A stretch of 49,911 nt of DNA, taken from the sequence record PZ445414.1; one strand, given 5' to 3'. The notes below the pieces were generated by a model. That model saw only the letters and a list, made by a program, of their open reading frames with translations, ran no database searches and was not told where the DNA came from. Of the stretch, positions 1-49,911 are shown in pieces. Source of the stretch: a phage. A program made the translations under genes and the position numbers. How positions within the stretch are numbered: position 1 is the first letter of the stretch; the number at the start of each line of letters is the position of its first letter.

Positions 1-1572
1 ATGCTGATATGGGAAGATTTAACAGTGGCGCAGAAACGCGCCATTAAAGAAATGAGTGAAATGTCATTTGAGAAGATGATCCGAATCTGGTTCCAGTTAC
101 TCCAGGGTCAAAAATTCCTTGGTAACTGGCATTTCAGCTATTTGTGCCATGAGGTGGAGAAAATCATTTCCGGCGAGTCGCAAAACGTGATCTTTAACAT
201 CACACCAGGCTCTGGTAAGACTGAGGTTTTCTCGATCCATATGTCGCCTTATGCGTCACTGAAAAGCAAGAAAGTGCGAAACCTAAACCTGTCATTCTCT
301 GATGGACTTGTCCAGCAGAACAGCAACCGGATCAAAGAAATTATAGGCTCTCCAGAGTGGCAGGAGTTATGGCCTGGCAAGCTGGCAAAAGCAAGCGCGA
401 AAGATCTGATTGTTCAGGACGGCAACGGCAAGGTTAAATTGCAGGTCAACTCTCGCTCCATCGGCGGACAGGTAACGGGTTTGCGTGGCGGCTATATGGA
501 TGATGGGTTTACCGGAATGTTGGTGCTTGACGATCCAGATAAACCTGACGACATGTTTTCAAAGGTGCGGCGCGAAGCGATTCACAACCGCTTAAAAAAC
601 ACCGTCCGATCTCGTCGAATGAAGGACACAACGCCTATTGTGATGGTTCAGCAGCGGCTACACGTCAACGATTCGACGTGGTTTATGACTAGCGGCGGCA
701 TGGGTGGCATTGAGTTTAAAGTTGTGAGCATTCCGGCACTGGTCACGAAAGAGTATGGCGATTCACTCCCTGATTGGTTAAAACCAGAGTTTGAGCGTGA
801 CGTGCTGAGCAGCGAGCCAGTTTACATTGACGGCGTGGCTCATTACTCATTCTGGCCTGCAAAGGAGAGTGCAAAGGACTTGCTCGCGCTACGCGAAGCG
901 GATCCGTATACTTTTGCGTCTCAGTACCAGCAGCAGCCGATAGCGCTGGGTGGTAACGTATTCAAGGTGGATTGGTTCCAGTTTTACGGCGACGGCGAAA
1001 AATGCACGCTGCCGAAACCGGATCGCTTTGAATATACGTTTATCACTGGCGATACGGCGCAGAAAGCCGGAGAGCTTAACGACTACTCTGTTTTCTGTTA
1101 TTGGGGCATGTTCAAGAATCGCGTTTACTTCATTGACGGCATCCGTGGAAAGTGGGAGGCTCCAGATCTTGAAACCAATTTCAAGGCGTTTGTCAATCAA
1201 TGCTGGAAGCGTAATAAAGAGTGCGGAAGCTTGCGACGGATCCACATAGAGGACAAAGCGAGCGGTACGGGTCTGATTCAGGGGGCGCAAAAGAGCTTGC
1301 CTATTGATATAAATCCCGTTCAGCGTAGTACGGACAAAGTTACCCGCGCAATGGATGCCGCTCCAGTTATGCGAGCCGGACGCGTTGCGCTGCCAGAGAG
1401 TCACCCGATGTTAAACGAGATTCTCGCAGAGGTAGCAGCTTTCACTTTCGACGACTCGCACCCGAACGACGATATCGTAGATAACATCGTTGATGCGGTT
1501 AACGTTGAAATGAACCTGGCAGACGATCCAGTAGCGCGAATGAAAAAGCTTGCTGGGCTACGGAAGAAATAG
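1..1572 (+). CDS. terminase large subunit (start coincides with window edge)
   Basis: 523-aa ORF; P-loop-like NITPGSGKTE near N-terminus, Walker-B-like LVLDDPDKPDD, acidic nuclease-like C-terminal half; directly follows TerS if the window is circularised. Confidence 0.8.
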   Translation: MLIWEDLTVAQKRAIKEMSEMSFEKMIRIWFQLLQGQKFLGNWHFSYLCHEVEKIISGESQNVIFNITPGSGKTEVFSIHMSPYASLKSKKVRNLNLSFSDGLVQQNSNRIKEIIGSPEWQELWPGKLAKASAKDLIVQDGNGKVKLQVNSRSIGGQVTGLRGGYMDDGFTGMLVLDDPDKPDDMFSKVRREAIHNRLKNTVRSRRMKDTTPIVMVQQRLHVNDSTWFMTSGGMGGIEFKVVSIPALVTKEYGDSLPDWLKPEFERDVLSSEPVYIDGVAHYSFWPAKESAKDLLALREADPYTFASQYQQQPIALGGNVFKVDWFQFYGDGEKCTLPKPDRFEYTFITGDTAQKAGELNDYSVFCYWGMFKNRVYFIDGIRGKWEAPDLETNFKAFVNQCWKRNKECGSLRRIHIEDKASGTGLIQGAQKSLPIDINPVQRSTDKVTRAMDAAPVMRAGRVALPESHPMLNEILAEVAAFTFDDSHPNDDIVDNIVDAVNVEMNLADDPVARMKKLAGLRKK

Positions 1573-1587
1573 CACGAATTGCTAAAA
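1568..1587 (+). promoter_or_regulatory. conserved box AATAGCAC-N5-GCTAAAA (copy 1) with TACAAT 5 nt downstream
   Basis: aatagcacgaattgctaaaa; overlaps TerL stop TAG. Confidence 0.5.
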
Positions 1588-1602
1588 GCGTGTACAATGA
1601 AG

Positions 1603-1628
1603 GCTGGACTTTTCCAGCCTTTTTTATT
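1603..1628 (+). terminator. hairpin + T-tract between TerL and portal
   Basis: ggctgga cttt tccagcc tttttt. Confidence 0.5.
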
Positions 1629-1643
1629 ATGGGAGATCAGATA

Positions 1644-2918
1644 ATGACCGAGAAAACAAAACTCGTTAAGGCTGACGGCTACAACGAGATCTTTAAGGGA
1701 GAGCAGCGAGTAGAAACGCCATTTTACATGCAGGGCGGAGTTGCGAAGCAGAGTCTTGCGACATTCTACGAGCGTGACGGGATGGCAAAGCGAATCATCG
1801 ACGTGATCCCGGAGGACATGGTTACGCCAGGCTTTAACGTTGACGGCGTGAAAGACGAGGCAGCATTCCGCTCTTTGTGGGATGAAAAGAAGCTAAACGC
1901 TAAAATCATTGACGCGCTTTGCTGGTCGCGCTTATTTGGCGGCTCCGCTATTGTCGCAGTTATCAACGATGGGCGCATGTTGAAATCTCCAGTTAAAGAG
2001 GGAGCGCCACTTGAAGATATTCGCGTTTATGACCGATTCCAGATCCGAGTTGAGAAGCGAGAAACAAACGCGCGTAGCGTGCGATACGGCGAGCCTGTTT
2101 TGTACACCATCATGCCAGGCGGCGAGATTCCAGAGTATCAGGTGCATTACACGCGAATCTGCATTATTGACGGAGAGCGCTTACCTAACGAGCAGCGCCG
2201 GAAAAATGATGGATGGGGCGCGTCAGTCCTCAACAAAAAGCTGATTGAAGCAATCCACGATTACAACTATTGTGAGGAGTTAGCAACTCAGCTTTTACGA
2301 CGCAAGCAGCAAGCAGTTTGGAAAGCTAAAGGACTCGCGGATTTGTGCGACGATGAAGAAGGCGTGTCGGCGGCGCGGCTGCGATTGGCTCAAGTTGACG
2401 ACGAGGGCGGCGTTGGTCGGGCAATCGGCATTGACGCAACGGACGAGGAATACGAGGTTCTTAACTCTGATATTTCCGGCGTAGACACTTTCCTTGAGAA
2501 GAAAATGGATCGCATCGTTTCGCTTACTGGCATCCATGAAATCATCTTGAAGAACAAAAACACCGGAGGCGTTAGCGCAAGCCAAAACACCGCGCTTGAT
2601 ACATATCACAAGCTAATTGAGCGCAAGCGCAAAGAGGACTACAAGCCGATCCTGGAGTTCCTCTTGCCATTCATGATCGCGGAGCAAGAATGGTCTATTT
2701 CGTTTGATCCGCTTTCGGTTCCAAGTAGCAAAGACCAGGCTGAGATCTTGAATAAAAACATTGAATCGATCAGTAAGGCGATTGAAGGTCAGTTTATGGA
2801 TGTTGAGGAAGGACGCGACACATTGCGCTCTATCGCTCCGTCTCTTAAACTGAAAGACGGCAACAAAATCAAGCTACCGGAGCCGGAGCAGGAGCCGGAG
2901 CCAGGAACGGAGGTTTAA
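1644..2918 (+). CDS. portal protein (putative)
   Basis: ORF immediately after TerL; ATG at 1644 preceded by GGGAGA; ~424 aa; acidic C-terminus; position/size typical of portal. Confidence 0.6.
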   Translation: MTEKTKLVKADGYNEIFKGEQRVETPFYMQGGVAKQSLATFYERDGMAKRIIDVIPEDMVTPGFNVDGVKDEAAFRSLWDEKKLNAKIIDALCWSRLFGGSAIVAVINDGRMLKSPVKEGAPLEDIRVYDRFQIRVEKRETNARSVRYGEPVLYTIMPGGEIPEYQVHYTRICIIDGERLPNEQRRKNDGWGASVLNKKLIEAIHDYNYCEELATQLLRRKQQAVWKAKGLADLCDDEEGVSAARLRLAQVDDEGGVGRAIGIDATDEEYEVLNSDISGVDTFLEKKMDRIVSLTGIHEIILKNKNTGGVSASQNTALDTYHKLIERKRKEDYKPILEFLLPFMIAEQEWSISFDPLSVPSSKDQAEILNKNIESISKAIEGQFMDVEEGRDTLRSIAPSLKLKDGNKIKLPEPEQEPEPGTEV

Positions 2919-2921
2919 TCC

Positions 2922-3671
2922 ATGAAGGTAAAAGGAATCGTTAAACAGTGGCGATTCCCCGAAGCCAGCGAGCGGCAATTAAGCCGCTCCATTAAAGAGG
3001 CTGTAAGGGATCTGGTTGTGTTTATGCGCAGCAAAACAAAGGCGATGAAGTTTGACGCTACAGATCAGGAGATCAGCAGCGCAGAGGACGAGATCAAGGA
3101 GTTCGCAAAAGAGCTTGCGCTCTCCCTGATTGGTCTGCTTCCGGCGCTCGCGTCGGCTGTATACAAGTTCAACTCAAAACAGTGGGTTAATGTTGCGAAG
3201 TCAACCGGAGGGGCTAACAATCCAGTTATCATCCTGCTAATTGCAGTCGGAGCCAATCAGGGCGAGGAATGGTATAAAACTCTATACGGCGAGTGGTACA
3301 ACATGAGTGCAGCCTCGTTTGACAAGCTTTTCACCAACATAATTAACGACTGGTCTACGAACATACGCCAGGCTAATTTCACCGGAAAGAAAGCGGAGCA
3401 GGTGAACGAGATCGCGGAGCGTCGTTTCGCTGTTTACTCCTCATGGGCTGGCAATCGCGCAACGGGAATTATTGGATCGTGGAATAGCCGCCTTATGCGC
3501 CAGAGGTTGCTAGATGCTGGGGTGAATTCTTATTACTGGCATGGCGTCATGGATGAAAGGGAGAGATTGAAACACGTACTGCTAGAGGGTAAACTGATCT
3601 CACTTAATGAGATACACATCTTTCCAGGAGAGGAGTATGGTTGCAGATGTTGGGCGATTCCAAAATGGTAG
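2922..3671 (+). CDS. head morphogenesis / minor head protein (putative)
   Basis: 249-aa ORF with SD (GGAGG) directly after portal; gene order. Confidence 0.4.
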   Translation: MKVKGIVKQWRFPEASERQLSRSIKEAVRDLVVFMRSKTKAMKFDATDQEISSAEDEIKEFAKELALSLIGLLPALASAVYKFNSKQWVNVAKSTGGANNPVIILLIAVGANQGEEWYKTLYGEWYNMSAASFDKLFTNIINDWSTNIRQANFTGKKAEQVNEIAERRFAVYSSWAGNRATGIIGSWNSRLMRQRLLDAGVNSYYWHGVMDERERLKHVLLEGKLISLNEIHIFPGEEYGCRCWAIPKW

Positions 3672-3682
3672 AGGAGAATTGA

Positions 3683-4798
3683 ATGAAAAAGGTACAGCGT
3701 TTTGATAGCGTTCAGGTGAAAGCAAAGATTGACGAGCACGGTTTTCTTGTAGACCGTCCGATTGTTGCCCGTATCGGCTTGCAGGTTTACAAAACTCCGT
3801 TTGGGGAGCGTAGAGAGTTTCGCCCTGCATCGGAGGTTTTTAAGGCTGACTCATTGGCTACGTTTTCCGGCAAGCCTGTCACAATCGGTCATGTAACGGT
3901 TACGCCGGAGAATGCAAAAGAGGTTGTAGTTGGTGCGTGTGCTGGCGCTGGCGTGCCAAACGGGATCGGCGTTGAGGTTCCGTTGAGCATTTACGACAAG
4001 CGAGCCATTCAGAGCGCGAAGAAAAAACAGACTGCGGAGTTATCGGTTGGCTACACCTCAGTTGATATTGATAAACCAGGCTGGGGGAATAATGCCACTG
4101 GTGAGTATTTCTTTGATGAAGATATGCCTGAGGGCTGGAAAGCTGACTCGGATGATTGGGTGCGATTCGATGCGGTTCAAACGAATATAAGCGTGAATCA
4201 TATCGCTATGGTGTTCAAAGGCCGCGCAGGTATCGCAAAATTAAATCTTGATAGCGAACAGGAATTCCCGTATCATGACGAGGAATTTTCAAACAAAGAG
4301 GATGAAGTTATGACCGTAAAAATCAAACTGGACGGCGCGGTAGAGTTTGACGTGCCAAAAGAGGTAGCAGCTCACATCAACGCGATCACCGCAAAAGCAG
4401 ATGCAGCAACCGCAAAAGCTGACGGCCTGGAAGCGGAGCGTGATGCACTGAAAGCAAAAGTAGACGGCATTCCGGCACAAATCGAGGCTGCGGTTGCTAA
4501 GGCAAAAGCTGATGCAGAGGCGCACGCCGAACTGGTTGCGATTGCTGGTGAGGCTGGCGTTAAGTGCGACGGCCTGGACGCAAAAGCGATCAAAGTTGCC
4601 TACGTCAAAGAGGTTACTGGCGCTGACATCGCAGAGAAAACCGACGCTTATATTGATGCTGCGTTTGATCTGGCGAAAAACTCTGATAAAATGGCAGCAC
4701 AGCGCAAAGCCATTAAAGGCGATGCAGAGAAGCAAGAGAAGCAAGACGGCGAAGATAAACCGCTGAATCCTGCGGCTCGTTTGGCTAAAGTACAGTAA
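3683..4798 (+). CDS. scaffolding protein, possibly with N-terminal protease-like domain
   Basis: 371 aa; strong SD (AGAGGAG); C-terminal half Ala/Lys/Glu-rich predicted coiled coil typical of scaffolds; position before capsid genes. Confidence 0.45.
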   Translation: MKKVQRFDSVQVKAKIDEHGFLVDRPIVARIGLQVYKTPFGERREFRPASEVFKADSLATFSGKPVTIGHVTVTPENAKEVVVGACAGAGVPNGIGVEVPLSIYDKRAIQSAKKKQTAELSVGYTSVDIDKPGWGNNATGEYFFDEDMPEGWKADSDDWVRFDAVQTNISVNHIAMVFKGRAGIAKLNLDSEQEFPYHDEEFSNKEDEVMTVKIKLDGAVEFDVPKEVAAHINAITAKADAATAKADGLEAERDALKAKVDGIPAQIEAAVAKAKADAEAHAELVAIAGEAGVKCDGLDAKAIKVAYVKEVTGADIAEKTDAYIDAAFDLAKNSDKMAAQRKAIKGDAEKQEKQDGEDKPLNPAARLAKVQ

Positions 4799-4810
4799 GG
4801 AGAAATAAAT

Positions 4811-5296
4811 ATGGCAATTCAAGCAACTTATCAAGCTACAATGTCACGCGCACTGCCTGGCCAGGTGTCCGACACCTCAGCTTATAACATTGACGGCGCT
4901 TGCGTGCTCGACGGCACTGACGGGCAGGTAAGTGTGGATCATATCCTGGTTGGTGTTGCGGTACAGCATAACGGCGTTGACTCAATGGGTAACAAAAAAG
5001 TCAAGCCTATGGCATCTGGTGGTAAGGCTTATGGCGTAGCAATCCGCTCACACTTCCAGACTACTTCCGTAGATGGTCGCATGGTTTATGAAGTTGGCGG
5101 CGGAATCAACGTAATGACTAAAGGCCGCGTGTGGATGGTTGCAGCAGGGGAAGTAAACGCCTCATTTGGTGATCAGATCAATCTTGATGATAATGGTCAG
5201 GTTGCATCTGCTGGCGAAGTAACCACTAACTGGATCGCAACTGGCGACAATACCAAGTTTGGCGATATCTTCTTGGTTGAGGTTCAGGTTCAGTAA
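4811..5296 (+). CDS. capsid decoration-like structural protein (paralog A)
   Basis: 161 aa; SD AAGGAG; shares motifs (GVAV..., KGRVW/RGRVW, FGD) with next ORF; followed by intrinsic terminator. Confidence 0.4.
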   Translation: MAIQATYQATMSRALPGQVSDTSAYNIDGACVLDGTDGQVSVDHILVGVAVQHNGVDSMGNKKVKPMASGGKAYGVAIRSHFQTTSVDGRMVYEVGGGINVMTKGRVWMVAAGEVNASFGDQINLDDNGQVASAGEVTTNWIATGDNTKFGDIFLVEVQVQ

Positions 5297-5301
5297 TATA
5301 C

Positions 5302-5328
5302 AGGCGCTCAATGAGCGCCTTTTTTATT
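5302..5328 (+). terminator. intrinsic terminator
   Basis: aggcgctc aatg agcgcct tttttatt. Confidence 0.7.
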
Positions 5329-5338
5329 GGAGGTGAAA

Positions 5339-5836
5339 ATGAGCGATTATTCATCACTGATTGGCGTGCCGTCTCCTGGATGCCTTGTTGACTCGACAAC
5401 TCATACAATAAACGGCACTGGCGTTTGCTATGACGATTATATTTTGCCTGGGGTTGTTGTAAGAATTGCCGACATGGTGGACGGATACAACATGATCGGA
5501 GTTTCTGGTGGAAAGGTTGCCGGAGTTGCTGTAAAGCCTTTTATTTGCGGAGAAGTATACGAGCAAGGAGATCCGGTTAGCGTCATATCTCGCGGAAGGG
5601 TTTGGTGTTTAACATCGTTGGATGAAGCGCCAAACTTTGGCGATCCCGTTCAGGTTGATGTGAGCGGGTTTGTTTGCAGCGATGGGATAGAGGCCGTTCC
5701 AGGATGGAAGTTTTCGGGTGAATTTGAGAGGATCGATTATGATGTTTATATTGCTGGCGTGATTCTTGATTCAGTGATCGTAAACATCCACAAAGTTAAA
5801 AGCGCTGAGATTGTCGCACCATTCGATGAAAGCTAG
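5339..5836 (+). CDS. capsid decoration-like structural protein (paralog B)
   Basis: ATG 5339 after GGAGGTG; paralogous to 4811..5296; ends with TAG that is followed in frame by an Ig-like coding segment. Confidence 0.4.
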   Translation: MSDYSSLIGVPSPGCLVDSTTHTINGTGVCYDDYILPGVVVRIADMVDGYNMIGVSGGKVAGVAVKPFICGEVYEQGDPVSVISRGRVWCLTSLDEAPNFGDPVQVDVSGFVCSDGIEAVPGWKFSGEFERIDYDVYIAGVILDSVIVNIHKVKSAEIVAPFDES

Positions 5837-6058
5837 CCACAACCAAACAACAAGCCATTTACGCTTAAGGTTAATGTCTATCCAGACTACGCAACTGATA
5901 AGACTGGAGTTTGGACTTGCTACAGTGAAGATCTGGCAGAAGTTGATCAGAATGGAAATGTTTTCCCGAAAGGCATTGGCGGCCTTTGCTTTGTTGACTG
6001 GACGGCGAACGATGGAGGAGGGGCTACAGATACCTGTGTGATTACATTTGCCGACTAA
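5837..6058 (+). CDS. in-frame Ig-like (Big_2-like) domain segment downstream of TAG; possible readthrough extension of 5339..5836
   Basis: 73 sense codons in the same frame as upstream gene, no in-frame ATG/GTG with SD; peptide PQPNNKPFTLKVNVYPDYATDKTGVWTCYSEDLAEVDQNGNVFPKGIGGLCFVDWTANDGGGATDTCVITFAD resembles bacterial Ig-like group 2 domains. Confidence 0.35.
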   Translation, partial: PQPNNKPFTLKVNVYPDYATDKTGVWTCYSEDLAEVDQNGNVFPKGIGGLCFVDWTANDGGGATDTCVITFAD

Positions 6059-6077
6059 CATAAAAACCTATTGCACG

Positions 6078-6096
6078 TTTAACAAAAAGTGCTATC
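6078..6096 (-). promoter_or_regulatory. conserved box, inverted orientation, in leader of major capsid gene
   Basis: fwd tttaacaaaaagtgctat = reverse complement of ATAGCACTTTTTGTTAAA. Confidence 0.45.
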
Positions 6097-6140
6097 ATTG
6101 AGGCTGTTAATTGCTAACAGCCTTTAAAGGAGAAAGAAAC

Positions 6141-7103
6141 ATGACTAAAAAGTATGACGAATTTGACGCTAGCGTAGTTACCGCTCACCTGCAAATGCAG
6201 GGCGTTAAGGCTGACGCTTCCGACATGGGTATCTGGACTGCGCAGGAGCTTCACAAGATCCGCTCCTCTGCATACGAAAAAGAATACCCTGTAGGCTCCG
6301 CACTGCGTGTGTTCCCTGTCACCAACGAACTGAGCGACACGGATAAGACTTTCGAATACCAGACTTTCGATAAAGTTGGCTACGCGAAAATCATCGCAGA
6401 CTACACAGACGACCTGCCAACCGTTGACGCGCTGATGTCTACTGAGTTTGGTAAAGTGTTCCGCCTGGGTAACGCGTTCCTGATCTCCATTGACGAAATC
6501 AAAGCGGGTCAGCGTACTGGTAAGAGCCTGAGCGCTCGCAAGGCAAACGCCGCGCAGAATGCTCACGATCAGCTTGTTAACTTCCTGGTGTTCAAGGGTT
6601 CCAAGCCGCACAAAATTCTGAGCGTGTTTGATCACCCTAACCTCACCAAGATTGTTGCGGCTAAACAGTGGTACGACTCAAGCACCAAGACGAAAGAGCC
6701 AGAGCAAGCTTTCGACGATCTGACTGCGGCAATCGAAGCGCTGGAAACTCAGACCAACGGGCAGCATCGCGCTACTCACATTCTGATCCCGCCAAGCGTG
6801 CGCAAAGTCCTAACGGTTCGCATGGAAAACACCACTGAGAGCTACCTGGAATATTTCCAGAAGCAGAACGGCGGTATCACCATTGAAGCAATCGCAGAGC
6901 TTGAAGATATCGATGGCTCAGGCGGCAAGGGCGTACTGGTATACGAAAAAGATCCGATGAATATGTCAATCGAGATCCCGGAAGCATTCAATATGCTGCC
7001 AGCGCAGCCTAAAGACCTGCATTTCAAAGTGCCTTGCACCTCTAAATGCACTGGCCTGACAATCTATCGCCCATTAACTCTTGTGTTAATCACTGGCGTG
7101 TAA
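6141..7103 (+). CDS. major capsid protein (putative)
   Basis: 320 aa; strong SD AAAGGAG; flanked by terminators; size and position consistent with major head subunit. Confidence 0.6.
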   Translation: MTKKYDEFDASVVTAHLQMQGVKADASDMGIWTAQELHKIRSSAYEKEYPVGSALRVFPVTNELSDTDKTFEYQTFDKVGYAKIIADYTDDLPTVDALMSTEFGKVFRLGNAFLISIDEIKAGQRTGKSLSARKANAAQNAHDQLVNFLVFKGSKPHKILSVFDHPNLTKIVAAKQWYDSSTKTKEPEQAFDDLTAAIEALETQTNGQHRATHILIPPSVRKVLTVRMENTTESYLEYFQKQNGGITIEAIAELEDIDGSGGKGVLVYEKDPMNMSIEIPEAFNMLPAQPKDLHFKVPCTSKCTGLTIYRPLTLVLITGV

Positions 7104-7108
7104 TATCA

Positions 7109-7140
7109 TGGGAGCCTCTTTGGAGGTTCCCTTTTTTTAT
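7109..7140 (+). terminator. intrinsic terminator after major capsid gene
   Basis: gggagcctc tttg gaggttccc ttttttt (one mismatch in stem). Confidence 0.6.
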
Positions 7141-7155
7141 TCAGGAGATAAAGTA

Positions 7156-7428
7156 ATGGCTAAAGAAAAAACTGTAACGCTGGTAAACTCTGGCGTTTGC
7201 TCAATTTTCATCAAAGGTGATCGCTATGTTCCAGGTGATGAAATTGAAGTCCTTGAGTCGGATCTGGAAACTTCAGGCATTGAAATGTTGATCGCTCGCG
7301 GCGATCTGAAAGTTAAGAACGACGAAGAAAAGACCGAAGAAGTAAGGGAGCGCGTTACCAAGCGCAAGAAAGCAAGCCCAACCGAGGGCAAGACGAAAAA
7401 CGAGCTTGAGGACGGCGGCGAGTTTTAA
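7156..7428 (+). CDS. small acidic structural-region protein
   Basis: 90-aa ORF with SD CAGGAG; bracketed by two intrinsic terminators; Lys/Glu-rich C-terminus. Confidence 0.4.
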   Translation: MAKEKTVTLVNSGVCSIFIKGDRYVPGDEIEVLESDLETSGIEMLIARGDLKVKNDEEKTEEVRERVTKRKKASPTEGKTKNELEDGGEF

Positions 7429-7434
7429 TAACAA

Positions 7435-7459
7435 GGGAGCCTATGCTCCCTTTTCTTTT
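7435..7459 (+). terminator. intrinsic terminator
   Basis: gggagc ctat gctccc ttttctttt. Confidence 0.65.
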
Positions 7460-7470
7460 AGGGGGAAATC

Positions 7471-7869
7471 ATGAATCAAGATGTTATTGACCAGATCGTA
7501 AAAATTGCGCCTCCTTTCGCTGGTGTTGATCCGGCCTTACTACAGGCCTGGATTGAGCTAGCGGAGGAATTTGTTTGCAAGAAGCGTTTCAAGGACTCAT
7601 ACACCAAAGCTGTTGCGCTCTACACATTGCACCTAATGACGCTTGACGGAGCCATGAAGCAAGAAGGGGAGAGCGTAGAATCTTATTCTCAGCGCGTCGC
7701 GTCATTCTCCCTGACTGGTGAATTTTCTCAGACGTTTGATCGCGTTTCTTCTGATTCATCCGGCAAGGAAATCCGACAGACTCCGTGGGGCAAGATGTAC
7801 GAGGCTTTAAACCGCAAGCGCGGCGGAGGATTTGGGCTTGTAACTGGATTGCGGCGGAGGTCTTGCTAA
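7471..7869 (+). CDS. head-tail adaptor/connector protein (putative)
   Basis: 132 aa; position between capsid and tail genes; SD GGGGGA. Confidence 0.4.
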
Positions 7870-8240
7870 TGAATTATGCTAACATTGCACGAATGGCTAA
7901 ATCTGGAATCGCGTTTTTCAGTGATCGTAATGGGGTGTTTAAGCTTATCACTAGCGGAGGCGGCGTTGAGATTGTCGGCGGAGTTGAGGTTGAAAAGCCG
8001 GAGCAATCCACAACAATTAAGGGGCTTATTCGAGCGCCAAAAGTCCGAGAGGTTGACGGAGAAACAATCCGTGTGACGGACAAGCTGGGAGTGTTTGACG
8101 CAGACATTGAGATCAAGAATGGGAACCAGATTGAGGTTGACGGTGAGCGATATGTCGTTGTTGAGGCAAGACCAATCAGACCAACGGGGCTAACGGTTGC
8201 TTATCGCCCGATACTGCGGAGGGTTGCGGTTCATGGCTAA
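7869..8240 (+). CDS. head-tail joining / head closure protein (putative)
   Basis: ATG overlaps upstream stop (TAATG coupling); 123 aa; gene order. Confidence 0.4.
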   Translation: MNYANIARMAKSGIAFFSDRNGVFKLITSGGGVEIVGGVEVEKPEQSTTIKGLIRAPKVREVDGETIRVTDKLGVFDADIEIKNGNQIEVDGERYVVVEARPIRPTGLTVAYRPILRRVAVHG

Positions 8241-8673
8241 CTATTCGATCCGAGAGTTTCAGGGTAATATTGACAAGTGGATAAGCGCGGTTGAGAGCGG
8301 ACTAACTGATTGCATTGAGATTTTCGGAGGTAAAGTTCAGGAGGCGCTCGTTAATGGATCGCCAGTTGATACTGGAAGATTCCGAGGAAACTGGCAGGTA
8401 ACAGCAAACGAGCCTCCGCTATACGCGCTCAACCAGTACGACAAGGACGGAAGCAAAACAATCGCATACGGAGAGCGAGCTATTCGCGCCATAATGCGCG
8501 GCGGCGGTGCGGTTCGCGCTATCTACTTTTCAAATATGCTTATCTACGCCAACGCGCTAGAATACGGACACTCAAAACAGGCTCCCGCTGGTGTTGTTGG
8601 AATCGTTGCAATTCGCTTGCGTTCATTCATGGCGGAGGCGATCAGAGAGTCGAGGGCTAAAAATGGATTATGA
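8233..8673 (+). CDS. tail completion protein (HK97 gp10-like, putative)
   Basis: 146 aa; DTGRFRGNW motif reminiscent of gp10-family neck proteins; overlaps neighbours. Confidence 0.45.
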   Translation: MANYSIREFQGNIDKWISAVESGLTDCIEIFGGKVQEALVNGSPVDTGRFRGNWQVTANEPPLYALNQYDKDGSKTIAYGERAIRAIMRGGGAVRAIYFSNMLIYANALEYGHSKQAPAGVVGIVAIRLRSFMAEAIRESRAKNGL

Positions 8674-9064
8674 TCTCATGCTGGCGGCACGCAAGGCATT
8701 CGCCGCCGAATACGAAAACAGATACGCAATCGCCTATGAAAACGTGGAGTTTACGCCTCCTGGCGATGGCTCTATGTGGTTGGCGTTTCACTACGTTGAA
8801 TCTGAGCCGTTGAGGTTGTCGCTTGATCGAAAATGCGTTTCTTACATGGGGATGGTGCAAATAAATGTCACGTTTGCGCCTGGTACTGGAACAGACAAGC
8901 CGCGCAAGCTGGCAAAAGAGATTGCTGATTTTTTCAAAGATGGTAAAATGCTGGACGTGGGCTACATCTACGAGGGCGCTAGCGTCCGGTCAGTCCAGAA
9001 ATCAGAAACGGGCTGGATTGTTCCGATCCGGTTTGTTGTAAGAGTTGACACAAAAGGAGAATAA
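8663..9064 (+). CDS. tail terminator-like protein (putative)
   Basis: 133 aa; SD GAGGG; position immediately before major tail protein. Confidence 0.4.
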   Translation: MDYDLMLAARKAFAAEYENRYAIAYENVEFTPPGDGSMWLAFHYVESEPLRLSLDRKCVSYMGMVQINVTFAPGTGTDKPRKLAKEIADFFKDGKMLDVGYIYEGASVRSVQKSETGWIVPIRFVVRVDTKGE

Positions 9065-9065
9065 C

Positions 9066-9725
9066 ATGCATCTTCCAAACGGTTCACAGATTTTTATCGA
9101 AGCGTCTCGCGGCTCCGAGCTTTCCGCTAGCGCAATCAGCAACGCAGAAAAGCCAGTTTTCACCATGGCTGATACTGGCGATCTCGAAAAGGGTGATTAC
9201 GTAATTGTAACTGAGTCCTCTTGGGGTAAACTTCTTGATCGCGTACTGCGCGTTAGCGAGGTTTCCAGCAACTCAAGCGCAACGCTTGAAGGTATCGACA
9301 CCACTGATACCAACGTGTTCCCTACCGGAGCAACAGCGAAGATCGCAAAGATTAACGCGTGGTCTGAAATCCCTTGCGTCCAGGATCTTGCTCAGGACGG
9401 CGGCGAGCAGCAGTATTATACTTATCAGTGCTTGTCCGACGATCAAGAGCAGCAGTTGCCAACCTACAAGAGCGCCGTTTCCCTGACGTACACTTTTGCG
9501 CACGAGTACGACAACGCGATCTATCCTCTACTGCGCACCGCCGATGAAACTGGCGAAGTCACCGCAATGCGTATGTACGTACCGAAAGCGAAAGAAATGC
9601 GTTGCTGGGCTGGCGTGCTGTCATTCAACGAGATCCCGCAAACTGCGGTTAACGAAATGGAAACCGTCTCCCTTTCTTGCTCGCTGAAAGGCCGCTACAC
9701 ATTCCTTCCTGCATCACAGGGTTAA
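9066..9725 (+). CDS. major tail protein (putative)
   Basis: 219 aa from ATG 9066 (SD AAAGGAG); followed by strong terminator; precedes G/GT chaperone genes. Confidence 0.55.
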   Translation: MHLPNGSQIFIEASRGSELSASAISNAEKPVFTMADTGDLEKGDYVIVTESSWGKLLDRVLRVSEVSSNSSATLEGIDTTDTNVFPTGATAKIAKINAWSEIPCVQDLAQDGGEQQYYTYQCLSDDQEQQLPTYKSAVSLTYTFAHEYDNAIYPLLRTADETGEVTAMRMYVPKAKEMRCWAGVLSFNEIPQTAVNEMETVSLSCSLKGRYTFLPASQG

Positions 9726-9731
9726 TCACAA

Positions 9732-9755
9732 GGGGCGTTGCGCCCCTTTTTTATT
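9732..9755 (+). terminator. intrinsic terminator after major tail gene
   Basis: ggggcg ttg cgcccc tttttt. Confidence 0.75.
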
Positions 9756-9800
9756 TGATGTAATATTACCCCAACATTTAACCACTAAGGAGAAACACCA

Positions 9801-10115
9801 ATGGCTAAAATGAAATTGACTCTTGCCCCGCTTCCAGACTTCAAACTTCCAGTTAAATTTGTGTTGCCGGATGGTAGCGAGCAAAAAATTGTGTTTACCG
9901 TTAAGCATAAAAAGGCAAGCGAGATTCAAGAGCTTTACCAGAAAGAAGGTATTAAAGATCCTGAATTCATCATGAATGTTGCAGTAGGTTGGGATCTGGA
10001 AGAAGAATTCAACGAAGAAAACGCGCAACTGTTAGTTGATTATTATCCTAGCGCGGCGCTGGCTCTCATGGGATCTTATTTAAGCGCTCTGGCAGGGCAG
10101 CGAGTAAAAAACTAA
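9801..10115 (+). CDS. tail assembly chaperone G-like
   Basis: 104 aa between major tail and tape measure; ends VKN* with slippery A_AAA_AAC immediately before stop. Confidence 0.7.
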   Translation: MAKMKLTLAPLPDFKLPVKFVLPDGSEQKIVFTVKHKKASEIQELYQKEGIKDPEFIMNVAVGWDLEEEFNEENAQLLVDYYPSAALALMGSYLSALAGQRVKN

Positions 10116-10429
10116 AACGGGCGGTTTATCTGTACTACCAGAAGCCGCCCACAGATGCAGAGCTTGAGGCCGTAGGTTTAACCCGAGCAGACTATGAAGG
10201 AGAGGAACCGCCGGAAGTTATATTTGATGAATCAATGATGCAGTCATGGGATGTATTCTGCGCAATGCAGACTCAATGGAGATCTGCTGGTGGCGGCGCT
10301 TACGGACTTGATTACAATGTTTTGCCTATGTTGTTCAAAATCTATAAAATAGACGATGAAGAAATGGCATTGAACGACTTGCGGATCATGGAAAGTAAAG
10401 CGCTCGAAATGATGCACGCAGGAAAATAA
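9801..10429 (+). CDS. tail assembly chaperone G-T fusion (programmed -1 frameshift at 10106-10112)
   Basis: -1 frame is open from 10112 to TAA 10427-10429 (includes track ORF 10235..10429); canonical X_XXY_YYZ heptamer A_AAA_AAC. Confidence 0.6.
10106..10112 (+). other. -1 ribosomal frameshift slippery heptamer A_AAA_AAC
   Basis: heptamer aaaaaac spanning last codons of G ORF; stop codon follows directly. Confidence 0.65.
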
Positions 10430-10431
10430 AC

Positions 10432-10457
10432 GAGCGCCTTTTGGCGCTCTTTTCTTA
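10432..10457 (+). terminator. intrinsic terminator after G-T
   Basis: gagcgcc tttt ggcgctc ttttctt. Confidence 0.7.
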
Positions 10458-10472
10458 TCTGGAGGTAAATTA

Positions 10473-13376
10473 ATGGCAGAACAATACGCAGGTTTGACGT
10501 TAGGCGTTGACGTTCAGCAGGTAAACAACGCAGTTAAATCTCTAAGAGATTTCAAGACTGCCTCAGAGGGTGCGGCTGATGGTCTTGAGTCTTTCGTCAA
10601 TGAGGAGCAGATTGCCCGACAGAGAGCCAAAGATTTGGTCTCCGAGCTTGCAAAGCAGAGAAAGGAATTTCAGAGCGTACAGGCCGCAATAGATCCGACT
10701 GCGGCAAAAATGGAGCGACTAAAGGTTGCGGCGGCTGACCTTGATAAGCTTTGGAAAAAGGGAGTGGTTCCAGACGAGACATTTTTCCAGCTTGGAGAAA
10801 TGCTTGAGGCTCAGACAAACAAGCTTGCAGCAAACAGAAAAGCGTTAACTGCTGAGGGCATGGCGGCAATCGAGGAGTCAAAACAGAAAGCTAAAGCGGC
10901 GGCTGAGGCTAAGAAATTCATTGCGGCTCTTGAGGCGCAAGCGGCTGCGGCTGGTAAAACTCAATCAGAACTGATGGAAATGAAAGCTGCGCAGCTTGGT
11001 GTAAGTGCTCAGGCCGCGCCATTCATTTCACAGCTTAAAGCGCAAGAAAAACAGATGAAGTTAACCGGAATTAGCGCAGGGCAATATAACCAGGCTATGC
11101 GAATGCTTCCGGCTCAGATCACTGACGTTGTAACGTCGCTTGCTTCCGGTATGCCTGTTTGGATGGTTGCAATTCAGCAGGGCGGGCAGATTAAGGACTC
11201 TTTCGGCGGCATTGGTAATACGTTTAAAGCGTTGTTGTCGTTTCTGAATCCGGTAAACGTTGGCCTTGCAGCATTAGCCGTTTCAATGGGTGCTCTTGTT
11301 AAGGCTGGTTATGATGCGTATAAATCACAACGTGACTTGCAAGAGGCATTGGTTCTGACTGGTGGATACGCTGGCACAAGCGGCGCACAGTTTGATAAGC
11401 TGGCGCAGGACATTAATAACAGCACTGATGCGACGATAGGAAATATCCGATCCATCGCAACAGAGCTTGCAAAGTCCGGCAAGTTCACGATTGATCAGAT
11501 TAAAGCAATCACGAAAACCACCGCTCAGTGGTCAACTGTAACTGGTGAATCAAGCGACAAGATAACCGATTACTTTAATAAGATTGCCGGAGATCCGGTT
11601 AAAGGTCTTGCAGAGCTAAACGAGCAATTCAACTTTTTAAGCGAAGGGCAGTTAACTTATATTGCAGATCTTGAGAAAACGAAAAGCAAGACAGAAGCAG
11701 TAACGACGGCAACAAAGTTATTTGCTGATGTTATGGATCAGAGGTTAGCTGAACTGGCGGACTCCGCAACGCCATTAGAAAAGATGTGGACTGACATTAA
11801 AAAATGGGCGTCAGATGCGTGGGGTTGGGTTGGTGATCATACTCTGGCGGCGCTTAACCTGATCATTGACGTTGTAGCTGGAACGGTTGAGCAGGTTCGT
11901 TATTTGCTTAATCAGGGTGATATTCTCATTGGTGAGTTTATTGTATCTGCAACAAAGGCTATGCAAAAAATACCTGGTCTTGATGGCGTTGGTGACTCAG
12001 TAATTGCACAGCAACAGAATATTATCAATAACGCTAAGGAGAACAACAAGGAGCTATTAAAATCAATTGCCGAACGTAACGAGCGAGTCAAAAAAGGCGA
12101 GCAGGGTTACATTGACATGATGAAAAATCGTGCAGCGGTTGAACAGCAATATGCGACAAAAACAAAAGAGAATATCAGGAAGGAAGCCGAGGAATTAGCT
12201 AAGCGCGATAAAAAGCAAAAGGCTGAAAAAGCTAAGGTATCGGCTGGCGATAAGCTGGAAGAACAATATCAGCGTGATATCCTTGCGCTAGAAACTCAAT
12301 TAAGAGTTTTGAAAGAGCACAAGACGATCACAGATACCATAAGCCAGCAACGTAAATCTTTATGGGCTGAACAAGCTAAAATTCAGATTTTGCAAGAAGC
12401 CTCAACAAAACGGCAACTTACTGATGAAGAAAAAAGCATTTTAGCCAACAAAGATAAGATCCTAGCGATGGCTGAACAAAAAGCTATTTTGGGCGATCAG
12501 ATTGTTGCGCAAACGCGCCTTAATCAGTTGCAAGATAGCTCAATCAAGTTTATCCAGCAGCAGAAAGCAGCAACGGAAGCACTAGCAAAAACCAGAGGGT
12601 TAAGCGAGCGTGAAGCAGCAAGAGCGGCGGAACGTGCAAAGGTTGAATCTGATTATCTTGCTAAGGGAGGACAGAAAGAAGATCCGCAACTTAAAGCCAT
12701 GATGGATGCCTTAGACAACCGCTATAAAGAGGAAGATGCTAAACGTGCTGATTGGTTGGCTGGCGCTAAAAATGCCTTTGCGGAGTACGGAGAAGAAGCA
12801 ATGAACATGTATGATAATATCGGCAACATTGCGAGCCAGGCGCTAAACGGCCTATCGCAGCAAATGGCTGATTTTTTGACTACTGGACAAGCCAACTTCA
12901 AAGACTTTGCAAAATCAATCATTAGCCTGATTGTTCAGATGATCACAAAAATGGTTATCTTCAATAGCATTTCCGGCATGATGGGAGGCTCAACGTGGAC
13001 TATGGGATCTCTAATGAGCGGCTTCTCGTCTGGTGGGTACACTGGCGACGGCGGCAAGTATGATCCGGCTGGCATTGTTCACAAAGGCGAGTTTGTTTTC
13101 ACCAAGGAAGCAACGCAGCGAATCGGGGCGCGTAACCTTTACCGCCTGATGCGTGGATATGCCAACGGCGGCAGTGTTGGCGGTTCCGGTTATAGCAGGG
13201 CTTCAACTGGCGGCGCTGGACTTGCTTACTCGTTCGGTGATATCAACGTTGATATCAACAACGGAAACGATCCAAAAGGTCTTGAAACTGGTGTTAGAAT
13301 GCTGGTTACTGATATGCTCAAGCGTGAAATGGGTCAAGGCGGCAGCATTTACAATTTCGTTATGGAAAGGAGGTAA
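10473..13376 (+). CDS. tail tape measure protein
   Basis: 967 aa, long Ala/Gln/Lys-rich helical N-terminal region, hydrophobic segments, Gly-rich C-terminus; located between G/GT and M-L-K-I. Confidence 0.85.
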
Positions 13377-13378
13377 TT

Positions 13379-13732
13379 TTGGCTAACCTGGAAATGTTTA
13401 AATGGTGTACCCAAACGCAGGGAGGCGGCGGGAGCATGACGACTGAGGACACCGTGAGGGAGGTTGTTTTTGGGAATGGCTACACGCAAGTTGCGTCGTC
13501 TGGTTTAAACACGACGAAAAGAAGCTTTAGCGTTATCTACGCTGGCGCTGATTACATGGATGTGATCAGCTTCATGCAAAGGCATCTTGTTAAACCTTTC
13601 GCGTGGATTGCGCCGGATGGAAAGGCTGGATTGTTCAGGGTTAAATCTGGAACCATCGCAGCCAAGCCAATCTCCCCAACCGTTCAGGAGGTAGCGGCGA
13701 CTTTCGTTGAGCAATTTACCAGCATGGAATAA
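13379..13732 (+). CDS. minor tail protein M (lambda gpM-like)
   Basis: N-terminus MFKW...VREVVFGNGYTQVASSGLNTTKRSFSVIY parallels lambda gpM; TTG 13379 or ATG 13394 start after AGGAGG. Confidence 0.75.
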   Translation: MANLEMFKWCTQTQGGGGSMTTEDTVREVVFGNGYTQVASSGLNTTKRSFSVIYAGADYMDVISFMQRHLVKPFAWIAPDGKAGLFRVKSGTIAAKPISPTVQEVAATFVEQFTSME

Positions 13733-13735
13733 TCA

Positions 13736-13762
13736 AAGCCGCCTTTGTGCGGCTTTTTTATT
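13736..13762 (+). terminator. intrinsic terminator after gpM-like gene
   Basis: aagccgc ctttgt gcggctt ttttatt. Confidence 0.7.
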
Positions 13763-13764
13763 GG

Positions 13765-13773
13765 TGCTACAAT
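13765..13773 (+). promoter_or_regulatory. extended -10 element TGcTACAAT immediately after terminator (internal late promoter candidate)
   Basis: tgctacaat; upstream of gpL-like gene. Confidence 0.4.
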
Positions 13774-13801
13774 ACGCAATTATCACAAAGGAGGTCTATC
13801 A

Positions 13802-14554
13802 ATGGCTACAGGCAAAGAAGAATTTGAGAACTGCTTACAGAGCCTTTACCCTGGCGAGATCATGACACTGGTAGAGGTTGACGGTACAAAGTTTGGCGCT
13901 GGCGTTTACCGATTCCATAATGAGAATGTGCAATACACGCCGGAGGAGATCATGAAAGCGGTTGAGAGCGGCACGCTACCGCCTAAGGAAATTATTTTCC
14001 AGGGCGAGGCATACGGTGCGCGGCCTTTCGGGATCACTGGTATCAGCTTTACAAGTGACGGCAAGGCCGGAAAGCCGGAGTTAACCCTGTCAAACATTGA
14101 CAGCCAGGTATCCGCACTTATCCGATCATTTAATGGGATGATGCAAGCAAAGGTCACAATATGGGTCACGTCAAAAGAAATGATTCAGAGTGACGGCAGC
14201 GTAAAAGACGGCGCTTATCGTAAACTGGTCTACTACGTCGAGCGGCCTAGCTACTGCAACAAGAGCATAGCACGCTTTGAGCTTACATCGCCGTATGATA
14301 TGGATGGCATAATGATCCCTCCGCGAATCACTCAAAGCGTTTGCTATTGGGCGCAGCGTGGATGGTACAGAAGCGGGAAAGGCTGCGGCTACAACGGATC
14401 GCGAATGTTCGATAAGGACAACAACCCTGTAACAGATCCGAGCCTTGACCAATGCGCGGGAACAGCAACGGCCTGTAAGTTGCGTTTTGGTGCGGATCAA
14501 GAGTTAGATTTTGGCGGCTGCGCCGTCGCATCACTTTTAAGGAGCTACCAATGA
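13802..14554 (+). CDS. minor tail protein L (lambda gpL-like)
   Basis: ATG 13802 after AAAGGAGG; conserved Cys cluster (CYW...C.GY.G...C...C) and LTLSNI motif as in gpL. Confidence 0.8.
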   Translation: MATGKEEFENCLQSLYPGEIMTLVEVDGTKFGAGVYRFHNENVQYTPEEIMKAVESGTLPPKEIIFQGEAYGARPFGITGISFTSDGKAGKPELTLSNIDSQVSALIRSFNGMMQAKVTIWVTSKEMIQSDGSVKDGAYRKLVYYVERPSYCNKSIARFELTSPYDMDGIMIPPRITQSVCYWAQRGWYRSGKGCGYNGSRMFDKDNNPVTDPSLDQCAGTATACKLRFGADQELDFGGCAVASLLRSYQ

Positions 14555-15267
14555 TTAGCGCAAAAATTAAACTGGAAATAATGCGCCACGCGCAGGACGT
14601 ATACCCCGCCGAGTGTTGCGGGGTTGTAACCCAAAAGTCACGCGTCCAGCGATATCACCGAATCAAGAACGTGCATGATGATCCAGAAAATCATTTCTTG
14701 ATGGACGCAGACGAATACGCAGAAATTGAGGGGGGAGATCACGAGATAATCGCCATTGCTCACAGTCACACTGGAGACGGCGCAACCACGTTACCGAGCG
14801 CACACGATACATGTATGTGTGATGAAATGGGCGTGACTTGGGTTATCGTATCGCTTCCAGAGGGTGATATGAGAATGATTGAACCTGCAACGCGTCCTCT
14901 GATTGGTCGCCCGTGGTCGCTAGGATCGTATGATTGCTGGGGCTTGATTATGGCGTGGCACAAAGAGCAAGGCGTGATCCTTAATGACTTCCGCAAGCCT
15001 TACGAGTGGTGGAAGCCTGAATATGGCGAAAATCTCTATCAGGAGAACTATCTGAAAGAGGGTTTCATTCCAACAGGTAAGGAGCCGGAGCATGGCGATA
15101 TGATCATAATGCAGCTTCAAGCGCCAGTATGGAACCATGCCGGAATCTACTTAGGTAACAATCAAATCCTGCATCATGCTTTCGGCAAGCTTTCAAGATC
15201 TGATATCTATTCTGGATGGTATCAGGAGCACACGGTAATGATTTGCAGACATAAGGAGCTAAAGTAA
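14551..15267 (+). CDS. tail assembly protein K (JAB/MPN + NlpC/P60 domains)
   Basis: JAMM motif AHSHTGDGATTLPSAHD (HxH..S..D), NlpC/P60-type DCWGL cysteine; ATGA overlap with L. Confidence 0.8.
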   Translation: MISAKIKLEIMRHAQDVYPAECCGVVTQKSRVQRYHRIKNVHDDPENHFLMDADEYAEIEGGDHEIIAIAHSHTGDGATTLPSAHDTCMCDEMGVTWVIVSLPEGDMRMIEPATRPLIGRPWSLGSYDCWGLIMAWHKEQGVILNDFRKPYEWWKPEYGENLYQENYLKEGFIPTGKEPEHGDMIIMQLQAPVWNHAGIYLGNNQILHHAFGKLSRSDIYSGWYQEHTVMICRHKELK

Positions 15268-15866
15268 TGCAGACACTAAAGAGAATTAAGCTTTCCGGCT
15301 CGCTGGGGCGGCGTTTCGGCGTTTTTCATGAGCTAGCCGTCGAATCATACCCCGAAGCAATTCGTGCGCTCTCCGTTTCGCTGGGTGGCTTTAAAGACTA
15401 TATGCAAAGTGAAGTTGGATCGCGTATGCACTACGCTGTTTTTGTTGATGGGAAAAATGTAGGTCAGTATGACGAAAAGGCGTGGAAGTGCGGCAAGGAA
15501 ATCCGAATCATTCCGATCCCGTCCGGCTCAAAATCTGGCGGATTGTTCCAGGTTGTTTTAGGCGCAGCAATCATGGCTACGGCGTTCTTTACTGGCGGTG
15601 CATCACTTGCCGCAATGGGCGCTCTATCCTCCTCAGCGTTCATGATGGGTGGCGCTATGGTTTTGGGCGGTGTTATGCAGATGATATCACCACAGCGCGG
15701 CGGAATGCAGATGGAGGTAAAGAGCACGGAAAATAAGCCGTCCTACGCGTTCGGAGGTGCTGTAAACACAACTGCGGCAGGTTATCCGCTACCGCTGCCA
15801 TACGGTTATCGAACCGTTGGCGGAGCTATCTGGAGTTCGGGAAGCTACGCAGAGGACAAAGTATAA
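15267..15866 (+). CDS. tail assembly protein I (lambda gpI-like)
   Basis: 199 aa, Gly/Ala-rich hydrophobic C-terminal half; ATG overlaps K stop; followed by terminator. Confidence 0.7.
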   Translation: MQTLKRIKLSGSLGRRFGVFHELAVESYPEAIRALSVSLGGFKDYMQSEVGSRMHYAVFVDGKNVGQYDEKAWKCGKEIRIIPIPSGSKSGGLFQVVLGAAIMATAFFTGGASLAAMGALSSSAFMMGGAMVLGGVMQMISPQRGGMQMEVKSTENKPSYAFGGAVNTTAAGYPLPLPYGYRTVGGAIWSSGSYAEDKV

Positions 15867-15872
15867 AATAAA

Positions 15873-15895
15873 CCCCGCATTGCGGGGTTTTTTAT
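15873..15895 (+). terminator. intrinsic terminator after gpI-like gene
   Basis: ccccgca ttgc ggggg-like stem ccccgc/gcgggg + ttttttatt. Confidence 0.75.
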
Positions 15896-15899
15896 TGGT

Positions 15900-15908
15900 T
15901 GCTATAAT
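15900..15908 (+). promoter_or_regulatory. extended -10 element TGCTATAAT immediately after terminator
   Basis: tgctataat; upstream of J. Confidence 0.45.
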
Positions 15909-15918
15909 GCAACCTCAA

Positions 15919-15938
15919 AACAGCACAAATTGTTAAAA
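15919..15938 (+). promoter_or_regulatory. box variant (AACAGCAC-N5-GTTAAAA) in leader of J gene
   Basis: aacagcacaaattgttaaaa downstream of TGCTATAAT. Confidence 0.4.
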
Positions 15939-15953
15939 CTGGAGGCCAAAATT

Positions 15954-18900
15954 ATGATAAGCGGCAATAAGGGCGGCTCCTCTAAGCCGTACAAGCCAAA
16001 GGAGATGGAGGACAACCTGATCTCCATCAACAAAATCAAAATCCTCCTGGCGGTTTCAGACGGAGAGGTAGACGGCGAGTTTTCGCTAAAAAATCTCTAC
16101 CTTGACGACGTGCCAGTGCAAAACGCAGACGGATCGCTTAACTATAGCGGTGTTAGTGCTGAGTTCCGGCCAGGCACTCAAACGCAGGACTACATCAAGG
16201 GATTTTCAGACACGTCAAGCGAAATCACGATTCAGCGAGATCTGGCGCAGAATAACCCTTACAGCATTGCGGTAACAAACAAATCACTATCTGCTATCAG
16301 GATCAAAATCCTGATGCCTCAGGGCTACAAGCAGGAGGATAACGGCGATCTTGTTGGTGTTTCTGTGCAGTACGCAGTTGATATGGCAGTTGATGGCGGT
16401 TCGTTTAAGCGCGTGCTAACTGATACAATCACTGGTAAAACGACTAGCGGCTACGACAGGAGCCAGCGCATTGACCTGCCAAACTTCAACGAGCAGGTGA
16501 TTTTGCGAGTTAGTCGAGTTACGGAGGATTCAACATCAAGCCGCCTTGTCGATAAAATTCGTTTGCAGAGCTATGCGGAGGTTGTTGATGCAAAATTCCG
16601 TTATCCTCTGACTGGTTTAGTTTACGTTGAGTTTGATAGCGAGCTTTTCCCTAACCAGCTACCAAACATTTCTATCAAGAAGAAATGGAAGCTGATAAAC
16701 GTTCCTGTTAACTACGATCCAGAATCACGCGAATACTCAGGAAGCTGGAACGGTCTGTTTAAAAAGGCTTGGAGCAACAACCCAGCTTGGGTTCTGTATG
16801 ACCTGATCACCAATCAGCGCTACGGGCTAGACCAAAGAGAGCTTGGGATTGAGATTGACAAGTGGAGCATCTACGAGGCAGCACAGTATTGCGATCAGAT
16901 GGTTCCAGATGGCAAAGGAGGACTAGAGCCTCGCTATCTGTGTGATGTTGTTATCCAGAGCCAGATTGAAGCGTTTAACCTGATCCGTGATATTTGCTCT
17001 ATCTTCCGTGGCATGAGCTTTTGGAACGGAGAGAGCCTTTCTATCGTGGTGGATAAACCGCGTGATCCGTCTTACATTTTCAGTAATGACAACGTGGTTA
17101 ACGGCGATTTCCAGTACACCTTTGCAAGCGAGAAAAGCATGTACACGCAGTGTAACGTGACTTTCGACGACGAGCAAAACATGTACAGCCAGGATATTGA
17201 GGGCGTTTTCGACACTGAGGCCGCTTTGCGCTTTGGTCACAATCCGACAAGCATCACAGCAATCGGATGCACACGACGCAGCGAGGCGAACCGCCGAGGG
17301 CGCTGGATTCTCAAGACCAACCTGCGCAGCACCACGGTAAACTTTGCAACTGGTCTTGAGGGCATGATCCCGACAATCGGAGATGTGATCGCAATCGCGG
17401 ATAACTTCTGGGCTAGCAACTTGACGCTTAATCTTTCTGGGCGCGTCATGGAGGTTTCAGGGCTGCAAGTTTTCCTCCCGTTCCGAGTTGATGCGAGGCC
17501 TGGTGATTTTATCCTGATCAACAAGCCGGACGGAAAGCCAGTTAAGCGCACTATTTCACGAGTTAGCGCAGACGGGAAAACTATTGAGTTAAACGTTGGC
17601 TTTGGTTTCGACGTTAAGCCGGACACGGTTTTCGCAATCGACAGGACTGATCTTGCGTTGCAGCAGTACGTTGTTACCGGAATAACCAGGGGCGACGATA
17701 CGGAGCAATTCACGTACTCAATAACGGCTGTCGAATACGATCCAAACAAGTACGACGAGATTGATTACGGAGTGAACATTGACGACAGGCCAACAAGCAT
17801 TGTAAACCCTGGCGTGATGAAAGCGCCTGAAAATGTGCAGGTGTCCTCTTACTCTCGCATTGTTCAGGGGCAGAGCGTAGAAACGATGGTTGTTAGCTGG
17901 GATAAAGTCGAATACGCAAGCTTGTACGAGGTGCAATGGAGAAAGGACAATAGCAACTGGCTAAACGTTCCTCAGACTGCAAACAAAGAGGTTAGCGTTG
18001 AGGGTATTTACTCAGGCAACTACTTTGTAAGGGTTCGATCAGTATCCGCGTCTGGAAGCACGTCGCCGTGGTCTAGTGTTGTTTCAGCCGCATTAACTGG
18101 CAAGGTTGGCGAGCCTAAAATGCCTATTAACTTGACCGCCTCAGATAATGAGATATTTGGGATCCGCGTCAAGTGGGGTATACCTGAGGGTGCTGGCGAT
18201 ACTGCTTACATAGAGCTACAGCAAGCGCCGGACGTAGACGGAATGGCTAGCGAAGAAAACGCAACACTGCTAACTCTCGTTCCGTATCCTCAAATGGAGT
18301 ATTGGCACGCAACGTTACCACCTGGATATATCAACTGGTATCGAGTGCGAAGTGTTGACAGGATCGGAAACGTTTCTGCGTGGACTGACTTTGTGCGCGG
18401 TATGTCGTCAACTAACGTTGATGATATTTTAGGCGACATTCTTGATGATATTTTAAACTCTGCTGGGTTTGAGGAGTTCAAAGAGAATGCCGTAGATACT
18501 GCAAACAAGGTTAAAGACCAGGCGCAAAGCGTGATCCAGAATGCGCTAGCTATTGATACCAATCTGCGTTGGAACCGAGTAGAAAACGGGAAGCGTAAAG
18601 CGGAGCACGGACAGGCGCTTGAGCTTATCGCAAACGAAACAGAGGCGCGAATTCAGGCGGTTGAGGTTCTGCGAACTGAGTTTGACGAGGGCATCTCCTC
18701 TAACATTACAGAAGTCAAGAAATTGATTTCTAACGAGGCGGAAACGCGAGCGAGCCAGGTTCAGCAGTTAGACGCTACATTCACGAAAAAAGTTTCTGAC
18801 GTGAATGGTAGGGTTGACGGTGTTTCTCAAGAGATCGTTAAGACAAACGCAAACGTGAGTAGCGCACAGCAAGCGATTGCAAACGAGACTGAGGCAAGGA

Positions 18901-19532
18901 CTCAAGCGGTTAGCTCTCTTGACTCCAAGTTTACAGGGCAGATTAATGGCGTTAAGCAGGATTTATCCTCAAACGTCACGAGGTTGGATCAGTCTATCGC
19001 TAACGAGACTCAAGCGAGAGCCAGTGCTGACACTGCGTTGTCAACTCGTGTTGGTAAAACGGAATCGGCAATTACTCAGAAGCTTGACTCTTGGGTAGAC
19101 AACGGATCTATAGGTGCTCAGTACGCTCTCAAGCTTGGGATTAAACGTGCTGGTGTTGAGTACACGGCTGGAGTTTCGCTATCGCTAATCCAGTCAGGTA
19201 GCGAGATAAAATCTCAATTCCTGGTTGATGCGGCGAGGTTCGGGGTAATGACTAGGCAGGGAGGGAGCTACACATTGCCGTTTGTAGTTGATAATGGAAC
19301 GGTTATCATGAATACGGCGCTAATTAAAAACGGCTCTATAACAAACGCAATGATTGGTAACGTGATTCAGTCAAATAATTATGTTGCTGGCAAGTCCGGT
19401 TGGAGGCTGGACAAAAACGGAAACCTTGAGATCAATGGCAGCGCCGGAAATGGCAGACTGACCATTAACAATAACATTATCGCGGTTTACGATGGTAATG
19501 GTGTCTTGAGGGTTCGAATGGGGTTGTTCTAA
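15954..19532 (+). CDS. tail tip / host specificity protein J
   Basis: 1192 aa from ATG 15954 (SD GGAGG); N-terminus MISGNKGGSSKPYKPKE... like lambda J; FN3-like segments; repeated IANETEAR motifs near C-terminus. Confidence 0.8.
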   Translation: MISGNKGGSSKPYKPKEMEDNLISINKIKILLAVSDGEVDGEFSLKNLYLDDVPVQNADGSLNYSGVSAEFRPGTQTQDYIKGFSDTSSEITIQRDLAQNNPYSIAVTNKSLSAIRIKILMPQGYKQEDNGDLVGVSVQYAVDMAVDGGSFKRVLTDTITGKTTSGYDRSQRIDLPNFNEQVILRVSRVTEDSTSSRLVDKIRLQSYAEVVDAKFRYPLTGLVYVEFDSELFPNQLPNISIKKKWKLINVPVNYDPESREYSGSWNGLFKKAWSNNPAWVLYDLITNQRYGLDQRELGIEIDKWSIYEAAQYCDQMVPDGKGGLEPRYLCDVVIQSQIEAFNLIRDICSIFRGMSFWNGESLSIVVDKPRDPSYIFSNDNVVNGDFQYTFASEKSMYTQCNVTFDDEQNMYSQDIEGVFDTEAALRFGHNPTSITAIGCTRRSEANRRGRWILKTNLRSTTVNFATGLEGMIPTIGDVIAIADNFWASNLTLNLSGRVMEVSGLQVFLPFRVDARPGDFILINKPDGKPVKRTISRVSADGKTIELNVGFGFDVKPDTVFAIDRTDLALQQYVVTGITRGDDTEQFTYSITAVEYDPNKYDEIDYGVNIDDRPTSIVNPGVMKAPENVQVSSYSRIVQGQSVETMVVSWDKVEYASLYEVQWRKDNSNWLNVPQTANKEVSVEGIYSGNYFVRVRSVSASGSTSPWSSVVSAALTGKVGEPKMPINLTASDNEIFGIRVKWGIPEGAGDTAYIELQQAPDVDGMASEENATLLTLVPYPQMEYWHATLPPGYINWYRVRSVDRIGNVSAWTDFVRGMSSTNVDDILGDILDDILNSAGFEEFKENAVDTANKVKDQAQSVIQNALAIDTNLRWNRVENGKRKAEHGQALELIANETEARIQAVEVLRTEFDEGISSNITEVKKLISNEAETRASQVQQLDATFTKKVSDVNGRVDGVSQEIVKTNANVSSAQQAIANETEARTQAVSSLDSKFTGQINGVKQDLSSNVTRLDQSIANETQARASADTALSTRVGKTESAITQKLDSWVDNGSIGAQYALKLGIKRAGVEYTAGVSLSLIQSGSEIKSQFLVDAARFGVMTRQGGSYTLPFVVDNGTVIMNTALIKNGSITNAMIGNVIQSNNYVAGKSGWRLDKNGNLEINGSAGNGRLTINNNIIAVYDGNGVLRVRMGLF

Positions 19533-19538
19533 CAGAAA

Positions 19539-19567
19539 AGGGAGCCTTGCGGCTCCCTCTTTTTTTA
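19539..19567. terminator. bidirectional terminator between J (+) and secreted-protein gene (-)
   Basis: gggagcc ttgc ggctccc tctttttttt; A-rich on the other side. Confidence 0.7.
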
Positions 19568-19897
19568 CATCAATTTGTTGTGGTCAACAGGGATTCTGTT
19601 TGTTTGCTTGGTGATCATATCAAGCTTGTATTCATCGCCGCGATTCCACTCGAAGCGAAGGGTATACGTGTTAGCGTCACCGTGGCACATTACGTGCTTG
19701 AATTTGCGCAAGTGCTTGTCAAAGATCGCGTTTGTGCTCTCCTCAATCTTCACCGTCCGATCTGAGCAGTTTACAACGGCGACGGTTGAGCCAGTAAGAG
19801 ACATTCTGGAAGCTTCAACCGGATAGCCGATATTAACGTTCAAAGCCATAGCGTTTAAAGGCGCTACAAGAGCCATAGCGAGCATGATTTTTTTCAT
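19565..19897 (-). CDS. small secreted protein (signal peptide, 2 Cys); candidate moron
   Basis: 110 aa; N-terminal signal peptide MKKIMLAMALVAPLNAMA; own box-type promoter; opposite strand to structural operon; flanked by hairpins. Confidence 0.6.
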   Translation of the reverse strand: MKKIMLAMALVAPLNAMALNVNIGYPVEASRMSLTGSTVAVVNCSDRTVKIEESTNAIFDKHLRKFKHVMCHGDANTYTLRFEWNRGDEYKLDMITKQTNRIPVDHNKLM

Positions 19898-19953
19898 TTG
19901 TATTTCCTCGTTTCGTTAAGTTGAAATGAGTATAGCCCCATTTGCGGGGCTTG

Positions 19954-19972
19954 TTTTAGCAATTCGTGCGGT
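19954..19972 (-). promoter_or_regulatory. box variant upstream of secreted-protein gene
   Basis: minus-strand CCGCACGAATTGCTAAAA followed by hairpin, TATACT and conserved leader. Confidence 0.4.
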
Positions 19973-20625
19973 TAGTTGTAACCCTGGAATTTCGCGTATG
20001 GTATTTTGAGGTTTCCGCACCCGTTAAAGATTTCAGAGAAAGAGCGCTGGTTTCTTCTGATCCAGTATGTCTGCAACTGCGAACCAGTCCAGCGCATGAG
20101 GTTGCCTGAATAACCCTGCGTTTCTCCGTCGTCGCTCCATTCGCCGTAGCAGGCATCCCATAGAAAGAATGGGTTAAAACCTGGAGTCACGGAGGCAACT
20201 CTAGCCTCAAGATTGAAAGACGCTGGAACGTCAAGGAATCCCATTATTCGAGGCATTGTTGCGGCGCTGGCGGCAGTCCAAACAAGATTACCGGAAGCGT
20301 CGAATACGTCGAGATAGCCGGACTTAAGTGCCTTGTTTCTCGAAGTCCTGATTATCCTGATTGCGTTAGTGCTGAACATATCCGCGCCAGGGTAGCCCCA
20401 CTGGTTATTACCTGTAAACTGAATCCAGGTTAGAAAGCCATCCTTGCGCTTATCACCATCGCGAAGATTGCCAAGGGCTTTAACGTCGCCAAATGGCGTG
20501 CTTAGGCTGTAAGCCCCAACGTCAATTAGCGGTTGCGGAGTGTAGATAGAATCAAAGATCGTATGCTTTTGATCGGAGTTGATCAGGACAACCCCCGCGT
20601 TATTACGTACCTCAAAGCCTGACAT
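19972..20625 (-). CDS. hypothetical protein (possibly tail-associated)
   Basis: 217 aa; SD AGGAGG; shares DASGNLV motif with 20634..20939. Confidence 0.5.
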   Translation of the reverse strand: MSGFEVRNNAGVVLINSDQKHTIFDSIYTPQPLIDVGAYSLSTPFGDVKALGNLRDGDKRKDGFLTWIQFTGNNQWGYPGADMFSTNAIRIIRTSRNKALKSGYLDVFDASGNLVWTAASAATMPRIMGFLDVPASFNLEARVASVTPGFNPFFLWDACYGEWSDDGETQGYSGNLMRWTGSQLQTYWIRRNQRSFSEIFNGCGNLKIPYAKFQGYN

Positions 20626-20633
20626 AAAGCCTC

Positions 20634-20939
20634 CTAGTTAAACATGTAAACTTCAATGGTAAGAGTCTGATCAGCAAACGGATTGCTTGTTGGCAGGTAA
20701 AGAACATCAACGCCGCCGTTTCTCGTCACGGCTGCATAGCTTTGTTTATACACAGCGCCAGCAGATGCCGCCATGACAACCGCGAACGAGTTGGAACCAG
20801 TCAGCCCAGCTACGTTGAAAGAAACCGAGCGAGTAGTTCGCGGGAATGAAATGTTTTTCCGGACAACAAAGCGCGTACTGAAATCGCCAAGATCGACAAC
20901 CAGGTTTCCGCTTGCATCCCATGCTTGAAGACCAGGCAT
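20634..20939 (-). CDS. hypothetical protein (paralogous motif DASGNLV)
   Basis: 101 aa; SD GAGAGGTGG; driven by sigma70-like promoter in AT-rich region. Confidence 0.5.
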   Translation of the reverse strand: MPGLQAWDASGNLVVDLGDFSTRFVVRKNISFPRTTRSVSFNVAGLTGSNSFAVVMAASAGAVYKQSYAAVTRNGGVDVLYLPTSNPFADQTLTIEVYMFN

Positions 20940-20975
20940 AATGCCACCTCTCTAGTTTGCTTATTAAGTGCATTT

Positions 20976-21004
20976 AATATACAGGCGCGGCGTAATCATT
21001 TCAA
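20976..21004 (-). promoter_or_regulatory. sigma70-like promoter TTGAAA-N17-TATATT (minus strand)
   Basis: reverse complement of 20976-21004; upstream of minus gene starting 20939. Confidence 0.55.
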
Positions 21005-21125
21005 TGGCAAATGCAAAACCTTACCTTAATTGTTCTTTTTGTTTCTCTGTGTTCTCGATTGCACCCACCGCAGAATCGCACAACGTTTTAGAACAGAAAA
21101 AACAAAATAAATCATCTATAATATA

Positions 21126-21157
21126 TAATAAAATCAATAGTTTAGTTTATATGTATT
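21126..21157. repeat. conserved ~30-bp AT-rich element containing IHF-consensus-like AATCAATAGTTTA (copy A)
   Basis: taataaaatcaatagtttagtttatatgtat; near-identical copy at 40555. Confidence 0.5.
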
Positions 21158-21388
21158 TGTATGTTGTTATTTATTGTTTCCAATGTTTCAGTGTTAATTG
21201 ATGTACTGGCTTTCTTTAGTCTGGATATCTCTATTATCCATTTGATGTGTGTATTTATATAAACCCCACCGCAAATCCGTGAACAATGAAACAAAAAATA
21301 ACGACGTTTAAAATCATGCACTTAAGAGCTGATTTTGTTATCGGGGTTGAAAGATGTGTTTCGAGAACAGAAAAAACAATTGAAGGTA

Positions 21389-21416
21389 TTGACTAAACGC
21401 CACAAATGGCTACAAT
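21389..21416 (+). promoter_or_regulatory. sigma70-like promoter TTGACT-N16-TACAAT for recombination module
   Basis: ttgact 21389-21394, tacaat 21411-21416; ~30 nt upstream of exonuclease ATG. Confidence 0.6.
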
Positions 21417-21446
21417 GCACGTATACCAACACACAGGAGCGAAAGA

Positions 21447-22505
21447 ATGAGTGAGTTTAAGGTTTTCACTAGCGCAGAAATGCCAAACAGTGAGTATCAC
21501 GATCCGAATAGCTGGACGGCTGAGTACACAAGCGGATCGAATCTGGCTGAGGTTTTCCAGTCCTCCCCCGCATCCTGGAAATTTAAGGAGCGAGACGAAA
21601 ACGCAAAGCCGCTAATTTTCGGCACTCAGTCGCATACAAACTTTGAGAGCAAGGCATTGTTTGAGGCTCAATATCGCAGAGCGCCAGCGCCGGAGGACTT
21701 CAAAGATCTGATTACCAGCCAAACGGCTCTCGCTGCGAAATTGAAATCTTTCGGCCTGAAAGGTACAAGCGGGAAGCAGTATCCAGATCTTATTAAGATG
21801 ATGGTTGATTGTGGTGAGGATTTGCAGGTTCAATGGCTGATTGAAATGATCGCAGAATCCGAAGCGCGTGCGGCTGGAGTAGAGCTTGTAAACGCAAAAG
21901 ATTATGACGCTTGTGTAGCCATGCGCCAGGTTCTTGAGTCGATACCGGAGCATAACGCGTGCATGAATAGCCCAACGGCACAGCGCGAGCTTTCAATTTT
22001 CGGCGTTATCAACGGCGTTAAGGTGAAGGTCAGACTAGACCATATTGACGAGTGCGAAAACGTAGAGTTTACGCTAATCACTGGCTACGACGACAAAGGG
22101 CAGCCTATTTGTGAGGATGTGATTTATCCTGAGGCGATTGTTATAACCGACTATAAAACCACAATGAGCGCCAATCCTCTTGAATTTGAGCGCCTGGCAT
22201 TTAATCACGGTTATTATTTGAAAATGGCTTTGCAGCACGATCTATTCCGCAAGGCTTACCCAAACGAAACGCGACCCGTAGTGGTTAGACTACTGGCGCA
22301 GGAGAAGAAAAAACCTTACTTGCCGCTGGCGTACCGCATGAACAGCGAGCAACTCAAGATCGGGCGCATTCAGTACATGAGCGTGATCAATCAGTTTGCA
22401 ATGTGCCAGGCGCATAACATTTGGCCTTCATACGCAAACGGAGCGCCTGAAATTTCACTAACAACTCCTGATTGGGTGCGCCGCCAGTACAAAGAGTTTC
22501 TGTAA
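21447..22505 (+). CDS. exonuclease, PD-(D/E)xK family (putative recombination exonuclease)
   Basis: 352 aa; motifs RLDHIDE ... ITDYKTT consistent with PD-(D/E)xK core; precedes Erf and SSB. Confidence 0.5.
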   Translation: MSEFKVFTSAEMPNSEYHDPNSWTAEYTSGSNLAEVFQSSPASWKFKERDENAKPLIFGTQSHTNFESKALFEAQYRRAPAPEDFKDLITSQTALAAKLKSFGLKGTSGKQYPDLIKMMVDCGEDLQVQWLIEMIAESEARAAGVELVNAKDYDACVAMRQVLESIPEHNACMNSPTAQRELSIFGVINGVKVKVRLDHIDECENVEFTLITGYDDKGQPICEDVIYPEAIVITDYKTTMSANPLEFERLAFNHGYYLKMALQHDLFRKAYPNETRPVVVRLLAQEKKKPYLPLAYRMNSEQLKIGRIQYMSVINQFAMCQAHNIWPSYANGAPEISLTTPDWVRRQYKEFL

Positions 22506-22524
22506 ACAGCACAAATAGCTAAAC
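22505..22524 (+). promoter_or_regulatory. box variant (AACAGCAC-N5-GCTAAAC)
   Basis: aacagcacaaatagctaaac upstream of 22547 ORF. Confidence 0.35.
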
Positions 22525-22546
22525 AAATGAAAATGGAGGTGTTATA

Positions 22547-22876
22547 ATGCCTCCATCAAGTAAACAAAGAGAGGATATCAGAATGGAAAACATCACCAAT
22601 GAAGAAATGATTAGCGCGGCATGTGAAGCTCATATGCGTATTTTTGTACACCGCGTCACTTTCGCCATGAAGGACTTTGTTAAGCCGCTTAATCCGGCAG
22701 ACGGCGAAGAAGAAATGAAATACATCCGTGACGTTATGGAGGCGGTTGACAACGTTGTAGCCACTGCGCTGATGGTCAAAGATAATCCAGAGGCAATCAA
22801 GATGATGAAGGAATCCACCGACAGGCTGATCAATCAGCTTATCGAGATCCACAACGGCGGCGAAGTAAAACACTAA
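22547..22876 (+). CDS. hypothetical protein
   Basis: 109-aa ORF with SD GGAGGTG; between exonuclease and Erf. Confidence 0.45.
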   Translation: MPPSSKQREDIRMENITNEEMISAACEAHMRIFVHRVTFAMKDFVKPLNPADGEEEMKYIRDVMEAVDNVVATALMVKDNPEAIKMMKESTDRLINQLIEIHNGGEVKH

Positions 22877-22915
22877 TAAATGACGGCGGCGAAAGCCGCC
22901 TTTAAGGAGAATGCA

Positions 22916-23563
22916 ATGAAGTTATCCGAAAAGTTCGACGAGATTTTGCCAGCGCTGCACAAAGCACGCAGTCAGTTTGTTAAAGTTAAAAAAGATCGAC
23001 AAAACACACACCTTAAAAACAAATACGCAACGCTTGATAGCGTGCTTGATGCAATCACGCCAGCATTGACGGAAAACAAATTAATGATCATGCAGGACAG
23101 CGAGCGCATCGAAAGCACAATGCGTGTTGAAACGACTGTGATCCACATTTCCGGTCAGTGGGCTAAATTTTACTTTGATATCCCAATAGTCAAAAACGAC
23201 CCGCAAGGCGTAGGATCTGCTTTTACATACGGGCGACGATATGCACTGGCGGCAGCGTTCGGACTAAGCCAGGCAGACGACGACGCGCAAATTGCTGTGA
23301 AGTCTGCGCAGGATTGGAAACGAGATCTTGACAAGTGCGAGACTGTAGACGACTTGCAAGGCGTGTTGCGTGATGCGTGGAAGTCAAGCGACAAAGCGAA
23401 CCAGGTGATCATTAAAGAGCACTACGAGAAGCGCAAAGCAGAGATTGAGATCGGAAGCGCTCGCGGTTTTAGCGCCGCCGCTCCAAAGCAAAACCTTGCC
23501 GCTAAGGTTGACGAGCCACAAGCGCAAACTGTAGAATCGCAACCAATTACCAGTTTCGAATAA
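22916..23563 (+). CDS. erf: Erf-family single-strand annealing protein
   Basis: ATG 22916 after AAGGAG; motifs KYATLDSV and TYGRRYAL characteristic of ERF superfamily. Confidence 0.7.
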
Positions 23564-23568
23564 TTTAA

Positions 23569-23592
23569 GGGGCGCTAGTCGCCCCATTTTTA
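23569..23592 (+). terminator. terminator-like hairpin after erf
   Basis: ggggcg ctagt cgcccc attttta. Confidence 0.5.
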
Positions 23593-23604
23593 GGAGGTTA
23601 ATAA

Positions 23605-24027
23605 ATGCACGTTATTACAGGTGAAATCCGCAAAGAGCCGCGAATCAAGGAAACAGCAAACGGCAAGCTTTATGTCGTCGAACTCTCTGAGCGGTTCAAA
23701 GATCGTGAAGGTCAATGGCAATACACCAATTATACATTTTTCTTCAACGCAAAAACTGACGGTATGCGCGGCTGGTACGATGAAGCATTCCAGCAGGGTA
23801 AGGTGATCAGCGTTTCATGCGAAACCCTCAAAGCGGAAATGCGAGAGTACAACGGCAACACTTACGTTACGCTCCAGGCGGCAGACTTCCCGAAACTGTT
23901 GTTTAGCCAGCGCGGGGAGGGTGGAGCGCCTCAGCAGCAAAGCCAGCCACGTCAGCAGCAGACGCAGCAGCAGCCACGGCAAAACAACGAGCCGCCAATT
24001 GATTTTGACGACGATATCCCGTTCTAA
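23605..24027 (+). CDS. ssb: single-stranded DNA-binding protein
   Basis: 140 aa; OB-fold-like N-terminus, Gln/Pro-rich linker, acidic C-terminal tail DFDDDIPF typical of SSB. Confidence 0.8.
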   Translation: MHVITGEIRKEPRIKETANGKLYVVELSERFKDREGQWQYTNYTFFFNAKTDGMRGWYDEAFQQGKVISVSCETLKAEMREYNGNTYVTLQAADFPKLLFSQRGEGGAPQQQSQPRQQQTQQQPRQNNEPPIDFDDDIPF

Positions 24028-24032
24028 AAGAA

Positions 24033-24058
24033 AAGCCCCCAATTGGGGGCTTTTTTAT
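24033..24058. terminator. bidirectional terminator between ssb (+) and tail fibre (-)
   Basis: aaaag ccccc aatt ggggg cttttttatt. Confidence 0.8.
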
Positions 24059-26058
24059 TACTTGTTTTTCAGCATTACGATGTCAGCCTTTAACGCTTCA
24101 ATCTCTGCTTTCTGCGCATCAATTAGATCGCGCATTTCCTTGAATGCCTCAACATACAGCGCGGATAATGCGTTGTAGTCGAGCGTTAGCGGGTTTTCCA
24201 CCTTGTCACAATTCTTTGTAAGCACATTGTGATCTTTTCCCTCTGTGACGCTAACAGCCTCCGGTAGCACCTTCTGCACGTCCTGCGCGATCACGCCAGC
24301 ATTTCGAACGGTATTCTGAATCGTGGTGTGCATGGAGTATGTAACGCCGCGCAGGGAGCAAATCTTATCAAGCGCACCAGTTACGGGCTTGATCCAGAAT
24401 TTCGCTCGCTCGTCTGACGTTGCAGTGAATTTCACCGCCTTACATTCACCCGTTGCGCCGTAAATGCTGAGTGCTTGGCCACCCGCGCCAGTGCTAGCAT
24501 TATCAGATCGCAATTGCAACACTTGCGTATCGTTTGAGTAAATCACGGCACGGTTTCTGCCAGATCTGTTTTGCAGCCATACGTGAGTATTGTCACTTCC
24601 ATCACCTCCGCGAACGTATGCGCTAGAGCCGTCAACAAACAAATTGCCTTGGCAGTTTGTGTCACCTCCGTTAAGTCGAATGCGATCTGAGATCTGAATG
24701 CCTTTTTTGTGTACATAACTCCAAAGGCCAATGCTATCATCATTGTTAGATGGATTCCCCACCCATCCTGTGTTCTTGTTCAGATCGTTGAACATGATGT
24801 AATGCGAGTTTCCAGCAGTTCTAGGCCTGACAACAAACGAATCAGCATCCCATGACGTGTACAGCTTCGTCCTAAGGTTGATATCAGAGGTTTCAATGGT
24901 GAGGCGCCCACCATTAAACAGATATCCGCCAGCAATGTTTGCGCTCATATATCCAGCAGTAAACCTTAGGTTCCCGCCTCCGTTCGCATCTCTGTTCATT
25001 CCGTCGCAGTAAATTCGCGCGTCGTAGTCATACTTTCCGCTGTAGTGAAGATCAATGTAGGCCGTTGAGTTTTTTGTTCGGTAGCCTAACTCAAGCTGAT
25101 TAGCCTCCACCCCCATTGACGCAACAAGGTTAGGTACGCTGAAATCACCAGTAGGAGACAATGACGCGAACTGCGGAGAGTTTTGGTTGCTCCTGTTAAT
25201 GATTGAAATGTTCTGGTTGCGATCCGCCCTAAACTCTGCCTGTGACAATATTGTGCTTCCGCTCATTAGCTGAGCAGCGAATGCGGCGCTGGGGTTGTCA
25301 TTGTTTGCGTTTGAAGGAGTTCTGATCAGATATCCGTTAGCTGTGATCGCATTACCAAACTCAACCGTGCTACTCTTACCCAACCCCAAATTTTCTCTTG
25401 ATGTTGGCTTGTCAGCAACATCACTCAAGTTATTAGCTTTCTTCAACTGGTTATCAGGGTTTGCAGTTTGTGCGCGGTCTGCTTCCGATTTTGCGCGATC
25501 CGCTTGCTGCGTTGCCGTTGTAGCTGATGCCGCCGCAGCGCTCTTTGACGCGTTTGCGCTTGATGCGGCTGTCTGAGCCTCGTTCTTTGCTGTATTTGCC
25601 GCGCTTGCACTGCTTGCTGCGTTTGTTTCGCTTGATTTTGCAGACTTTGCGCTTGCGTCAGCAGCGGCGGCGTTTGCTTCCGTGTTTCGCTCAAGTTGCT
25701 CCAGCTTTTGCCAATCAAAGCTTTTCAGGAAGTCAACAAACTCCTGATACATTGTTTCCTGACCCTGGTAATAACGCAGAGTTTCGGCAACATCTTGCGC
25801 CAGGCCGTCAACCGTCAGAGAGTCATGAAGCAGGATCACATAGTCTCCGCGAGGCACTACCGCGCCGCCAGTAGACGTGGCACGCAGTGAGGTATCATTC
25901 ACGATCTCGCTAATGGTTGCGTATGCAACCGGATTGGATGCAAACACGATTGTTGCACCTGGACGAATCAGCGTTAATGCTGTTTTCCACTTTGTTCCGT
26001 AACCAGTGATATAGCCGTTAGCGTCCATTGACGCTTGACCAGTGCGATAAATAGCCAT
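24058..26058 (-). CDS. side tail fibre protein with C-terminal intramolecular-chaperone-like domain
   Basis: 666 aa from ATG 26058 (SD GGAGA); Ala/Ser-rich low-complexity region; C-terminal TSDERAKFWIKPV...LDYNALSALYVEAFKE resembles S74 autoproteolytic chaperone domain. Confidence 0.65.
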   Translation of the reverse strand: MAIYRTGQASMDANGYITGYGTKWKTALTLIRPGATIVFASNPVAYATISEIVNDTSLRATSTGGAVVPRGDYVILLHDSLTVDGLAQDVAETLRYYQGQETMYQEFVDFLKSFDWQKLEQLERNTEANAAAADASAKSAKSSETNAASSASAANTAKNEAQTAASSANASKSAAAASATTATQQADRAKSEADRAQTANPDNQLKKANNLSDVADKPTSRENLGLGKSSTVEFGNAITANGYLIRTPSNANNDNPSAAFAAQLMSGSTILSQAEFRADRNQNISIINRSNQNSPQFASLSPTGDFSVPNLVASMGVEANQLELGYRTKNSTAYIDLHYSGKYDYDARIYCDGMNRDANGGGNLRFTAGYMSANIAGGYLFNGGRLTIETSDINLRTKLYTSWDADSFVVRPRTAGNSHYIMFNDLNKNTGWVGNPSNNDDSIGLWSYVHKKGIQISDRIRLNGGDTNCQGNLFVDGSSAYVRGGDGSDNTHVWLQNRSGRNRAVIYSNDTQVLQLRSDNASTGAGGQALSIYGATGECKAVKFTATSDERAKFWIKPVTGALDKICSLRGVTYSMHTTIQNTVRNAGVIAQDVQKVLPEAVSVTEGKDHNVLTKNCDKVENPLTLDYNALSALYVEAFKEMRDLIDAQKAEIEALKADIVMLKNK

Positions 26059-26073
26059 ATGTAAAATCTCCCA

Positions 26074-26092
26074 AATAGCACGTTTTGTTAAT
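26074..26092 (+). promoter_or_regulatory. conserved box in leader of (minus-strand) tail fibre gene, inverted relative to gene
   Basis: aatagcacgttttgttaa between TGCTATAAT (minus) and tail-fibre SD. Confidence 0.45.
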
Positions 26093-26102
26093 GACAAGTC
26101 GG

Positions 26103-26111
26103 ATTATAGCA
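26103..26111 (-). promoter_or_regulatory. extended -10 element TGCTATAAT (minus) upstream of tail fibre gene
   Basis: fwd attatagca; follows primase terminator. Confidence 0.45.
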
Positions 26112-26124
26112 TTGCGCAAGGCAT

Positions 26125-26147
26125 AAAAAAACCCCGCCGAAGCGGGG
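26125..26147 (-). terminator. intrinsic terminator after primase gene (minus)
   Basis: fwd aaaaaaa ccccgc cgaa gcgggg. Confidence 0.7.
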
Positions 26148-26162
26148 CAAGAAAGCAATGGT

Positions 26163-27119
26163 TTACCGTGTCGGGAGTAAAGTCTCAGGCTTGTAAAGCT
26201 TTCGCTCTATCCCTTGCCGGAAATTATCGTTAACAGGAAGCATTACGTCAAGTCCTCTCTCCTCAGCGGCAATTATCACGTCCTGATCGGTTGACTTGCA
26301 CACCACGCGCATTTTTCGATCTCCTTTATACCGATGCGCAACAATCTCAACGTTATAACTTGAGAAGCAAGCCCACACCTCCTGGCCTGTAGATAGGTGA
26401 ATGTGTTGAGCATCAACCCAATCAACGCACAGATAGATCGTGTTGTCAGTTTTACCAGTCACCGCAACGGAGCCTCGCGTATAGTCCTTTGCATAGAAAC
26501 TTTTCTCGCCTAGCTCGTCAATCATGAGGATGTTACACATTTCATCATCTAAACCATCGTCATGCACAAGGTAGCAAGGGATTGCATGAATAAGCGATTC
26601 TCCGCCATTCTCCAGCGATTTTACGCCTACAGAGTACATTTCATCATCTGGCGGAGCGATGCCCTCAAAAACGCTTAGGGGCGTTTTTAGCACGCCTTTG
26701 GTTCTCTCCATTACTGCAACGCAGTTTTCATGTGGAGCCTGGGATCCAAAAGAGTAACCTGATGCGCGGGAGGCTCGCTTGTTCGCCTTAACTATATACT
26801 CCTGAGGAACCTTTCCGAGAAAGCGCCCTAAGATGTTGATGCACTCGCTATATGATTCGCCAGTGAGCTTCATTAGCCAGCCAATACCGCTATCGTTCCC
26901 ACAACCGTTGCACACTGCGCCGCCGTCTCCGTCAGTGCTAAGTTTGTCAGTCCAGCGGAATCTGTCTTTACCTCCGCAGTGGGGGCAAGGTTGGTGTTTC
27001 TTGTTGAAAACGTCATTGCTCAATCCGCAAAGGCTTTGTAGCGCATCGCGCCACATGCCTTTCATGTACGGCAAAACGTCCTCTTTCTGAAAAATCATGT
27101 TTGGGTGTACTTCTTGCAT
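26163..27119 (-). CDS. DNA primase (zinc-ribbon type, putative)
   Basis: CPHCGG ... CNGCG zinc-ribbon motif near N-terminus; ATG 27119 after GGAGCGAG; adjacent to helicase gene. Confidence 0.5.
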   Translation of the reverse strand: MQEVHPNMIFQKEDVLPYMKGMWRDALQSLCGLSNDVFNKKHQPCPHCGGKDRFRWTDKLSTDGDGGAVCNGCGNDSGIGWLMKLTGESYSECINILGRFLGKVPQEYIVKANKRASRASGYSFGSQAPHENCVAVMERTKGVLKTPLSVFEGIAPPDDEMYSVGVKSLENGGESLIHAIPCYLVHDDGLDDEMCNILMIDELGEKSFYAKDYTRGSVAVTGKTDNTIYLCVDWVDAQHIHLSTGQEVWACFSSYNVEIVAHRYKGDRKMRVVCKSTDQDVIIAAEERGLDVMLPVNDNFRQGIERKLYKPETLLPTR

Positions 27120-27131
27120 GACTCGCTCCAA

Positions 27132-27170
27132 TAAAAAAATCGCGTAGCCGGATGATACCAGATACGCGAT
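27132..27170 (-). terminator. terminator-like hairpin after HTH gene (minus)
   Basis: fwd aaaaaaa atcgcgta ... tacgcgat (8-bp stem, 16-nt loop). Confidence 0.4.
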
Positions 27171-27177
27171 CTTTGAT

Positions 27178-27618
27178 TTAGCTATTTGTGCTGTTTATGA
27201 AGTCCGACTCTTTCACTACGCGCAGCATTTCGTATCGGTCGCATTTCGTCGTTAACGCTTTGCCGTTTGAGTCAAATCTCAGATCTGGACGGCAGAATGA
27301 AGCGCGATAGCCCTTGCAGCCGTTTCGCTTATAGTCGGCGTGAACCTTTTCGGCTCCAGAAACGGAAATCATTCCGCGCTTGCGCCACTGCTGGATAACC
27401 TGGTGAGTAACCTTTAAGCGCCTTGTCATTTCTGCCTGAGATCCGTAATATTCGCAAACGGCATCCAGACGAGCACGCAATCCGGCTTTGACTTCATCCT
27501 TTAGAACGTAGTAGCCTGTTTTGCGCTTGCGCTTTTTCTTGTCTTTACCGCGCTTTACACCGTTGTTGCCATTGATTGTGCGCTTGTCAATTTCGCCAGT
27601 TGATGCAGCAATTTTCAT
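27178..27618 (-). CDS. HTH DNA-binding protein (Cro/YdaS-like, putative regulator)
   Basis: 146 aa from ATG 27618 (SD GGAGG); basic N-terminus; HTH-like SQAEMTRRLKVTHQVIQQWRKRGMIS. Confidence 0.45.
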   Translation of the reverse strand: MKIAASTGEIDKRTINGNNGVKRGKDKKKRKRKTGYYVLKDEVKAGLRARLDAVCEYYGSQAEMTRRLKVTHQVIQQWRKRGMISVSGAEKVHADYKRNGCKGYRASFCRPDLRFDSNGKALTTKCDRYEMLRVVKESDFINSTNS

Positions 27619-27629
27619 ATTAAACCTCC

Positions 27630-27649
27630 GATAGCACTTTTTGCTAAAA
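27630..27649 (+). promoter_or_regulatory. conserved box upstream of helicase gene
   Basis: gatagcactttttgctaaaa; TATTAT at 27669-27674. Confidence 0.5.
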
Positions 27650-27706
27650 ACACTCAAAACGTAGGAGCTATTATACATTCAATCGGTTAACGAATAAAGG
27701 TTAAAA

Positions 27707-29707
27707 ATGGCAATTCCAAATATTGACAAACAGCTTTCCGCTTTGGGTGAAGCGGTAATCAAGGCGATTCAAGATCGCTTTACGTTTGGCGGAATCACCC
27801 CATACCCTTACCAGTGCGTTGCGTACACTGAGATCGCAAAACGCATGAAAAATTACGAACATCCTTTCTTTGTGAAAGCGTCCGTATCTGCTGGCAAAAC
27901 AATGATTTTTGCAATGGTCGCGGCGCAGTGTCAGAGGATGGGGCTTAAAATGATGGTTCTCGCTCGCCAGGGTGAGATTGTGGATCAGGATTCAGAGGAG
28001 ATCAGTAATTTCGGAGTGCCTAACTCCGTCTACTGCGCGGCGCTGAAACTCAAGGGCGTACACTTCCCCATCGTGGTTGGCTCTGAGGGAACCGTTTCAA
28101 ACGGACTCTTTAAGGCGCTGGGCGACTACGTGCCGCACGTTATCGGGATTGACGAATGCCACCAGGTAGATTGGGAGGATTTAGCGGAGGCAATCGAAAA
28201 CGATGAGCCGTGGCAGCAAATGACCACGAAAAAAGGCGAGATTGTCCTGAATGGTGACGGCTCCCGCGCTCTCAACAATGACGGTGAGCCAATGGAGGGA
28301 ACCGGACGCACGCAATACACTCTTATAATTCGAGAAATGCAGCGCCGATGCAAAGAGACATACGGGCATGAGTTGCGCATTTTTGGAATGACTGGATCAG
28401 AATTTCGCGGCGTTGTTCCAATCCTGGTAGAAGATAAGCGCCAGCGCGGTTTCTGGCGTGAACAGGTGACGAACATTGATACCAACTACCTTATCAAGTT
28501 CGGCTCCGTTGTGCCTACAAACTTTGGCGGCGTAGATGGATTGGGTTATGACCTTTCAGAGTTCACCGCATCCAGCGAGGACGGAGTAGCAGACTTTGAC
28601 CAGAAAACCCTCCGAAAGATGGAGGAGAAGATCCATAAAGATGCAACCATGACGCAAAAAATCATGGCACGCGTGCATGAGATCTGCAAAGACCGCAACG
28701 GCGTGCTGGTAACTTGCGCTGGAGAGCGTCACTGCAAAGAGGCTGCCGCCGCACTTCCGCCAGGGGCAACATACAGGATCATCACTGGCAAGACCGGAGA
28801 GAAACAACGTAAAGAATGGTTAAAAGAGGCATTCGAGGGAAAAGTAAAATACATTTTCCAGGTTCAAGCACTAACAACTGGCGTAAACGTTCCATATTGG
28901 GATACGTCCGTTATCCTGCGCAAAATAGGATCGCTTACTCTGCTGATCCAGCTTTTGGGGCGCGGTATGCGACTTTTAAAGAAATGGCACATCGAGCAAG
29001 GATTCAAAAAAGACGATCACCTTGTTCTCGACTTTGCCGGATGCATGGACGAGTTGGGGCAGCTTTACTTTGATCCTATTCTGGAACAGGCGCAATATCA
29101 GCGACGTGGCGATAACGGAAAGGATCCCAAATTCTGCCCTGACTGCGGCACTGAAAACTCATTCTATGCACGCCGTTGCGTTCACGTTGACGAAAACGGG
29201 AATCGATGCGAGTATTTTTGGAAGTATCGAGAGTGCGAGGATCAGGTAGACCCGCGCACTAAAAAGGTTATCGTCAAAGGCTGCGGCACTAAAAACGACA
29301 TAGCCGCCAGGGTTTGCCGCTGCTGTGATGTGTCGCTCATTGACCCGAACGAAAAACTATCAGGCAAGCACTACACTAAGAATGATTGGTGCAATGTGAA
29401 ATCTTTCCGTGTCGATATGACCAAAAACCAGAGAGGGATCGTGTTCTGTTATGAGCTTGAGGCGCACGGGGAAACGTTCAAGGCTTATGAGCGATTCTTC
29501 CCTGAGTCTGACAACCAGATCTGCAAGACGCTATGGAGGCAAACGGCGCTCAAGCATATTGCAGATCGCAGGATTGCAGGTGTTACGGCGAGCTATCGCA
29601 ACGCTCGCAAGATTATGCAAAACGCGCATCACATTATGGCTCCGAAACGCGTTACGCATCGCAAAAACGCGAAAGGAGAGGACATTATTTATCATCGGGA
29701 GTTTTGA
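27707..29707 (+). CDS. ATP-dependent helicase (SF2, DEAH-like)
   Basis: 666 aa; Walker A SVSAGKTM, motif II GIDECHQV; C-terminal Cys clusters. Confidence 0.7.
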   Translation: MAIPNIDKQLSALGEAVIKAIQDRFTFGGITPYPYQCVAYTEIAKRMKNYEHPFFVKASVSAGKTMIFAMVAAQCQRMGLKMMVLARQGEIVDQDSEEISNFGVPNSVYCAALKLKGVHFPIVVGSEGTVSNGLFKALGDYVPHVIGIDECHQVDWEDLAEAIENDEPWQQMTTKKGEIVLNGDGSRALNNDGEPMEGTGRTQYTLIIREMQRRCKETYGHELRIFGMTGSEFRGVVPILVEDKRQRGFWREQVTNIDTNYLIKFGSVVPTNFGGVDGLGYDLSEFTASSEDGVADFDQKTLRKMEEKIHKDATMTQKIMARVHEICKDRNGVLVTCAGERHCKEAAAALPPGATYRIITGKTGEKQRKEWLKEAFEGKVKYIFQVQALTTGVNVPYWDTSVILRKIGSLTLLIQLLGRGMRLLKKWHIEQGFKKDDHLVLDFAGCMDELGQLYFDPILEQAQYQRRGDNGKDPKFCPDCGTENSFYARRCVHVDENGNRCEYFWKYRECEDQVDPRTKKVIVKGCGTKNDIAARVCRCCDVSLIDPNEKLSGKHYTKNDWCNVKSFRVDMTKNQRGIVFCYELEAHGETFKAYERFFPESDNQICKTLWRQTALKHIADRRIAGVTASYRNARKIMQNAHHIMAPKRVTHRKNAKGEDIIYHREF

Positions 29708-29709
29708 AT

Positions 29710-30126
29710 ATGGTTACTGACAAAGGCGATTATCTGGAATATTACGAGAGGGATCCGAGCGATACGCGCAAGGAAGATTCTCACCAGGTTGATTGTGTGG
29801 CGTGGTTGCGCCACCACTACCCACACTTGCTCTTTTGGCACACTGTAAACGAGGGGAGCAAGACAATCACCGCCGCGCTGCGTGACGAACAGGCCGGATT
29901 GCTAAAGGGCGTATCAGACTTTGTTATCCTGATTGGTTCTGGTAAATACCCGTTTGCAGCCATAGAGCTAAAGCAAGCCAACAAATCAGGCAAGCGCAAG
30001 GCTTCACCAGTCAGCGACAACCAGAAAGCTTTCTTGAGCAGGGTTAGACACTTGGGAGGTTTCGCAGCCGTTTGCTATGGCGTGAAGCAATTCAAGCTTG
30101 CAATTGCAGATCTCTTGCAGGAATAG
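29710..30126 (+). CDS. VRR-NUC domain nuclease
   Basis: 138 aa; motif DFVILIGSGKYPFAAIELKQ (D..E.K) typical of VRR-NUC; start ATG right after helicase stop. Confidence 0.6.
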   Translation: MVTDKGDYLEYYERDPSDTRKEDSHQVDCVAWLRHHYPHLLFWHTVNEGSKTITAALRDEQAGLLKGVSDFVILIGSGKYPFAAIELKQANKSGKRKASPVSDNQKAFLSRVRHLGGFAAVCYGVKQFKLAIADLLQE

Positions 30127-30141
30127 CACTTTTTGCTAAAA
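30122..30141 (+). promoter_or_regulatory. conserved box + hairpin + CATAAT upstream of lipoprotein gene
   Basis: aatagcactttttgctaaaa; inverted repeat ggcgca/tgcgcc; overlaps VRR-NUC stop TAG. Confidence 0.55.
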
Positions 30142-30198
30142 CAGGCGCAAAGGAATGCGCCATAATGCACCCAACGAAACAAACACGGAGAATTAACC

Positions 30199-30477
30199 AT
30201 GAAAAAGATGTTATCAGTAGTTGCTTTATCGCTTGCCATTGTCGGTTGCATGGATAAACCAAAAGCATATATTTGCGGAAATGAAGTGTTTGAGGTTACA
30301 AGCGAATACATGAAAGTTGTACAAGGTAAAAACACAGGCGTTGTAATGGATAATATCAGCAAAAATAAATACAAGCTGTTTACGCCAATTGGAACAGCTT
30401 TTTACACTGTTAACGATAGCACCATTGATGTTAGAGTCGGAATCTTTCAGCACACTTTAACTTGCGAGGTGAAATAA
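30199..30477 (+). CDS. lipoprotein (candidate superinfection-exclusion protein)
   Basis: 92 aa; signal peptide with lipobox LAIVGC; box-type promoter upstream. Confidence 0.55.
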   Translation: MKKMLSVVALSLAIVGCMDKPKAYICGNEVFEVTSEYMKVVQGKNTGVVMDNISKNKYKLFTPIGTAFYTVNDSTIDVRVGIFQHTLTCEVK

Positions 30478-30478
30478 A

Positions 30479-31225
30479 ATGGCTAAAGACGTTCTGGATA
30501 ACTCAACAATCGACGGTATCGAGCAGGTTGATGAAATGGACTTTCACGAATTGCAGCACGGCAAGTATTCAGACATAACCCTGCGCTCAGGCGGTCACTA
30601 CCAGGCCGTGAAACCATGCCAGTATTACAAGGTTACAGGCAACCGTTACGCCGGAAGCAACACTCCAGATGTTGTCCGTGACCTTTGGGCTACTCCGCGC
30701 GATGTTGTCGCGTATATGGAAAGCCGCTACGGTAAATATGATCTTGACGCTGCGGCTAGTGAGGACAATAAAGTCTGTGAAAAATTCTACAGCAAAGAAA
30801 CAAACTGCTTAAAGCGTTGGTGGGGTAGCAAGAAGCACGTATGGCTGAATCCTCCATATTCTAATCCAGATCCGTTTGTGCTCAAGGCCATTGAGCAAAT
30901 GGAGCACGAAAACCAGATCGACATATTGCTTCCAGCCGATAACTCAACGGCATGGTTTAGCGATGCGCAAAAGCACGCTGCGGAAATTATCTGGATCACT
31001 GGCGAAACCTGGAAAGATGAAGATGGGCGCGAGTATTCACGAACCGGACGATTAGCGTTTATTTCCGGCCTGACAGGTGAGCCAGTTAGCGGCAACAACA
31101 AAGGCAGCGTGATCTTTGTCATGCGCAAATTGAAAGAGGGCGAAACGCAGCAAACTCACTACGTGAAAATCAGCGATATTTGCACGTCTGTAAAAAACAA
31201 GCGAGCCAAAGCAAGGAGTTTTTAA
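30479..31225 (+). CDS. dam: DNA N6-adenine methyltransferase (phage Dam family)
   Basis: 248 aa; motif IV WLNPPYS (NPPY) and DLDAAAS SAM-binding-like motif. Confidence 0.75.
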   Translation: MAKDVLDNSTIDGIEQVDEMDFHELQHGKYSDITLRSGGHYQAVKPCQYYKVTGNRYAGSNTPDVVRDLWATPRDVVAYMESRYGKYDLDAAASEDNKVCEKFYSKETNCLKRWWGSKKHVWLNPPYSNPDPFVLKAIEQMEHENQIDILLPADNSTAWFSDAQKHAAEIIWITGETWKDEDGREYSRTGRLAFISGLTGEPVSGNNKGSVIFVMRKLKEGETQQTHYVKISDICTSVKNKRAKARSF

Positions 31226-31335
31226 TGAAAGATGATATTTCAGCACTTGGAATGCTTTGTGCATTCATGATCGGCGGCGGTTTTTGTTCTTACGCGCTCA
31301 TTGCGCTAATCATCAAAGTAGGGGAGTTGATTTAA
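31225..31335 (+). CDS. small hydrophobic peptide (36 aa)
   Basis: ATG overlaps dam stop (TAATG); single predicted TM segment; not in ORF track because <60 aa. Confidence 0.3.
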   Translation: MKDDISALGMLCAFMIGGGFCSYALIALIIKVGELI

Positions 31336-31583
31336 TGGGCGAGAGAAATGTAACACTAAACGAGACTGGTTTATTTCTGCTGTATCGCGCTATGGTGTGC
31401 CAGGCTATTGACCTAAATCCACACATTAAGGATGTAATAGAGGTTGACCCGTGGGAGTATTCCAGCGCTCTTGACATGAGCTTTGAGGAAACCGCAAAAC
31501 TACCTCTTGAGAAGTGGCATATCAAGATTGCTGATGATCTGGATGAAATGTGGCAAGACCTTAAAAAGCGAGTTGCTCACTAA
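31335..31583 (+). CDS. hypothetical protein
   Basis: 82 aa from ATG 31335 (TAATG coupling); ends at box. Confidence 0.4.
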   Translation: MGERNVTLNETGLFLLYRAMVCQAIDLNPHIKDVIEVDPWEYSSALDMSFEETAKLPLEKWHIKIADDLDEMWQDLKKRVAH

Positions 31584-31602
31584 ATAGCACTTTTTGTTAA
31601 AA
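31583..31602 (+). promoter_or_regulatory. conserved box + hairpin + CATAAT
   Basis: aatagcactttttgttaaaa; hairpin gcccg...cgggc. Confidence 0.55.
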
Positions 31603-31659
31603 ATGCCCGGCGAAAGTCGGGCATAATTATTTCCAACGAAAACCACTGAGGAAAACGAA

Positions 31660-31851
31660 ATGAAAATTTACAGCAAACGCTCTTTCAAAATCGCTCAGGA
31701 ATTAGCACGCGAGGCGGTAGCAGGAGGAAGCGAAGGGGGATACGGTTTCGATTGGGATATAGCAATGATTTACTTGCAGATGGCAACAGGTCACGCTCCA
31801 ATAGAGAAGATCGAGCAGGTTGATCGCATGGTTGAGGAGGGATTGGTTTAA
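31660..31851 (+). CDS. hypothetical protein
   Basis: 63 aa; box promoter and conserved leader upstream; SD GAGGAA. Confidence 0.5.
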   Translation: MKIYSKRSFKIAQELAREAVAGGSEGGYGFDWDIAMIYLQMATGHAPIEKIEQVDRMVEEGLV

Positions 31852-32099
31852 TGAAGGTTGAGCAAGGCCGCGAGGCCGTTTGGAATCACGCCAAAGAAAC
31901 CGGAATGGCAGACGATATAGCACGAATTGCTAAAATATTTGATCTGGCTGATGTTAGTATTATCAGCAACGGGAAAATGACTTACTTGCACGAGAGGCCG
32001 CGCAAAATGCACCGCGTGCCAGCAAACCCGACAAAAATTGACTTCAAAGAAGCAATGGCAAAAATCAGAGAGCCGAAAAAGTATTACAAAGGAGAATAG
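31851..32099 (+). CDS. hypothetical protein
   Basis: 82 aa; TAATG coupling to upstream ORF. Confidence 0.45.
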   Translation: MKVEQGREAVWNHAKETGMADDIARIAKIFDLADVSIISNGKMTYLHERPRKMHRVPANPTKIDFKEAMAKIREPKKYYKGE

Positions 32100-32104
32100 T
32101 TATC

Positions 32105-32179
32105 ATGTGGCGCTTGCTTGTTCTTCCAATGCCCGTTATCATTGCCGCCGTTGTTATGTACGCACTTGTTATGTGATTT
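32105..32179 (+). CDS. tiny hydrophobic peptide (24 aa)
   Basis: ATG after AAAGGAG; single hydrophobic stretch; very short. Confidence 0.2.
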
Positions 32180-32193
32180 AAGAGGAAAAATTA

Positions 32194-33312
32194 ATGATTC
32201 AGAAAATGACAGATCAGCAGTTTAAAGACGCACGAGCGGAGGGTAAAACCTACAAGCAGATCGCGGAGGAGTTCGGCTTGAATGTTCGCACCGTTGAGCG
32301 CCGCGCCGCTCGCCTGGCTCGCGCAGGTGAAACCGAAATCAAAGGAGCACCAGGTTTTGCGGTTGTTCGTGAGTCAGTCCTTACCCGCGCAAACGGCGAA
32401 GAAGTGATGCGCTGGACTATCACCAACAAAGATAAAGAGCAGTTGGAAGCACTCATGCAAGCCGCGATGGATGCATTTGCTGAGGAAGTTCCGCGCCTTG
32501 AGCCTCAGCCGGAAAGCCGAAAGGACTACAGCGAAAGCCTGGCGCTATACCCTATCTTTGACATGCACATTGGCGCAATGGCTCACAAGCATGAATGTGG
32601 TGAGAATTGGGACACGGCAACAGCCGAGAAGGTCATGAATGACTTCTTTGATTATGCGGTTGAGTGTGCGCCAAATAGCGAGAAAGCCGTGCTCCTGATT
32701 GGTGGAGACATGCTTCACAGTGACGGCCTGGAGGCTGTAACACCTGCCAGCGGTCACGTTCTGGATCAGGATAGCCGCTACGCCAAACTTGTTTATGTCG
32801 CAATCCGAGCAACTCGCCGCGCTATCTCATTGATGTTGACCAAGCACAAAGAAGTTGAAATTCAGGTAATCGAGGGCAATCATGACCAATCAGGCATGAT
32901 CTGGCTACGCGCAGCAATGGCTGCGGCATACGAGGACGAGCCGCGCGTGATGGTTGATGTTTCACCTCGCGTAGTGCATCACACGCAGTACGGAAAAACA
33001 TTCCTCGCGTATCATCACGGTCACACCGTGCGCAAGCCGGAAACGTTATTGATGATGTGTGCGGCAGATTGGCGAGAGGATTTTGGCAAATCAAAATCAA
33101 TGTATGCTCATGTAGGCCATTGGCATCACCAGACCGTAACAGAAACCAGCCTGGGTATTGTTGAAGTTCACAGCACTATGGCGGCTAAAGATGCGTATGC
33201 GGCACGTGGCGGCTGGCGCTCTCGTCGTCGCGCTGCGGTTATAATCTACGACAAAGAGCACGGCGAGATCGGTCGATTCATGTTCTACCCTGAAATGATG
33301 GAGTCAAAATAA
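32194..33312 (+). CDS. metallophosphoesterase (calcineurin-like) with N-terminal HTH
   Basis: motifs DMH, GDMLHSD, GNHDQ, YHHGH, HVGHWHH; N-terminal YKQIAEEFGLNVRTVERR HTH-like segment. Confidence 0.6.
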   Translation: MIQKMTDQQFKDARAEGKTYKQIAEEFGLNVRTVERRAARLARAGETEIKGAPGFAVVRESVLTRANGEEVMRWTITNKDKEQLEALMQAAMDAFAEEVPRLEPQPESRKDYSESLALYPIFDMHIGAMAHKHECGENWDTATAEKVMNDFFDYAVECAPNSEKAVLLIGGDMLHSDGLEAVTPASGHVLDQDSRYAKLVYVAIRATRRAISLMLTKHKEVEIQVIEGNHDQSGMIWLRAAMAAAYEDEPRVMVDVSPRVVHHTQYGKTFLAYHHGHTVRKPETLLMMCAADWREDFGKSKSMYAHVGHWHHQTVTETSLGIVEVHSTMAAKDAYAARGGWRSRRRAAVIIYDKEHGEIGRFMFYPEMMESK

Positions 33313-33482
33313 TGAAGGTTAAATGCGTTGAGAATTCATCTAAAACACTGCCTTACTACGAGGGCTTTGTGTACGAGGCCGATCCATTACCTGGCGGGAT
33401 GTACAAGATTAAAGATGAATCAGGGCAGCATATTATTGCGCCGCTAAAAGGGCATTATCTGGAGTTTTTACAGATTGATTAA
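33312..33482 (+). CDS. hypothetical protein (56 aa)
   Basis: ATG overlaps upstream stop (TAATG); followed by intrinsic terminator. Confidence 0.35.
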   Translation: MKVKCVENSSKTLPYYEGFVYEADPLPGGMYKIKDESGQHIIAPLKGHYLEFLQID

Positions 33483-33506
33483 CATTTAATTTCATGAGCT
33501 TACAAA

Positions 33507-33534
33507 GGGCTGGCGTTTGCTAGCCCTTTTTTTA
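33507..33534 (+). terminator. intrinsic terminator before lysis cassette
   Basis: gggctgg cgtttg ctagccc ttttttt. Confidence 0.65.
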
Positions 33535-33609
33535 TTGTTTCGCTTTTGCTCATTGCTGGTTAACATACACTCACTTAATTATTGACATTTTGCACGAGGA
33601 GGTTAGATC

Positions 33610-33825
33610 ATGAGAGAATTTTTAAACGCAGCAACCACCAGCACCGGAGGCGCATCACTGACGGGCGCGGCGACGGGGCAAATTACCATTGCGGTTGCTG
33701 GTCTTATCCTAATGGCGGCTTTCGGCTTTTGGGGCGCGTATCTGCGCTGGAAGGATAGCAAGGCGCTGCGAGAGGCTTTGGATCGTGAAGATATCAAAGA
33801 GGCAATTCGAATCAGGGGGAAATAA
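33610..33825 (+). CDS. holin (pinholin-like)
   Basis: 71 aa; Gly/Ala/Ser/Thr-rich weakly hydrophobic TMD1 then hydrophobic TMD2, charged C-terminus; directly upstream of SAR-type endolysin; SD GAGGAGG. Confidence 0.65.
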
Positions 33826-33827
33826 TC

Positions 33828-34322
33828 ATGAGTTTACAGAGAAGCGCGGCATACGCTTTATTTGGCGCTGCGCTCTCGTTAACTTCTCCGCTCCTGGAGG
33901 AGATCGAGGGCATCCGGTACAAGCCTTATAAAGATATTGCCGGAATCTGGACAGTCTGCGCGGGTATTACCGGATCTGACGTTGTGCTTGGTAAGACGTA
34001 CACGCAGAGAGAATGTGACGCACTTCTTGCCAAGCATATCGGGATTGCAAAGGCAGAAGTCGATAAGCGCGTAAATGTTGAGATACCGGACACTATGCGT
34101 GCGGCAATGTACTCCTTTACGTACAACGCTGGTACTGGAGCGTTTCGCAAGTCAACCATGCTCAAGAAGATCAACAATGGCGATCTTTATGGGGCGTGCG
34201 ACGAGCTTTGGAAATGGACGTATTACTACAATCCAAAAACGGGAAAGCGCGAGAAGTCCAAAGGTTTAAAAAACCGTCGCGCGGTTGAGTATAAATATTG
34301 CACTAAGGATCTGAAAAAATGA
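33828..34322 (+). CDS. endolysin, lysozyme (GH24-like) with N-terminal SAR-like segment
   Basis: [26 protein letters not shown] and [13 protein letters not shown] closely parallel phage 21-type SAR lysozymes as recalled; N-terminal [18 protein letters not shown] weakly hydrophobic. Confidence 0.75.
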
Positions 34323-34714
34323 AACGATTAGCTTTGGCGGTACTGGTTGCCGCCTCTCTTTCTGGTTGTTCAGCGTCAAGCGCTCTGAGCGGTTTAATCG
34401 GCAGCAAGCCGGAAATCACAGCACAGGCCGGAGCCGAAAACGTAAAGCAAACAGTAGGCGTGACGGCAAAGAATGACGAGAGCAGCAAGCAGGAAAACAC
34501 GATCAAGGATTCGCAGGTTGGCAAGGTTGACTCCTCCAACAAAAAGAAGGTGAGCACTTCAAGCATCCAGGCTGAGACAATCACAGCCGACAAGATCGAG
34601 ATCAGAAACAGCGAGAGCGATTTGTATGTGATGTTCTTTGCGCTTGCTTGCTTATTTGTTGCTGGCTTTGCCGCTGGCGTTTTTTGGAAGGGCAGAAAAA
34701 ATAAAGGGGCATAA
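34319..34714 (+). CDS. unimolecular spanin (lipoprotein with C-terminal TMD)
   Basis: N-terminal lipobox LSGC, C-terminal TM helix [22 protein letters not shown]; position after endolysin, as for T1 gp11-type u-spanins. Confidence 0.7.
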
Positions 34715-34727
34715 TGCCCCTTTTTTC
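34706..34727. terminator. bidirectional terminator after spanin gene
   Basis: aaaggggc ataat gcccc tttttt. Confidence 0.7.
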
Positions 34728-34917
34728 ATTCCAGTAGTCTGACGTTGACTAATACAACTCCGTCCTCGTCGTGCAGGTTGTGCTCCTTTGCCGGATTAGC
34801 TCGCATATCGCTGTACAGGATCAGGAGCAGCGCCGCAATCATTTCGTCATGCGATACCGAATTTTTTGCGCAGTGCATCATAATCGCATCTATTAGATTT
34901 TGTGTTGAATAATTCAT
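34726..34917 (-). CDS. hypothetical protein (uncertain start)
   Basis: 63-aa ORF overlapping end of 34847..35239; real start may be internal. Confidence 0.25.
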   Translation of the reverse strand: MNYSTQNLIDAIMMHCAKNSVSHDEMIAALLLILYSDMRANPAKEHNLHDEDGVVLVNVRLLE

Positions 34918-35239
34918 CGTCGCTTAACTCGTCAAGGTGAAACAGATCGTAAATGTATTTATTGCTCTCACCCTCCAGGCTATACAGTTCAAACCCAAAC
35001 GGCCTCTTGTGCGAGCCGTGGCACGTCACTACGCCTTTATCTATCCCAAGATATCCCAATGTAGCCATTCGCGGGATAAACTCAAGAGAAACGCTTGAGG
35101 CGAATTTGCGAGGAGTCATATTGGCGGCTCTTGCGAGCCGCTCACATTCTTTGTGCTGAAAAACAAATCTGGCTAAGTGCTGACGGTTAAACCAATCGTA
35201 ACTTTCGCAAAACTTATACAGATCCAGCAGAAACATCAT
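34847..35239 (-). CDS. hypothetical protein
   Basis: 130-aa ORF; ATG shortly after stop of upstream P-loop gene. Confidence 0.45.
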   Translation of the reverse strand: MMFLLDLYKFCESYDWFNRQHLARFVFQHKECERLARAANMTPRKFASSVSLEFIPRMATLGYLGIDKGVVTCHGSHKRPFGFELYSLEGESNKYIYDLFHLDELSDDELFNTKSNRCDYDALRKKFGIA

Positions 35240-35242
35240 TTA

Positions 35243-36820
35243 TCACCCCATTAAAGCAGGATTCACAAACACGCGCCCATTCGTGAGGCATACGTAATTC
35301 AGATCTTCAAGGATTGGCAGTAAGTGATCTTCAATTCGCTTCATCACGCCAGCCTGACCTAAGAACGGACGAACCTTTCGCACAGATTCGTAAATCGCTC
35401 GCGCAGTGATAGCGCCCTTGTTGGCTTTTCCGAGTCTGGTTATCGTGTCGATAATCTTGATCAACTCTGCATCCTGACCAGCATGACCGGAGGCGTTTGC
35501 CGCGCTAATGTAGGTCTTGCTCAACTCCTGGAACATCAAGAGCGCCTCCTGCATCGTCTCAACGTCAATCTCTCGTGACTTTGTGGCGGTTCCGTTAACA
35601 TCCTGCCAGTTTCGGATCGTGTGAATAACGGATGCCAGGCGAATGACTTGTTTATCCATTTTACCCAACGCGCCGCGTAGCATGGTGTGAGAATATTCTC
35701 CTCCGTCTGCAAGCTTTGGCTCCATTTCCTGGCGTGCCATGTTGAGCACTCGCATAGCGGAGCGGCTAACCTTTAATGAAACGGATTGCTCCATCATGAT
35801 ATTATGGATCAGCTTGTAATAATCCGCCTTAAGACCTGCATCAACTGGCGTGTAGGTTGTGTCTCCGTTGTCGTCAACGAATTTACGGCGGCCTAAGAAT
35901 GACTCCTCGCGCACCAGCAGGAAACGCTCAGAAACACCGATACCACGAGCACCAGCCTCCATAATGCCGCTGATTGTTTCGTCCTGCGCAATCACAGCCA
36001 TGCAGCCGAGAGCCGTAAAGCTCATGTTGTTTTCTGCAGTTGCACGGGCAATGGAAACGTGACCGCTATCCCAAGCCTTTAGCACCAATTCGCTGTTAGT
36101 CTTGCGCTCGCTATTGGCGTATGTCAGACCGAGCAGTGAGTTGATACTTGTTGCCTCGTCCGAGATAACAGCAAAGTTGCCCTGGCGGAAGTTGATTTTA
36201 GCCAAACCCTCTGGAGTGGTGTCTGAAACCGGAAACACCACATCGCACAGTTTTGCAAGCTTTTCCTCATACTCCTCTTTTTCCTCGTAAAGAGCGGCAT
36301 ACTCAGTGCCGGAGCGCTCGCTCTTTAATTCCTTTACGATCCCGTTGAGTTTGGCCTGAATCTTTTTGCGCTCTTTCTTGCGTTGCTCGTTGATGCTCTC
36401 AACCTCTGCAACAATCGGAGCAATAGCCATTGAGTTGATCGCGGATTTACCAGTAGACGGCGGCTGGCTGGTAACAACGTATAGCGCCGTTGGCTGATCG
36501 GTTCCGTGGTACTCCACGGTGAATCGTCCGAGCATTGCGGCAGACACGCAGCCTACAAAGTGCATATAGGCAGATGAAACAGGGAATTGCACAGACTCCG
36601 CCAGGCTGCGAGACAACTTGCCTACAACGTCGCAATCGTTGCCGAGGGAAATAACAGGGTATTTGTCGTTTCCGCTGTTAATGTCCTTCACGTCACCCCA
36701 AAAACCAGACGAGCGAGAGTATCCGTTTGCCTGGATTGCAACCTTAACGGCGCTCAAGCCTTGAGCCTCAGCCGTTGAAATGATTTGTTGTGGTGTCAGC
36801 GTGGATTGTTCAAAAAACAT
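35243..36820 (-). CDS. P-loop NTPase (putative replication/DNA-metabolism ATPase)
   Basis: 525 aa; Walker A-like SQPPSTGKSA; box promoter with hairpin-embedded TATAAT upstream. Confidence 0.45.
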   Translation of the reverse strand: MFFEQSTLTPQQIISTAEAQGLSAVKVAIQANGYSRSSGFWGDVKDINSGNDKYPVISLGNDCDVVGKLSRSLAESVQFPVSSAYMHFVGCVSAAMLGRFTVEYHGTDQPTALYVVTSQPPSTGKSAINSMAIAPIVAEVESINEQRKKERKKIQAKLNGIVKELKSERSGTEYAALYEEKEEYEEKLAKLCDVVFPVSDTTPEGLAKINFRQGNFAVISDEATSINSLLGLTYANSERKTNSELVLKAWDSGHVSIARATAENNMSFTALGCMAVIAQDETISGIMEAGARGIGVSERFLLVREESFLGRRKFVDDNGDTTYTPVDAGLKADYYKLIHNIMMEQSVSLKVSRSAMRVLNMARQEMEPKLADGGEYSHTMLRGALGKMDKQVIRLASVIHTIRNWQDVNGTATKSREIDVETMQEALLMFQELSKTYISAANASGHAGQDAELIKIIDTITRLGKANKGAITARAIYESVRKVRPFLGQAGVMKRIEDHLLPILEDLNYVCLTNGRVFVNPALMG

Positions 36821-36876
36821 CTTAAAGTCTCCTTGTTGGTTGACCTGTATTATAGGTCAACCATCTTACAGCCTTT

Positions 36877-36896
36877 TGGCAATTCGTGCTATTTTA
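36877..36896 (-). promoter_or_regulatory. conserved box upstream of P-loop ATPase gene
   Basis: minus AAAATAGCACGAATTGCCAA; TATAAT inside hairpin GGTTGACC/GGTCAACC. Confidence 0.5.
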
Positions 36897-37134
36897 AACG
36901 TTCAACTTTTGCGAGAAGTTTCGATCCGTCATGGCTCCAGCATTCGAGCGTCTCAGGATCAAAGTCTAAAGACCTGTGGAATGTGTGACCAATCAGCAGA
37001 TATCCGCCGCGCTGACGAATCTGATAAACCGTTTCGCCAACCGTGAATATTGAAATGTCGCTGTATGTCACCTTGAATCTGTTAGCCAGCATACTCTTTG
37101 GTATGTGGCGAGTGTATTCTACGCCTTGAATCAT
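36889..37134 (-). CDS. hypothetical protein
   Basis: 81 aa; ATGA coupling with upstream ORF. Confidence 0.4.
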   Translation of the reverse strand: MIQGVEYTRHIPKSMLANRFKVTYSDISIFTVGETVYQIRQRGGYLLIGHTFHRSLDFDPETLECWSHDGSKLLAKVERLK

Positions 37135-37496
37135 GAGTATTTCGCCTGGAATAAGTAAGCCCCACCAGCAGAGAAACCAACCTCCTCCCGATACAGAGTG
37201 AATCGGTCGCCGTCCTCGTCAAACACATAGCCAGCAACTCCGCCCAATACGCGCCCTTGTTCGATCTGGTAGCGCTTGCCAGCCTTAAACGTTTTCTTGT
37301 GCTTCATGCTATGGTCTACCCAAGTGCATTTTATCGTTTTGGTCTTGATCTCACGGAAGTCATTAAAATTTGCGTGCTCCCACTTTGCGCCTTTGGTTAA
37401 TTCCTTGACCTGGAAAGCGCCAGTTTCAAAGAATTGAACCTCGTCAACAATGCGAGCTTTCATTAATTTGTTGTCGGCGTTGCGGATAACTTTCAT
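37131..37496 (-). CDS. hypothetical protein
   Basis: 121 aa from ATG 37496 (SD GGAG); coupled to neighbours. Confidence 0.45.
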   Translation of the reverse strand: MKVIRNADNKLMKARIVDEVQFFETGAFQVKELTKGAKWEHANFNDFREIKTKTIKCTWVDHSMKHKKTFKAGKRYQIEQGRVLGGVAGYVFDEDGDRFTLYREEVGFSAGGAYLFQAKYS

Positions 37497-37498
37497 GA

Positions 37499-37705
37499 TC
37501 ATTTCTCCATCCATTTACGATATTTGGTTAACTGGTTCATTGAGGACAAAATGCCTTGCTCTTTCATGTTGCTTGCGCGGTAAATCTCAGCTAAATAAGT
37601 CTCGCCGTTGTATAGATAAACAGAGCCGCGAAAGGTTTTCAGCTTTGGATTATCAAGACCTGCAATCATTGCCAGGAAATCCGCTTTCTTAGTCATGTGA
37701 GCCAT
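37499..37705 (-). CDS. hypothetical protein
   Basis: 68 aa from ATG 37705 after conserved leader and GAGGA; box promoter at 37764-37784. Confidence 0.45.
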   Translation of the reverse strand: MAHMTKKADFLAMIAGLDNPKLKTFRGSVYLYNGETYLAEIYRASNMKEQGILSSMNQLTKYRKWMEK

Positions 37706-37763
37706 TTGTTTTATCCTCAATTCGTTTCGTTGAGAAGATAATAGCGGATCTTATCGACCCGCT

Positions 37764-37784
37764 TTTAACAAAAAGTGCTATTTT
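37764..37784 (-). promoter_or_regulatory. conserved box (minus)
   Basis: minus AAAATAGCACTTTTTGTTAAAA; overlaps MTase stop TAG; TATTAT and leader CTCAACGAAACGAATTGAGGA follow. Confidence 0.55.
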
Positions 37785-38491
37785 GAGTTTGCAAGCCATA
37801 CAGCAATAGCCAGGCCGCGAGGAGTGAGCGAGCGAATCAGTTTTGTTCGCGCTGATTTACCGCCTAATTTCTTCCAGCCTGGATTATCATTCCCAACCGG
37901 ATCCACTGGCAAAGCCTCAGGCATCACAAAGCCGTTACCAGTCCAAAGGCAAGTTTGCTTATTGTAAGCGTCACTCGATGGGATGATATCAGGAAAAGCA
38001 GGGTGAGCTTCATCCTTGATATGGATATAGCCGCCATAGTCGCACGGATGAAATTTGTGATCCGGCTTGCGCCATAGCGTTGACAGCTTGCCTACAGGGT
38101 TTTCGATCATGTACGGAGCACCGAAGTGATCAGCAATCTCCGCCGCAATCTTGCAGGTAGTCGCCGCCTTGACCTGGAAATCTGGATCAATCTCAGCTTT
38201 GCGCTTCCAGTGGCGAGAGCCGGAGTTTGCCAGGTCAGTACATGGAGGAAACGCCATAACGAAATCAGGTTTACCCCAAAGCAGGTTGCACGCGCTCGCC
38301 TTGAAATCCTCGTCAATCCAGGCGTTAACGTAGCTGATATTGGGATGCATTACGCGCACTGACTGGTACGAACCGTGATCGCCTTCATCGGCATTGAAGC
38401 AGACGACTTTATAACCAGCTTTCGCCCACGGCAGCGCCGCATAGCCGGAGCCGTCGAACATTGAGAAAACCAGGCCTTTACGTTCAAACAT
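37778..38491 (-). CDS. DNA (cytosine-5)-methyltransferase-like protein (compact)
   Basis: 237 aa from ATG 38491 (SD AGGTG); motif I-like FSMFDGSGYA, PC motif AFPPCTDLANSG, ENV motif MIENPVGKL. Confidence 0.5.
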   Translation of the reverse strand: MFERKGLVFSMFDGSGYAALPWAKAGYKVVCFNADEGDHGSYQSVRVMHPNISYVNAWIDEDFKASACNLLWGKPDFVMAFPPCTDLANSGSRHWKRKAEIDPDFQVKAATTCKIAAEIADHFGAPYMIENPVGKLSTLWRKPDHKFHPCDYGGYIHIKDEAHPAFPDIIPSSDAYNKQTCLWTGNGFVMPEALPVDPVGNDNPGWKKLGGKSARTKLIRSLTPRGLAIAVWLANSK

Positions 38492-38501
38492 ATCTATCAC
38501 C

Positions 38502-38726
38502 TCAGAACGGGAAGCAACGTTTGCAAGCCGGATCAAAATCACAGCCGCAGTCATTTACAATCATGGTTGGATCGGCAAACATCGCTCCGCTTTCCATATC
38601 CATATCCATATCGCCAAGCGCATCATCAAGCGTGCGCAGTTTATAAGCAACCTCAAGCGCTGCCTCTTTATTTAGTCCAGCCGCCTCCGCCTCTTGCAGA
38701 CGGGCAAAGAAACCATCTTGTGCCAC
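38502..38726 (-). CDS. hypothetical acidic protein
   Basis: 74 aa, GTG start after GGAG; Cys-rich C-terminus (CGCDFDPACKRC). Confidence 0.4.
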   Translation of the reverse strand: MAQDGFFARLQEAEAAGLNKEAALEVAYKLRTLDDALGDMDMDMESGAMFADPTMIVNDCGCDFDPACKRCFPF

Positions 38727-38783
38727 AATTCACTCCTCTAAAACTGGCGGCGCAATTGCCGCCTTTAAACCAATCAGGACTTA

Positions 38784-39011
38784 TCAAGCTTTCCAGGTTT
38801 CGATATACATCGAATTTTCATCCAGGAAGTCGATCACATCTTGCTTTCTGTACTGGCGCAGAGTGCAGCGCGGCGATGTTCCAACGGTGTAGCAGCCTTT
38901 CCCCTCGGTGATGGTCACTTGCTTGATTTTCTCGCCTGGGATATCGCACTTGATGATCACGCGATGATGGCTATCAAGAGTTTTCATGATGTTTTCGGTT
39001 TTGAGTTTCAT
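38784..39011 (-). CDS. hypothetical protein
   Basis: 75 aa; box promoter (variant) at 39068-39087 with hairpin containing TGgTATAGT. Confidence 0.45.
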   Translation of the reverse strand: MKLKTENIMKTLDSHHRVIIKCDIPGEKIKQVTITEGKGCYTVGTSPRCTLRQYRKQDVIDFLDENSMYIETWKA

Positions 39012-39067
39012 TCGTTTATCCTCGCTCGTTGTTGATGGCGCTACTATACCAGGACTCAGCGCCGGAG

Positions 39068-39087
39068 TTTTAACAAAAAGTGCTGTC
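39068..39087 (-). promoter_or_regulatory. box variant (minus)
   Basis: minus GACAGCACTTTTTGTTAAAA; hairpin with TGgTATAGT downstream. Confidence 0.45.
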
Positions 39088-39352
39088 AGTTGTAGATAAC
39101 ACTTTTAATCTTCTTGATCTCGTTAACAAGCTCTTGCTCGTCGTGAATCATGGCTGGCGAGCACTCCCAACAAGCGGAGGGAAGCTTCTTGTTCTTGCCC
39201 TTGATCAGAAATCCGCCCATCAACTCCCAATTGCAGATAAGGCGATCATCGCGCATATCGTACAGGTTGAACAAGTTGCGGCGCTCGCCACTAACATAAA
39301 TCTTCATGCCATTGTTGCGGCAGAATACGCGCAATTCTTTCGTCACTCGCAT
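39086..39352 (-). CDS. hypothetical protein
   Basis: 88 aa; TAATG coupling with upstream ORF. Confidence 0.4.
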   Translation of the reverse strand: MRVTKELRVFCRNNGMKIYVSGERRNLFNLYDMRDDRLICNWELMGGFLIKGKNKKLPSACWECSPAMIHDEQELVNEIKKIKSVIYN

Positions 39353-39546
39353 TATTCACTCTCCAGTACGGTTACAGGCTCCAGGCGCTCCAGCACAACT
39401 TTAAAGTCGGCAAAGAATGTCGGCCTACGTTCGGTTAACTCCGTATAGGTGTCAGTCGCCAGCGTTGCGCGATCACCTTCATAGCACACCACGCGCTTTC
39501 CGTTCTCGCGGCTGATTGCCACCACGCGATAGGTATTCTTGACCAT
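39352..39546 (-). CDS. hypothetical protein
   Basis: 64 aa; translationally coupled. Confidence 0.4.
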   Translation of the reverse strand: MVKNTYRVVAISRENGKRVVCYEGDRATLATDTYTELTERRPTFFADFKVVLERLEPVTVLESE

Positions 39547-39746
39547 TAAATAACCTCCATAACAGTATGCTCGTCACCAGCCAGTGACCAGAGAGTGTTA
39601 GTAAGTTGCTTCACTTTCCAGGTTAGGCCGGAGTGATAGCAGACCATTTCCTCAAGGTCGATTGTGATTTCAACGCCTTTCTTGAAGATTCCGGGTGTCA
39701 GCTCTGGATTGCGGCGAATAACTTTAACCTCGATCTGGTCTTGCAT
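39546..39746 (-). CDS. hypothetical protein
   Basis: 66 aa; box promoter at 39804-39823; conserved leader. Confidence 0.45.
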   Translation of the reverse strand: MQDQIEVKVIRRNPELTPGIFKKGVEITIDLEEMVCYHSGLTWKVKQLTNTLWSLAGDEHTVMEVI

Positions 39747-39803
39747 TTTTTGATTCCTCAGTTGTTTTGTTGAGGCAATGATAGCGCATCGCCTCTGATT
39801 GGT

Positions 39804-39823
39804 TTTAACAAAAAGTGCTATTC
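39804..39823 (-). promoter_or_regulatory. conserved box (minus)
   Basis: minus AATAGCACTTTTTGTTAAAA. Confidence 0.5.
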
Positions 39824-39927
39824 CATTTCAGGAATCTAATCCTGCCTGGTGCGCATGGCCTCGCACGCCCATAGTAGCCATTACACACAGTCACCATAAA
39901 AGTTGAACGTTTCACTCCAACACCTCC

Positions 39928-40191
39928 TCAGTTCTTAACCTGGCTCATGCGATCCATTTCGCGATACCAGACGATCAAATCTTCCAGCGCCTGGAACAAG
40001 TCAGCTTTCTTTGTCTCTTTAATGGTGTCACATACTAGGTTGATATCACATTCCAGCACACCGAGATACTCACCATACTGGCGGCAACCTTCAATGTTGT
40101 CTGCCTTGCTGGTGCGGCGATTGTTACGCTGCGCACGGCAAATCAGGCTGATGATGTTGCTGGTTTCTTTGCTGGTGATGTGATAGGTCAT
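39928..40191 (-). CDS. hypothetical protein
   Basis: 87 aa from ATG 40191 (MTYHITSKE) placed by conserved leader/SD; box at 40248-40267. Confidence 0.45.
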   Translation of the reverse strand: MTYHITSKETSNIISLICRAQRNNRRTSKADNIEGCRQYGEYLGVLECDINLVCDTIKETKKADLFQALEDLIVWYREMDRMSQVKN

Positions 40192-40247
40192 TTCGTTTTC
40201 CTCATTTCGTTTCGATGAATGCATTATGCCAAATCCAGATCACGTAG

Positions 40248-40267
40248 TTTTAGCAAAAAGTGCTATT
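40248..40267 (-). promoter_or_regulatory. conserved box (minus)
   Basis: minus AATAGCACTTTTTGCTAAAA; CATAAT and leader CATCGAAACGAAATGAGGA follow. Confidence 0.55.
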
Positions 40268-40280
40268 CAATCGGTAGTTA

Positions 40281-40390
40281 GATGATTTGGTGATTTTCTG
40301 ACCTGCATTTTGATGGTTAGTTTGATGTGCGTCAGCTTTTGACGAGATTTGATGATTGTTGATTAGATTTGATTGAATTTGATTGTGGGA
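40281..40390. repeat. iteron-like array of ATTTGAT(G/T) repeats
   Basis: TTTGAT at 40309, 40321, 40348, 40358, 40367, 40378 with ~10-12 bp spacing inside 690-bp non-coding AT-rich region. Confidence 0.55.
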
Positions 40391-40554
40391 ATCAGCATGG
40401 TCTGACGATGCCGTTTTTGCGCTCTCGAAAACTCCGCTCTGTTATCTTCTGTTTACACTCGTTTCCTCTTGTTACCGAAAGTGCGGTGGCGTAGTTTGTT
40501 CGCGTTTTTCGCGTAGCAGAAACAAAAAAAACTTTTAATCCCCCTATAAACAAC

Positions 40555-40586
40555 TAATAAAATCAATAGTTTATTTTATATATATT
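40555..40586. repeat. conserved ~30-bp AT-rich element containing IHF-consensus-like AATCAATAGTTTA (copy B)
   Basis: taataaaatcaatagtttattttatatatat; matches WATCAANNNNTTR. Confidence 0.5.
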
Positions 40587-40851
40587 ATATTTGTTTTCAC
40601 TACGTTATACTTGTTCCACATGGTATGGGGTGGTTATGGGATTTTATTATTGGTGGTATTGGTTAATTTATAGGCATGTTCCGCTCAGGATGTGTGCGAC
40701 TCATCATTTCGTTGTGGTTGCTTTGGGTGACATATACATATTGATTATGGCCTCCGAAAAAACTGTAACAGCTGTAACATGCAAAAAACAGAATTTATCA
40801 TCATGCAAATCAACAACTTGCGATAAATTTTGTTTTTCGGCTCAAAAAAAA

Positions 40852-40880
40852 CTTGTGGAAACCGATTGTAACATGCATAA
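40852..40880 (+). promoter_or_regulatory. sigma70-like promoter TTGTGG-N17-CATAAT for rightward early array
   Basis: followed by leader CACCGAAACGAACAAACGGAGG and ATG 40914. Confidence 0.5.
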
Positions 40881-40913
40881 TGCACACCGAAACGAACAAA
40901 CGGAGGTAAAACG

Positions 40914-41339
40914 ATGTCAGATCAATCATTTGGCGACCAGTTGCGTGCAGCGGCGCGAATGCTGGCGAGTGGGGAGCGTGATGAAATTATCATGACCGAC
41001 TACCAGTTACAGCAAGCGTCCGGCAAGGAGAAAATCAACCCAAGCCATATCCGTACAACTATGGCGCGAGAGGTTCGCACCCTGGGGGCTATCAGCGTGA
41101 AGCGCATCACGGATCCGGTTGGCTACGTTTGCACATTCAACCCTGACCCGAAAAAGCGAGCGATTGCCAGCGACGAGCTACCAGCAATCAAGGCGCGTGC
41201 GGCTAACAAGGCACTGAAAGCGATTGCAGACGTGATGCCAAATCTCACATACCTGGAGGGCGAGCAGTTGCAGGGCGCTATCATTGCGGTGCAGCGCTAC
41301 CAGGATTTAATCAAGAAGCAAATCAACGAGGAGGTTTAA
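40914..41339 (+). CDS. hypothetical early protein
   Basis: 141 aa; sigma70-like promoter and conserved leader upstream; SD GGAGG. Confidence 0.5.
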   Translation: MSDQSFGDQLRAAARMLASGERDEIIMTDYQLQQASGKEKINPSHIRTTMAREVRTLGAISVKRITDPVGYVCTFNPDPKKRAIASDELPAIKARAANKALKAIADVMPNLTYLEGEQLQGAIIAVQRYQDLIKKQINEEV

Positions 41340-41341
41340 TT

Positions 41342-41602
41342 ATGTGCAACGAGAAAATCGATCAGCTTGTGGACGAAATCATTGAGACGCACGACCGCGT
41401 CGGATTCAACTCTATCTTTATGGTATGCCCTGACGCGTGCGGCGTAACAGAGAGCGAGCTTAAAGAAGCGGTTGAGCAGGTGGAGTCCGTACTCCGAACC
41501 GATAACCCTGGCGACGAAATCTTTTCAGCCTTGACTGCTTGCGATGGTGGCGGAGTGTTTGCCCTATCATTCATCAATGCGAATACGATCTTGACCATCT
41601 GA
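41342..41602 (+). CDS. hypothetical protein
   Basis: 86 aa; closely follows upstream gene. Confidence 0.4.
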   Translation: MCNEKIDQLVDEIIETHDRVGFNSIFMVCPDACGVTESELKEAVEQVESVLRTDNPGDEIFSALTACDGGGVFALSFINANTILTI

Positions 41603-41608
41603 TTGGTA

Positions 41609-41628
41609 AATAGCACTTTTTGTTAAAA
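41609..41628 (+). promoter_or_regulatory. conserved box + hairpin + ATAATA
   Basis: aatagcactttttgttaaaa; hairpin gcccc...ggggc. Confidence 0.55.
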
Positions 41629-41686
41629 CTGCCCCGCGCGAGTGGGGCATAATAGCCTCAACGAAACGAATTGAGGAGATTGCAAA

Positions 41687-41842
41687 ATGGTTACACTGAT
41701 TACCTGGGAGCACGAGAGCAGCAACGCGGTAGTGCGCGAGTTTGATTCAGTAGCAGCGTGCCACAGCCTGGCCGCTAACGGCGGTTTCTATAAAGCGCAG
41801 ATTGTAAACGAGTTTGGGGTGGTTGATTATGAGTTTCATTAA
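41687..41842 (+). CDS. hypothetical small protein (51 aa)
   Basis: ATG after box promoter, conserved leader and SD GAGGAG; below ORF-track length cutoff. Confidence 0.35.
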   Translation: MVTLITWEHESSNAVVREFDSVAACHSLAANGGFYKAQIVNEFGVVDYEFH

Positions 41843-42038
41843 TGCAAGCGATGTTAAGCCTGGCGTGGTGTACCGCGCCAAATATACAGATCGGCTGTGG
41901 CGCTGGGATGGTGAAACCATGTGGACGAAAGGCGCTGGCGATGTGATTTGGCATCAATCCGGCTGGCCTCACCCAACAATGACGCGCAAGGACATTGCAT
42001 ATTATCTGGCAGTTGGCGAATTCGAGGAGGTTAAATAA
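41829..42038 (+). CDS. hypothetical protein
   Basis: 69 aa from internal ATG 41829 of track ORF 41814..42038. Confidence 0.4.
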   Translation: MSFINASDVKPGVVYRAKYTDRLWRWDGETMWTKGAGDVIWHQSGWPHPTMTRKDIAYYLAVGEFEEVK

Positions 42039-42226
42039 TGCTCAAGACTGTACACCCTGACACGCACGGCGACGAAATGAAAATCTATGATCGCCATGAC
42101 AAGATCCACATTGATGGATGCTTTGACGGCGACAGAGTGGCATGGCGTGGCATTTACACGCCGGATGGAGCGCGAGAAATCGCAAAGCGACTTAATGACC
42201 TGGCCGACATTATGGAGGGCAAATAA
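42038..42226 (+). CDS. hypothetical protein
   Basis: 62 aa; TAATG coupling. Confidence 0.4.
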   Translation: MLKTVHPDTHGDEMKIYDRHDKIHIDGCFDGDRVAWRGIYTPDGAREIAKRLNDLADIMEGK

Positions 42227-42411
42227 TGATCCGATTTAACGCCGACTATCCAGGATTTAAATCTGGCAAGAACTACCAGGCAAAATACGCCATGCATCCA
42301 TATTACGGCTACCTGGCGATCAAAGTTGTAGACGAGGACGGCGACACGCGATATCTACCGTTCGGTCTGCTTGAGGACGGCTCAATCGTTGAGGTGGACG
42401 ATGAAGATTAA
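42226..42411 (+). CDS. hypothetical protein
   Basis: 61 aa; TAATG coupling. Confidence 0.4.
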   Translation: MIRFNADYPGFKSGKNYQAKYAMHPYYGYLAIKVVDEDGDTRYLPFGLLEDGSIVEVDDED

Positions 42412-42751
42412 CGCTCAGGCACGCAACTATGCGCTAAAGCACGGCGTGCATATCTACGGACTGACCAATGAGCAGAGCCGCGCCCTGGTTTTCTACGATA
42501 TCGCCAGCGGTACAAAGCTTTGCACTTACAAGAGCTACAGCGATGATAACCCATTGCAGAAGTCGATCAACTACAAGATGAAGCCGGAAACCTGGCAAGC
42601 GATGCCGGATGATATCCGCACGGCTCAGGGTGTGCAAAAGGCAATCGAGGCGATGGTTGCAACTGGCACGGCGCGACTGCTGGACGAGGACGAATTAGCG
42701 GAAGCACGAAACAAGATCCTGGCGCGGTCAACGGGAGTTGAGATCCTATGA
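42401..42751 (+). CDS. hypothetical protein
   Basis: 116 aa from ATG 42401 after GAGGTGG. Confidence 0.4.
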   Translation: MKINAQARNYALKHGVHIYGLTNEQSRALVFYDIASGTKLCTYKSYSDDNPLQKSINYKMKPETWQAMPDDIRTAQGVQKAIEAMVATGTARLLDEDELAEARNKILARSTGVEIL

Positions 42752-42810
42752 GTAGTTGGCACAATGAGCACGTCATGCAATTCTACCGCCAACGGATAAA
42801 GAAAATCCTC

Positions 42811-42830
42811 AATAGCACGAATTGCTAAAA
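42811..42830 (+). promoter_or_regulatory. conserved box + hairpin containing TATAGT
   Basis: aatagcacgaattgctaaaa. Confidence 0.55.
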
Positions 42831-42891
42831 CACCAGATCGGGGTTGCGCTATAGTAACCCCATCGAAACGAAACACACTGAGGAGCACAAA

Positions 42892-43059
42892 ATGAAATCT
42901 CGCAAATACCGCAACATCTTCAACAACCTGACGTACTGGCTGGAGGACGGCGCTGTCATGGTTAGCAACGGCGAGAAAACAAAGAAATCGCTGTTAAGCG
43001 CAGAGGAGTTTTTCATTGCGGTAGGCCGTGACGTTCTGGTACTGATTGAGGGGGAATAA
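42892..43059 (+). CDS. hypothetical protein (55 aa)
   Basis: ATG 42892 after box promoter, conserved leader CATCGAAACGAAAC and SD GAGGAG. Confidence 0.45.
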   Translation: MKSRKYRNIFNNLTYWLEDGAVMVSNGEKTKKSLLSAEEFFIAVGRDVLVLIEGE

Positions 43060-43062
43060 TAC

Positions 43063-43305
43063 ATGCTATCAATTCGCAACTGGTTTATGCGCTTCATCGG
43101 GAAAGAGGTTGAGGCTTTCGGCTACAACATTCCGGCAAACTTCAAGCGTGCTTGTCCTGGCAATGCCAGCGGGGTTTATTGGGAAATGCCAGACGGCACA
43201 TACTGGTTCACGGTTATTTCTGGAATGCCGATCCAGGTTAGTGAGCGCGACTATGAGCGCGGAACGTGGTTTACAGCAATGCAAGAGGTCGGGGAGGAAT
43301 TTTAA
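43063..43305 (+). CDS. hypothetical protein
   Basis: 80-aa ORF; Trp/Phe-rich. Confidence 0.4.
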   Translation: MLSIRNWFMRFIGKEVEAFGYNIPANFKRACPGNASGVYWEMPDGTYWFTVISGMPIQVSERDYERGTWFTAMQEVGEEF

Positions 43306-43841
43306 TGATCAAATTTGAGCTTTGGGGTTACACATACCATCTGCGCGGCACTTATGGTGTCGCAATCGTTGACCTGGACGGCACGCTTTCGGACGGCACG
43401 CACCGCTTGCACCTGCTGCCAACAAAGGACTTGCACCTCACTGAAAGCTGGAGCGAGTTTAACAAGGCGGCTGCAAACGACAAGCCGATCCAGAGCACGA
43501 TTGATGTTGTGCGCAACCTTTGGCGTGCTGGAATGGGCGTCGTTATCCTGACTGGTCGCAGTGACGAGGTGGAAACCGACACTATCCTTTGGCTAGACCG
43601 CCATAAGGTGAAATATGACTGGCTTATCATGCGCCGCGCCGAGGATAACCGAAAGGACACCGTTATCAAAGAGGAGGTGTTGCGTGCAATAGGTCTGCAT
43701 CATATTACGTGCGCCTTTGACGACTCGCCAAACGTGATCAGCCATTTCCGCAGCCTGGGAATCACAACCTATCAGGTGACGGAATACGACAAGCCTCACT
43801 CTCATTTGCAGAGTCACGGCGTGGATGAATTAGATGGATAA
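43305..43841 (+). CDS. HAD-superfamily phosphatase (DxDGT motif)
   Basis: 178 aa from ATG 43305 (SD GGGGAGG); motif I VAIVDLDGTLSDGTHR as in HAD hydrolases / polynucleotide 3'-phosphatases. Confidence 0.5.
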   Translation: MIKFELWGYTYHLRGTYGVAIVDLDGTLSDGTHRLHLLPTKDLHLTESWSEFNKAAANDKPIQSTIDVVRNLWRAGMGVVILTGRSDEVETDTILWLDRHKVKYDWLIMRRAEDNRKDTVIKEEVLRAIGLHHITCAFDDSPNVISHFRSLGITTYQVTEYDKPHSHLQSHGVDELDG

Positions 43842-44046
43842 GATCGTAACATGGATTTTCGGAGCGGTGATTGCCGCTCTATCCGTCCTGCTGGTGCTCA
43901 TAATTTGGGCGGCGGTATACATGACAGCGAGCGACGATTACACCTGCGAGAAAACAGGCCGCCAAGTTCTTGTTATGATTCCGTCTGGTAAAGTCATGGT
44001 TCCTATCATGCAGGACGAAACTATTTGCAAGAGGGTTGAGAAATGA
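43834..44046 (+). CDS. small membrane protein
   Basis: 70 aa; N-terminal TM helix IFGAVIAALSVLLVLIIWAAV. Confidence 0.4.
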   Translation: MDKIVTWIFGAVIAALSVLLVLIIWAAVYMTASDDYTCEKTGRQVLVMIPSGKVMVPIMQDETICKRVEK

Positions 44047-44258
44047 TTGTGACGCACGATGTAGAGCCAGGCGCGAGCACTGCGCGTGATATGATTGCCG
44101 GAATGCCGCCAAAATCGCACAGAATGGTACGTGTACGCGGTTATAATTTCAATGTCAGCCAAACGCTCAAGGAAATTTTAGCCTTGCCAGAAGTCGATAC
44201 AGCGCTTGTGGGAGTGCATACAAATGAATATGTTTCTTTCCACATTGTGACAAAGTGA
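44043..44258 (+). CDS. hypothetical protein
   Basis: 71 aa; ATGA coupling. Confidence 0.4.
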   Translation: MIVTHDVEPGASTARDMIAGMPPKSHRMVRVRGYNFNVSQTLKEILALPEVDTALVGVHTNEYVSFHIVTK

Positions 44259-44265
44259 GGTTGAC

Positions 44266-44475
44266 GTGATTCTTACAGTAGCTTTTGCCAATCCGCGAGC
44301 GTGCAACATCTTTGGATTCAGGGAGAGGATGCGCATTGAGGCCGAGCGCAACGATAAAGGCATCCTTTACGTCAAATCGCCAAAAACTGGCGTTGCAATG
44401 ATGGTCAAGGAGAATGGAGGCCGGATGTTCATTCGCTCAATGTCAGGCCAGGATCTGGTGACTTTCACAAAATAG
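44266..44475 (+). CDS. hypothetical protein
   Basis: 69 aa; GTG start after GAGG; stop TAG embedded in next box. Confidence 0.35.
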   Translation: MILTVAFANPRACNIFGFRERMRIEAERNDKGILYVKSPKTGVAMMVKENGGRMFIRSMSGQDLVTFTK

Positions 44476-44490
44476 CACGAATTGCTAAAA
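44471..44490 (+). promoter_or_regulatory. conserved box; TATAAT at 44510-44515
   Basis: aatagcacgaattgctaaaa; overlaps upstream stop TAG. Confidence 0.55.
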
Positions 44491-44547
44491 CGCGCTCCGA
44501 TAGGGGCGCTATAATGCACCCATACCAAGCAACGAGAGGAAAACAAA

Positions 44548-44778
44548 ATGAAATATCAAGTATTCAAGGCAGTAGACAAAATCGACGGCGACTTGTCAAT
44601 TTTCGTTTTCGACGAGAATGATAATTACACTGTGATTTTTTATTCTGATTACCTGCTTGGCCGAGTCATTGATCGAATTAAAAATGGGGATGGTTGCGAC
44701 TTGTCGGCGGACTCAATCGAATGCCCGCGCCGAAATGACATGGTAAATCCTGTTTTACTGTGCGAGATTGAAGCATGA
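44548..44778 (+). CDS. hypothetical protein
   Basis: 76 aa; box promoter with TATAAT at 44510-44515 upstream. Confidence 0.45.
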   Translation: MKYQVFKAVDKIDGDLSIFVFDENDNYTVIFYSDYLLGRVIDRIKNGDGCDLSADSIECPRRNDMVNPVLLCEIEA

Positions 44779-44966
44779 AGTGCATCCGGTCAACATACGA
44801 TCTATTCAAGGCGGGTGAGAGCTACCCGCTAATTGAGAAAGGCCAGGCTGGGCGGTTCACGGTGTACGAATACACCGACTCGCAGGGTTGGGTTTACACG
44901 TTCGGCCTAGACGAGAATCTTGAGCAAGAAACAGACGGCAATTTCATTAAATTTACAAAGGAGTAA
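44775..44966 (+). CDS. hypothetical protein
   Basis: 63 aa; ATGA coupling. Confidence 0.4.
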   Translation: MKCIRSTYDLFKAGESYPLIEKGQAGRFTVYEYTDSQGWVYTFGLDENLEQETDGNFIKFTKE

Positions 44967-44970
44967 CAAG

Positions 44971-45201
44971 ATGATTGAGATCAAATTCGATGGCAACTCT
45001 AAGCGATTCAACGGCGTACAGATCCACAAAGATGCAACACACGCGGTAGCTGGTCGCAATTTCGGCACTTATTTTAAGCTAAATGGCGAATGGTATTTCA
45101 CAGTTTTCTCTGGCTACGCGCTGAAAGCAACGGTTGCGTCTCATGACTTTGATATCCGCGATCACATCAGAGACGACGCAAAAATCACAGAGTTTAAATA
45201 G
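44971..45201 (+). CDS. hypothetical protein
   Basis: 76 aa from ATG 44971 after AAAGGAG. Confidence 0.4.
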   Translation: MIEIKFDGNSKRFNGVQIHKDATHAVAGRNFGTYFKLNGEWYFTVFSGYALKATVASHDFDIRDHIRDDAKITEFK

Positions 45202-45216
45202 CACTTTTTGCTAAAG
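45197..45216 (+). promoter_or_regulatory. conserved box; TGgTATAGT in hairpin loop
   Basis: aatagcactttttgctaaag. Confidence 0.55.
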
Positions 45217-45280
45217 ACTTTCCGCGAGGCCATTGGTATAGTGGCCTCATTGAAAGCAATCACGCAAACAGGAGATAAAA

Positions 45281-45438
45281 ATGCGTAACTTTGAGAAAAT
45301 CCGCACTAACAAAGACCGTCGCGCCGCTGGTGAGATTGTGGACTCACACCGTCGACGCAAGAAAACCCAAAAGCGCGGGAGTGAGGCAAAGCGCATGGAT
45401 TGGGATCAACTTCAAACTAACTACAAGGCAGGTCGATA
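45281..45438 (+). CDS. small basic protein (52 aa)
   Basis: ATG 45281 after box promoter, leader and SD CAGGAG; Arg/Lys-rich; preferred over out-of-frame track ORF 45291..45533. Confidence 0.45.
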
Positions 45439-46005
45439 ATGAAAAAGGTAATTATTCTCAACGCGCCACCAGGGGCTGGCAAAGACACCATCGGAAATCT
45501 GATTTGCAAGCATGCTCCGCAATACGTTGTTAAGCGCTCATTCAAAGAGCCGATGTTCAAGATCGCAAAGGCAATGTTGGGTGATTATCGTTTCGGTCTG
45601 TTTATGCAAGCGTATGACGACAGGGGGCAGAAAGAAAGAGCGCAATCTTTCCTGAATGGTAAATCACCTCGCCAGTTTATGATCTGGATTAGCGAGGACG
45701 TGATAAAACCTCAATTTGGGGATCAGTATTTTGGCGTGGTAATGGCTGAGGCCGTGCGAGATAGCCAGGTTCCGGTTGTCATTACTGACGGCGGTTTCCC
45801 CGATGAAGTTAAACCACTGGTCAGTGCTGGGATTCAGGTAAACATTTGCCGCCTACATCGTGACGGCTACACGTTTGCCGGAGATAGCAGGGATTATCTC
45901 AATCTTGAGGGCTACCATCACCGAATCGTGACGCGAGATTACATCCTGGTAAATGGCGATCCGATGCATACAATGATTCAGATCTGTGAGGATATTTTGG
46001 AATGA
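45439..46005 (+). CDS. P-loop kinase (putative nucleotide/polynucleotide kinase)
   Basis: 188 aa; Walker A NAPPGAGKDT at N-terminus; TAATG coupling. Confidence 0.5.
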   Translation: MKKVIILNAPPGAGKDTIGNLICKHAPQYVVKRSFKEPMFKIAKAMLGDYRFGLFMQAYDDRGQKERAQSFLNGKSPRQFMIWISEDVIKPQFGDQYFGVVMAEAVRDSQVPVVITDGGFPDEVKPLVSAGIQVNICRLHRDGYTFAGDSRDYLNLEGYHHRIVTRDYILVNGDPMHTMIQICEDILE

Positions 46006-46105
46006 TAACCACACCACACGATCCAAAAGAGCCGTTTGACTTCCACAAGGCCGCCGTTATCGGCCTTACAATCCTAACTGTCATTTACACTGTACGAGGT
46101 ATTTT

Positions 46106-46303
46106 ATGGCTGTTAACACACTAAAACGAATTGGCGTTATCATGCTAATTATCGGAGGGTCATTGCTAACAGAGCCAGGTTTTGCAAACACGGCTGGAAG
46201 TATGGCGCTGTTAATCGGCGGTCTTATTGGCGGCTACATGGACGGCGTAAAGGCTGGGCGGCGTGAGGCGTTCGGCGGTGAAGATAAAAATCCGATTAAA
46301 TAG
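46106..46303 (+). CDS. small membrane protein
   Basis: 65 aa; two hydrophobic Gly-rich segments; SD GAGG. Confidence 0.4.
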   Translation: MAVNTLKRIGVIMLIIGGSLLTEPGFANTAGSMALLIGGLIGGYMDGVKAGRREAFGGEDKNPIK

Positions 46304-46318
46304 CACGAATCGCTAAAA
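46299..46318 (+). promoter_or_regulatory. conserved box variant (TCGCTA)
   Basis: aatagcacgaatcgctaaaa; TGgTAAAGT downstream. Confidence 0.5.
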
Positions 46319-46384
46319 CTTCCGCGAGGGCATTTGGTAAAGTGTCCTCATTGAAGCAAAGCAACCAATCAAGGAGATAACGAA

Positions 46385-46663
46385 ATGGCTACTATCCGCA
46401 AACACCTGGTAAACGCATTCGAGAACGTTGGCGAGCGCTACGGCTGGGATGATGGACTGAAAACACCATACACGGCACGCCGCCAGGGTTTCAACTCACT
46501 GCGCGAGTGGGCGCGATGCATGGCGGCTAACTACATGCCGGAGAACTGGCAACTCATGCCTGACTCACTGCGCGAAATGATCGAAGATGCACAGGCGGCA
46601 GGTGTGCCACTCACTCAGCATGATTTTGACGATTACGCAGAGGAAGAAATTTTATGCTGGTGA
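46385..46663 (+). CDS. hypothetical protein
   Basis: 92 aa; box promoter (variant) and leader upstream; SD AAGGAG. Confidence 0.45.
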   Translation: MATIRKHLVNAFENVGERYGWDDGLKTPYTARRQGFNSLREWARCMAANYMPENWQLMPDSLREMIEDAQAAGVPLTQHDFDDYAEEEILCW

Positions 46664-46848
46664 AAATCCGTACTGATTATGAGGACTCGCCGTGGATAGC
46701 GGCGGGTAAGATTTACGAGGCGGTATTGGTTAAAACAGGCCGCTACGCAGGAACGTATAAGTTTATTGGGGAGTTAGGCTCCCCGTGCTACACAAGGCTT
46801 GAGCGTTCAATTCACATCGGCGGGAAAGATTGGGAGATTGTAGAATGA
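46654..46848 (+). CDS. hypothetical protein
   Basis: 64 aa; overlaps neighbours by a few nt. Confidence 0.4.
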   Translation: MLVKIRTDYEDSPWIAAGKIYEAVLVKTGRYAGTYKFIGELGSPCYTRLERSIHIGGKDWEIVE

Positions 46849-47318
46849 AATATTATGTGCGTCCTACTGTAGATGGTGAAAACTTTACTGCTGGCAAACT
46901 CTACGAGATCCAGCATTGCTTTGGAACTGGTCGCGTTATCGTGCTCAACGATGCAAAAGAGGAAACCATTGTGCGTTGCGATGGAATTGTGTCGGCTCGC
47001 CTGGACTGGCGCGGAAAGTTTGATCGCGTGAACATTCCAGGCGCTCAAGAAGCTATGGAGTCGGCGCAATCCGCTGCGGAGTATATGCTGAAAGTTGGGA
47101 TTGGTCGCCATGGCGGCTGGCAGCACAGCAAGATCGGGCAGGTGACTATCAGCGACGGGCAAATCTACGCAAGTGCATCGCCTCGCAACGAGTACGTCGA
47201 AGTGCTGGAACAGTTACGCGAAATTCTGCGCGTGCCGGAGGGTGAGAATATCCTGACTCATGCGAAAGTTGTGCGCGTGCTGGCTGATGGGTTAATCAAC
47301 CTCCAGAAAACGAAATAG
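46845..47318 (+). CDS. hypothetical protein
   Basis: 157 aa from ATG 46845. Confidence 0.45.
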   Translation: MKYYVRPTVDGENFTAGKLYEIQHCFGTGRVIVLNDAKEETIVRCDGIVSARLDWRGKFDRVNIPGAQEAMESAQSAAEYMLKVGIGRHGGWQHSKIGQVTISDGQIYASASPRNEYVEVLEQLREILRVPEGENILTHAKVVRVLADGLINLQKTK

Positions 47319-47333
47319 CACTTTTTGCTAAAA
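47314..47333 (+). promoter_or_regulatory. conserved box; TGgTATAGT in hairpin loop
   Basis: aatagcactttttgctaaaa. Confidence 0.55.
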
Positions 47334-47389
47334 CTCAGATGGGGTAGGCTGGTATAGTTACCCCATCGAAACGAAACGGAGACACCAAA

Positions 47390-47602
47390 ATGAAAATTCG
47401 CATCACCAAAATCGACACCATCAACGGCGACGGCTCACTCACCCTTGATGAGTGCGGCCTTAAAATCGGTGACGTTCTTGAGGTTGATGGACATTTCAAC
47501 GATGGATCTTATTGCGTTATTGCTCCGCGTAACAGTGGGTTTATCCAGGCTGGTGACAATATCAGCGTAAACAAAGACGAGTGCGAGGTTGTAGAAGAAT
47601 GA
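47390..47602 (+). CDS. hypothetical protein
   Basis: 70 aa; box promoter with TGgTATAGT and leader CATCGAAACGAAAC upstream. Confidence 0.45.
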   Translation: MKIRITKIDTINGDGSLTLDECGLKIGDVLEVDGHFNDGSYCVIAPRNSGFIQAGDNISVNKDECEVVEE

Positions 47603-47835
47603 TCACGATTAACCTTTCAGACGAGCAAGCGCGGAAACTTCTTGCAGCTACGGGGTGGAATGACCCAATCCCAAACGATGTAGCCAGGGAGATTTTTATA
47701 CAGCTTGAGAACAAGCTTACACCGCCAGGAAATGAGCAAGCGGAAATCGCAGCCTGGCGAGCGGAAAATGGCTACACTGCTGAGGTTATCGAAAACTGGA
47801 AGCGCAAGCATGAGACAATGGAGGGCTTTGAATGA
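47599..47835 (+). CDS. hypothetical protein
   Basis: 78 aa from ATG 47599 (ATGA coupling). Confidence 0.4.
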   Translation: MITINLSDEQARKLLAATGWNDPIPNDVAREIFIQLENKLTPPGNEQAEIAAWRAENGYTAEVIENWKRKHETMEGFE

Positions 47836-48173
47836 TTTTCGTACACACATACAAGATCGGAACCAACGAGAACAAGAAGGAGCGCCGCGCTCTTTGGGAT
47901 ACTGAGGAGCAAGCGTTGGCGCAGCAGCGAGTTTTAGGTGGTGCTGTTCAGGCTTTTGAATCGGTAGAGAACATCGAAAGCGAGTACGCTGAGCGCGAGC
48001 ACATCAAAGAGCTTGTTATTGACGATGTTGCTTGTTTGATAGATGATCTGACAACCGACGCGCCAGGCTCTCCGAGAAACTATGAGCCAGGTTCGGCGGA
48101 GTGGGATAGCTGGAAGGTGAAAACGCTTAACAACCTACGCAATATCATTGATGGAAAATTTAACGAAATTTGA
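47832..48173 (+). CDS. acidic early protein (candidate DNA mimic, speculative)
   Basis: 113 aa, markedly Asp/Glu-rich; ATGA coupling. Confidence 0.4.
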   Translation: MIFVHTYKIGTNENKKERRALWDTEEQALAQQRVLGGAVQAFESVENIESEYAEREHIKELVIDDVACLIDDLTTDAPGSPRNYEPGSAEWDSWKVKTLNNLRNIIDGKFNEI

Positions 48174-48184
48174 TAGTGTTTAAA

Positions 48185-48218
48185 GCGCCTCAGACGCTCT
48201 ACACGAGGCGCAAATTTT
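48185..48218 (+). terminator. terminator-like hairpin
   Basis: gcgcctc ...13 nt... gaggcgc aaatttt. Confidence 0.4.
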
Positions 48219-48232
48219 AGGAAGGTGATTAC

Positions 48233-48361
48233 ATGGATAACTACGAAAAACCGTCTCAGTGGTGCGCACGCAAGCAGGAGGAGGCGCTTGAGCGCGGAGA
48301 CCAGAAAGCGTCTTTAAATTATTTTCAGATGTTCCAACTTTGGCAGAGCAGAGGGCTATAA
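48233..48361 (+). CDS. hypothetical small protein (42 aa)
   Basis: ATG after GGAAGGTG; below track cutoff. Confidence 0.3.
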   Translation: MDNYEKPSQWCARKQEEALERGDQKASLNYFQMFQLWQSRGL

Positions 48362-48362
48362 A

Positions 48363-48593
48363 ATGTTCGGATTGAATGAGGCAGAATTCAACATCGTCAA
48401 GCGTGCGGCAAAAGATTGCGTAAACGAGATCGCTGATCGCATTGAGCAGAAGGACGAGAAATATGATCGCATTGCTGCGGGTATTATCTGCAAACACTAT
48501 CAGCCGATTAGCACTCTGCTGACGAAAACGCAGTTTATATGGCTCGCCGGATATCTGCGCGGAAGGTGGGGAAAGAATTTTGACCGCGAATGA
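48363..48593 (+). CDS. hypothetical protein
   Basis: 76-aa ORF. Confidence 0.4.
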   Translation: MFGLNEAEFNIVKRAAKDCVNEIADRIEQKDEKYDRIAAGIICKHYQPISTLLTKTQFIWLAGYLRGRWGKNFDRE

Positions 48594-48622
48594 TTGACGT
48601 CACGGCTCTGATTGGTTAACCT
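48594..48622 (+). promoter_or_regulatory. sigma70-like promoter TTGACG-N17-TAACCT preceding a non-coding region
   Basis: ttgacg 48594-48599, taacct 48617-48622. Confidence 0.35.
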
Positions 48623-48624
48623 AA

Positions 48625-48728
48625 GTCCCGTGAACATAAGAACGGCCTTTTAGCCGAACGAGTAGCGCGGAGCTACACAACAACGGCGCTATGCTGGTGG
48701 ATAACCGTAAGACGTAGCGCCTTTTTTT
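48625..48728 (+). ncRNA. candidate small non-coding RNA (promoter-to-terminator unit without ORF)
   Basis: TTGACG-N17-TAACCT promoter at 48594-48622, terminator at 48685-48728, only 7-8 codon ORFs between. Confidence 0.25.
48685..48728 (+). terminator. terminator (hairpin with long loop + T7)
   Basis: ggcgcta ... tagcgcc ttttttt. Confidence 0.5.
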
Positions 48729-48741
48729 ACAGGAGAAAGCA

Positions 48742-48909
48742 ATGAAACGATATCCAGAAGAAACAGCCAAAGTGACCATCATCGTAGAGCGAAACGGCGT
48801 TAAGACTCGCTACAAGAAACGATTCAAGAAAGGCGAGGCGATGTTAGGCCGAATCTCTGACTTCATGATCAAGATTCAAGAGGATAAGCCAGATGAAATG
48901 GAAGGTTAA
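48742..48909 (+). CDS. hypothetical small protein (55 aa)
   Basis: ATG after AGGAGAAAG directly downstream of terminator-like hairpin. Confidence 0.35.
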   Translation: MKRYPEETAKVTIIVERNGVKTRYKKRFKKGEAMLGRISDFMIKIQEDKPDEMEG

Positions 48910-49078
48910 GCTTACCATCCGGCGCATGGGGCGACAATGCCGCTCCTGCAAGCAAGTTTTTGAATGCGAGGTTTCAGCCTCAAACGAGGTAGAGGCGGCG
49001 CAGTTTGCAAAAGAGCTTTCTGGCGCAGATCCAGAAACACATAAATTTTCAATCGACTATTTAAGGAGCTTATCATGA
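48893..49078 (+). CDS. hypothetical protein (Cys-containing)
   Basis: 61 aa; CxxC pair (CRSC) ; overlaps upstream small ORF. Confidence 0.4.
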   Translation: MKWKVKLTIRRMGRQCRSCKQVFECEVSASNEVEAAQFAKELSGADPETHKFSIDYLRSLS

Positions 49079-49308
49079 TCTTAGGTTTTGTAATTGGATT
49101 CATTGCCGCTATCGTTATGGTTTTGGTTGTTGGTGGCGCTGCGCAGAAATACGCAATCAAAAAAGGCTGGTACGCCTCCGCGATCTGGATTGAGAAAGAG
49201 AAGCGCTGGAAAGTGCGCGGTCGATTCCTCAGTGTGGCATCTAAGCTTCACGCTGGAATCCTGGAAGAATACCGCTCAGGACGGAAAACCGTCAAATACG
49301 TAGATTAA
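49075..49308 (+). CDS. small membrane protein
   Basis: 77 aa; N-terminal TM helix ILGFVIGFIAAIVMVLVVGG; followed by strong terminator. Confidence 0.45.
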   Translation: MILGFVIGFIAAIVMVLVVGGAAQKYAIKKGWYASAIWIEKEKRWKVRGRFLSVASKLHAGILEEYRSGRKTVKYVD

Positions 49309-49311
49309 CCT

Positions 49312-49337
49312 AAGCCCCGCGTTTGCGGGGTTTTTTT
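49312..49337 (+). terminator. intrinsic terminator before terminase small subunit gene
   Basis: ccccgc gttt gcgggg ttttttt. Confidence 0.8.
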
Positions 49338-49378
49338 GTGCCTGTTATAATTGGCCTCCAACAAGAGGAGGATTAACC

Positions 49379-49909
49379 ATGAGCAGAGAAGAAAAACAAA
49401 AGCCATTCACGGCTTACAACTTCAAGAAGCTATATAACAAGCAATATGGCGACATTGCCACGTTAGGCAAGCAACACCGATACACGCCGGAGCAGGTTTT
49501 CAATCTTGCGGTCAAATACTTTGAGTGGGCGGAGTCCAACGCGCTAAAGGCGGCTGAATCTTCATCGTTCCAGGGTCGCACTTACCAGGACGAGGTAAAC
49601 AAGCCGCGCGTTTTCACGTTCAACGGTCTGCGCCTGTTTTGCGGCTGGTCGCGCTGTGCTATGGAGAAATGGAAGAAAGAGCCTGGCTTCTCTGAGGTCA
49701 TGGAGTTTATCGAATCCGTGATCTATGAGCAGAAATTCCAGCTTGCGGCTAACGGCGTGATTAACGCTGCATTCATCGCCAAAGACCTGGGAGTTGACCA
49801 GCCGACGCAAATCAACGTTAGCGCAAACTCCGAGTCAAGCGCTGCAATCGCAGAGGTTGGGGCTGATGAAGTGCGCGAGGCGGTTCGTGATATCCTGGCG
49901 GAGATCTGA
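49379..49909 (+). CDS. terminase small subunit
   Basis: 176 aa; SD GAGGAGG; position immediately upstream of TerL in circular map; typical small-terminase size and charge pattern. Confidence 0.65.
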   Translation: MSREEKQKPFTAYNFKKLYNKQYGDIATLGKQHRYTPEQVFNLAVKYFEWAESNALKAAESSSFQGRTYQDEVNKPRVFTFNGLRLFCGWSRCAMEKWKKEPGFSEVMEFIESVIYEQKFQLAANGVINAAFIAKDLGVDQPTQINVSANSESSAAIAEVGADEVREAVRDILAEI

Positions 49910-49911
49910 TT

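Follow-up and report, generated by a model that had tools for sequence, protein, structure and literature searches.

Among the T4-type phages RB49/phi1, PST and nt-1, repeated intergenic elements known as PeSLs (promoter-early stem-loops) have been described (Arbiol et al. 2010, PMC2839356; Comeau et al. 2014, PMC4122927), and experiments have established them as very strong promoters as well as terminators, with stem-loops lying between the -35 and -10 elements or over the -10 (PMC2839356). A separate body of work concerns escape-limited phage promoters: their productive output varies 25- to >100-fold with changes in the initial transcribed sequence (ITS), escape is favored by ITSs that are purine-rich on the non-template strand, and the ITS of T7 A1 supports facile escape (PMC12464699).

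The window analyzed here, 49,911 nucleotides in full, is from Escherichia phage IsaakIselin (Bas10, Drexlerviridae), a T1-like, 50-kb siphovirus. A preliminary description had noted a related leader between the -10-like element and the Shine-Dalgarno (SD) sequence of many box-associated genes; all seven leader strings it quoted were found at or adjoining their coordinates, and the common leader was confirmed. On sequence grounds, this leader (A-T/A-C-G-A-A-A-C-G-A-A) makes up the first ~11 bases of the transcript predicted to start in a terminator-promoter cassette, which IsaakIselin carries in ~17 copies. T4-like, rV5-like and lambda-like phages have promoters with an identical transcript start, and the motif is therefore a component of promoters rather than of ribosome-binding sites. 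Whether it is specifically the ITS (~+1 to +11) of a family of very strong host RNA polymerase (sigma-70) promoters is a proposal to which we give about even chances.

Architecture of the cassettes

Each cassette is ~75 to 80 bp long and runs from the stop codon of the upstream gene through a box, spacer, -10, discriminator, leader and SD to the ATG, with the motif forming its 3' portion (Table 1). The 20-bp box is palindromic (TAGCA-N5-TGCTA), and the spacer that follows is fixed at 22 bp, usually with a variable GC hairpin inside. The -10 is often extended (TGn), the discriminator is C-rich and leads into C(-1)A(+1), and the ATG lies at about +26. The box promoters have no -35 at 16 to 18 bp and are missed by a standard promoter scan; their activity may depend on a further factor. 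One promoter (40876..40916) has the leader without the box, so the leader does not depend on the box. Leaders of a second type (ATACCAA.. or ATTGAAGCAA..) begin at 44522, 45249 and 46350. The annotated gene start at 40224 (-) falls within the -10 of the cassette at 40189..40266.

Table 1. Cassettes and related promoters in the window, those with strong leaders first
Location	Strand	Box	-10	Hairpin	Leader	ATG	Remarks
47315..47392	+	47315-47334	extended, TGGTATAGT; 47353-47358	GGGGTA..TACCCC around -10	ATCGAAACGAA, 47365-47375; PWM 15.4 bits	47390	predicted +1 47365; SD GGAG
42812..42894	+	42812-42831	TATAGT, 42850-42855	GGGGTT..AACCCC around -10; z = -4.46	ATCGAAACGAA, 42862-42872; PWM 15.4 bits	42892	
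41610..41689	+	41610-41629	CATAAT, 41648-41653	GCCCCGCG..GGGGC upstream of -10; z = -3.59	AACGAAACGAA, 41660-41670; PWM 14.0 bits	41687	
40189..40266	-	40247-40266	CATAAT, 40223-40228		ATCGAAACGAA, 40206-40216; PWM 15.4 bits	40191-40189	
37703..37781	-	37762-37781	TATTAT, 37738-37743	AGCGGGTC..GATCCGCT, then -10; z = -4.42	AACGAAACGAA, 37721-37731	37705-37703	hairpin terminator-like, also in terminator listing
40876..40916	+	none	CATAAT, 40876-40881		(AC)CGAAACGAA, core 40888-40896	40914	box-less promoter
30123..30201	+	30123-30142	CATAAT, 30161-30166	GGCGCA..TGCGCC	AACGAAACAAA, 30173-30183	30199	
19895..19972	-	degenerate, 19953-19972	TATACT, 19929-19934	GCCCC..GGGGC; z = -3.65	AACTTAACGAAACGAGG, 19912-19922	19897-19895	weaker member
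31584..31662	+	present	(C)ATAAT(T), about 31622-31628	ATGCCCGG..CCGGGCAT; z = -4.54	AACGAAAACCA, 31635-31645	31660	weaker member; hairpin terminator-like
39009..39086	-		extended, TGGTATAGT	GGCGCT..AGCGCC around -10	ATCAACAACGA, 39026-39036		weak leader
39744..39821	-		TATCAT	GAGGC..GCCTC around -10	AACAAAACAAC, 39761-39771		weaker leader, G-to-A version
36818..36892	-		TATAAT, 36849-36854	GGTTGACC..AGGTCAACC around -10	CAACCAACAAGG		before helicase gene; no core motif
44472..44550	+				ATACCAAGCAACGAGAGG, from 44522		second leader type; similar to RB49 variant ATACCGAAACGAA
45198..45283	+		TGGTATAGT	GAGGCC..GGCCTC around TGGTATAGT; z = -2.93	ATTGAAAGCAA, 45249-45259		
46300..46387	+		TAAAGT, 46338-46343		ATTGAAGCAAA, 46350-46360		
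27631..27709	+				AATCGGTTAACGAA		weak leader; before DNA helicase gene; divergent from regulator gene bas10_0033
22506..22585	+	variant, ACAGCACAAATAGCTAAA; 21-bp spacing	TATAAT	GGAGG..CCTCC around TATAAT			no core leader motif
27117-27194	-						sister copy of 22506..22585

Enrichment, conservation and register of the motif

Exact CGAAACGAA has six copies on the two strands of the window, whereas 100 dinucleotide shuffles had a mean of 0.74 and none reached 6. All six copies lie within 37721-47375, each just upstream of an SD. The same 9-mer with one mismatch showed no enrichment in the window (23 matches versus 17.7 expected), so the signal stems from exact, positioned copies. When a weight matrix (PWM) for -1..+11, made from T1-like contigs in IMG/VR, was applied across the whole window, the best seven matches (at least 13.4 bits) were precisely the leaders that accompany promoters; their +1 falls at 47365 (+), 42862 (+), 40216 (-), 41660 (+), 37731 (-), 40886 (+) and 30173 (+).

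The leaders are A-rich (49% A, 21% G and 12% T at +1..+20), and the preliminary description had allowed that their similarity might be no greater than SD-proximal composition would give. In 57 non-orthologous modules, information at +2..+14 was 6.8 bits versus 2.86 +/- 0.11 with leaders internally shuffled, an excess (z about 35) that places the similarity beyond what such composition provides. The motif is kept at 7.0 bits across the 57 non-orthologous clusters, with U at or below 0.12 at +3..+17. Among orthologues the motif is the least variable of the free segments: the pairwise difference is 0.046 at +1..+11, while the spacer reaches 0.16 and coding sequence 0.088.

The motif starts at the 7th base after TAnnnT, with C directly before it; this base is the +1 predicted from the -10 distance and C/A context, and the leader is very probably transcribed, as had been proposed. 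In 307 box-aligned T1-like modules, the -10 keeps one position, and from the 7th base after it one reads the consensus C A T C G A A A C G A A, with CGAAAC at +3 in 96 modules, at +8 (the second repeat) in 10 and elsewhere in 2. Summed information at +1..+11 was 8.2 bits on the -10 alignment but 4.0 bits on the ATG alignment, and the gap from the 3' end of the motif to the SD varied from 0 to about 16 nt. The motif is in register with the -10 and the predicted transcription start site (TSS), not with the SD or ATG. At 19912 (-) the core is displaced by 5 nt from this register, and RB49 has an equally frequent variant displaced by 2 nt (ATACCGAAACGAA), suggesting that the core may work alone, without position-locked RNA polymerase contacts.

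The same displaced cores, in suggesting positional tolerance relative to +1, lend something to the idea that the motif is conserved for its role at the 5' end of the mRNA, which corresponds to the translational enhancer suggested earlier: an unstructured A-rich leader would aid 30S/S1 binding and translation, and a U-free one would resist RNase E. Structure prediction found the leaders unstructured (mean minimum free energy of +1..+45, -1.8 versus -7.6 kcal/mol for random 45-mers from the window), their low U content fits, and the short 5' UTR (mode, 25 to 26 nt) places the entire leader inside the ribosome footprint. Even so, we consider an RNA-level role somewhat unlikely. The register tracks the -10 despite the variable gap to the SD, the positional signal goes beyond composition, and complementarity of the leaders to 16S or 23S rRNA was no better than that of shuffled leaders. 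In phi80 the same 11-mer also opens the pL/nutL leader, which is non-coding and lies about 410 nt ahead of gene N, so it is not intrinsically a translational signal. An RNase processing site, also suggested, is not supported: the leader lacks structure and had no match in an Rfam search, and its near absence of U is the reverse of what marks an RNase E or RNase III site.

Distribution among phages and possible roles

An unbiased IMG/VR scan for CATCGAAACGAAAC returned 35 sequence families. TAnnnT lies exactly at -12..-7 in 16 of the 35 (0.46 expected; background, 0.013 per position), and many have canonical TTGACA-type -35 elements. Carriers of the same transcript start include the RB49 PeSLs, KP15, CfP1, S13, CR9 and phi80 pL, while T1 itself has a weaker form. 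The 40+ copies in phi80-type phages are one lineage because the ITS is inherited there together with the downstream nutL leader. Calling the transcripts with this leader "early" was an assumption: equivalent elements go by that name in RB49, but the KP15 record has them as "putative middle."

In many families, neither the discriminators before the 11-mer nor the leaders after it are related, so that the 11-mer stands as an island. Such an island is too short for upkeep by homologous exchange, which counts against the possibility that the leader is kept mainly as homology shared by mobile cassettes, through gene conversion and horizontal spread, as a joint for shuffling ORFan genes. The cassettes make up about 11% of the region compared for synteny and contain 10 of 18 internal block ends versus Henu7, 11 of 20 versus AS5 and 10 of 22 versus BubbaBully, several of them at +7..+13 or at the ATG; the cassettes are thus recombination joints as well. 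Further points in favor are that AS5 has extra genes between duplicated box-to-leader segments, that a 92-amino-acid open reading frame is common, with its cassette, to T4-like CfP1 and T1-like contigs, that IsaakIselin has genes for an annealing protein and a RecE-like exonuclease, and that crossovers of PeSL mini-circles map between the -10 and the SD (PMC2839356). As the main reason for conservation, however, a linker role is unlikely, since a neutral linker needs no exact start at +1 and the spacer has not been homogenized within cassettes (0.16 versus 0.046).

Less probable still is that the tandem CGAAA-CGAAA is a binding site, as DNA (+3..+12) or RNA, for a protein of the host or of the phage (the Cro/YdaS-like bas10_0033, for example) that times promoters of this class or turns them off. 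Composition does not account for the direct repeat of the pentamer or for the invariant CG steps, an operator over +1..+12 would occupy a classic repressor position, and a helix-turn-helix regulator is encoded beside a divergent box promoter. Yet the motif lacks dyad symmetry, and its strength is graded continuously among the promoters of one genome. It is present in unrelated T1-like, T4-like, rV5-like and lambdoid phages that have no regulators in common, which makes a dedicated phage-encoded regulator unlikely and leaves only a host factor as a fit; we know of no host factor with a leader-type site.

The ITS reading draws on the observed sequence, register, conservation, cross-family distribution, hairpins and breakpoints. 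The purine-rich, almost U-free first 11 nt would lie within the stretch transcribed before RNA polymerase quits the promoter. Very strong promoters are expected to be escape limited, and if the predicted TSS and promoter activity hold in IsaakIselin, the leader would make escape faster and abortive cycling less frequent. It would also keep the SD accessible, as part of a 5' UTR that is short, A-rich and unstructured, and the spacer GC hairpin would attenuate or terminate the upstream transcript. As an element common to all cassettes, the leader may also form the right-hand edge of homology for cassette recombination. Two conserved CpG steps (+3/+4 and +8/+9), unaccounted for by "purine-rich, U-poor," resemble the Y-G step of pause sites.

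Comparison with known promoter systems

T7-type promoters for phage RNA polymerases (conserved at -17..+6, including GGGAGA) are like the cassettes in having a consensus that reaches into the transcribed region and many repeats per genome. They serve a phage-encoded single-subunit polymerase, whereas the IsaakIselin -10 is of the sigma-70 type, and no RNA polymerase gene is among the annotated genes at record positions 19500-49911. Another such system is the pL of phi80-type lambdoid phages, with an annotated -35 and -10, where the -10 is followed, as in IsaakIselin, by 6 nt ending in CC and then ATCGAAACGAAAC. That start is common to many immunity types, but there is one copy per genome, operators take the place of the box, and a ~400-nt non-coding leader with boxA follows instead of an adjoining SD and ATG.

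Host RNA polymerase also reads strong coliphage promoters (T7 A1, T7 A3 and T5 N25) whose ITSs are likewise purine-rich on the non-template strand from +1 to about +20. The T7 A1 start, cATCGAgaggg, matches the T1-like consensus at -1..+5 (C(-1)ATCGA), and the T7 A3 start, cATGAAACGAcag (ATGAAACGAC), contains GAAACGA. Identity with the leader is only partial, and these are single promoters, whereas the leader motif recurs ~17 times per genome and is common to several families. Documented ITS effects on escape concern known coliphage promoters (PMC12464699); for ATCGAAACGAA, a similar role is suggested by likeness.

The closest known systems include the PeSLs. Both kinds of cassette are repeated and intergenic, run from an upstream stop codon to the next SD and ATG, have a strong sigma-70-type -10 and contain indel or replacement breakpoints between close relatives. 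Small ORFans accompany both, and in both, GC (GGGG..CCCC) stem-loops either cover the -10 or lie between it and the upstream element. In the parts of the two PeSL papers used here, a conserved transcript start is not named as a component (PMC2839356, PMC4122927), but the RB49 PeSLs have the very same one, ATCGAAACGA(A/G). Promoter and terminator activity and mini-circles were demonstrated in RB49/phi1, whereas the IsaakIselin cassettes are known from sequence. Where PeSLs have a -35 hexamer at 17 bp, IsaakIselin has the palindrome of 20 bp at a constant distance of 22 bp; some T4-like cassettes, in KP15 and CfP1, have this box too. The carrier here is a 50-kb siphovirus instead of a T4-type phage. 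The box apart, the architecture of the IsaakIselin cassette is that of the PeSLs, the "mobile regulatory cassettes" of T4-type phages, and it can be taken as their T1-like counterpart.

Register and conservation of the leader

By megablast, 37000-48000 matches Escherichia phage IsaakIselin (Bas10, MZ501077.1; Drexlerviridae, Tempevirinae, Henuseptimavirus) at 100%, and subtracting 533 from a coordinate of that record gives the one used here. The stretch from 19898 to 47389 holds replication and recombination genes as well as small genes, arranged in two arms, whose functions are unknown, and here the preliminary description had placed a related leader between the -10-like element and the Shine-Dalgarno sequence (SD) of many genes. 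Every leader string that it quoted is present at its site. Counted on both strands, exact CGAAACGAA occurs six times against 0.74 expected, a number that none of 100 shuffles reached, and an ATG lies 15 to 25 nt downstream of all six copies. When one mismatch was permitted, the 9-mer was not enriched in the window, so the signal resides in exact, positioned copies. A weight matrix derived from IMG/VR module data, run over the window, ranked seven strong leaders on top.

Modules were found by listing genes with an upstream gap and then searching for an accompanying box. Each comprises the stop codon of the upstream gene and AATAGCAC(TTTT/GAAT)TGYTAAAAC, which holds the palindrome TAGCA-N5-TGCTA; after 22 bp comes a -10 (TATAGT, CATAAT, TATCAT, and similar, often with TGn ahead of it), then 6 C-rich nt of which the last is C, then A(T/A)CGAAACGAA and the SD. 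The ATG lies at +23 to +36 in all window modules, and 16 of these modules align on the box without gaps. Eight downstream or neighboring proteins that were tested matched either PHROGs of unknown function only or nothing. The annotated start of bas10_0059 (ATG 40224, minus strand) falls within the -10, CATAATG, of its own predicted promoter (window 40189-40228); its start is likely ATG 40191, with SD GAGGAA 8 nt upstream and a product of 87 aa.

Leaders and boxes in the window
Feature	Position	Strand	Remarks
Strong leader, predicted +1	47365, 42862, 41660, 30173	+	with box
Strong leader, predicted +1	40216, 37731	-	with box
Strong leader, predicted +1	40886	+	-10 and leader present, without box
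G-to-A or displaced leader version	39771, 39036, 19922	-	
G-to-A or displaced leader version	31635	+	
Second leader type	44522, 45249, 46350		ATACCAA.. or ATTGAAGCAA..
Box	47315-47334, 42812-42831, 41610-41629, 30123-30142		AATAGCAC-N4-TGYTAAAAC, 20 bp
Box	40247-40266, 37762-37781	-	
Further boxes			about 11 more
Further box	1569-1588		
Further box	6076-6095	-	

In IMG/VR the box pattern matches at least 120 stretches, most of them from contigs about 50 kb long, and T1 itself carries cassettes. In an alignment of 307 distinct modules anchored at the box, the position of the -10 is constant, A-11 and T-7 are invariant, TG at -15/-14 is frequent (G(-14) at 0.77-0.84), and the consensus after the -10 reads CCCC-A-T-C-G-A-A-A-C-G-A-A, with A as the 7th base past the -10. 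Sigma-70 promoters most often start transcription at the 7th base past the -10 and prefer C(-1)/A(+1) as the context, from which we infer that transcription of the cassettes starts at this A. CGAAAC falls at +3 in 96 of the modules; 10 have it at +8, as a second repeat, and 2 have it in other registers. Information summed over +1 to +11 is 8.2 bits when modules are aligned on the -10 versus 4.0 bits when they are aligned on the ATG. The IMG/VR modules are phylogenetically redundant, and a crude clustering into 57 non-orthologous groups kept the consensus at 7.0 bits, with U at or below 0.12 from +3 to +17.

That such likeness might reflect nothing beyond composition near the SD was the refutation foreseen in the preliminary description; similarity among the leaders exceeds that of internally shuffled leaders with a z of about 35, and this value, the enrichment of exact copies, and the matrix scan together rule out chance or composition as the source of the motif. 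Within 12 orthologue groups, defined solely by downstream coding similarity, +1 to +11 is the least variable free segment, the pairwise difference being 0.046 there, compared with 0.16 for the spacer and 0.088 for coding sequence.

The box and the spacer hairpin

Box modules have no -35 at 16 to 18 bp from the -10; the box stands in its place at a fixed 22 bp, where its TTGCTA sits, with its center near -42. A standard -35/-10 scan of the window returned 29 promoter-like sites, no excess over the 24.4 in shuffles, and recovered none of the predicted box promoters. In T4 the MotA box is spaced about 12 bp from the -10, and with TGCTA at 22 bp here a MotA-type middle promoter was dropped. So was a promoter for a phage RNA polymerase or of the N4 hairpin type, as the position of the hairpin varies and the -10 is of the sigma-70 type. 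Boxes of the T1 type occur in T1 and also in the T4-like phages KP15 and CfP1. The box matches the Escherichia coli Lrp SELEX consensus yAGhAwATTwTdCTr (PMC5554404) at 13 of 15 positions, a resemblance that we take as a mere lead to a putative box-binding factor. The regulator bas10_0033 shows only a weak likeness to Cro/YdaS-type helix-turn-helix proteins; it does not belong to the Lrp/AsnC proteins, and no link to box or leader could be made.

At 15870-15957, a -10 (TATAAT, 15903-15908) comes after a terminator and sits in the loop of a GGTTGC/GCAACC hairpin; past it, a box-like ACAGCACAAATTGTTAAAAC falls within the leader of the gene for tail-tip protein J (ATG 15955). Because this places the box downstream of the promoter, it suggests that the putative factor could act as a repressor and not just as an activator. 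An AT-rich intergenic region of 689 bp (40225-40913) separates divergent promoters and carries short GATTTGAT-type repeats at 40338-40373. It also has TGTAACATGCA(A/T)AA twice, at 40773 and at 40867, where the second copy adjoins the -10 that belongs to the promoter without a box; the region may serve as an origin or operator.

When the 22-bp spacer and discriminator were folded for the 57 clusters, mean minimum free energy was -9.6 kcal/mol versus -4.6 kcal/mol for shuffles, and examples from the window gave z from -2.9 to -4.5. One layout is terminator-like, the 3' arm ending at -13 with the U-rich -10 next to it; in the other, the -10 lies inside the stem, which extends to -1. The stems vary in sequence from module to module, and a terminator scan of the window scored only two spacer hairpins as terminator-like. 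GATC or (G)ATC(G/A)GGGG recurs in the region of the 5' arm (for instance 42835-42838, and in many T1-like modules), where it sometimes lengthens the stem by pairing with ATC at +1 to +3. The phage also encodes a Dam-like methylase.

The same transcript start in other phages and its possible role

Many non-T1-like contigs were among the listed matches when IMG/VR was scanned with TAnnnT-N5-CATCGAAACGAA, and most of the listed matches have a canonical TTGACA-type -35 and an extended -10 ahead of the motif, followed by an SD and an ATG at +21 to +38. Scanning without the -10 (CATCGAAACGAAAC) gave at least 35 sequence families, and TAnnnT stands exactly at -12 to -7 in 16 of the 35 families listed, where the background frequency per position is 0.013. 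Carriers include the T4-like Cronobacter phage S13, Klebsiella phage KP15 (where the sites bear the label "putative middle promoter; discovered using MEME" and overlap with annotated terminators), Citrobacter phage CfP1, and the rV5/CR3-like CR9. At the phi80 promoter pL, with annotated -35 and -10, the transcript starts with ATCGAAACGAAACATCGAC and goes on to a putative nutL boxA; the start of N is about 410 nt further downstream.

Since the motif is tied to +1, stands behind unrelated upstream promoter elements, and starts a non-coding leader as well, the most economical reading would be that it acts as an initial transcribed sequence (ITS). Escape-limited phage promoters shift their output 25- to >100-fold with changes in the ITS, a purine-rich non-template strand improves escape, and the T7 A1 ITS gives facile escape (PMC12464699). 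The leaders resemble an escape-promoting ITS in position and composition: their +1 to +20 is 70% purine and 12% T, in a register locked to the -10. CATCGA of the consensus is identical in the T7 A1 start, and T7 A3 contains GAAACGA. A pause element of the lambda PR' type, which calls for a -10-like hexamer with A at position 2 and T at position 6, does not fit the leaders, in which T stays at or below 0.12 from +3 to +17 and the consensus is T-free after +2.

The preliminary description had named enhancement of translation as one of several possible roles of a common transcribed leader, and that idea stands in generic form: the 5' UTRs fold as unstructured, and an unstructured, purine-rich 5' UTR should favor translation. 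Specific pairing with rRNA fared no better than chance, the best ungapped complementarity of the leader to 16S and to 23S being 9 of 11 for both, a value that 47 to 55% of shuffled leaders equal. Nor is the motif held at a fixed distance from the SD or the start codon, as its information halves on ATG alignment and it also occurs on the non-coding phi80 leader. An Rfam scan of the whole window gave no family at gathering score.

Reading the motif as an ITS leaves unexplained why its CG steps are invariant and why shifted variants exist; three rivals therefore remain, in which the leader would serve as an RNA 5' end, as a recombination linker, or as a regulator site. Among phi80-like phages with differing immunity operators (compared sequences L139-L246, and L247 at 1469-1570), the first homologous bases are exactly those of the transcript start, ATCGAAACGAA, so that the mosaic joint between immunity region and nutL-N leader coincides with the motif. 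We think it improbable that all of the following holds at once: that ATCGAAACGAA is a specific signal at the 5' transcript start, exchanged among unrelated Enterobacterales phages (Drexlerviridae, Straboviridae, rV5/CR3-like phages, and phi80-type lambdoids) and read by a host component, either RNA polymerase during initial transcription or a factor of RNA 5'-end binding or decay, and that it is also a common joint for promoter-plus-ORFan cassettes across families.

Among searchable papers, none that was relevant turned up on promoters or transcription start sites of T1 or Drexlerviridae, or on the strings of box and leader, and the cassettes supply about 17 concrete promoter and start-site predictions for a BASEL model phage. 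With an 11-nt transcript start conserved at +1 in four unrelated phage groups, the long-standing observation from in vitro work that the ITS controls promoter output can now be tested on natural, selected sequence. The cassettes could also be of practical use as compact, insulated expression units of predicted very high strength.

Cassette-bounded exchange and likeness to PeSLs

Among Henuseptimavirus phages, cassettes form the borders of genes that were gained, lost, or replaced (36700-48300 compared with sequences L290-L292). When this region was aligned with Henu7, AS5, and BubbaBully, 31 of 60 internal block ends fell within 11 cassettes that make up about 11% of it, some of them at +7 to +13 or on the ATG itself. 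AS5 has additional genes (subject 5625-5804 and 9551-9769) between duplicate copies of the segment from box to leader, and BubbaBully lacks 41668-42228 by a deletion with a breakpoint at leader +8. Exchange may also have crossed families. In CfP1 (sequence L208), a 92-aa open reading frame (MKL.RE.I..) lies behind a box cassette, and homologues with 65 to 71% amino acid identity lie behind box/ITS cassettes on the T1-like contigs L031, L060, L131, and L052, which looks as if gene and cassette had been transferred together across families, one partner being a T4-like myovirus and the others T1-like siphoviruses. A route by which phage families exchange genes is suggested by the common cassette edges and by the one gene that occurs with its cassette in T4-like as well as T1-like phages.

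The closest known counterparts are the promoter-early stem-loop cassettes (PeSLs) of T4-type phages, described by Arbiol et al. 2010 (PMC2839356) and Comeau et al. 2014 (PMC4122927). According to these authors, PeSLs preferentially adjoin ORFans, their stem-loop terminates about as well as rrnB T1, their promoters are strong enough to hamper cloning, and crossovers map between the -10 and the SD; promoter and terminator activity and mini-circles come from reporter assays and inverse PCR (PMC2839356). A conserved transcript start is not named as a PeSL component in the accessible text of either paper. The RB49 PeSLs, read directly, start with ATCGAAACGA(A/G) in five cases and with the 2-nt-shifted ATACCGAAACGAA in five more. 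Like PeSLs, the cassettes have a GC-rich stem-loop that either overlaps the -10 or lies between it and the upstream element, and at their 3' edge stand the SD and start codon of a small gene, often an ORFan. PeSL-type behavior, known here from sequence, extends to T1-like cassettes in their ORFan-type neighbors and exchange breakpoints, and T1-like phages appear to organize their non-structural genes with mobile terminator-promoter cassettes of the T4-type kind.

What the first reader, a model, noticed from the sequence alone, without database searches (positions are those of the whole stretch)
19972..20939. Pair of minus-strand proteins sharing a DASGNLV motif next to the tail tip gene
Seen in sequence: 20634..20939 (AWDASGNLVVD) and 19972..20625 (VFDASGNLVWT) share a short motif and are expressed from a canonical promoter in the AT-rich region, convergent with J. 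Inference: distal tail/receptor-binding accessory proteins or a duplicated domain; function unknown.
Basis: partly seen in the sequence, partly recalled or inferred. Interest (0 to 1): 0.35.

Follow-up and report, generated by a model that had tools for sequence, protein, structure and literature searches.

The report
Two-part receptor-binding tip of phage IsaakIselin
These two genes are the already published, predicted receptor-binding proteins of coliphage IsaakIselin, which sit at the tail tip and target the YncD/PqqU transporter. Their shared DASGNLV motif is a conserved β-hairpin that more likely helps assemble the tip than contacts the receptor.

Summary

The window is the complete genome of Escherichia phage IsaakIselin (Bas10, MZ501077.1). 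The ORFs are bas10_0025/QXV80560 (217 aa) and bas10_0026/QXV80561 (101 aa).

The identity of the pair is already published:
- Maffei 2021 describes this position as the "bona fide RBP locus" downstream of gpJ and shows that Bas10 needs YncD.
- A 2025 Science Advances paper names the proteins RBP-1 and RBP-2. Its AlphaFold2-Multimer model has them dimerise on the outer face of PqqU (YncD).
- The same paper names the next gene SIP-1, a likely superinfection-exclusion factor.

My analysis adds four points:
- The pair is a fixed small-then-large module, adjacent in 81 of 82 related loci.
- It travels with a matching C-terminal end of J and with a SIP-1 homologue, across Drexlerviridae, lambdoid prophages and an N4-like Acinetobacter podovirus.
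- Similarity between the two proteins is limited to one β-hairpin. There is no detectable whole-domain duplication.
- That hairpin is the most conserved part of both families and recurs in otherwise unalignable modules such as the T1 type.

I read the hairpin as a docking or assembly element rather than receptor contact. That step is inference. The finding is already known and of modest interest.

The parts
15954..19532 (+). J-like central tail fibre / tail tip protein (bas10_0023). The ORF can also be read from a TTG at 15930.
19173..19529 (+). C-terminal tip domain of J (last 119 aa), ending ...VYDGNGVLRVRMGLF. It lacks a lambda-type receptor-binding domain.
   Evidence: It is 39-58% identical across different RBP-module types and is found in 1771 phage records. 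It aligns to lambda TipJ profile positions 909-1004 of 1163. The last 14 aa segregate by module type.
19539..19558 (.). Bidirectional intrinsic terminator shared by J and the minus-strand operon.
   Evidence: AGGGAGCC-TTGC-GGCTCCCT is followed by a T-run on both strands.
19565..19897 (-). SIP-1 (bas10_0024/QXV80559), 110 aa, with an N-terminal signal peptide. Putative superinfection-exclusion protein acting on the periplasmic side of PqqU.
   Evidence: A homologue was found in all 82 loci of the first scan and, in the larger pooled set, in all but 15 loci, many of which are truncated.
19934..19951 (.). GC-rich hairpin between the RBP-1 stop and the SIP-1 start. Function not established.
19972..20625 (-). 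RBP-1 (bas10_0025/QXV80560), 217 aa, 24 kDa. The large subunit of the receptor-binding tip. PHROG 4524, with a precomputed Pfam tag PF28254.
   Evidence: AF2 model pLDDT 88. No signal peptide or TM segment. No relative among solved structures.
20019..20019 (-). The only base in the window that differs from MZ501077.1 (A versus G). It gives R203C in RBP-1.
   Evidence: Arg is present at this position in 85 of 93 distinct homologues and Cys in none.
20278..20313 (-). Internal hairpin motif of RBP-1 (residues 105-116, LDVFDASGNLVW).
   Evidence: It lies in the most conserved block of the family (residues 101-110 = 0.87). It forms a beta-hairpin in the AF2 model, with pLDDT about 80 against 88-97 in flanking blocks.
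20578..20619 (-). N-terminal hairpin of RBP-1 (residues 3-16, GFEVRNNAGVVLIN). A degenerate third copy of the motif.
   Evidence: Nearly invariant M1, G3, F4, E5, N8, G11, S17. pLDDT about 60. It aligns to the N-terminus of RBP-2 over 33 columns.
20634..20939 (-). RBP-2 (bas10_0026/QXV80561), 101 aa, 10.8 kDa. The small beta-sandwich subunit. PHROG 7961.
   Evidence: AF2 pLDDT 88. Only generic beta-sandwich matches in the PDB. There are 53 cluster representatives, nearly all about 95-108 aa apart from a few short fragments.
20895..20930 (-). N-terminal hairpin motif of RBP-2 (residues 4-15, LQAWDASGNLVV).
   Evidence: Residues 1-20 are the most conserved part of the family (0.68-0.71 against 0.19-0.48 elsewhere). 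pLDDT is 73 against above 90 in most later blocks.
20976..21004 (-). Sigma-70-like promoter TTGAAA-17-TATATT upstream of RBP-2, followed by the ribosome-binding site AGAGGTGG.
   Evidence: Positionally conserved in 7 Drexlerviridae relatives.

Best explanation
The two ORFs encode the two subunits of the receptor-binding tip of phage IsaakIselin (Bas10): RBP-2 (101 aa) and RBP-1 (217 aa).

Proposed mechanism:
- The J-like central fibre ends in a conserved C-terminal domain and has no receptor-binding domain of its own.
- RBP-2 and RBP-1 form a heterodimer that attaches non-covalently to that tip.
- The heterodimer recognises the open, PQQ-free state of the TonB-dependent transporter YncD/PqqU. 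That binding commits the phage to DNA injection.

Expression: the genes are transcribed from their own promoter as an operon, RBP-2 -> RBP-1 -> SIP-1, convergent with J. SIP-1 is exported to the periplasm and is thought to block the same receptor from inside, preventing superinfection.

The motif: DASGNLV is the turn and second strand of a beta-hairpin with consensus G-h-x-h-[W/F]-D-x-x-G-x-h-h. It opens RBP-2, recurs in the middle of RBP-1, and appears in degenerate form at the N-terminus of RBP-1. I propose that it is an assembly element. It would dock onto the J tip and/or form the interface between the subunits, and would not touch the receptor.

Status of each step:
- Shown by others: the phage depends on YncD.
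- Predicted by others: the RBP-1/RBP-2/PqqU complex and the SIP-1 complex.
- Shown here: module conservation, co-variation with the J tip, and the conservation pattern of the motif.
- Inferred: virion location and the docking role of the hairpin.
For: Identity: the window is MZ501077.1 rotated by 533 bp, with a single SNP.

Literature:
- Bas10 needs yncD, and the defect is complemented. RBP loci downstream of gpJ match receptor specificity (PMC8594841).
- AF2-Multimer places an RBP-1 + RBP-2 dimer on the extracellular face of open PqqU, and SIP-1 on the periplasmic side. PQQ blocks infection (PMC12124388).
- A YncD-specific protein family at this locus was confirmed across 255 phages (bioRxiv 10.64898/2026.04.02.716166).
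- The analogous LptD-class RBP and its exclusion protein have cryo-EM structures (PMC12685063).

- Homologues occur in the YncD-dependent phage IME347 at 64% and 74% identity.
- Small-then-large adjacency on one strand holds in 81 of 82 loci.
- In HK639-type lambdoid phages the pair follows J on the same strand with overlapping stop and start codons.
- The last 14 aa of J segregate with module type...LRVRMGL[W/F] in 127 of 129 YncD-type loci, and ...LRV[Q/E][I/V]G..TG.W in 11 of 13 T1-type loci.
- The same J ending plus small and large homologues occurs in the N4-like Acinetobacter podophage Presley.
- Neither RBP has a signal peptide or TM segment.

- A shared 7-mer arises in 3 of 20,000 shuffles.
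- The hairpin lies in the most conserved block of both families.
- It is a beta-hairpin with locally lower pLDDT in both monomer models.
- The same hairpin sits at the same positions in T1/FhuA-type, atuna-type, Dhillonvirus and Pseudomonas modules, whose remaining sequence is unalignable.
Against: - There are no virion proteomics, cryo-EM, pull-down or gene-swap data for the YncD class. The receptor complex is a prediction.
- AF2-Multimer studies of analogous modules could not settle the stoichiometry or the position of the small protein (PMC12309495).
- I could not run a multimer model, so no result here shows the hairpin touching J.
- The loose form of the hairpin pattern is common: 10 matches in this proteome against 2.7 expected.
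- A motif HMM does not detect the J C-terminus or the RBP-1 N-terminal copy above noise.
- PHROG labels the T1-type counterparts 'outer membrane protein' and 'membrane associated protein', although nothing in the sequences supports that.
Confidence: 0.8

Rival explanations
1. The hairpin motif is part of the receptor-contact surface. It would be conserved because both subunits insert similar loops into the PqqU pocket.
For: Both proteins are predicted to contact PqqU. Exposed hairpins are typical receptor-contacting elements in other RBPs, as in the LptD-class loops.
Against: The same hairpin is retained at the same positions in modules linked to other receptors (T1/FhuA-type, Dhillonvirus, Pseudomonas), while the rest of those proteins is unalignable. 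It also stays constant across E. coli, Klebsiella, Enterobacter and Acinetobacter phages, whose receptors must differ. In the LptD class, conserved residues map to the base of the RBP, away from the receptor.
Confidence: 0.12
2. RBP-2 is an assembly chaperone for RBP-1, like lambda Tfa or T4 gp38-type helpers. It would be absent from the mature virion, leaving RBP-1 as the sole receptor binder.
For: Small genes next to fibre genes are often chaperones. In AF2-Multimer work on analogous modules, the large 'hand-like' protein alone capped the trimeric spike with better scores than the small protein.
Against: There is no match to tail-fibre-assembly families in Pfam or NCBIfam. The gene order is small before large, with translational coupling to J. 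The published model has both proteins on PqqU. A band of about 13 kDa was seen in virions of a phage with an analogous module, although it was unassigned.
Confidence: 0.12
3. The two proteins arose by duplication. RBP-1 would be two RBP-2-like domains, and the motif would be the last visible trace of homology.
For: There are three hairpin copies, each followed 6-9 residues later by a long strand. The C-terminal part of RBP-1 from the motif onward (113 aa) is about the length of RBP-2. Residues 102-177 of the HK639 large protein hit a small-protein PHROG (2427) at E = 4.7e-4. In F2 pyocin the counterparts are predicted to have one and two Ig-like domains (PMC13455828).
Against: Outside the hairpin, profile-profile scores are no better than column-permuted controls (z from -1.6 to 1.5). 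A profile search of 1.84 billion proteins with the RBP-2 family found only stand-alone small proteins and no large ones. Foldseek did not place the two models in a common fold.
Confidence: 0.3
4. The proteins are not virion components. They would be membrane-associated host-takeover or exclusion proteins, as the PHROG labels for the T1-type counterparts suggest.
For: PHROG 557 is labelled 'outer membrane protein' and PHROG 425 'membrane associated protein'. In Drexlerviridae the genes have their own promoter and share an operon with SIP-1.
Against: Neither RBP has a signal peptide, lipobox or hydrophobic segment. In 73 of 80 loci the pair lies on the same strand as J, and in HK639 the genes overlap stop-to-start. 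The J tip co-varies with the module. Published membrane-affinity estimates for the counterparts are low.
Confidence: 0.04

Closest known systems
'Bona fide RBP locus' downstream of gpJ in small siphoviruses, YncD/PqqU class (Maffei et al. 2021, PMC8594841; RBP-1/RBP-2/SIP-1 of IsaakIselin, PMC12124388)
   Same: It is the same object: the same phage, the same genes (QXV80560, QXV80561, QXV80559) and the same proposed role.
   Different: Nothing differs in identity. The published work does not describe the shared hairpin motif, its recurrence across module types, or the match between J ending and module. The window also carries R203C in RBP-1 relative to the deposited record.
T1/FhuA-type and Dhillonvirus 'small Ig-like + hand-like' tip module (PHROG 557 + 425; Matusiak et al. 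2025, PMC12309495)
   Same: Same position after a J that lacks a receptor-binding domain. Same sizes (about 100 aa, then about 200-230 aa). Same companion exclusion gene. Same three hairpin positions.
   Different: No detectable sequence homology outside the hairpin. Different receptor. The exclusion protein there is a Cor-like lipoprotein rather than a TonB-C-terminal-like periplasmic protein.
Phage T5 pb5 / Llp (PMC9586334)
   Same: A separately encoded RBP attached to the tip of a trimeric central fibre. It binds a TonB-dependent transporter (FhuA), and a phage-encoded exclusion protein acts on the periplasmic side of the same receptor.
   Different: pb5 is a single large polypeptide, not a heterodimer. 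There is no sequence or fold match. Llp is a lipoprotein.
Phage lambda gpJ C-terminal receptor-binding domain
   Same: Same place in the tail. The IsaakIselin J aligns to lambda TipJ up to about position 1004 of 1163, which is where the lambda RBD begins.
   Different: In lambda the RBD is part of J, is present as three identical copies, and binds trimeric LamB. Here it is replaced by two separate, unlike polypeptides that bind a monomeric transporter.
LptD-class RBP and Rtp45 exclusion protein of Oekolampad/Rtp (PMC12685063)
   Same: Same locus logic (RBP plus exclusion gene after J). This class has been validated experimentally by cryo-EM.
   Different: It has a single RBP from an ORF of about 930-960 bp (roughly 310-320 aa) instead of a small + large pair, and it belongs to an unrelated sequence family.

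Membership tests
RBP locus downstream of gpJ, YncD/PqqU class (Maffei 2021) | Encoded directly downstream of the J-like central fibre gene | tested here: met
   J ends at 19532. SIP-1, RBP-1 and RBP-2 occupy 19565-20939.
RBP locus downstream of gpJ, YncD/PqqU class (Maffei 2021) | The phage uses YncD as its terminal receptor | not testable with these tools
   Experimental in the literature: a yncD knockout abolishes plating of Bas10 and a plasmid complements it. PQQ blocks infection.
RBP locus downstream of gpJ, YncD/PqqU class (Maffei 2021) | Homologous alleles in other YncD-dependent phages | tested here: met
   IME347 (YncD): the small protein is 63.6% identical and the large 73.7%.
RBP locus downstream of gpJ, YncD/PqqU class (Maffei 2021) | A cognate superinfection-exclusion gene in the locus | tested here: met
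   A 110-aa protein with a signal peptide lies at 19565-19897. A homologue was found in all 82 loci of the first scan. The exclusion function itself is only predicted.
RBP locus downstream of gpJ, YncD/PqqU class (Maffei 2021) | The proteins are part of the virion tail tip | not tested
   No proteomics or structure was found for this class. The T1 cryo-EM model stops at residue 820 of the fibre.
Small + large tip module on a J lacking an RBD (T1-type, PHROG 557/425; Matusiak 2025) | J ends in the conserved C-terminal tip domain without a lambda-type RBD | tested here: met
Small + large tip module on a J lacking an RBD (T1-type, PHROG 557/425; Matusiak 2025) | Gene order: a protein of about 100 aa, then one of about 200-230 aa | tested here: met
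   101 aa then 217 aa. The arrangement holds in 81 of 82 loci.
Small + large tip module on a J lacking an RBD (T1-type, PHROG 557/425; Matusiak 2025) | Sequence homology to PHROG 557 / PHROG 425 members | tested here: not met
   IsaakIselin falls in PHROG 7961 and 4524. HMM and hhalign comparisons against T1-type proteins detect only the 10-11-column hairpin.
Small + large tip module on a J lacking an RBD (T1-type, PHROG 557/425; Matusiak 2025) | Shared folds (small Ig-like sandwich; 'hand-like' large protein) | tested here: inconclusive
   The RBP-2 model is a beta-sandwich with only generic PDB matches. The RBP-1 model matches uncharacterised phage proteins in BFVD at TM 0.5-0.6. No T1-type model was built for a direct comparison.
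Tail fibre assembly chaperones (Tfa / gp38-like) | Match to a known chaperone family | tested here: not met
   No hits in Pfam or NCBIfam for either protein.
T5 pb5-type RBP | Sequence or fold similarity to pb5 | tested here: not met
   No match among PDB sequences or in Foldseek.

The most novel reading that the evidence does not exclude
The small + large pair is a pseudo-threefold cap. It would comprise three hairpin-led beta domains, one in RBP-2 and two in RBP-1, and would take the place of the three identical RBD copies of lambda gpJ. Each hairpin would engage one chain of the trimeric J tip. This converts a threefold fibre into an asymmetric tip suited to monomeric TonB-dependent transporters. 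The hairpin plus the last roughly 15-30 residues of J would then form a portable 'plug and socket' that lets receptor modules move between siphoviruses, lambdoid prophages, N4-like podoviruses and probably F-type pyocins. The evidence so far is:
- three hairpin positions recur across module types;
- the J ending co-varies with the module;
- the Presley transfer shows movement between morphotypes;
- the pyocin counterparts are predicted to have 1 + 2 Ig-like domains;
- the combined length is 318 aa, about 3 x 106.
Probability: 0.3. Interest if true: 0.55.

Novelty: already known. Interest (0 to 1): 0.3.

Why it matters
The locus determines which outer-membrane protein the phage uses, so it matters for predicting and engineering host range. 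That point is already made in the literature for this very phage.

What this analysis adds is practical. If the conserved hairpin and the matching J ending are the attachment interface, a receptor-module swap between phages would need to carry the last residues of J together with the two RBP genes. The hairpin pattern and the gene sizes also give a simple way to recognise such modules in unannotated genomes. Many of them are currently labelled 'hypothetical' or, wrongly, 'outer membrane protein'.

Tried and rejected
- **Whole-protein homology between the two ORFs.** BLASTP and hhalign, including split halves, a more diverse small-protein alignment and column-permutation controls, found nothing beyond the hairpin.
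- **The C-terminus of J as a further motif copy.** A degenerate regex matched IAVYDGNGVLRV at the end of J. I wrote that pattern after seeing J. A motif HMM does not recover it, and a looser pattern is common in the proteome. I therefore treat it as a resemblance only.
- **Solved structures.** There is no sequence or fold relative for RBP-1, RBP-2 or the T1-type counterparts.
- **Family libraries.** Pfam and NCBIfam give nothing for either protein. The precomputed tag PF28254 on RBP-1 homologues is absent from the local Pfam copy and from the paper library, so its name is unknown to me.
- **Co-variation of the turn residues (D-x-x-G) between the two proteins within a phage.** The pairs track phylogeny and give no clear signal.
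- **Virion proteomics for close relatives** such as NBD2. No such data were found in the searchable library.
Full report
**What the window is.** The 1951 bases around the finding match Escherichia phage IsaakIselin (Bas10, MZ501077.1; Drexlerviridae, Tempevirinae) at 99.9% identity. The whole window equals that 49,911-bp record rotated by 533 bp, with a single base difference. The two ORFs are bas10_0025/QXV80560 (217 aa, 19972-20625, minus strand) and bas10_0026/QXV80561 (101 aa, 20634-20939, minus strand). Both are annotated 'hypothetical protein'. A third minus-strand gene, bas10_0024/QXV80559 (110 aa, 19565-19897), lies between them and the end of J.

**The observation.** Coordinates, strand, lengths and both peptide strings are correct. 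The proteins share the exact 7-mer DASGNLV. Only 3 of 20,000 shuffles of the two sequences share any 7-mer. Six of the seven codons differ between the copies, so selection on the protein maintains the identity and there has been no recent DNA copying. Within each family the core residues are invariant: W7, D8, G11, L13 in the small protein and D106, V107, F108, G112 in the large one. The exact DASGNLV match is peculiar to the IsaakIselin clade. More distant pairs keep [W/F]-D-x-x-G-x-[L/V] with variable turn residues.

**Operon layout.**
- The genes are convergent with J.
- A promoter-like site, TTGAAA-17-TATATT, followed by AGAGGTGG-N4-ATG, precedes the small gene at the edge of a 25-28% GC spacer.
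- Seven Drexlerviridae relatives have a promoter-like pair at the same distance from the start codon, even where the sequence differs.
- The large gene follows the small one after an 8-base gap. Its ribosome-binding site, GGAGG, overlaps the TAG stop codon of the small gene.
- The operon ends at a hairpin, 19539-19558, that has T-runs on both strands and also terminates J.

**What is already known.**
- Maffei et al. [quoted passage not shown] They matched allelic variants to receptors and showed by knockout and complementation that Bas10 needs YncD.
- The 2025 Science Advances paper on PqqU (= YncD) modelled these exact proteins. RBP-1 (QXV80560) and RBP-2 (QXV80561) dimerise on the extracellular face of open PqqU. 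The PQQ-bound closed state clashes with them, which explains why PQQ blocks infection.
- In the same paper SIP-1 (QXV80559) binds the periplasmic face, resembles the TonB C-terminus and carries a signal peptide.
- A 2026 preprint with 255 phages confirms a YncD-specific family at this locus. It notes that the RBPs often have one or two accessory proteins, and that the C-terminal tip of GpJ tracks specificity.
- The LptD class has been validated by cryo-EM.
- For the YncD class there is no experimental structure or virion proteomics. The T1 cryo-EM model stops at residue 820 of the fibre.

**Is it a duplicated domain?**
- BLASTP aligns 11 residues (E = 0.033).
- hhalign aligns 13-33 columns at 2-24% probability. 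This held for whole families, split halves and a more diverse small-protein alignment.
- With the hairpin removed, scores are no better than column-permuted controls (z from -1.6 to 1.5).
- A profile search of 1.84 billion representatives with the small family returned 53 hits. Nearly all are stand-alone proteins of about 95-108 aa, a few are short fragments, and none is a large protein.
- Sequence therefore supports a shared motif only.
- Some weak hints of a 1+2-domain layout remain. A degenerate third copy sits at the N-terminus of RBP-1 (GFEVRNNAGVVLIN). All three hairpins have similar secondary-structure contexts. One PHROG hit links the C-terminal half of the HK639 large protein to a small-protein family (E = 4.7e-4). 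In F2 pyocin the counterparts are predicted to have one and two Ig-like domains.

**Structure.**
- AF2 gives confident monomer models: RBP-1 has pLDDT 88 and pTM 0.82, and RBP-2 has pLDDT 88.
- In both models the motif forms a beta-hairpin.
- All three hairpin regions score below most of the rest of each model: about 60 at the RBP-1 N-terminus, about 80 at the RBP-1 centre and 73 at the RBP-2 N-terminus. That would fit elements that need a partner.
- Neither model has a significant PDB neighbour.
- RBP-1 matches uncharacterised proteins of Acinetobacter, Xanthomonas, Pseudomonas, Proteus and Pectobacterium phages in BFVD.
- Neither RBP has a signal peptide or hydrophobic segment. SIP-1 does have a signal peptide.

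**The pair is a mobile module tied to the J tip.**
- Homologues of the two proteins are adjacent, on the same strand and in small-then-large order in 81 of 82 loci.
- In 73 of the 80 loci where J was found, the pair lies on the same strand as J. In HK639 the three genes overlap stop-to-start. In 7 Drexlerviridae loci the pair is inverted relative to J.
- A SIP-1 homologue was found in all 82 loci of that scan. In the lambdoid loci it is a lipoprotein on the opposite strand, and it is unannotated in the HK639 record.
- The last 119 aa of J form a widespread domain: 1771 phage records, 39-58% identity across module types. It aligns to lambda TipJ just before the lambda RBD.
- The last 14 residues of J segregate with module type...LRVRMGL[W/F] in 127 of 129 YncD-type loci, and ...LRV[Q/E][I/V]G..TG.W in 11 of 13 T1-type loci.
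- In the N4-like Acinetobacter podovirus Presley, a giant tail protein ends ...VYDDNNVLRVRMGLW and is followed by small and large homologues carrying the same hairpins.

**The hairpin is shared by otherwise unrelated modules.** PeterMerian, atuna, T1 and Dhillonvirus loci have the same architecture: about 100 aa, then about 200-230 aa, then a small lipoprotein. Their proteins fall in different PHROGs, 557 and 425, and are unalignable to the YncD-type proteins. They nevertheless carry the hairpin at the small N-terminus (YGISTWDANG), the large N-terminus (YGAFIDVNGNPF) and the middle of the large protein (MAIWDASG near residue 113). A Pseudomonas siphovirus shows GLITRDASGN and ALIVRDESGN at the two N-termini.

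Two caveats apply. The loose pattern is not rare in proteins generally (10 observed against 2.7 expected in this proteome). The weight of the argument therefore rests on positional recurrence and on the hairpin being the conservation peak of each family.

**Interpretation.** A segment that stays constant while the rest of the proteins and the receptor change, and that travels with a conserved J ending, is more likely to mediate assembly onto J or between the subunits than receptor contact. This is an inference and I could not run a multimer model. I give about 0.8 to the tip-RBP identity and roughly 0.55 to the docking role of the hairpin.

**Verdict.** The additions here are the motif analysis, the J-ending/module pairing and the cross-morphotype distribution. 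These are incremental and partly inferential.

Noticed in passing
window 20019: This is the only base in the whole 49,911-bp window that differs from GenBank MZ501077.1 (A versus G). It changes Arg203 to Cys in RBP-1. Arg is present at this position in 85 of 93 distinct homologues and Cys in none. A single random SNP would land in this gene 1.3% of the time, so it may be an adaptive or laboratory variant of the receptor-binding protein.
   Followed up: partly
whole window: The window is the complete IsaakIselin genome rotated by 533 bp relative to the deposited record. It starts at the terminase large subunit gene.
   Followed up: yes
window 19539-19558: A single GC-rich hairpin with T-runs on both strands serves as a bidirectional terminator for J (+) and the RBP-2/RBP-1/SIP-1 operon (-).
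   Followed up: partly
window 19934-19951: A GC hairpin (GCCCCGCAAATGGGGC) lies between the RBP-1 stop and the SIP-1 start, with no T-run on the minus strand. It might attenuate or stabilise the transcript and so set the RBP:SIP-1 ratio.
   Followed up: no
L002 (HK639) 3903-4295, minus strand: In HK639-type lambdoid phages the SIP-1 homologue is a lipoprotein (MKLLFAAALLLVAGC...). It is encoded convergently with the large RBP gene and is not annotated in the HK639 record. In IsaakIselin SIP-1 has a plain signal peptide with no lipobox.
   Followed up: partly
L164 (Acinetobacter phage Presley) 3649-4986: In this N4-like podovirus, a giant tail protein ends with the same ...LRVRMGLW tail as YncD-type J proteins. 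It is followed by homologues of RBP-2 (106 aa) and RBP-1 (224 aa). This implies transfer of the whole tip module between morphotypes.
   Followed up: partly
window 21000-21400: This 25-28% GC spacer sits between the divergent RBP operon and the exonuclease VIII gene. A second promoter-like site, TTGACT-16-TACAAT, lies at 21389-21416 on the plus strand.
   Followed up: no
window 24058-26097, minus strand: The lateral tail fibre gene (bas10_0031) is read from a TTG 39 bases upstream of the annotated start in the mechanical ORF list. Similarly, the J ORF can be extended to a TTG at 15930, against the annotated start at 15954.
   Followed up: no
proteins P0045-P0070: RBP-1 homologues of 213 aa are common in Enterobacter, Salmonella, Kosakonia and E. 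coli chromosomes (contigs of several hundred kb to over 4 Mb), presumably within HK639-like prophages. They carry a precomputed Pfam tag PF28254 that is missing from the local Pfam copy.
   Followed up: partly

What the first reader, a model, noticed from the sequence alone, without database searches (positions are those of the whole stretch)
24058..26058. Tail fibre with C-terminal intramolecular-chaperone-like domain and Ala/Ser-rich low-complexity stalk, transcribed opposite to the tail operon
Seen in sequence: C-terminal segment ...ATSDERAKFWIKPVTGALDKICSLRGVTYSM...LDYNALSALYVEAFKEMRDLIDAQKAEIEALK resembles the autoproteolytic chaperone (peptidase S74-type, S-D-x-R-x-K region) found at the end of phage fibres/spikes; residues ~140-230 are an Ala/Ser/Asn/Thr-rich low-complexity tract. 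The gene sits in the minus-strand block with primase, not in the tail operon, and carries a box copy in its leader.
Basis: partly seen in the sequence, partly recalled or inferred. Interest (0 to 1): 0.4.

Follow-up and report, generated by a model that had tools for sequence, protein, structure and literature searches.

The report
Ordinary T1-family lateral tail fibre gene
This is the lateral tail fibre gene of the published coliphage IsaakIselin, a typical T1-family fibre that folds with a self-cleaving C-terminal chaperone domain; its odd position beside the DNA primase gene is normal for this phage family.

Summary
The window is the complete genome of Escherichia phage IsaakIselin (Bas10, MZ501077.1, Drexlerviridae). 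The finding matches CDS bas10_0031, "lateral tail fiber protein" (window 24058-26058, minus strand, 666 aa).

All four observations hold:
- **C-terminal domain.** It is a Peptidase_S74 / intramolecular-chaperone domain (Pfam 51.2 bits, cut-off 22). The Ser548-Lys553 dyad lies in SDERAK. The model matches the solved MyRF ICA domain (TM 0.66).
- **Ala/Ser tract.** It is real but lies at residues 123-200, not 140-230. It is a heptad-periodic helix, so a coiled-coil stalk rather than disorder.
- **Gene position.** The gene sits between ssb and primase, opposite to the tail operon. T1 and TLS have the same arrangement.
- **Box.** The leader carries the published 21-nt T1-family repeat of unknown function.

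The architecture is an N-terminal virion anchor, coiled coil, beta-rich tip and S74 domain. It recurs in over 1000 homologues and is already described for other Drexlerviridae. Verdict: interpretation supported, already known, low interest.

One small loose end remains. The repeat copy here is one of only two that are inverted relative to their gene. The other precedes the major capsid gene. This copy lies downstream of the -10 element.

The parts
26131..26148 (-). Intrinsic terminator after the primase gene (GCCCCGC-TTCG-GCGGGGT followed by TTTTTTT). It isolates the fibre gene from upstream transcription.
   Evidence: Terminator scan. RNA fold -15.1 kcal/mol, z = -2.8. Conserved in relatives.
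26103..26111 (-). Predicted extended -10 promoter element TGcTATAAT with no recognisable -35. The predicted transcription start is about 26095-26096.
   Evidence: Read from the sequence. TGCTATTAT or TGATAAAAT lies at the equivalent place in Warwickvirus, Webervirus and T1 leaders. Function is inferred, and the start site is not mapped.
26073..26093 (-). Copy of the 21-nt T1-family intergenic repeat. The published consensus is aaATAGCACnnnTTGnTAAAA. Here it reads as the reverse complement, CATTAACAAAACGTGCTATTT, in the sense of the gene. It lies between the -10 element and the Shine-Dalgarno sequence.
   Evidence: Matrix score 28 bits. Repeat described in PMC11447400. Same position and orientation in T1 and three Warwickvirus phages, absent in TLS and Sushi.
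26068..26072 (-). Shine-Dalgarno sequence GGGAG, 9 nt before ATG 26058.
   Evidence: Sequence.
24058..26058 (-). Lateral tail fibre gene bas10_0031, 666 aa, 71.7 kDa precursor, stop codon TAA at 24058-24060.
25693..26058 (-). N-terminal domain, residues 1-122. This is the module conserved across Drexlerviridae fibres and spikes, and the presumed virion attachment domain.
   Evidence: 88-96% identity to many homologues whose remainder differs. E about 1e-47 to the N-termini of solved phage depolymerases 7VYV, 7VZ3 and 7LZJ. The BASEL paper states that only the far N-terminus is conserved.
25459..25692 (-). Ala/Ser-rich heptad-repeat stalk, residues 123-200. It is a predicted continuous alpha-helix over 116-196, inferred to form a trimeric coiled coil about 12 nm long.
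   Evidence: Composition and heptad register. AlphaFold2 secondary structure. The stalk is longer in most relatives.
24418..25458 (-). Junction motif (NNLSDVADKPTSRENLGLG, about residues 209-227) and beta-rich distal domain, residues 201-547. This is the presumed receptor-binding part, with recombination breakpoints near residues 212-216 and 404-407.
24061..24417 (-). Peptidase_S74 / intramolecular chaperone auto-processing domain, residues 548-666. Ser548 is the predicted nucleophile and new N-terminus after cleavage, Lys553 is the predicted base, and a terminal helix spans 628-665. The predicted released fragment is 13.2 kDa.
24029..24056 (.). Bidirectional intrinsic terminator shared by the fibre gene (-) and the convergent ssb gene (+).
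   Evidence: + strand. (- strand RNA: -17.5 kcal/mol hairpin followed by UUUUCUUUU).

Best explanation
Window 24058-26058(-) encodes the lateral (side) tail fibre of the T1-like siphovirus IsaakIselin.

Transcription (inferred): the gene is its own small unit, made of terminator, extended -10 promoter, leader, gene and bidirectional terminator. It is embedded in the replication/recombination region.

Assembly (inferred by homology): the 71.7-kDa precursor trimerises from its C-terminal Peptidase_S74 / intramolecular-chaperone domain. That domain templates folding of the beta-rich distal domain. It then removes itself by Ser548-Lys553 autoproteolysis between Thr547 and Ser548. This leaves a 58.4-kDa mature chain and releases a 13.2-kDa fragment, so no separate fibre-assembly gene is needed.

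Architecture: the conserved N-terminal domain (1-122) docks the trimer on the tail. An Ala-core coiled coil of about 80 residues forms the stalk.

Function (inferred): the variable distal domain (about 216-547) binds a host surface glycan, probably an O-antigen type. Binding would be reversible and would speed adsorption on smooth hosts. Irreversible binding uses YncD through a separate receptor-binding locus next to gpJ.

Shown here: identity, domain content, catalytic residues, fold, synteny and modular mosaicism. Inferred: cleavage, trimer state, ligand, promoter use and timing.
For: - Identity: 100% match to MZ501077.1 CDS 'lateral tail fiber protein'. Tail-fibre PHROGs at E=1e-112.
- S74 domain: Pfam 51.2 bits against a cut-off of 22. 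SDxRxK aligns with the S16 gp37 and MyRF ICA sequences. Asp549 and Lys553 are invariant and Ser548 is 57/60 in homologues.
- Stalk: Ala at one heptad position in 10/10 heptads. A single helix is predicted over 116-196.
- N-terminal module: shared at 88-96% identity with fibres that differ downstream, and with solved depolymerase N-termini.
- Family: 1075 homologues at E<=1e-5. Of the 120 listed, most are on contigs of about 50 kb and nearly all carry PF13884.
- Synteny: ssb -> <- fibre <- primase <- regulator | helicase -> is the same in T1 and TLS.
- Literature: the BASEL paper describes this locus as the Drexlerviridae lateral tail fibre locus and gives YncD as the terminal receptor of IsaakIselin. 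Cronobacter Drexlerviridae gp28 is described with the same coiled-coil, gp37-trimerisation and ICA architecture. The TLS paper suggests that a 78-kDa virion protein is its gp55, which it relates to the T5 L-shaped tail fibre by HHpred.
- Flanking signals: terminators on both sides.
Against: - No experimental data for this protein were found. Cleavage, trimerisation and virion incorporation are inferred from homology.
- The ligand is unknown. The BASEL paper itself says the O-antigen role of Drexlerviridae lateral fibres 'has never been directly demonstrated'. IsaakIselin was isolated on K-12, which lacks O-antigen.
- The structure models are monomers of what should be an intertwined trimer. 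Whole-chain fold matches are therefore weak (TM about 0.1-0.3).
- The promoter has no -35 element and was not picked up by the consensus scan.
Confidence: 0.9

Rival explanations
1. The protein is an enzymatic tailspike (capsule or O-antigen depolymerase) rather than a binding fibre.
Confidence: 0.04
2. The S74-like domain is a retained trimerisation and folding module that is not cleaved off, so the mature fibre is the full-length chain.
For: Cleavage was not tested. The TLS paper suggests its 78-kDa virion band is gp55, which it relates to the T5 fibre. The TLS fibre gene at this locus (stf) encodes 674 aa and carries S74. That size is closer to an uncleaved than to a cleaved chain.
Against: The catalytic Ser and Lys and the flanking Thr-Ser-Asp are almost invariant across 60 homologues. 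That conservation is expected only if catalysis is under selection. From established knowledge, every S74 domain studied so far with this dyad self-cleaves: K1F endosialidase, T5 pb1, S16 gp37 and MyRF. The TLS band assignment is tentative.
Confidence: 0.06
3. This fibre, not the locus next to gpJ, is the essential primary receptor-binding protein of the phage.
For: It is the most variable host-recognition gene of the family, and single residue changes in the homologous Cronobacter phage fibre alter host range.
Against: IsaakIselin depends on YncD. BASEL links terminal-receptor specificity in the family to alleles of the locus downstream of gpJ, not to the lateral fibre. By analogy, T5-type lateral fibres are dispensable on rough strains.
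Confidence: 0.05

Closest known systems
Lateral tail fibres of other Drexlerviridae (Cronobacter phages CRES7/CRES9 gp28, PMC12090712; TLS Stf; Henu7, Warwickvirus and Webervirus fibres)
   Same: Same N-terminal anchor (up to 96% identity), coiled-coil stalk, gp37-type trimerisation region and C-terminal ICA/S74 domain. Same locus next to ssb and primase in T1, TLS and Warwickvirus.
   Different: The distal domain 216-545 is at most 79% identical to any homologue, and that one is a metagenomic sequence. Among deposited phages only the last ~370 nt match another record, at 81%. The stalk is among the shortest, 666 aa against 750-1100 aa for most relatives. T1 itself ends in PF25670 rather than S74. 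In Webervirus Sushi the gene is co-directional with ssb.
Phage T5 L-shaped tail fibre pb1, C-terminal region with intramolecular chaperone (PDB 4UW7/4UW8)
   Different: pb1 is about twice as long and has an unrelated N-terminus and shaft (length from memory). No sequence match was detected outside the S74 domain.
Endosialidase C-terminal intramolecular chaperone domain (phage K1F endoNF, PDB 3GW6), founder of Peptidase_S74
   Same: Pfam family, Ser-Lys dyad in the S-D-x-R-x-K context, and position at the extreme C-terminus of a trimeric phage adhesin.
MyRF ICA domain (PDB 7DC3) and Salmonella phage S16 gp37 (PDB 6F45)
   Same: These are the closest solved relatives of the C-terminal domain by sequence (E 6e-4 and 2e-3). 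7DC3 is also the closest by fold (TM 0.66, 29% identity).
   Different: MyRF is a eukaryotic transcription factor. S16 gp37 is a myovirus long tail fibre that additionally needs the gp38 adhesin (from memory).
Phage depolymerases PDB 7LZJ, 7VYV and 7VZ3 (from memory, capsule depolymerases of Klebsiella siphophages)
   Same: Homologous N-terminal domain and start of the coiled coil (residues 1-183, E about 1e-47).
   Different: Their C-terminal parts are enzymatic beta-helices with no counterpart here.

Membership tests
[quoted passage not shown] | Match to the family profile above the curated threshold | tested here: met
   PF13884 at 51.2 bits against a cut-off of 22, E=1.5e-13, profile positions 1-57 of 58, residues 548-602.
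[quoted passage not shown] | Catalytic Ser-Lys dyad with Lys five residues after Ser (S-D-x-R-x-K) | tested here: met
   Ser548-Asp-Glu-Arg-Ala-Lys553. Across 60 homologues Ser is 57/60 (Cys in 3), Asp 60/60 and Lys 60/60. It aligns with SSDRRIK of S16 gp37.
[quoted passage not shown] | Fold of a solved ICA domain, including the terminal long helix | tested here: met
[quoted passage not shown] | Location at the extreme C-terminus of a trimeric fibre or spike | tested here: met
   The domain spans residues 548-666 of 666 and follows the beta-rich distal domain. The trimeric state is not testable with a monomer model.
[quoted passage not shown] | Autoproteolytic release after folding | not testable with these tools
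   Needs mass spectrometry or SDS-PAGE of virions or recombinant protein. The prediction is 58.4 kDa plus 13.2 kDa.
Drexlerviridae lateral tail fibre | Conserved far-N-terminal attachment module | tested here: met
   Residues 1-122 are 88-96% identical to many homologues and 38% identical to T1 ST26 over 1-228. The criterion is stated in PMC8594841.
Drexlerviridae lateral tail fibre | Syntenic locus between the recombination genes (exoVIII-erf-ssb) and primase/helicase | tested here: met
   for the window, for T1, for TLS, and for Warwickvirus.
Drexlerviridae lateral tail fibre | Presence in the virion as side fibres | not testable with these tools
   There is only indirect support: a 78-kDa virion band that the TLS paper suggests is its gp55.
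gp37_trimer (PF20744, T4 gp37 trimerisation region) | Profile match above the curated threshold | tested here: inconclusive
   22.4 bits against a cut-off of 21.7, which is marginal, at residues 408-463. Many close homologues carry a precomputed PF20744 hit.
Tailspike depolymerase | Catalytic beta-helix or other glycanase domain | tested here: not met
   No enzymatic family is found by Pfam. Homology to solved depolymerases stops at residue 183.
21-nt intergenic repeat of T1-like phages (aaATAGCACnnnTTGnTAAAA, PMC11447400) | Sequence match to the repeat consensus | tested here: met
   26073-26093(-) scores 28 bits, with the core GTGCTATT exact. This copy contributed to the scoring matrix.
21-nt intergenic repeat of T1-like phages (aaATAGCACnnnTTGnTAAAA, PMC11447400) | Oriented in the direction of transcription, about 76 nt upstream of the start codon | tested here: not met
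   The copy is inverted relative to the fibre gene, and the 25-mer scored ends 12 nt before the ATG. In 14 of the 20 intergenic copies the repeat is co-directional with the next gene and ends 51-64 nt before its ATG.

The most novel reading that the evidence does not exclude
The inverted 21-nt T1-family repeat may be a position-dependent control site. It sits between the extended -10 element and the ribosome-binding site of the fibre gene, and a second inverted copy precedes the major capsid gene. The same unknown factor would then act at two kinds of site. One kind lies about 40 bp upstream of the -10 at the many early-gene promoters. The other is an operator-like or promoter-proximal site at virion genes, which would time expression of structural genes scattered outside the tail operon.
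Probability: 0.15. Interest if true: 0.45.

Novelty: already known. Interest (0 to 1): 0.1.

Why it matters
The finding matters little beyond correct annotation. The gene, its product name, its locus and its domain plan are already in the GenBank record and in published work on Drexlerviridae.

It has practical value for host-range engineering. The module boundaries lie near residues 122-127, 212-216 and 404-407, and the predicted cleavage site is Thr547|Ser548. These mark where distal domains can be swapped while keeping the virion anchor and the chaperone.

The only open question it touches is the function of the 21-nt repeat of T1-like phages, which the TLS authors explicitly list as unsolved. 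The two inverted copies before virion genes give a concrete contrast to test.

Tried and rejected
- **RNA element in the leader.** Rejected. The leaders of IsaakIselin, T1 and swan01 fold no better than shuffles (z +0.45, +0.11, -0.86). Rfam finds nothing in the window.
- **The 21-mer around the -10 element as the repeated 'box'.** Rejected. It is unique in the window. The repeat is the element downstream of it.
- **The leader box as a standard upstream element for a plus-strand promoter reading into primase.** Rejected. There is no -10-like hexamer at the canonical 17-nt distance (sequence).
- **Whole-chain Foldseek search.** It gave only weak fibre matches (TM 0.09-0.13), because the model is a monomer of an intertwined trimer. 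Modelling the S74 domain separately gave a clear answer.
- **The 679-aa TTG-initiated ORF.** Rejected in favour of ATG 26058. The Shine-Dalgarno sequence, the homologue N-termini and the GenBank annotation all support the shorter ORF.
- **Depolymerase reading.** Rejected.
- **Plus-strand ORFs antisense to the Ala-rich tract** (25295-25576 and 25527-25874). They were regarded as by-products of GCN-rich coding sequence and not pursued.
- **bas10_0033 as a candidate box-binding protein.** It gives only sub-threshold Cro/YdaS helix-turn-helix hits, so no link could be established.

Full report
**Identity of the sequence.** A megablast of the ORF against deposited phage genomes gives a 100% match over its whole length to Escherichia phage IsaakIselin (Bas10, MZ501077.1). 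That genome is 49,911 bp, the same length as the window. It belongs to Drexlerviridae, Tempevirinae, Henuseptimavirus. The window is that genome rotated by 533 nt. The finding's coordinates, 24058-26058 on the minus strand, are exactly CDS bas10_0031, annotated 'lateral tail fiber protein' (QXV80566.1, 666 aa). The mechanical ORF list extends the frame to a TTG at 26097 (679 aa). That codon lies inside the promoter region. The ATG at 26058 has GGGAG 9 nt upstream, and homologues, including solved structures, begin at the equivalent Met.

**Check of the observation.**
- Both quoted peptides are present, at residues 546-576 and 626-657.
- Pfam Peptidase_S74 matches residues 548-602 at E=1.5e-13, 51.2 bits against a gathering score of 22.
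- The compositionally biased tract is real but sits at residues 123-200, not about 140-230. It is 38% Ala, 17% Ser, 10% Thr and 9% Asn. Local entropy falls to 2.2 bits against about 3.6 elsewhere.
- The tract is not featureless. Written in heptads, Ala occupies the same position in 10 of 10 repeats, and small residues flank the register. AlphaFold2 predicts one uninterrupted helix over 116-196. I read it as the small-residue core of a trimeric coiled-coil stalk about 12 nm long. That reading is an inference.
- The strand and neighbourhood claims are correct. The order is exoVIII-hyp-erf-ssb on the plus strand, then fibre, primase and regulator on the minus strand, then helicase on the plus strand. 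The tail operon ending in gpJ lies upstream on the plus strand.

**Anatomy of the protein.** BLASTP of the query against the 119 other listed homologues (1075 reached E<=1e-5) defines five modules.
- An N-terminal domain (1-122/127) is shared at 88-96% identity with proteins that differ completely downstream.
- The stalk is variable in length. Most relatives are 750-1100 aa because their stalk is longer.
- A junction motif, NNLSDVADKPTSRENLGLG (about residues 209-227), follows the stalk. Its core residues N210, L211, S212, D213 and N223 are invariant or nearly so in the alignment.
- A beta-rich distal domain (216-547) has additional exchange points near residues 404-407.
- The S74 domain closes the protein.

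**Is the genomic position unusual?** No. T1, the family prototype, has ssb -> <- tail fibre (ST26) <- primase <- transcriptional regulator | helicase ->. TLS has the same arrangement. Three Warwickvirus phages have primase followed by the fibre. The BASEL paper describes this as the conserved lateral tail fibre locus of all 13 of its Drexlerviridae. It reports syntenic flanks, with homology only at the 5' end of the fibre gene. It proposes O-antigen as the primary receptor while noting this 'has never been directly demonstrated'. IsaakIselin's terminal receptor is YncD. BASEL links terminal-receptor specificity in the family to the locus downstream of gpJ.

The same domain plan (coiled coil, gp37 trimerisation region, ICA domain) has been published for the Drexlerviridae Cronobacter phages CRES7 and CRES9, with host-range-determining residues in the distal part. 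S74 is common but not universal at this locus. TLS and Webervirus Sushi have it, and T1 ends in PF25670 instead. In Sushi the fibre gene is co-directional with ssb.

**Expression signals.** The primase gene is followed by a strong intrinsic terminator (26131-26148, -15.1 kcal/mol). Then comes TGcTATAAT (26103-26111), an extended -10 element without a -35, which the two-hexamer scan therefore does not report. The box follows, then GGGAG and the ATG. The gene ends in a hairpin shared with the convergent ssb gene (24029-24056, -17.5 kcal/mol plus a U-run on the minus-strand RNA). The leader is conserved. 104 phage records match it, 9 over at least 80% of its length at 94% identity or more, and most Warwickvirus-type records at about 84% over the part from terminator to Shine-Dalgarno. 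An extended -10-like element is present at the same place in Warwickvirus, Webervirus and T1. The gene is therefore probably a self-contained transcription unit, which is an inference. Start site and timing are unmapped.

**The 'box'.** The repeat is real and already described. The TLS genome paper reports a 21-nt direct repeat, aaATAGCACnnnTTGnTAAAA, with 18 intergenic copies. They lie in the direction of transcription, about 76 nt upstream of start codons. The repeat also occurs in T1, Rtp and Rogue1, and its function is unknown. The authors list it among the open questions for T1-like phages.

In this window a matrix built from the 14 exact-core copies finds 22 sites of at least 15 bits, 20 of them intergenic. 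In 14 of the 20, the repeat is co-directional with the next gene and ends 51-64 nt before its ATG. A TATAAT-like hexamer follows about 17 nt after the 25-mer scored. In eight of these copies, the TAG inside AATAGCAC is the stop codon of the upstream gene. Four further co-directional copies sit at other distances (39, 21 and 13 nt from the ATG).

Only two intergenic copies are inverted relative to the gene they precede. One lies before the major capsid gene (6075-6099, 41 nt from the ATG). The other lies in the fibre leader (26071-26095, 12 nt from the ATG, downstream of the -10 element). T1 has inverted copies at the equivalent places, before its major head gene, ST40 and the fibre gene. TLS keeps the one before the capsid gene but has none in its fibre leader. 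The three Warwickvirus leaders keep the fibre copy.

The leader RNA is not significantly structured, so a DNA-level role is more likely. What that role is remains open, and I could not connect it to the weakly Cro-like product of bas10_0033.

**Verdict.** The feature is an ordinary, already annotated and published kind of phage lateral tail fibre. Neither its placement nor its chaperone domain is unusual for Drexlerviridae. Interest is low. The only unexplained residue is the orientation and position of the family's enigmatic 21-nt repeat at this gene and at the capsid gene.

Noticed in passing
window, 22 sites, e.g. 1565-1589, 30119-30143, 31580-31604, 36872-36896, 37761-37785, 39801-39825, 40246-40270, 41606-41630, 42808-42832, 44468-44492, 45194-45218, 46296-46320, 47311-47335: The 21-nt T1-family repeat (AATAGCAC-N5-GCTAAAA, half-sites TAGCA/TGCTA) has very regular geometry. 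In 14 of the 20 intergenic copies it is co-directional with the next gene and ends 51-64 nt before its ATG. A TATAAT-like hexamer follows about 17 nt after the 25-mer scored, which puts the quasi-palindrome centre near -41. In eight of these copies, the TAG inside the repeat is the stop codon of the upstream gene. The repeat is published for TLS and T1 (PMC11447400), with function unknown.
   Followed up: partly
window 6075-6099 (+), upstream of the major capsid gene (ATG 6141); T1 L007 15066-15090; TLS L008 15022-15046: A second inverted copy of the repeat precedes the major capsid gene in three genera. In that orientation it reads TGCTATCAT, TGCTATTAT or TGCTATATT, an extended -10-like element. 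It is followed at once by a hairpin plus T-run. This could be an overlapping terminator/promoter arrangement, which is speculative.
   Followed up: partly
window 15916-15940 (repeat on + strand), 13 nt before the gpJ start: A repeat copy (26 bits) lies directly against the Shine-Dalgarno sequence of the J-like tail tip gene. That is too close for the usual repeat to -10 to ATG geometry.
   Followed up: no
window 27627-27651, divergent region between regulator bas10_0033 (-) and helicase (+): One repeat copy serves the helicase promoter in the standard geometry and also overlaps the leader of the divergent putative regulator gene, 8 nt before its ATG. The regulator gives only sub-threshold Cro/YdaS helix-turn-helix hits.
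   Followed up: partly
homologues P0055, P0058, P0063 (alignment A1, column of Ser548): Three fibre homologues have Cys instead of the S74 nucleophile Ser, while Asp549 and Lys553 are kept. This may be a Cys-Lys variant of the autoprotease.
   Followed up: no
L007 (T1) 32695-34881; L006 (Sushi) 505-3003; L008 (TLS) 32060-34084: C-terminal modules at this locus differ between genera. T1 ends in PF25670 (Phage_tail_C_2) with no S74. TLS and Sushi have S74. In Webervirus Sushi the fibre gene is co-directional with, and downstream of, ssb rather than convergent with it.
   Followed up: partly
window 25295-25576 (+) and 25527-25874 (+): Open frames of 93 and 115 aa run antisense to the Ala-rich part of the fibre gene. 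They are most likely by-products of GCN-rich coding sequence.
   Followed up: no
window 24058-26058 compared with deposited phages: Only the deposited IsaakIselin record covers more than a third of the gene at megablast level. The 5' 400-670 nt are shared at 89-95% with Henu7, Enterobacter phages AS5 and N5822, and Klebsiella phage Samwise. The 3' 370 nt are shared at 81% with phage BananaBelafonte. This is a clear mosaic across host genera.
   Followed up: partly

What the first reader, a model, noticed from the sequence alone, without database searches (positions are those of the whole stretch)
30199..30477. Early lipoprotein: candidate receptor-blocking / superinfection-exclusion factor
Seen in sequence: 92-aa ORF with lipoprotein signal (lipobox LAIVGC) directly downstream of a box promoter, located between nuclease and dam genes. 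Established knowledge: T-odd-like phages encode small lipoproteins (Cor, Llp classes) that inactivate their outer-membrane receptor. Assignment here is inference only.
Basis: inference. Interest (0 to 1): 0.4.

Follow-up and report, generated by a model that had tools for sequence, protein, structure and literature searches.

The report
Orphan phage outer-membrane lipoprotein cassette
The ORF is a real, conserved small lipoprotein gene of the T1-like coliphage IsaakIselin, but its distribution shows it is not the blocker of this phage's own receptor, so it is an uncharacterised envelope accessory protein that can be tested easily.

Summary
The window is Escherichia phage IsaakIselin (Bas10, Drexlerviridae), rotated by 533 bp. 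The ORF at 30199-30477 is bas10_0036, annotated 'hypothetical protein'.

The ORF has a canonical lipobox (Cys17), a GGAG ribosome-binding site and dN/dS of 0.15-0.19. The known 21-nt Drexlerviridae 'box' repeat lies 76 nt upstream. The stop codon lies 1 nt before the dam start codon. The mature 75 residues model confidently as an eight-stranded beta-barrel with two invariant cysteines.

The family (PHROG 7420, unknown function) occurs in about 273 phage records. In all five genomes inspected it sits between the VRR-NUC nuclease gene and dam.

The Cor/Llp-type reading (blocker of the phage's own receptor) is not supported:
- Bas10 uses YncD as receptor.
- 86-90% identical copies occur in TolC phages (TLS, Bas08), and a 63% identical copy in the OmpC phage GH-K3.
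- Phages with the YncD-type receptor-binding locus (Bas11, NBD2) have no family member anywhere in the sequence searched.
- The locus after gpJ has its own secreted 110-aa protein, at the position where T1 has Cor.
- There is no sequence or fold match to Cor, Llp or Rtp45. The barrel resembles MliC/PliC only generically.

Most likely it is an accessory envelope protein that acts independently of the terminal receptor. Its function is untested.

The parts
30123..30141 (+). 'Box' direct repeat ATAGCACTTTTTGCTAAAA. It overlaps the TAG stop codon of the VRR-NUC gene and lies 76 nt upstream of the lipoprotein ATG.
   Evidence: The window holds 24 copies at 3 or fewer mismatches, nearly all upstream of genes and in their orientation. 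It matches the repeat described for phage TLS, whose function is unknown (PMC11447400).
30144..30161 (+). GC-rich hairpin GGCGCA-aaggaa-TGCGCC between the box and the -10-like hexamer.
   Evidence: RNAfold gives -11.0 kcal/mol, z = -4.4 against shuffles. A hairpin at the corresponding intergenic position (between the VRR-NUC homologue and dam) in T1 is annotated as a rho-independent terminator. No T-run follows it on the + strand.
30161..30166 (+). -10-like hexamer CATAAT.
   Evidence: A TATAAT-like hexamer lies 18 nt after the TTGCTAAAAC core in most box copies. No experiment maps a transcription start here.
30187..30190 (+). Shine-Dalgarno sequence GGAG, 8 nt before the ATG.
   Evidence: Read directly from the sequence.
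30199..30246 (+). Signal peptide (residues 1-16) ending in the lipobox A-I-V-G before Cys17.
   Evidence: The PS51257-type rule is met here and in almost all family members. G16 and C17 are invariant.
30247..30477 (+). Mature lipoprotein: lipid-modified Cys17 (30247-30249), a short linker, then an eight-stranded beta-barrel domain (residues 22-88). Cys26 and Cys89 are invariant. TAA stop at 30475-30477.
30479..31225 (+). dam (N6-adenine methyltransferase). Its ATG lies 1 nt after the lipoprotein stop, so it is probably co-transcribed.
   Evidence: Pfam Dam E = 1.8e-62. In phages that lack the lipoprotein gene the box directly precedes dam.
29710..30126 (+). VRR-NUC nuclease gene (bas10_0035), the upstream border of the cassette slot.
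   Evidence: Pfam VRR_NUC E = 1.4e-13. Annotation.
19565..19897 (-). bas10_0024: a 110-aa secreted protein (signal peptide ending AMA|L, no lipobox cysteine) that ends the receptor-binding locus after gpJ. It is the positional analogue of Cor/Rtp45 and the better candidate for the cognate YncD exclusion factor.
   Evidence: Sequence. It has its own box at about 19972. Its homologues were found only in phage records that also carry the bas10_0025 RBP family (43 records versus 59), and they lie next to the RBP gene in the hits listed. Cor lies in the same position in T1.
19972..20939 (-). bas10_0025 (217 aa) and bas10_0026 (101 aa): the YncD-type receptor-binding locus.
   Evidence: bas10_0025 is 74% identical to its homologue in the YncD phage IME347. 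The YncD-specific family downstream of gpJ is described in bioRxiv 10.64898/2026.04.02.716166.

Best explanation
bas10_0036 is a genuine accessory gene of a virulent T1-like phage.

Shown by sequence and comparison:
- It encodes a precursor with a type II (lipoprotein) signal peptide.
- It is under purifying selection.
- It is the first gene of a box-lipoprotein-dam unit.
- It occupies a cassette slot between the VRR-NUC and dam genes. In sister phages this slot is empty or holds other membrane or periplasmic proteins.

Inferred from established lipoprotein biogenesis rules: after Sec export, Lgt/LspA/Lnt lipidate Cys17. [quoted passage not shown]

Inferred from the model: an eight-stranded beta-barrel of about 70 residues hangs in the periplasm on a 4-5 residue tether. 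It is probably closed by a Cys26-Cys89 disulfide made by DsbA.

Inferred mechanism: the barrel binds a periplasm-exposed host envelope component that is not the phage's terminal receptor. This changes the envelope of the infected cell in the phage's favour. The most plausible benefit is exclusion of competing phages at a step that does not depend on receptor type, such as post-adsorption entry or a heterologous receptor.

It is not the cognate YncD blocker. That role fits the secreted protein bas10_0024 in the locus after gpJ.
For: Gene reality and lipoprotein signal.

Identity: the window is phage IsaakIselin and the ORF is bas10_0036.

Fold: 8 strands, pLDDT about 95. Cys26 and Cys89 are invariant, as is the lipobox.

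Narrow family: 11 representatives among 1.84 billion proteins, and every homologous-protein hit lies on a contig of 52 kb or less. The slot VRR-NUC | X | dam holds a member in TLS, KP1801, CJ19 and K50PH164C1.

Dispensable cassette:
- It is absent genome-wide from Bas11, which is 93% identical to Bas10 over 45.9 kb.
- BubbaBully, N5822 and PMBT35 carry instead a 150-aa signal-anchored protein plus a 66-84-aa membrane protein. In BubbaBully each of these has its own box.

Independence from receptor:
- Bas10 uses YncD; Bas08, TLS and LL5 use TolC (PMC8594841); GH-K3 uses OmpC (PMC6546894).
- All carry the family at 63-100% identity.
- NBD2 has a 98% identical RBP and no family member in the 50,000 of 51,802 bases searched.

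Allele turnover typical of conflict interfaces: against K50PH164C1 every other syntenic protein is 57-88% identical, but the lipoprotein is 25%.
Against: There is no functional datum of any kind for this family in the literature searched.

The binding partner is unknown. The fold is a generic small barrel, so it does not point to a target.

The family is near-universal in Tlsvirus and Webervirus. That could mean a housekeeping role in the infection cycle rather than competition.

Outer-membrane sorting, lipidation and the disulfide are predicted, not measured. One subfamily has Asp at +2 (P0031), which would keep it in the inner membrane.

Expression timing is not measured.
Confidence: 0.45

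Rival explanations
1. Cor/Llp-type blocker of the phage's own receptor. The lipoprotein binds the periplasmic face of the TonB-dependent transporter YncD and allosterically closes its extracellular loops, so that Bas10-like phages can no longer adsorb.
For: YncD is a TonB-dependent transporter, and jamming of such transporters by small phage lipoproteins has been proposed as a general mechanism (PMC9586334).
Against: Copies 86-90% identical occur in TolC phages that lack the YncD-type locus. A copy also occurs in the OmpC phage GH-K3. Bas11 and NBD2 carry YncD-type loci but no family member. The gene is not in the locus after gpJ, where all documented Drexlerviridae exclusion genes lie. That locus has its own secreted protein. 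The fold differs from Llp/Cor.
Confidence: 0.07
2. Blocker of a heterologous or ancestral receptor, most plausibly TolC. Tlsviruses have no locus after gpJ and so no obvious exclusion gene. This lipoprotein would be their exclusion factor, and in Bas10 it would exclude TolC-using competitors.
For: The family is present throughout the TLS group. [quoted passage not shown] The Bas10 allele is closer to the TLS allele (86%) than the flanking VRR-NUC protein is (63%), which suggests cassette exchange.
Against: The family is equally conserved in Klebsiella Weberviruses, and one of these (GH-K3) uses OmpC. There is no evidence of TolC binding. Divergent alleles (25-36% identity) occur in phages whose receptors are unknown.
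Confidence: 0.15
3. MliC/PliC-like periplasmic inhibitor of a peptidoglycan hydrolase. It would protect the infected cell from lysis from without or from tail-associated muramidases of superinfecting phages (the functional logic of T4 Spackle), or it would tune the phage's own endolysin.
Against: No member reaches Pfam MliC even at E = 1. The lysozyme-contacting motifs SxSGxxY and YxxxTKG (own knowledge) are absent from the conserved columns. Avidins and lipocalins score equally well, so the similarity is one of topology only.
Confidence: 0.12
4. A non-competitive role in the phage's own cycle, for example envelope conditioning for lysis or release, or interference with an envelope stress or defence pathway of the host.
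For: The gene is nearly universal and under purifying selection in Tlsvirus and Webervirus. It is co-transcribed with a replication-phase gene.
Against: It is dispensable in Bas11, NBD2 and T1, all of which are plaque-forming isolates. It lies outside the lysis cassette, and that cassette already has a u-spanin.
Confidence: 0.2

Closest known systems
T5 Llp and the T1/phi80/N15 Cor family (FhuA-blocking exclusion lipoproteins)
   Same: Small phage-encoded lipoprotein of a virulent siphophage of E. coli. It has a lipobox cysteine, a cysteine 8-9 residues later and a cysteine near the C-terminus, so probably an N-to-C disulfide as in Llp C11-C58. It is beta-rich and predicted to be periplasmic and anchored to the outer membrane.
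   Different: No profile match to Cor. Eight-strand barrel against four strands plus a short helix. It is not adjacent to the receptor-binding gene. It does not co-vary with the receptor.
Rtp45 / Oekolampad bas18_0026 (LptD-binding exclusion lipoproteins of small siphophages)
   Same: Small lipoprotein of T1-like or related siphophages that acts from the periplasmic side (PMC12685063).
   Different: Rtp45 is about 6 kDa with a Cys30-Cys38 disulfide, and its gene lies next to the RBP gene after gpJ. A profile search of all PDB sequences with the family alignment found nothing at E up to 10.
MliC/PliC/PhiA periplasmic lysozyme inhibitors
   Different: No Pfam MliC match, no inhibitory motifs, and equal similarity to avidins and lipocalins. 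MliC is a host-encoded family. This family was found only in phage records and on contigs of 52 kb or less, where contig length is known.
T4 Sp (Spackle) and Imm; Streptococcus phage TP-J34 Ltp
   Same: Exclusion proteins that act after adsorption and so are not tied to one receptor. This would fit the receptor-independent distribution seen here. The comparison rests on my own knowledge; only Sp and Imm are mentioned in the papers read.
   Different: No sequence or fold relationship was tested or is expected. The analogy is purely functional and unproven.
T4-type PeSL cassettes (promoter-early stem-loop flanked accessory ORFs; own knowledge)
   Same: Small accessory ORFs, each preceded by a repeated promoter-like element with a stem-loop, swap in and out of a fixed slot. 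In BubbaBully each of the two cassette genes has its own box.
   Different: A different repeat sequence and a different phage family. Whether the box acts in transcription or in recombination is unknown.

Membership tests
Bacterial/phage lipoprotein (PROSITE PS51257 type II signal peptide) | Lys/Arg in the first 7 residues, an uncharged h-region, [LIVMFWSTAG](2)-[LIVMFYSTAGCQ]-[AGS]-C, with the Cys at position 15-35 | tested here: met
   Cys17 with A-I-V-G before it. The rule is met in almost all family members, and G16 and C17 are invariant.
Bacterial/phage lipoprotein (PROSITE PS51257 type II signal peptide) | Actual lipidation and LspA cleavage | not testable with these tools
   Needs globomycin treatment, palmitate labelling or mass spectrometry.
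Cor superinfection exclusion protein (PHROG 1119) | Sequence match to the Cor profile | tested here: not met
   The protein hits only phrog_7420. T1 Cor hits phrog_1119 at 3.3e-30. hhalign of the family against T1 Cor aligns only residues 1-32, the signal peptide.
Cor superinfection exclusion protein (PHROG 1119) | Gene lies in the receptor-binding locus directly downstream of gpJ | tested here: not met
   T1 cor lies at 29623-29850, just after the gpJ-locus genes. bas10_0036 lies about 10 kb downstream, between the VRR-NUC and dam genes.
Cor superinfection exclusion protein (PHROG 1119) | Presence co-varies with the receptor that the phage itself uses | tested here: not met
   The family is found in YncD, TolC and OmpC phages. 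It is absent from the YncD-locus phages Bas11 and NBD2.
T5 Llp | Fold: two small beta-sheets (four strands) plus a short 3-10 helix, stapled by an N-to-C disulfide | tested here: not met
T5 Llp | Binds the periplasmic face or plug of a TonB-dependent transporter and abolishes RBP binding | not testable with these tools
   No complex prediction or assay is available here.
Rtp45-type LptD exclusion lipoprotein | Sequence relationship to Rtp45 (PDB 9RPS), and a gene adjacent to the LptD-type RBP | tested here: not met
   The PDB-wide profile search gave 0 hits at E up to 10. The locus position differs.
MliC/PliC lysozyme inhibitor (Pfam PF09864) | Match to the Pfam MliC profile | tested here: not met
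   None of 17 members matches at E up to 1. hhalign against E. coli MliC aligns only the signal peptide and Y-x-C.
MliC/PliC lysozyme inhibitor (Pfam PF09864) | Eight-stranded antiparallel beta-barrel | tested here: inconclusive
MliC/PliC lysozyme inhibitor (Pfam PF09864) | Conserved lysozyme-contacting motifs SxSGxxY and YxxxTKG (own knowledge of the family) | tested here: not met
   The invariant or near-invariant columns are Y24, C26, G27, Y58, T62, G65, A67 and C89. Neither motif is present.
Spanin (o-spanin / u-spanin) | Lipoprotein gene inside the lysis cassette next to the holin and endolysin genes | tested here: not met
   The lysis cassette lies at window coordinates about 33610-34714 and has its own u-spanin lipoprotein at 34319..34714.

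The most novel reading that the evidence does not exclude
PHROG 7420 is a new class of phage exclusion factor. It would be an outer-membrane-anchored, disulfide-stapled mini beta-barrel that acts independently of the phage's own terminal receptor. It could block a shared post-adsorption entry step of T1-like phages, or it could jam a heterologous receptor such as TolC. It would be carried as a swappable box-flanked cassette next to dam in hundreds of Drexlerviridae, including therapeutic Klebsiella Weberviruses and the TolC phages TLS and U136B.
Probability: 0.25. Interest if true: 0.55.

Novelty: new variant of a known kind. Interest (0 to 1): 0.35.

Why it matters
Small phage lipoproteins that remodel outer-membrane proteins from the periplasmic side (Llp-FhuA, Rtp45-LptD) are currently the only structurally understood exclusion systems of siphophages. 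In both, the gene sits next to the receptor-binding gene.

A conserved lipoprotein family that is uncoupled from the receptor module would point to a different target or step. The family is present in TolC phages, which have no known exclusion factor, and in most Klebsiella Weberviruses used for therapy.

This matters in practice because exclusion factors determine whether cocktail phages interfere with each other and how much progeny is lost on cell debris.

The test is cheap: one plasmid and the BASEL panel. The natural pair Bas10 (with the gene) and Bas11 (without it) is already available. If no phenotype is found, this remains one more accessory ORF of unknown function.

Tried and rejected
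Profile libraries. Pfam, NCBIfam and PADLOC gave no meaningful hit for the protein. PHROGs gave only an unknown-function family.

Solved structures. The profile search of PDB sequences gave 0 hits at E up to 10. Foldseek against PDB gave nothing better than E = 0.1. BFVD returned only the family's own members. The afdb50 library was not available.

Exhaustive protein search. The HMMER search of 1.84 billion representatives gave only 11 hits. One was a 3231-aa LapA/RTX adhesin with 13 weak repeat matches. I treat that hit as compositional. It may explain the 'putative adhesin' label on two Citrobacter phage copies.

Pairwise profile comparisons. hhalign against MliC and Cor aligned only the signal peptides.

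Promoter. The sigma-70 consensus scan did not find a promoter at the box. I therefore do not call the box a proven promoter.

Spanin. Rejected on position: the gene is not in the lysis cassette.

Covariation with tail proteins. I looked at this using K50PH164C1. The tape-measure protein (57%) is the next most divergent protein after the lipoprotein (25%). One genome cannot separate this from phylogeny, so no claim is made.

Literature. Searches for any functional study of this family, of TLS gp60 or of a TolC or YncD exclusion factor found none.

Full report
**Identity of the window.** A megablast of 29500-31300 gives a 100% match to Escherichia phage IsaakIselin (Bas10, MZ501077.1; Drexlerviridae, Tempevirinae, Henuseptimavirus). 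The window has the same length as the record and is rotated: window coordinate = record coordinate - 533. The ORF of the finding is bas10_0036, annotated 'hypothetical protein'.

**Observation.** The ORF 30199..30477 encodes 92 aa, MKKMLSVVALSLAIVGC|MDKPKAYICGNE....
- It meets the PROSITE-type lipoprotein rule, with Cys17 as the lipid-modified residue and Met at +2.
- Scanning every possible start in all six frames gave four lipobox matches. Only this ORF and the u-spanin (34319..34714) are annotated genes.
- GGAG lies 8 nt before the ATG.
- dN/dS against TLS and KP1801 is 0.15-0.19.
- Upstream is a VRR-NUC nuclease gene and downstream is dam. The dam ATG lies 1 nt after the lipoprotein stop.

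The 'box' is real. ATAGCACTTTTTGCTAAAA lies at 30123-30141, followed by a GC hairpin (30144-30161, -11 kcal/mol, z = -4.4) and CATAAT. The window holds 24 copies. It is the 21-nt repeat aaATAGCACnnnTTGnTAAAA reported for TLS, about 76 nt upstream of start codons, with unknown function (PMC11447400). Here the distance is exactly 76 nt. The TTGCTA-to-(-10) spacing of 22 nt is too long for a plain sigma-70 promoter, and the consensus scan did not list it. 'Promoter' and 'early' therefore remain inferences.

**The protein.** An alignment of 25 homologues shows that the lipobox Cys and two further cysteines (C26, C89) are invariant. With more distant members the invariant set is G16, C17, Y24, C26, G27, Y58 and C89.

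AlphaFold2 gives pLDDT of about 95 for residues 21-92, with eight consecutive antiparallel strands. In an up-and-down barrel the first and last strands are neighbours, so a C26-C89 disulfide is plausible. This is an inference, because I had no coordinates.

**Distribution.**
- tblastn finds 273 full-length copies in phage records: Klebsiella 209, Escherichia 28, Salmonella 16, Citrobacter 14.
- The exhaustive HMMER search of 1.84 billion representatives finds only 11 hits. One of these is a spurious LapA-adhesin match.
- All homologous-protein hits lie on contigs of 52 kb or less.
- In every genome inspected the gene lies in the same slot, VRR-NUC | lipoprotein | dam: TLS (86% identity), Webervirus KP1801 (63%), Nouzillyvirus CJ19 (36%) and K50PH164C1 (25%).

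**The slot is a cassette hotspot.**
- The sister phage Bas11 (JohannLBurckhardt) is 93% identical over 45.9 kb. It has the box followed directly by dam, plus the 3' remnant of a different gene.
- BubbaBully, N5822 and PMBT35 carry instead a 150-aa protein with an N-terminal signal or anchor and a 66-84-aa membrane protein. In BubbaBully each has its own box copy.
- T1 and NBD2 have nothing between the VRR-NUC gene and dam.
- Against K50PH164C1 all other syntenic proteins are 57-88% identical, but the lipoprotein is only 25%. The allele has been replaced, or it evolves much faster than its neighbours.

**Test of the receptor-blocker interpretation.** In Drexlerviridae, receptor specificity and the known exclusion genes map to the hypervariable locus directly after gpJ (PMC8594841; bioRxiv 10.64898/2026.04.02.716166). 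This is shown structurally for Rtp45-LptD (PMC12685063). T1 cor is at that position. Bas10 uses YncD.

The Bas10 locus after gpJ holds three genes:
- bas10_0026.
- bas10_0025, a 217-aa member of the YncD-type family, 74% identical to the homologue in the YncD phage IME347.
- bas10_0024, a 110-aa protein with a signal-peptidase-I type signal (AMA|L) and its own box.

bas10_0024 homologues were found only in phage records that also carry the RBP family (43 records versus 59), and they lie next to the RBP gene in the hits listed. bas10_0024 is thus the positional analogue of Cor and Rtp45.

The lipoprotein is dissociated from this module in both directions:
- 86-90% identical copies are in TLS, Bas08, U136B, LL5 and Stevie-like phages. 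None of these appears among the 59 records with the YncD-type RBP. TLS, LL5 and Bas08 are documented TolC phages.
- GH-K3 carries a 63% identical copy and uses OmpC (PMC6546894).
- NBD2 has a 98% identical RBP and Bas11 a 59% identical RBP with a 96% identical bas10_0024. A six-frame profile search found no family member in either: the whole Bas11 genome, and 50,000 of NBD2's 51,802 bases.

A blocker specific for the phage's own receptor would have to travel with the receptor-binding module. This gene does not.

**Comparison with known families.**
- Cor: no profile match, and hhalign aligns only the signal peptide.
However, Llp has four strands plus a 3-10 helix. This is a resemblance in architecture (small lipoprotein, N-to-C disulfide), not membership.
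- MliC/PliC: the same barrel topology at modest Z, but no Pfam match and no inhibitory motifs.

**Most likely mechanism.** The following steps are inferred; none was measured.
1. The precursor is exported, lipidated at Cys17 and sorted by Lol to the outer membrane, because residue +2 is Met.
2. The barrel hangs a few residues below the inner leaflet and binds a host envelope component.
3. The family is independent of receptor type, shares its slot with other envelope-directed cassettes and shows allele turnover. The best guess is therefore a competition or exclusion function at a receptor-independent step, or against a heterologous receptor such as TolC.

Siphophage subgroups do need periplasmic or inner-membrane host factors after adsorption (DcrB, SdaC, MetQ). 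That gives a plausible class of targets.

They are listed as rivals with their tests.

**Verdict.** The lipoprotein assignment is strongly supported. Membership in the Cor/Llp class and blocking of the phage's own receptor are contradicted by the comparative data. Some other form of exclusion remains possible.

The gene belongs to an uncharacterised family found only in Drexlerviridae and Drexlerviridae-sized contigs. I found no functional study of it in the literature searched. Interest is moderate: the result would not be surprising, but it can be tested cheaply with the natural pair Bas10/Bas11.

Noticed in passing
window, 24 sites, e.g. 1569, 15920, 27631, 30123, 31584, 31917, 41610, 42812, 44472, 45198, 47315 (+); 40266, 39821, 39086, 37781, 36892, 27194, 19972 (-): The box repeat ATAGCACnnnTTGCTAAAA is followed 18 nt later by a TATAAT-like hexamer. 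In most copies a GC-rich hairpin of variable sequence either ends at the -10 (30123, 31584, 41610, 44472, 37781, 19972) or encloses it (42812, 45198, 47315, 39821, 39086). The 22-nt distance from TTGCTA to the -10 does not fit a plain sigma-70 promoter. An activator-dependent promoter (the phage encodes a putative transcription regulator, bas10_0033) or a combined terminator and promoter is possible. The TLS paper leaves the function open.
   Followed up: partly
L003 (BubbaBully) 2197-2972; L012 (N5822) 997-1772; L010 (PMBT35) 987-1897; L002 (Bas11) 2128-2217: The same VRR-NUC/dam slot holds an alternative two-gene cassette in sister phages: a 150-aa signal-anchored protein and a 66-84-aa membrane protein. 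Neither has any family match. Bas11 retains only the last ~50 bp of the BubbaBully second gene and its 3' flank before dam, so its empty slot arose by deletion.
   Followed up: partly
window 19565-20625 (-), compared with L013 (Bas11) and L008 (NBD2): There is mosaicism inside the YncD-type receptor locus. Bas11 has a 96% identical secreted protein (bas10_0024) but only a 59% identical RBP. NBD2 has a 98% identical RBP but only a 52% identical secreted protein. A recombination breakpoint therefore lies between the two genes.
   Followed up: partly
L006 (TLS) 2357-2779; protein P0004: TLS gp60 is annotated as 140 aa, with a start that overlaps gp59. P0004 is called as 133 aa. Both are over-extended at the N-terminus. 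The conserved start is the MKK of the lipoprotein signal peptide (92 aa), so automated lipoprotein prediction on the deposited proteins would miss the signal.
   Followed up: yes
phage records OL539465.1 and OL539462.1; protein P0030: Two Citrobacter phage copies are annotated 'putative adhesin'. The only non-phage hit of the family profile is a 3231-aa LapA/RTX adhesin, with 13 weak matches to its Ig-like repeats. This is probably compositional and is the likely source of the label.
   Followed up: partly
phage record OR786094.1 and one Stenotrophomonas-labelled record: A 49-kb record labelled 'Streptococcus phage MBBL140' carries an 87% identical copy of this enterobacterial T1-like gene. 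A record labelled Stenotrophomonas also has a match. These look like mislabelled hosts or T1-like contaminants.
   Followed up: no
L014 (K50PH164C1) 16651-21359: This Klebsiella Tempevirinae phage has a long J protein (1470 aa) followed by a single 88-aa secreted protein on the opposite strand, with two C-terminal cysteines. This is another layout of the locus after gpJ, possibly with its own exclusion factor. It also carries the most divergent lipoprotein allele (25%).
   Followed up: no

Follow-up and report, generated by a model that had tools for sequence, protein, structure and literature searches.

A T1-type Dam and a compact DNMT3-like C5-cytosine methyltransferase predicted in Escherichia phage IsaakIselin

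Both adenine and cytosine methyltransferases of Drexlerviridae have been discussed before, and methyltransferase genes showed no simple link to restriction resistance (Maffei et al. 2021). GATC sites in the DNA of phages T1 and TLS are reported to be adenine-methylated (PMC11447400), and the Dam of phage Bas51 sets off two retrons (PMC12548924). On the cytosine side, the ‘Dcm’ of phage K42 triggers retron Ec86 and raises the 5-methylcytosine (5mC) content of the retron DNA as measured by LC-MS (Wang et al., bioRxiv 10.1101/2023.08.16.553469; Cell Rep 2024;43:114857). According to the preprint, a quadruple mutant of this enzyme (C82A/E128A/K175A/K176A) neither triggered Ec86 nor raised 5mC, and defence against K42 was lost when CCTGG in the retron DNA was changed to AATGG, ACTGG or CATGG. 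In the same study dcm+ MG1655 with an empty vector showed little 5mC on retron DNA. The CCWGG target of K42 Dcm was assumed there by analogy with the host Dcm and was not mapped, the CCTGG mutants being its only support (bioRxiv 10.1101/2023.08.16.553469).

The window analyzed here (49,911 nucleotides) spans the entire genome of Escherichia phage IsaakIselin (Bas10, MZ501077.1), a T1-like coliphage of the Drexlerviridae, rotated by 533 bases. A first-pass annotation had picked out two DNA methyltransferases of different chemistry, and the translations bear this out: both reading frames lie where it had placed them and every motif that it quoted is found at its position (Table 1). The pair is real and was rightly interpreted. 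It is not new, because both genes already carry names in GenBank (bas10_0037, "Dam-like N6-adenine methyltransferase"; bas10_0052, "Dcm-like C5 cytosine methyltransferase") and relatives of both have been studied. We regard it as very probable that the phage encodes two orphan methyltransferases, a T1-type Dam and a compact C5-methyltransferase that forms 5mC by Cys-C6 chemistry with CCWGG as the probable target. What this analysis establishes is family membership, fold, conservation of catalytic residues, synteny and site statistics.

Table 1. Coordinates of the two methyltransferase genes and their motifs in the window. Residues of bas10_0052 are counted from ATG 38491.
Feature	Position	Strand	Basis
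T1-type Dam, predicted GATC N6-adenine methyltransferase, 248 aa, bas10_0037	30479..31225	+	PF05869, TIGR01712, PHROG 111
DLDAAAS, residues 88-94, cofactor-binding motif I-like	30740..30760	+	translation; within PF05869 match
NPPY, residues 124-127, motif IV of amino-methyltransferases	30848..30859	+	translation
Compact DNMT3-like C5-cytosine methyltransferase (‘phage Dcm’), 237 aa from favoured start, bas10_0052	37778..38491	-	
21-codon N-terminal extension of GenBank annotation, probably untranslated	38492..38554	-	no Shine-Dalgarno before ATG 38554; gene overlap
GAGGTGA ribosome-binding site, 5 nt upstream of ATG 38491	38497..38503	-	read from sequence
FDGSG, residues 12-16, motif I, AdoMet-binding loop	38444..38458	-	G14, S15, G16 invariant among close relatives
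PPC, residues 82-84 (FPPC 81-84), motif IV, catalytic C84	38240..38248	-	C84 invariant, 48 relatives
ENPV, residues 130-133, motif VI, ENV with inserted Pro	38093..38104	-	E130, P132 invariant
KQTCLW, residues 178-183, putative motif VIII strand, K-x-T for R-x-R	37943..37960	-	K178, T180, W183 conservation
Residues 186-213, about 28 aa, sole segment at target-recognition-domain position	37853..37936	-	strand 180-185 to helix 214-220 in model
IRSLTPRG, residues 219-226, motif X-like, R-S for canonical G-N	37814..37837	-	R220, S221, P224, G226

The assignment of bas10_0037 as a Dam-type N6-adenine methyltransferase is firmly backed by profile searches. The protein matched Pfam PF05869 over residues 59-244 (1.8e-62, 210.4 bits against a cutoff of 28.1), the NCBIfam equivalog TIGR01712 (phage_N6A_met; 4.8e-58, 195.4 bits against 97.05) and PHROG 111 (1e-83). 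It shares 68% identity with T1 Dam (E 2.7e-106), 82% with TLS Dam (E 9e-144) and 72% with the Dam of phage KarlJaspers, in which DLDAAAS and NPPY are both kept in the alignment. The gene occupies the same position as in T1, TLS and KarlJaspers, where it follows the genes for the helicase and the VRR-NUC protein. No cognate restriction endonuclease lies beside it, its neighbours being small hypothetical proteins, the VRR-NUC protein and the helicase. High identity, genome position, the NPPY motif and the lack of a partner restriction enzyme are all shared with the Dam proteins of T1 and TLS, and the one difference from T1 Dam is a slightly longer N-terminus (the alignment starts at residue 17), with otherwise nothing of substance. 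By AdoMet-dependent N6-adenine methylation, most likely of GATC, bas10_0037 would guard progeny DNA against restriction enzymes that cut GATC, independently of the limiting Dam of the host. Site counts across nine phages bear on GATC methylation indirectly, with depletion confined to related phages in which the gene is missing: the observed/expected ratio of GATC was 0.77-1.12 in the six that carry a T1-type Dam (1.05 in IsaakIselin) and 0.22-0.35 in the three without.

For bas10_0052, the GenBank annotation starts at the upstream ATG (38554) and gives a protein of 258 aa. The reading frame from ATG 38491 (237 aa) is the better supported one, because a GAGGTGA motif precedes it with a 5-nt spacer, because it begins 10 nt past the stop codon of bas10_0053 (38502) whereas the extension from ATG 38554 overlaps that gene, because the resulting gene layout agrees with that of KarlJaspers, and because most homologues, with their 227-235 aa, begin where ATG 38491 lies. 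The family is large (6461 matches; 2048 clusters at 50% identity; 1543 of 50,697 phage records) and uniformly small, with lengths of about 210-260 aa. Typical C5-methyltransferases have a total length of 320-480 aa (HhaI 327, E. coli Dcm 472).

The first-pass annotation had named Pfam profiles as a check for both proteins. This succeeded for bas10_0037 but not for bas10_0052, which remained below the gathering threshold of PF00145 (E 0.15, 11.9 bits against 22) with an alignment limited to residues 8-94; the 258-aa form gave no match to that profile at E<=0.1. Among 32 close relatives 18 matched PF00145 at E<10, with 1.3e-6 as the best value. NCBIfam returned no match, and when the PDB was searched by HMMER, first with the sequence alone and also with two family profiles, all hits stayed above E 0.07. 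In fold comparison the protein has a C5-methyltransferase fold, with DNMT3A and DNMT3B as the nearest structures. This likeness is a structural analogy and not evidence of close ancestry; identity to the catalytic domains of DNMT3A/DNMT3B is 14-17% and bas10_0052 is about 50 residues shorter.

The motifs that had suggested a C5-methyltransferase cannot be put down to chance. In an alignment of 48 relatives, mostly 35-50% identical, C84, E130, P132 and W183 are invariant and P82, N131, K178, T180, R220, S221, P224 and G226 nearly so. FDGSG was paired with motif I of DNMT3B by HMMER and with that of HhaI and E. coli Dcm by hhalign; PPC was matched with the PC motif in DNMT3B, HhaI, HaeIII and Dcm, and hhalign set ENPV against the ENV motif of E. 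coli Dcm. We considered that the protein might be catalytically dead or not a DNA enzyme at all, either a DNA-binding methyltransferase remnant or a DNMT2-like RNA/tRNA methyltransferase. Motif I is indeed degenerate in remote family members, but FDGSG is intact in bas10_0052, and the nucleophilic Cys and the motif VI Glu do not vary family-wide. DNA C5-methyltransferases also ranked above DNMT2 in both structure searches, and the K42 homologue methylates DNA in vivo, an activity abolished by joint mutation of Cys82, Glu128 and two lysines. Loss of function or an RNA substrate is thus highly improbable, and bas10_0052 is better understood as a C5-methyltransferase pared almost to its catalytic core, with the AdoMet loop, Cys84 and Glu130 kept, that would form 5mC by the usual covalent Cys-C6 mechanism.

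The C-terminal part departs from the canonical pattern. Q-x-R-x-R of motif VIII, whose arginines contact the target cytosine and phosphate, is absent and K178-Q-T180-C-L-W stands in its place; we infer the register with motif VIII of DNMT3A and HhaI, with the conserved Trp and the strand predicted at 180-185 as guides. As had been surmised from the small size of the protein, motifs VIII and IX do not enclose a conventional target-recognition domain: about 28 residues separate the motif VIII strand from the C-terminal helices and are all that takes the place of the domain, and they have the lowest pLDDT of the model (65-80). This stretch can be sorted into subtypes by sequence: DNPGW is shared by IsaakIselin, KarlJaspers and TLS, YSKQY occurs in Dhillonvirus and MFWGW in a Klebsiella phage. 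Canonical motif X, G-N-(A/S)-V, is absent too, and the helix that follows it is kept in the model (residues 225-235). Judged from the start of this helix, IRSLTPRG would be in register with G303-N304 of HhaI. DNMT3A and DNMT3B differ from bas10_0052 in having R-x-R for K-x-T and G-N for R-S.

An altered motif X is also found in CmoX (PDB 8yf3), a phage DNA cytosine C5-carboxymethyltransferase of 372 aa usually encoded with CmoA and often with a ligase. By analogy, bas10_0052 might transfer another group, for example a carboxymethyl group from host carboxy-S-adenosylmethionine to yield 5-carboxymethylcytosine. The catalytic motif is FPPC in bas10_0052 and SPPC in CmoX, and R220 adjoins S221, the predicted counterpart of Asn304 by the register of the helix. 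In CmoX, however, Arg replaces the Asn of G-N, whereas in bas10_0052 an Arg one residue earlier appears to replace the Gly. Neither CmoA nor an amide ligase is found by name among the 90 annotated IsaakIselin genes, and the 68%-identical K42 enzyme gave 5mC by LC-MS. We therefore hold carboxymethyl transfer to be very unlikely and methyl transfer to be the probable activity of bas10_0052.

A close homologue, the Dcm of K42 and KarlJaspers (Bas06), resembles bas10_0052 in full-length identity (68%), size (236 versus 237 aa), a syntenic neighbourhood and a DNPGW-type loop. C82, E128 and K175 of K42 Dcm correspond to C84, E130 and K178; K176 is replaced by Q179 at a position that varies across the family. 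The activity and target sites of IsaakIselin's own two proteins, CCWGG included, are inferred. E. coli Dcm and M.EcoRII have in common with bas10_0052 the GenBank name, the presumed target and the colinear motifs I, IV and VI, but sequence homology to E. coli Dcm was not detected by BLASTP (E 1.3) or by hhalign with the family profile (E 0.11). The probable target of bas10_0052 is the host Dcm site CCWGG, and its methylation would shield the DNA from enzymes of the EcoRII and CCNGG types.

Site statistics bear on this target indirectly and give a mixed picture. IsaakIselin has purged many palindromes (observed/expected counts of 0/40 for GGNCC, 0/25 for GCGCGC and 1/26 for TCCGGA), and GATC (315 sites) and CCWGG (149) are among the least avoided. 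CCWGG observed/expected was 1.08-1.14 in the three Tempevirinae that carry the gene; T1, Rtp and Rogue1, from which it is missing, gave 0.69-0.83, the Dhillonvirus carriers 0.92-0.93 and a Klebsiella phage whose homologue shares 46% identity 0.52, a comparative signal that is weak and phylogenetically confounded. CCSGG is purged in IsaakIselin, KarlJaspers and TLS (4, 0 and 0 sites). Methylation of CCWGG and loss of the remaining CCNGG sites would together counter CCNGG cutters. None of the six restriction systems of Maffei et al. targets GATC or CCWGG.

Could bas10_0052 be an active C5-methyltransferase with a target other than CCWGG, such as a shorter or different motif, a hairpin, single-stranded or replicating DNA, or a site read by a DNMT3-like dimer? 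Several of the above observations point that way: the 28-residue stretch in place of a recognition domain, the undetectable relationship to E. coli Dcm, the division of the loop into subtypes and the CCWGG depletion of the homologue-bearing Klebsiella phage. The nearest folds, DNMT3A and DNMT3B, function as dimers and recognize a site of 2 bp. In addition, the retron DNA is methylated by the phage enzyme and poorly so by the Dcm of MG1655; since host Dcm leaves this DNA poorly methylated, the phage enzyme acts differently, whether at another site, on another form of substrate or simply at a higher dose. On the other hand, no defence against K42 was left after the substitutions in CCTGG of the retron DNA; IsaakIselin, KarlJaspers and TLS do not avoid CCWGG while many other GC-rich palindromes are avoided, and the CCSGG purge fits methylation that covers CCWGG with site loss covering the remaining CCNGG. 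We therefore rate a different target as a tenable but minority reading and retain CCWGG as the probable one.

Taken together, IsaakIselin would carry two solitary methyltransferases in separate transcription units, with no restriction enzyme adjoining either. Their activity may come at a cost, as the Ec86 retron senses methylation by the phage Dcm family and other retrons sense a phage Dam (shown for that of Bas51). Whether bas10_0052 and its large phage family represent the smallest sequence-specific DNA C5-methyltransferases, without a conventional recognition domain and with a target that is perhaps not CCWGG, is a proposal that we put forward tentatively and consider less probable than its negation. 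If it is true, site recognition would rely on a DNMT3-like dimer or on the catalytic loop together with the 28-residue loop, and K-x-T in motif VIII and R-S in motif X would mark a distinct hold on the flipped cytosine and the cofactor.

A megablast search matched the region at 100% to Escherichia phage IsaakIselin (Bas10; MZ501077.1) of the BASEL collection (Drexlerviridae, Tempevirinae, Henuseptimavirus). This record, at 49,911 bp as long as the window, is the same genome rotated, and its positions minus 533 give window positions. The first-pass annotation had proposed two DNA methyltransferases of different chemistry, and translation recovered both reading frames and all the motifs quoted for them: ORF A, encoding a T1-type Dam, and ORF B, encoding a compact C5-cytosine methyltransferase. 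As MZ501077.1 already annotates both genes, the proposal restates existing annotation. The two genes are separated by about 6.5 kb of unrelated genes encoding small hypothetical proteins, a metallophosphatase-type nuclease, a lysis cassette and a DUF3987 helicase.

Methyltransferase genes, their motifs and nearby genes in the IsaakIselin genome (window positions; ORF B residues counted from ATG 38491)
Feature	Position	Strand	Remarks
VRR-NUC nuclease-domain protein	29533..30126	+	PF08774, 1.4e-13; GenBank start at 29710
ORF A	30479..31225	+	248 aa; bas10_0037, "Dam-like N6-adenine methyltransferase"
DLDAAAS	ORF A residues 88-94	+	translation
NPPY	ORF A residues 124-127	+	translation
PHROG 704 "DNA repair exonuclease"	32194..33312	+	372 aa; helix-turn-helix at N-terminus
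DUF3987 helicase	35243..36820	-	replication/repair gene
ORF B, favoured start	37778..38491	-	237 aa
ORF B, GenBank start	37778..38554	-	258 aa; bas10_0052, "Dcm-like C5 cytosine methyltransferase"
Probable GenBank over-extension	38492..38554	-	about 63 nt
FDGSG	ORF B residues 12-16	-	translation
FPPC	ORF B residues 81-84	-	translation
ENPV	ORF B residues 130-133	-	translation

PF05869 (Dam) matched ORF A at 1.8e-62. TIGR01712, the NCBIfam equivalog for phage N6-adenine methyltransferase, did so at 4.8e-58, and both scores lie well over cutoff. ORF A is 82%, 72% and 68% identical to the Dam proteins of phages TLS, KarlJaspers (Bas06) and T1, respectively, and the dam genes of these phages occupy the same position, 3' of helicase and VRR-NUC genes. 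No solved structure homologous to ORF A was detectable by sequence. The T1 enzyme was characterised in the 1980s as a GATC methylase. For the homologues, methylation has been demonstrated on phage DNA: the more than 200 GATC sites of T1 and TLS were reported to be adenine-methylated using Sau3A, MboI and DpnI digestion (PMC11447400). GATC on replicating phage DNA is the most likely substrate of ORF A, and its methylation would block GATC-specific restriction.

PF00145, the Pfam profile of C5-cytosine methyltransferases, matched ORF B below its cutoff of 22 bits (E 0.15, 11.9 bits), covering motifs I-IV only. The same profile touched 18 of 32 close relatives, at best with 1.3e-6. NCBIfam gave no match to ORF B, and PDB searches by HMMER, run with the single sequence or either of two family profiles, never fell below E 0.07, the best match being DNMT3B (E about 0.08-0.1). 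BLASTP against E. coli K-12 Dcm gave E 1.3, and hhalign of the family profile against single HhaI or E. coli Dcm aligned motifs I-IV or I-VI only, not significantly. Motifs I, IV and VI were nevertheless in register in these weak alignments, and PHROG 757 "DNA methyltransferase" was matched at 6e-85. Judged by its sequence, ORF B is remote from the textbook C5-methyltransferases. At the level of structure its best match was DNMT3B (score 14.1, 193 residues aligned), followed by CmoX (13.2), the prophage methyltransferase 3g7u (12.3), DNMT1 (11.5), HhaI (11.4), HaeIII (11.3) and DNMT2 enzymes (about 10.5). Overall, the interpretation of two methyltransferases of different chemistry is supported.

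The second rank of CmoX raises the question of whether ORF B might be a CmoX-like carboxymethyltransferase. Cofactor choice in CmoX hinges on an Arg at the position of HhaI Asn304 (PMC12783734), and Arg220, conserved among the small phage C5-methyltransferases homologous to ORF B (the compact family), adjoins that position. This Arg, however, seems to stand in place of Gly and not of Asn, the homologue from the KarlJaspers strain K42 (K42 Dcm) produces 5mC, and the IsaakIselin annotation contains no cmoA. For these three reasons we consider a carboxymethyltransferase highly improbable. An inactive or RNA-directed ORF B is equally unlikely, given invariant catalytic residues and an active homologue.

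The start codon of bas10_0052 probably needs a minor correction. GAGGTGA stands 5 nt ahead of ATG 38491, which follows the stop of the upstream gene by 10 nt. No Shine-Dalgarno sequence precedes ATG 38554, and the 258-aa form starting there would overlap that gene. For KarlJaspers the homologue is annotated at the shorter length, leaving a 9-nt gap, and most homologues are 227-235 aa long. Ribosome binding site, gene layout and homologue lengths therefore favour the 237-aa protein.

We found the compact family to be large. A word-indexed search gave 6461 matches; at 50% identity 2048 clusters were counted, of which 912 scored below 1e-10. In addition, tblastn located the family in 1543 of 50,697 phage records (about 3%). 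Lengths are uniformly small (about 210-260 aa), and hosts of the gene include Drexlerviridae, Dhillonvirus, Klebsiella siphoviruses, rV5-like and Phi1-like myoviruses, the P1-like phage D6 and an Arthrobacter phage. Across 48 diverse members C84, E130, P132, P149, Y176, W183 and P191 are invariant, and F81, P82, T85, N131, R141, K178, T180, R220, S221 and P224 nearly so. The family departs from canonical enzymes in the motif VIII strand (K-x-T-C-L-W instead of R-x-R) and at the motif X position (R-S-L-T-P instead of G-N-A/S-V), both registers being deduced from secondary structure and not from a computed alignment, with the conserved Trp, the predicted strand and the point where the last helix begins as guides. 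Only residues 186-213 occupy the position of the recognition domain, in agreement with the earlier suggestion of a minimal target-recognition region. Sequence subtypes can be told apart in the recognition loop, among them YSxQ and a DNPGW type common to IsaakIselin, KarlJaspers and TLS. Several remote members (P0141, P0161, P0167, P0192, P0224 and P0238 among them) have lost the motif I glycines and carry degenerate versions such as LYDHST, LFAYTT, LFSKSI or LFNHTP, yet their catalytic Cys and Glu are retained; these proteins may have altered cofactor binding or be inactive. A domain of the 1397-aa "Helicase/UvrB, N-terminal" protein A0A6J5SE15_1 (BFVD; uncultured Caudovirales phage) matched the compact methyltransferase model (27% identity, TM 0.66), which suggests that the domain also exists as a helicase fusion.

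Direct evidence for the activity of a family member comes from work on retron Ec86 (Wang et al., bioRxiv 10.1101/2023.08.16.553469; published as Cell Rep 2024;43:114857), in which escapers were isolated in K42. All four escapers had lesions within or just 5' of the 711-bp dcm gene, and dcm expression was toxic in the presence of the retron but not otherwise. LC-MS revealed high 5mC on retron DNA with wild-type K42 Dcm but not with the C82A/E128A/K175A/K176A variant, and defence was lost when the CCTGG site of the retron hairpin was mutated. The KarlJaspers protein is syntenic with ORF B and 68% identical over its full length, and C82, E128 and K175 of K42 Dcm correspond to C84, E130 and K178 of ORF B. 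The CCWGG specificity assigned to K42 Dcm was taken over from host Dcm and not mapped. Moreover, dcm+ MG1655 with empty vector showed little 5mC on retron DNA in the same study, so host Dcm and the phage enzyme differ, be it in site, in substrate form or in dose. We lean slightly towards CCWGG as the target of the compact enzyme; a different target or recognition mode is a less probable alternative, though one to be reckoned with.

We compared site frequencies with gene content. In IsaakIselin many GC-rich palindromes are purged and GGCC is at half its expectation, with GATC and CCWGG among the least-avoided sites. This genome-wide avoidance of palindromes looks like restriction-site avoidance alongside methylation.

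Site counts in the IsaakIselin genome, with expectations from a maximal-order Markov model
Site	Observed	Expected
GGNCC	0	40 (167 by base composition)
GCGCGC	0	25
TCCGGA	1	26
GGCGCC	1	19
CGATCG	0	15
CCGCGG	0	12
GCCGGC	0	10
RCCGGY	0	24
CCSGG	4	22
GATC	315	301
CCWGG	149	138

Among nine phages, observed/expected GATC was 0.77-1.12 where a T1-type Dam is present (IsaakIselin, KarlJaspers, TLS, T1 and, with a distant Dam, two Dhillonvirus) and 0.22-0.35 where Dam is absent (Rtp, Rogue1 and Klebsiella phage VLCpiS13f). T1 has Dam and lacks the compact enzyme; Rtp and Rogue1 have neither. For CCWGG, carriers of the compact enzyme reached 1.08-1.14 (three Tempevirinae) and 0.92-0.93 (two Dhillonvirus), compared with 0.69-0.83 in the non-carriers T1, Rtp and Rogue1. 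The clean GATC split supports protection of this site by the Dam gene; support for CCWGG protection by the compact enzyme is weaker, the pattern being suggestive in a small and phylogenetically confounded sample. VLCpiS13f encodes a compact enzyme 46% identical to ORF B, yet both CCWGG (0.52) and GATC (0.22) are depleted. This phage also has a ParB-like gene directly 5' of a second DNA methyltransferase gene; the loci concerned are 10984..11655 and 15659..17190.

CCSGG occurs 4, 0 and 0 times in IsaakIselin, KarlJaspers and TLS versus 65, 34 and 18 times in T1, Rtp and Rogue1. Methylation of CCWGG combined with loss of the remaining CCNGG sites would fit this purge in the three Tempevirinae, and the near-absence may reflect escape from CCNGG-cutting enzymes. 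However, CCSGG frequency is normal in the Dhillonvirus carriers, as it is in T1, Rtp and Rogue1, so the purge may be a mere lineage trait. Restricted to these three Tempevirinae, it counts as a lineage-confounded hint at CCWGG coverage and not as evidence for it.

The present analysis shows to which families the proteins belong, their fold, the invariance of the catalytic residues, the synteny and the site statistics, whereas what the IsaakIselin proteins do and which sites they modify is predicted. We are confident in the overall assignment of a Dam and a compact C5-methyltransferase. The latter most likely follows the standard C5 mechanism: Cys84 would attack C6 of the flipped cytosine while Glu130 engages N3/N4, AdoMet would donate the methyl group and beta-elimination would free the enzyme, leaving 5mC, probably at CCWGG.

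Maffei et al. (2021; PMC8594841) described Drexlerviridae as rich in N6-adenine and C5-cytosine methyltransferases but found no simple link between these genes and restriction resistance. Their panel comprised EcoKI, EcoCFT_I, EcoRI, EcoRV, EcoP1_I and EcoCFT_II; in our reading the missing correlation says little, since none of these systems targets GATC or CCWGG. The two genes themselves add nothing new, both enzymes being annotated and having relatives characterised by experiment. Apart from the start codon, the remaining interest lies in how a family of such small enzymes recognises its target and which site that is, the family being very widespread (about 3% of sequenced phages) yet lacking a solved structure or base-resolution specificity. 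Phage methyltransferases help decide which restriction systems are escaped and, as recent retron work indicates, which abortive-infection systems fire; two other retrons are triggered by Dam of phage Bas51 (PMC12548924). Methyltransferase content therefore matters for host-range prediction of therapeutic T1-like phages.
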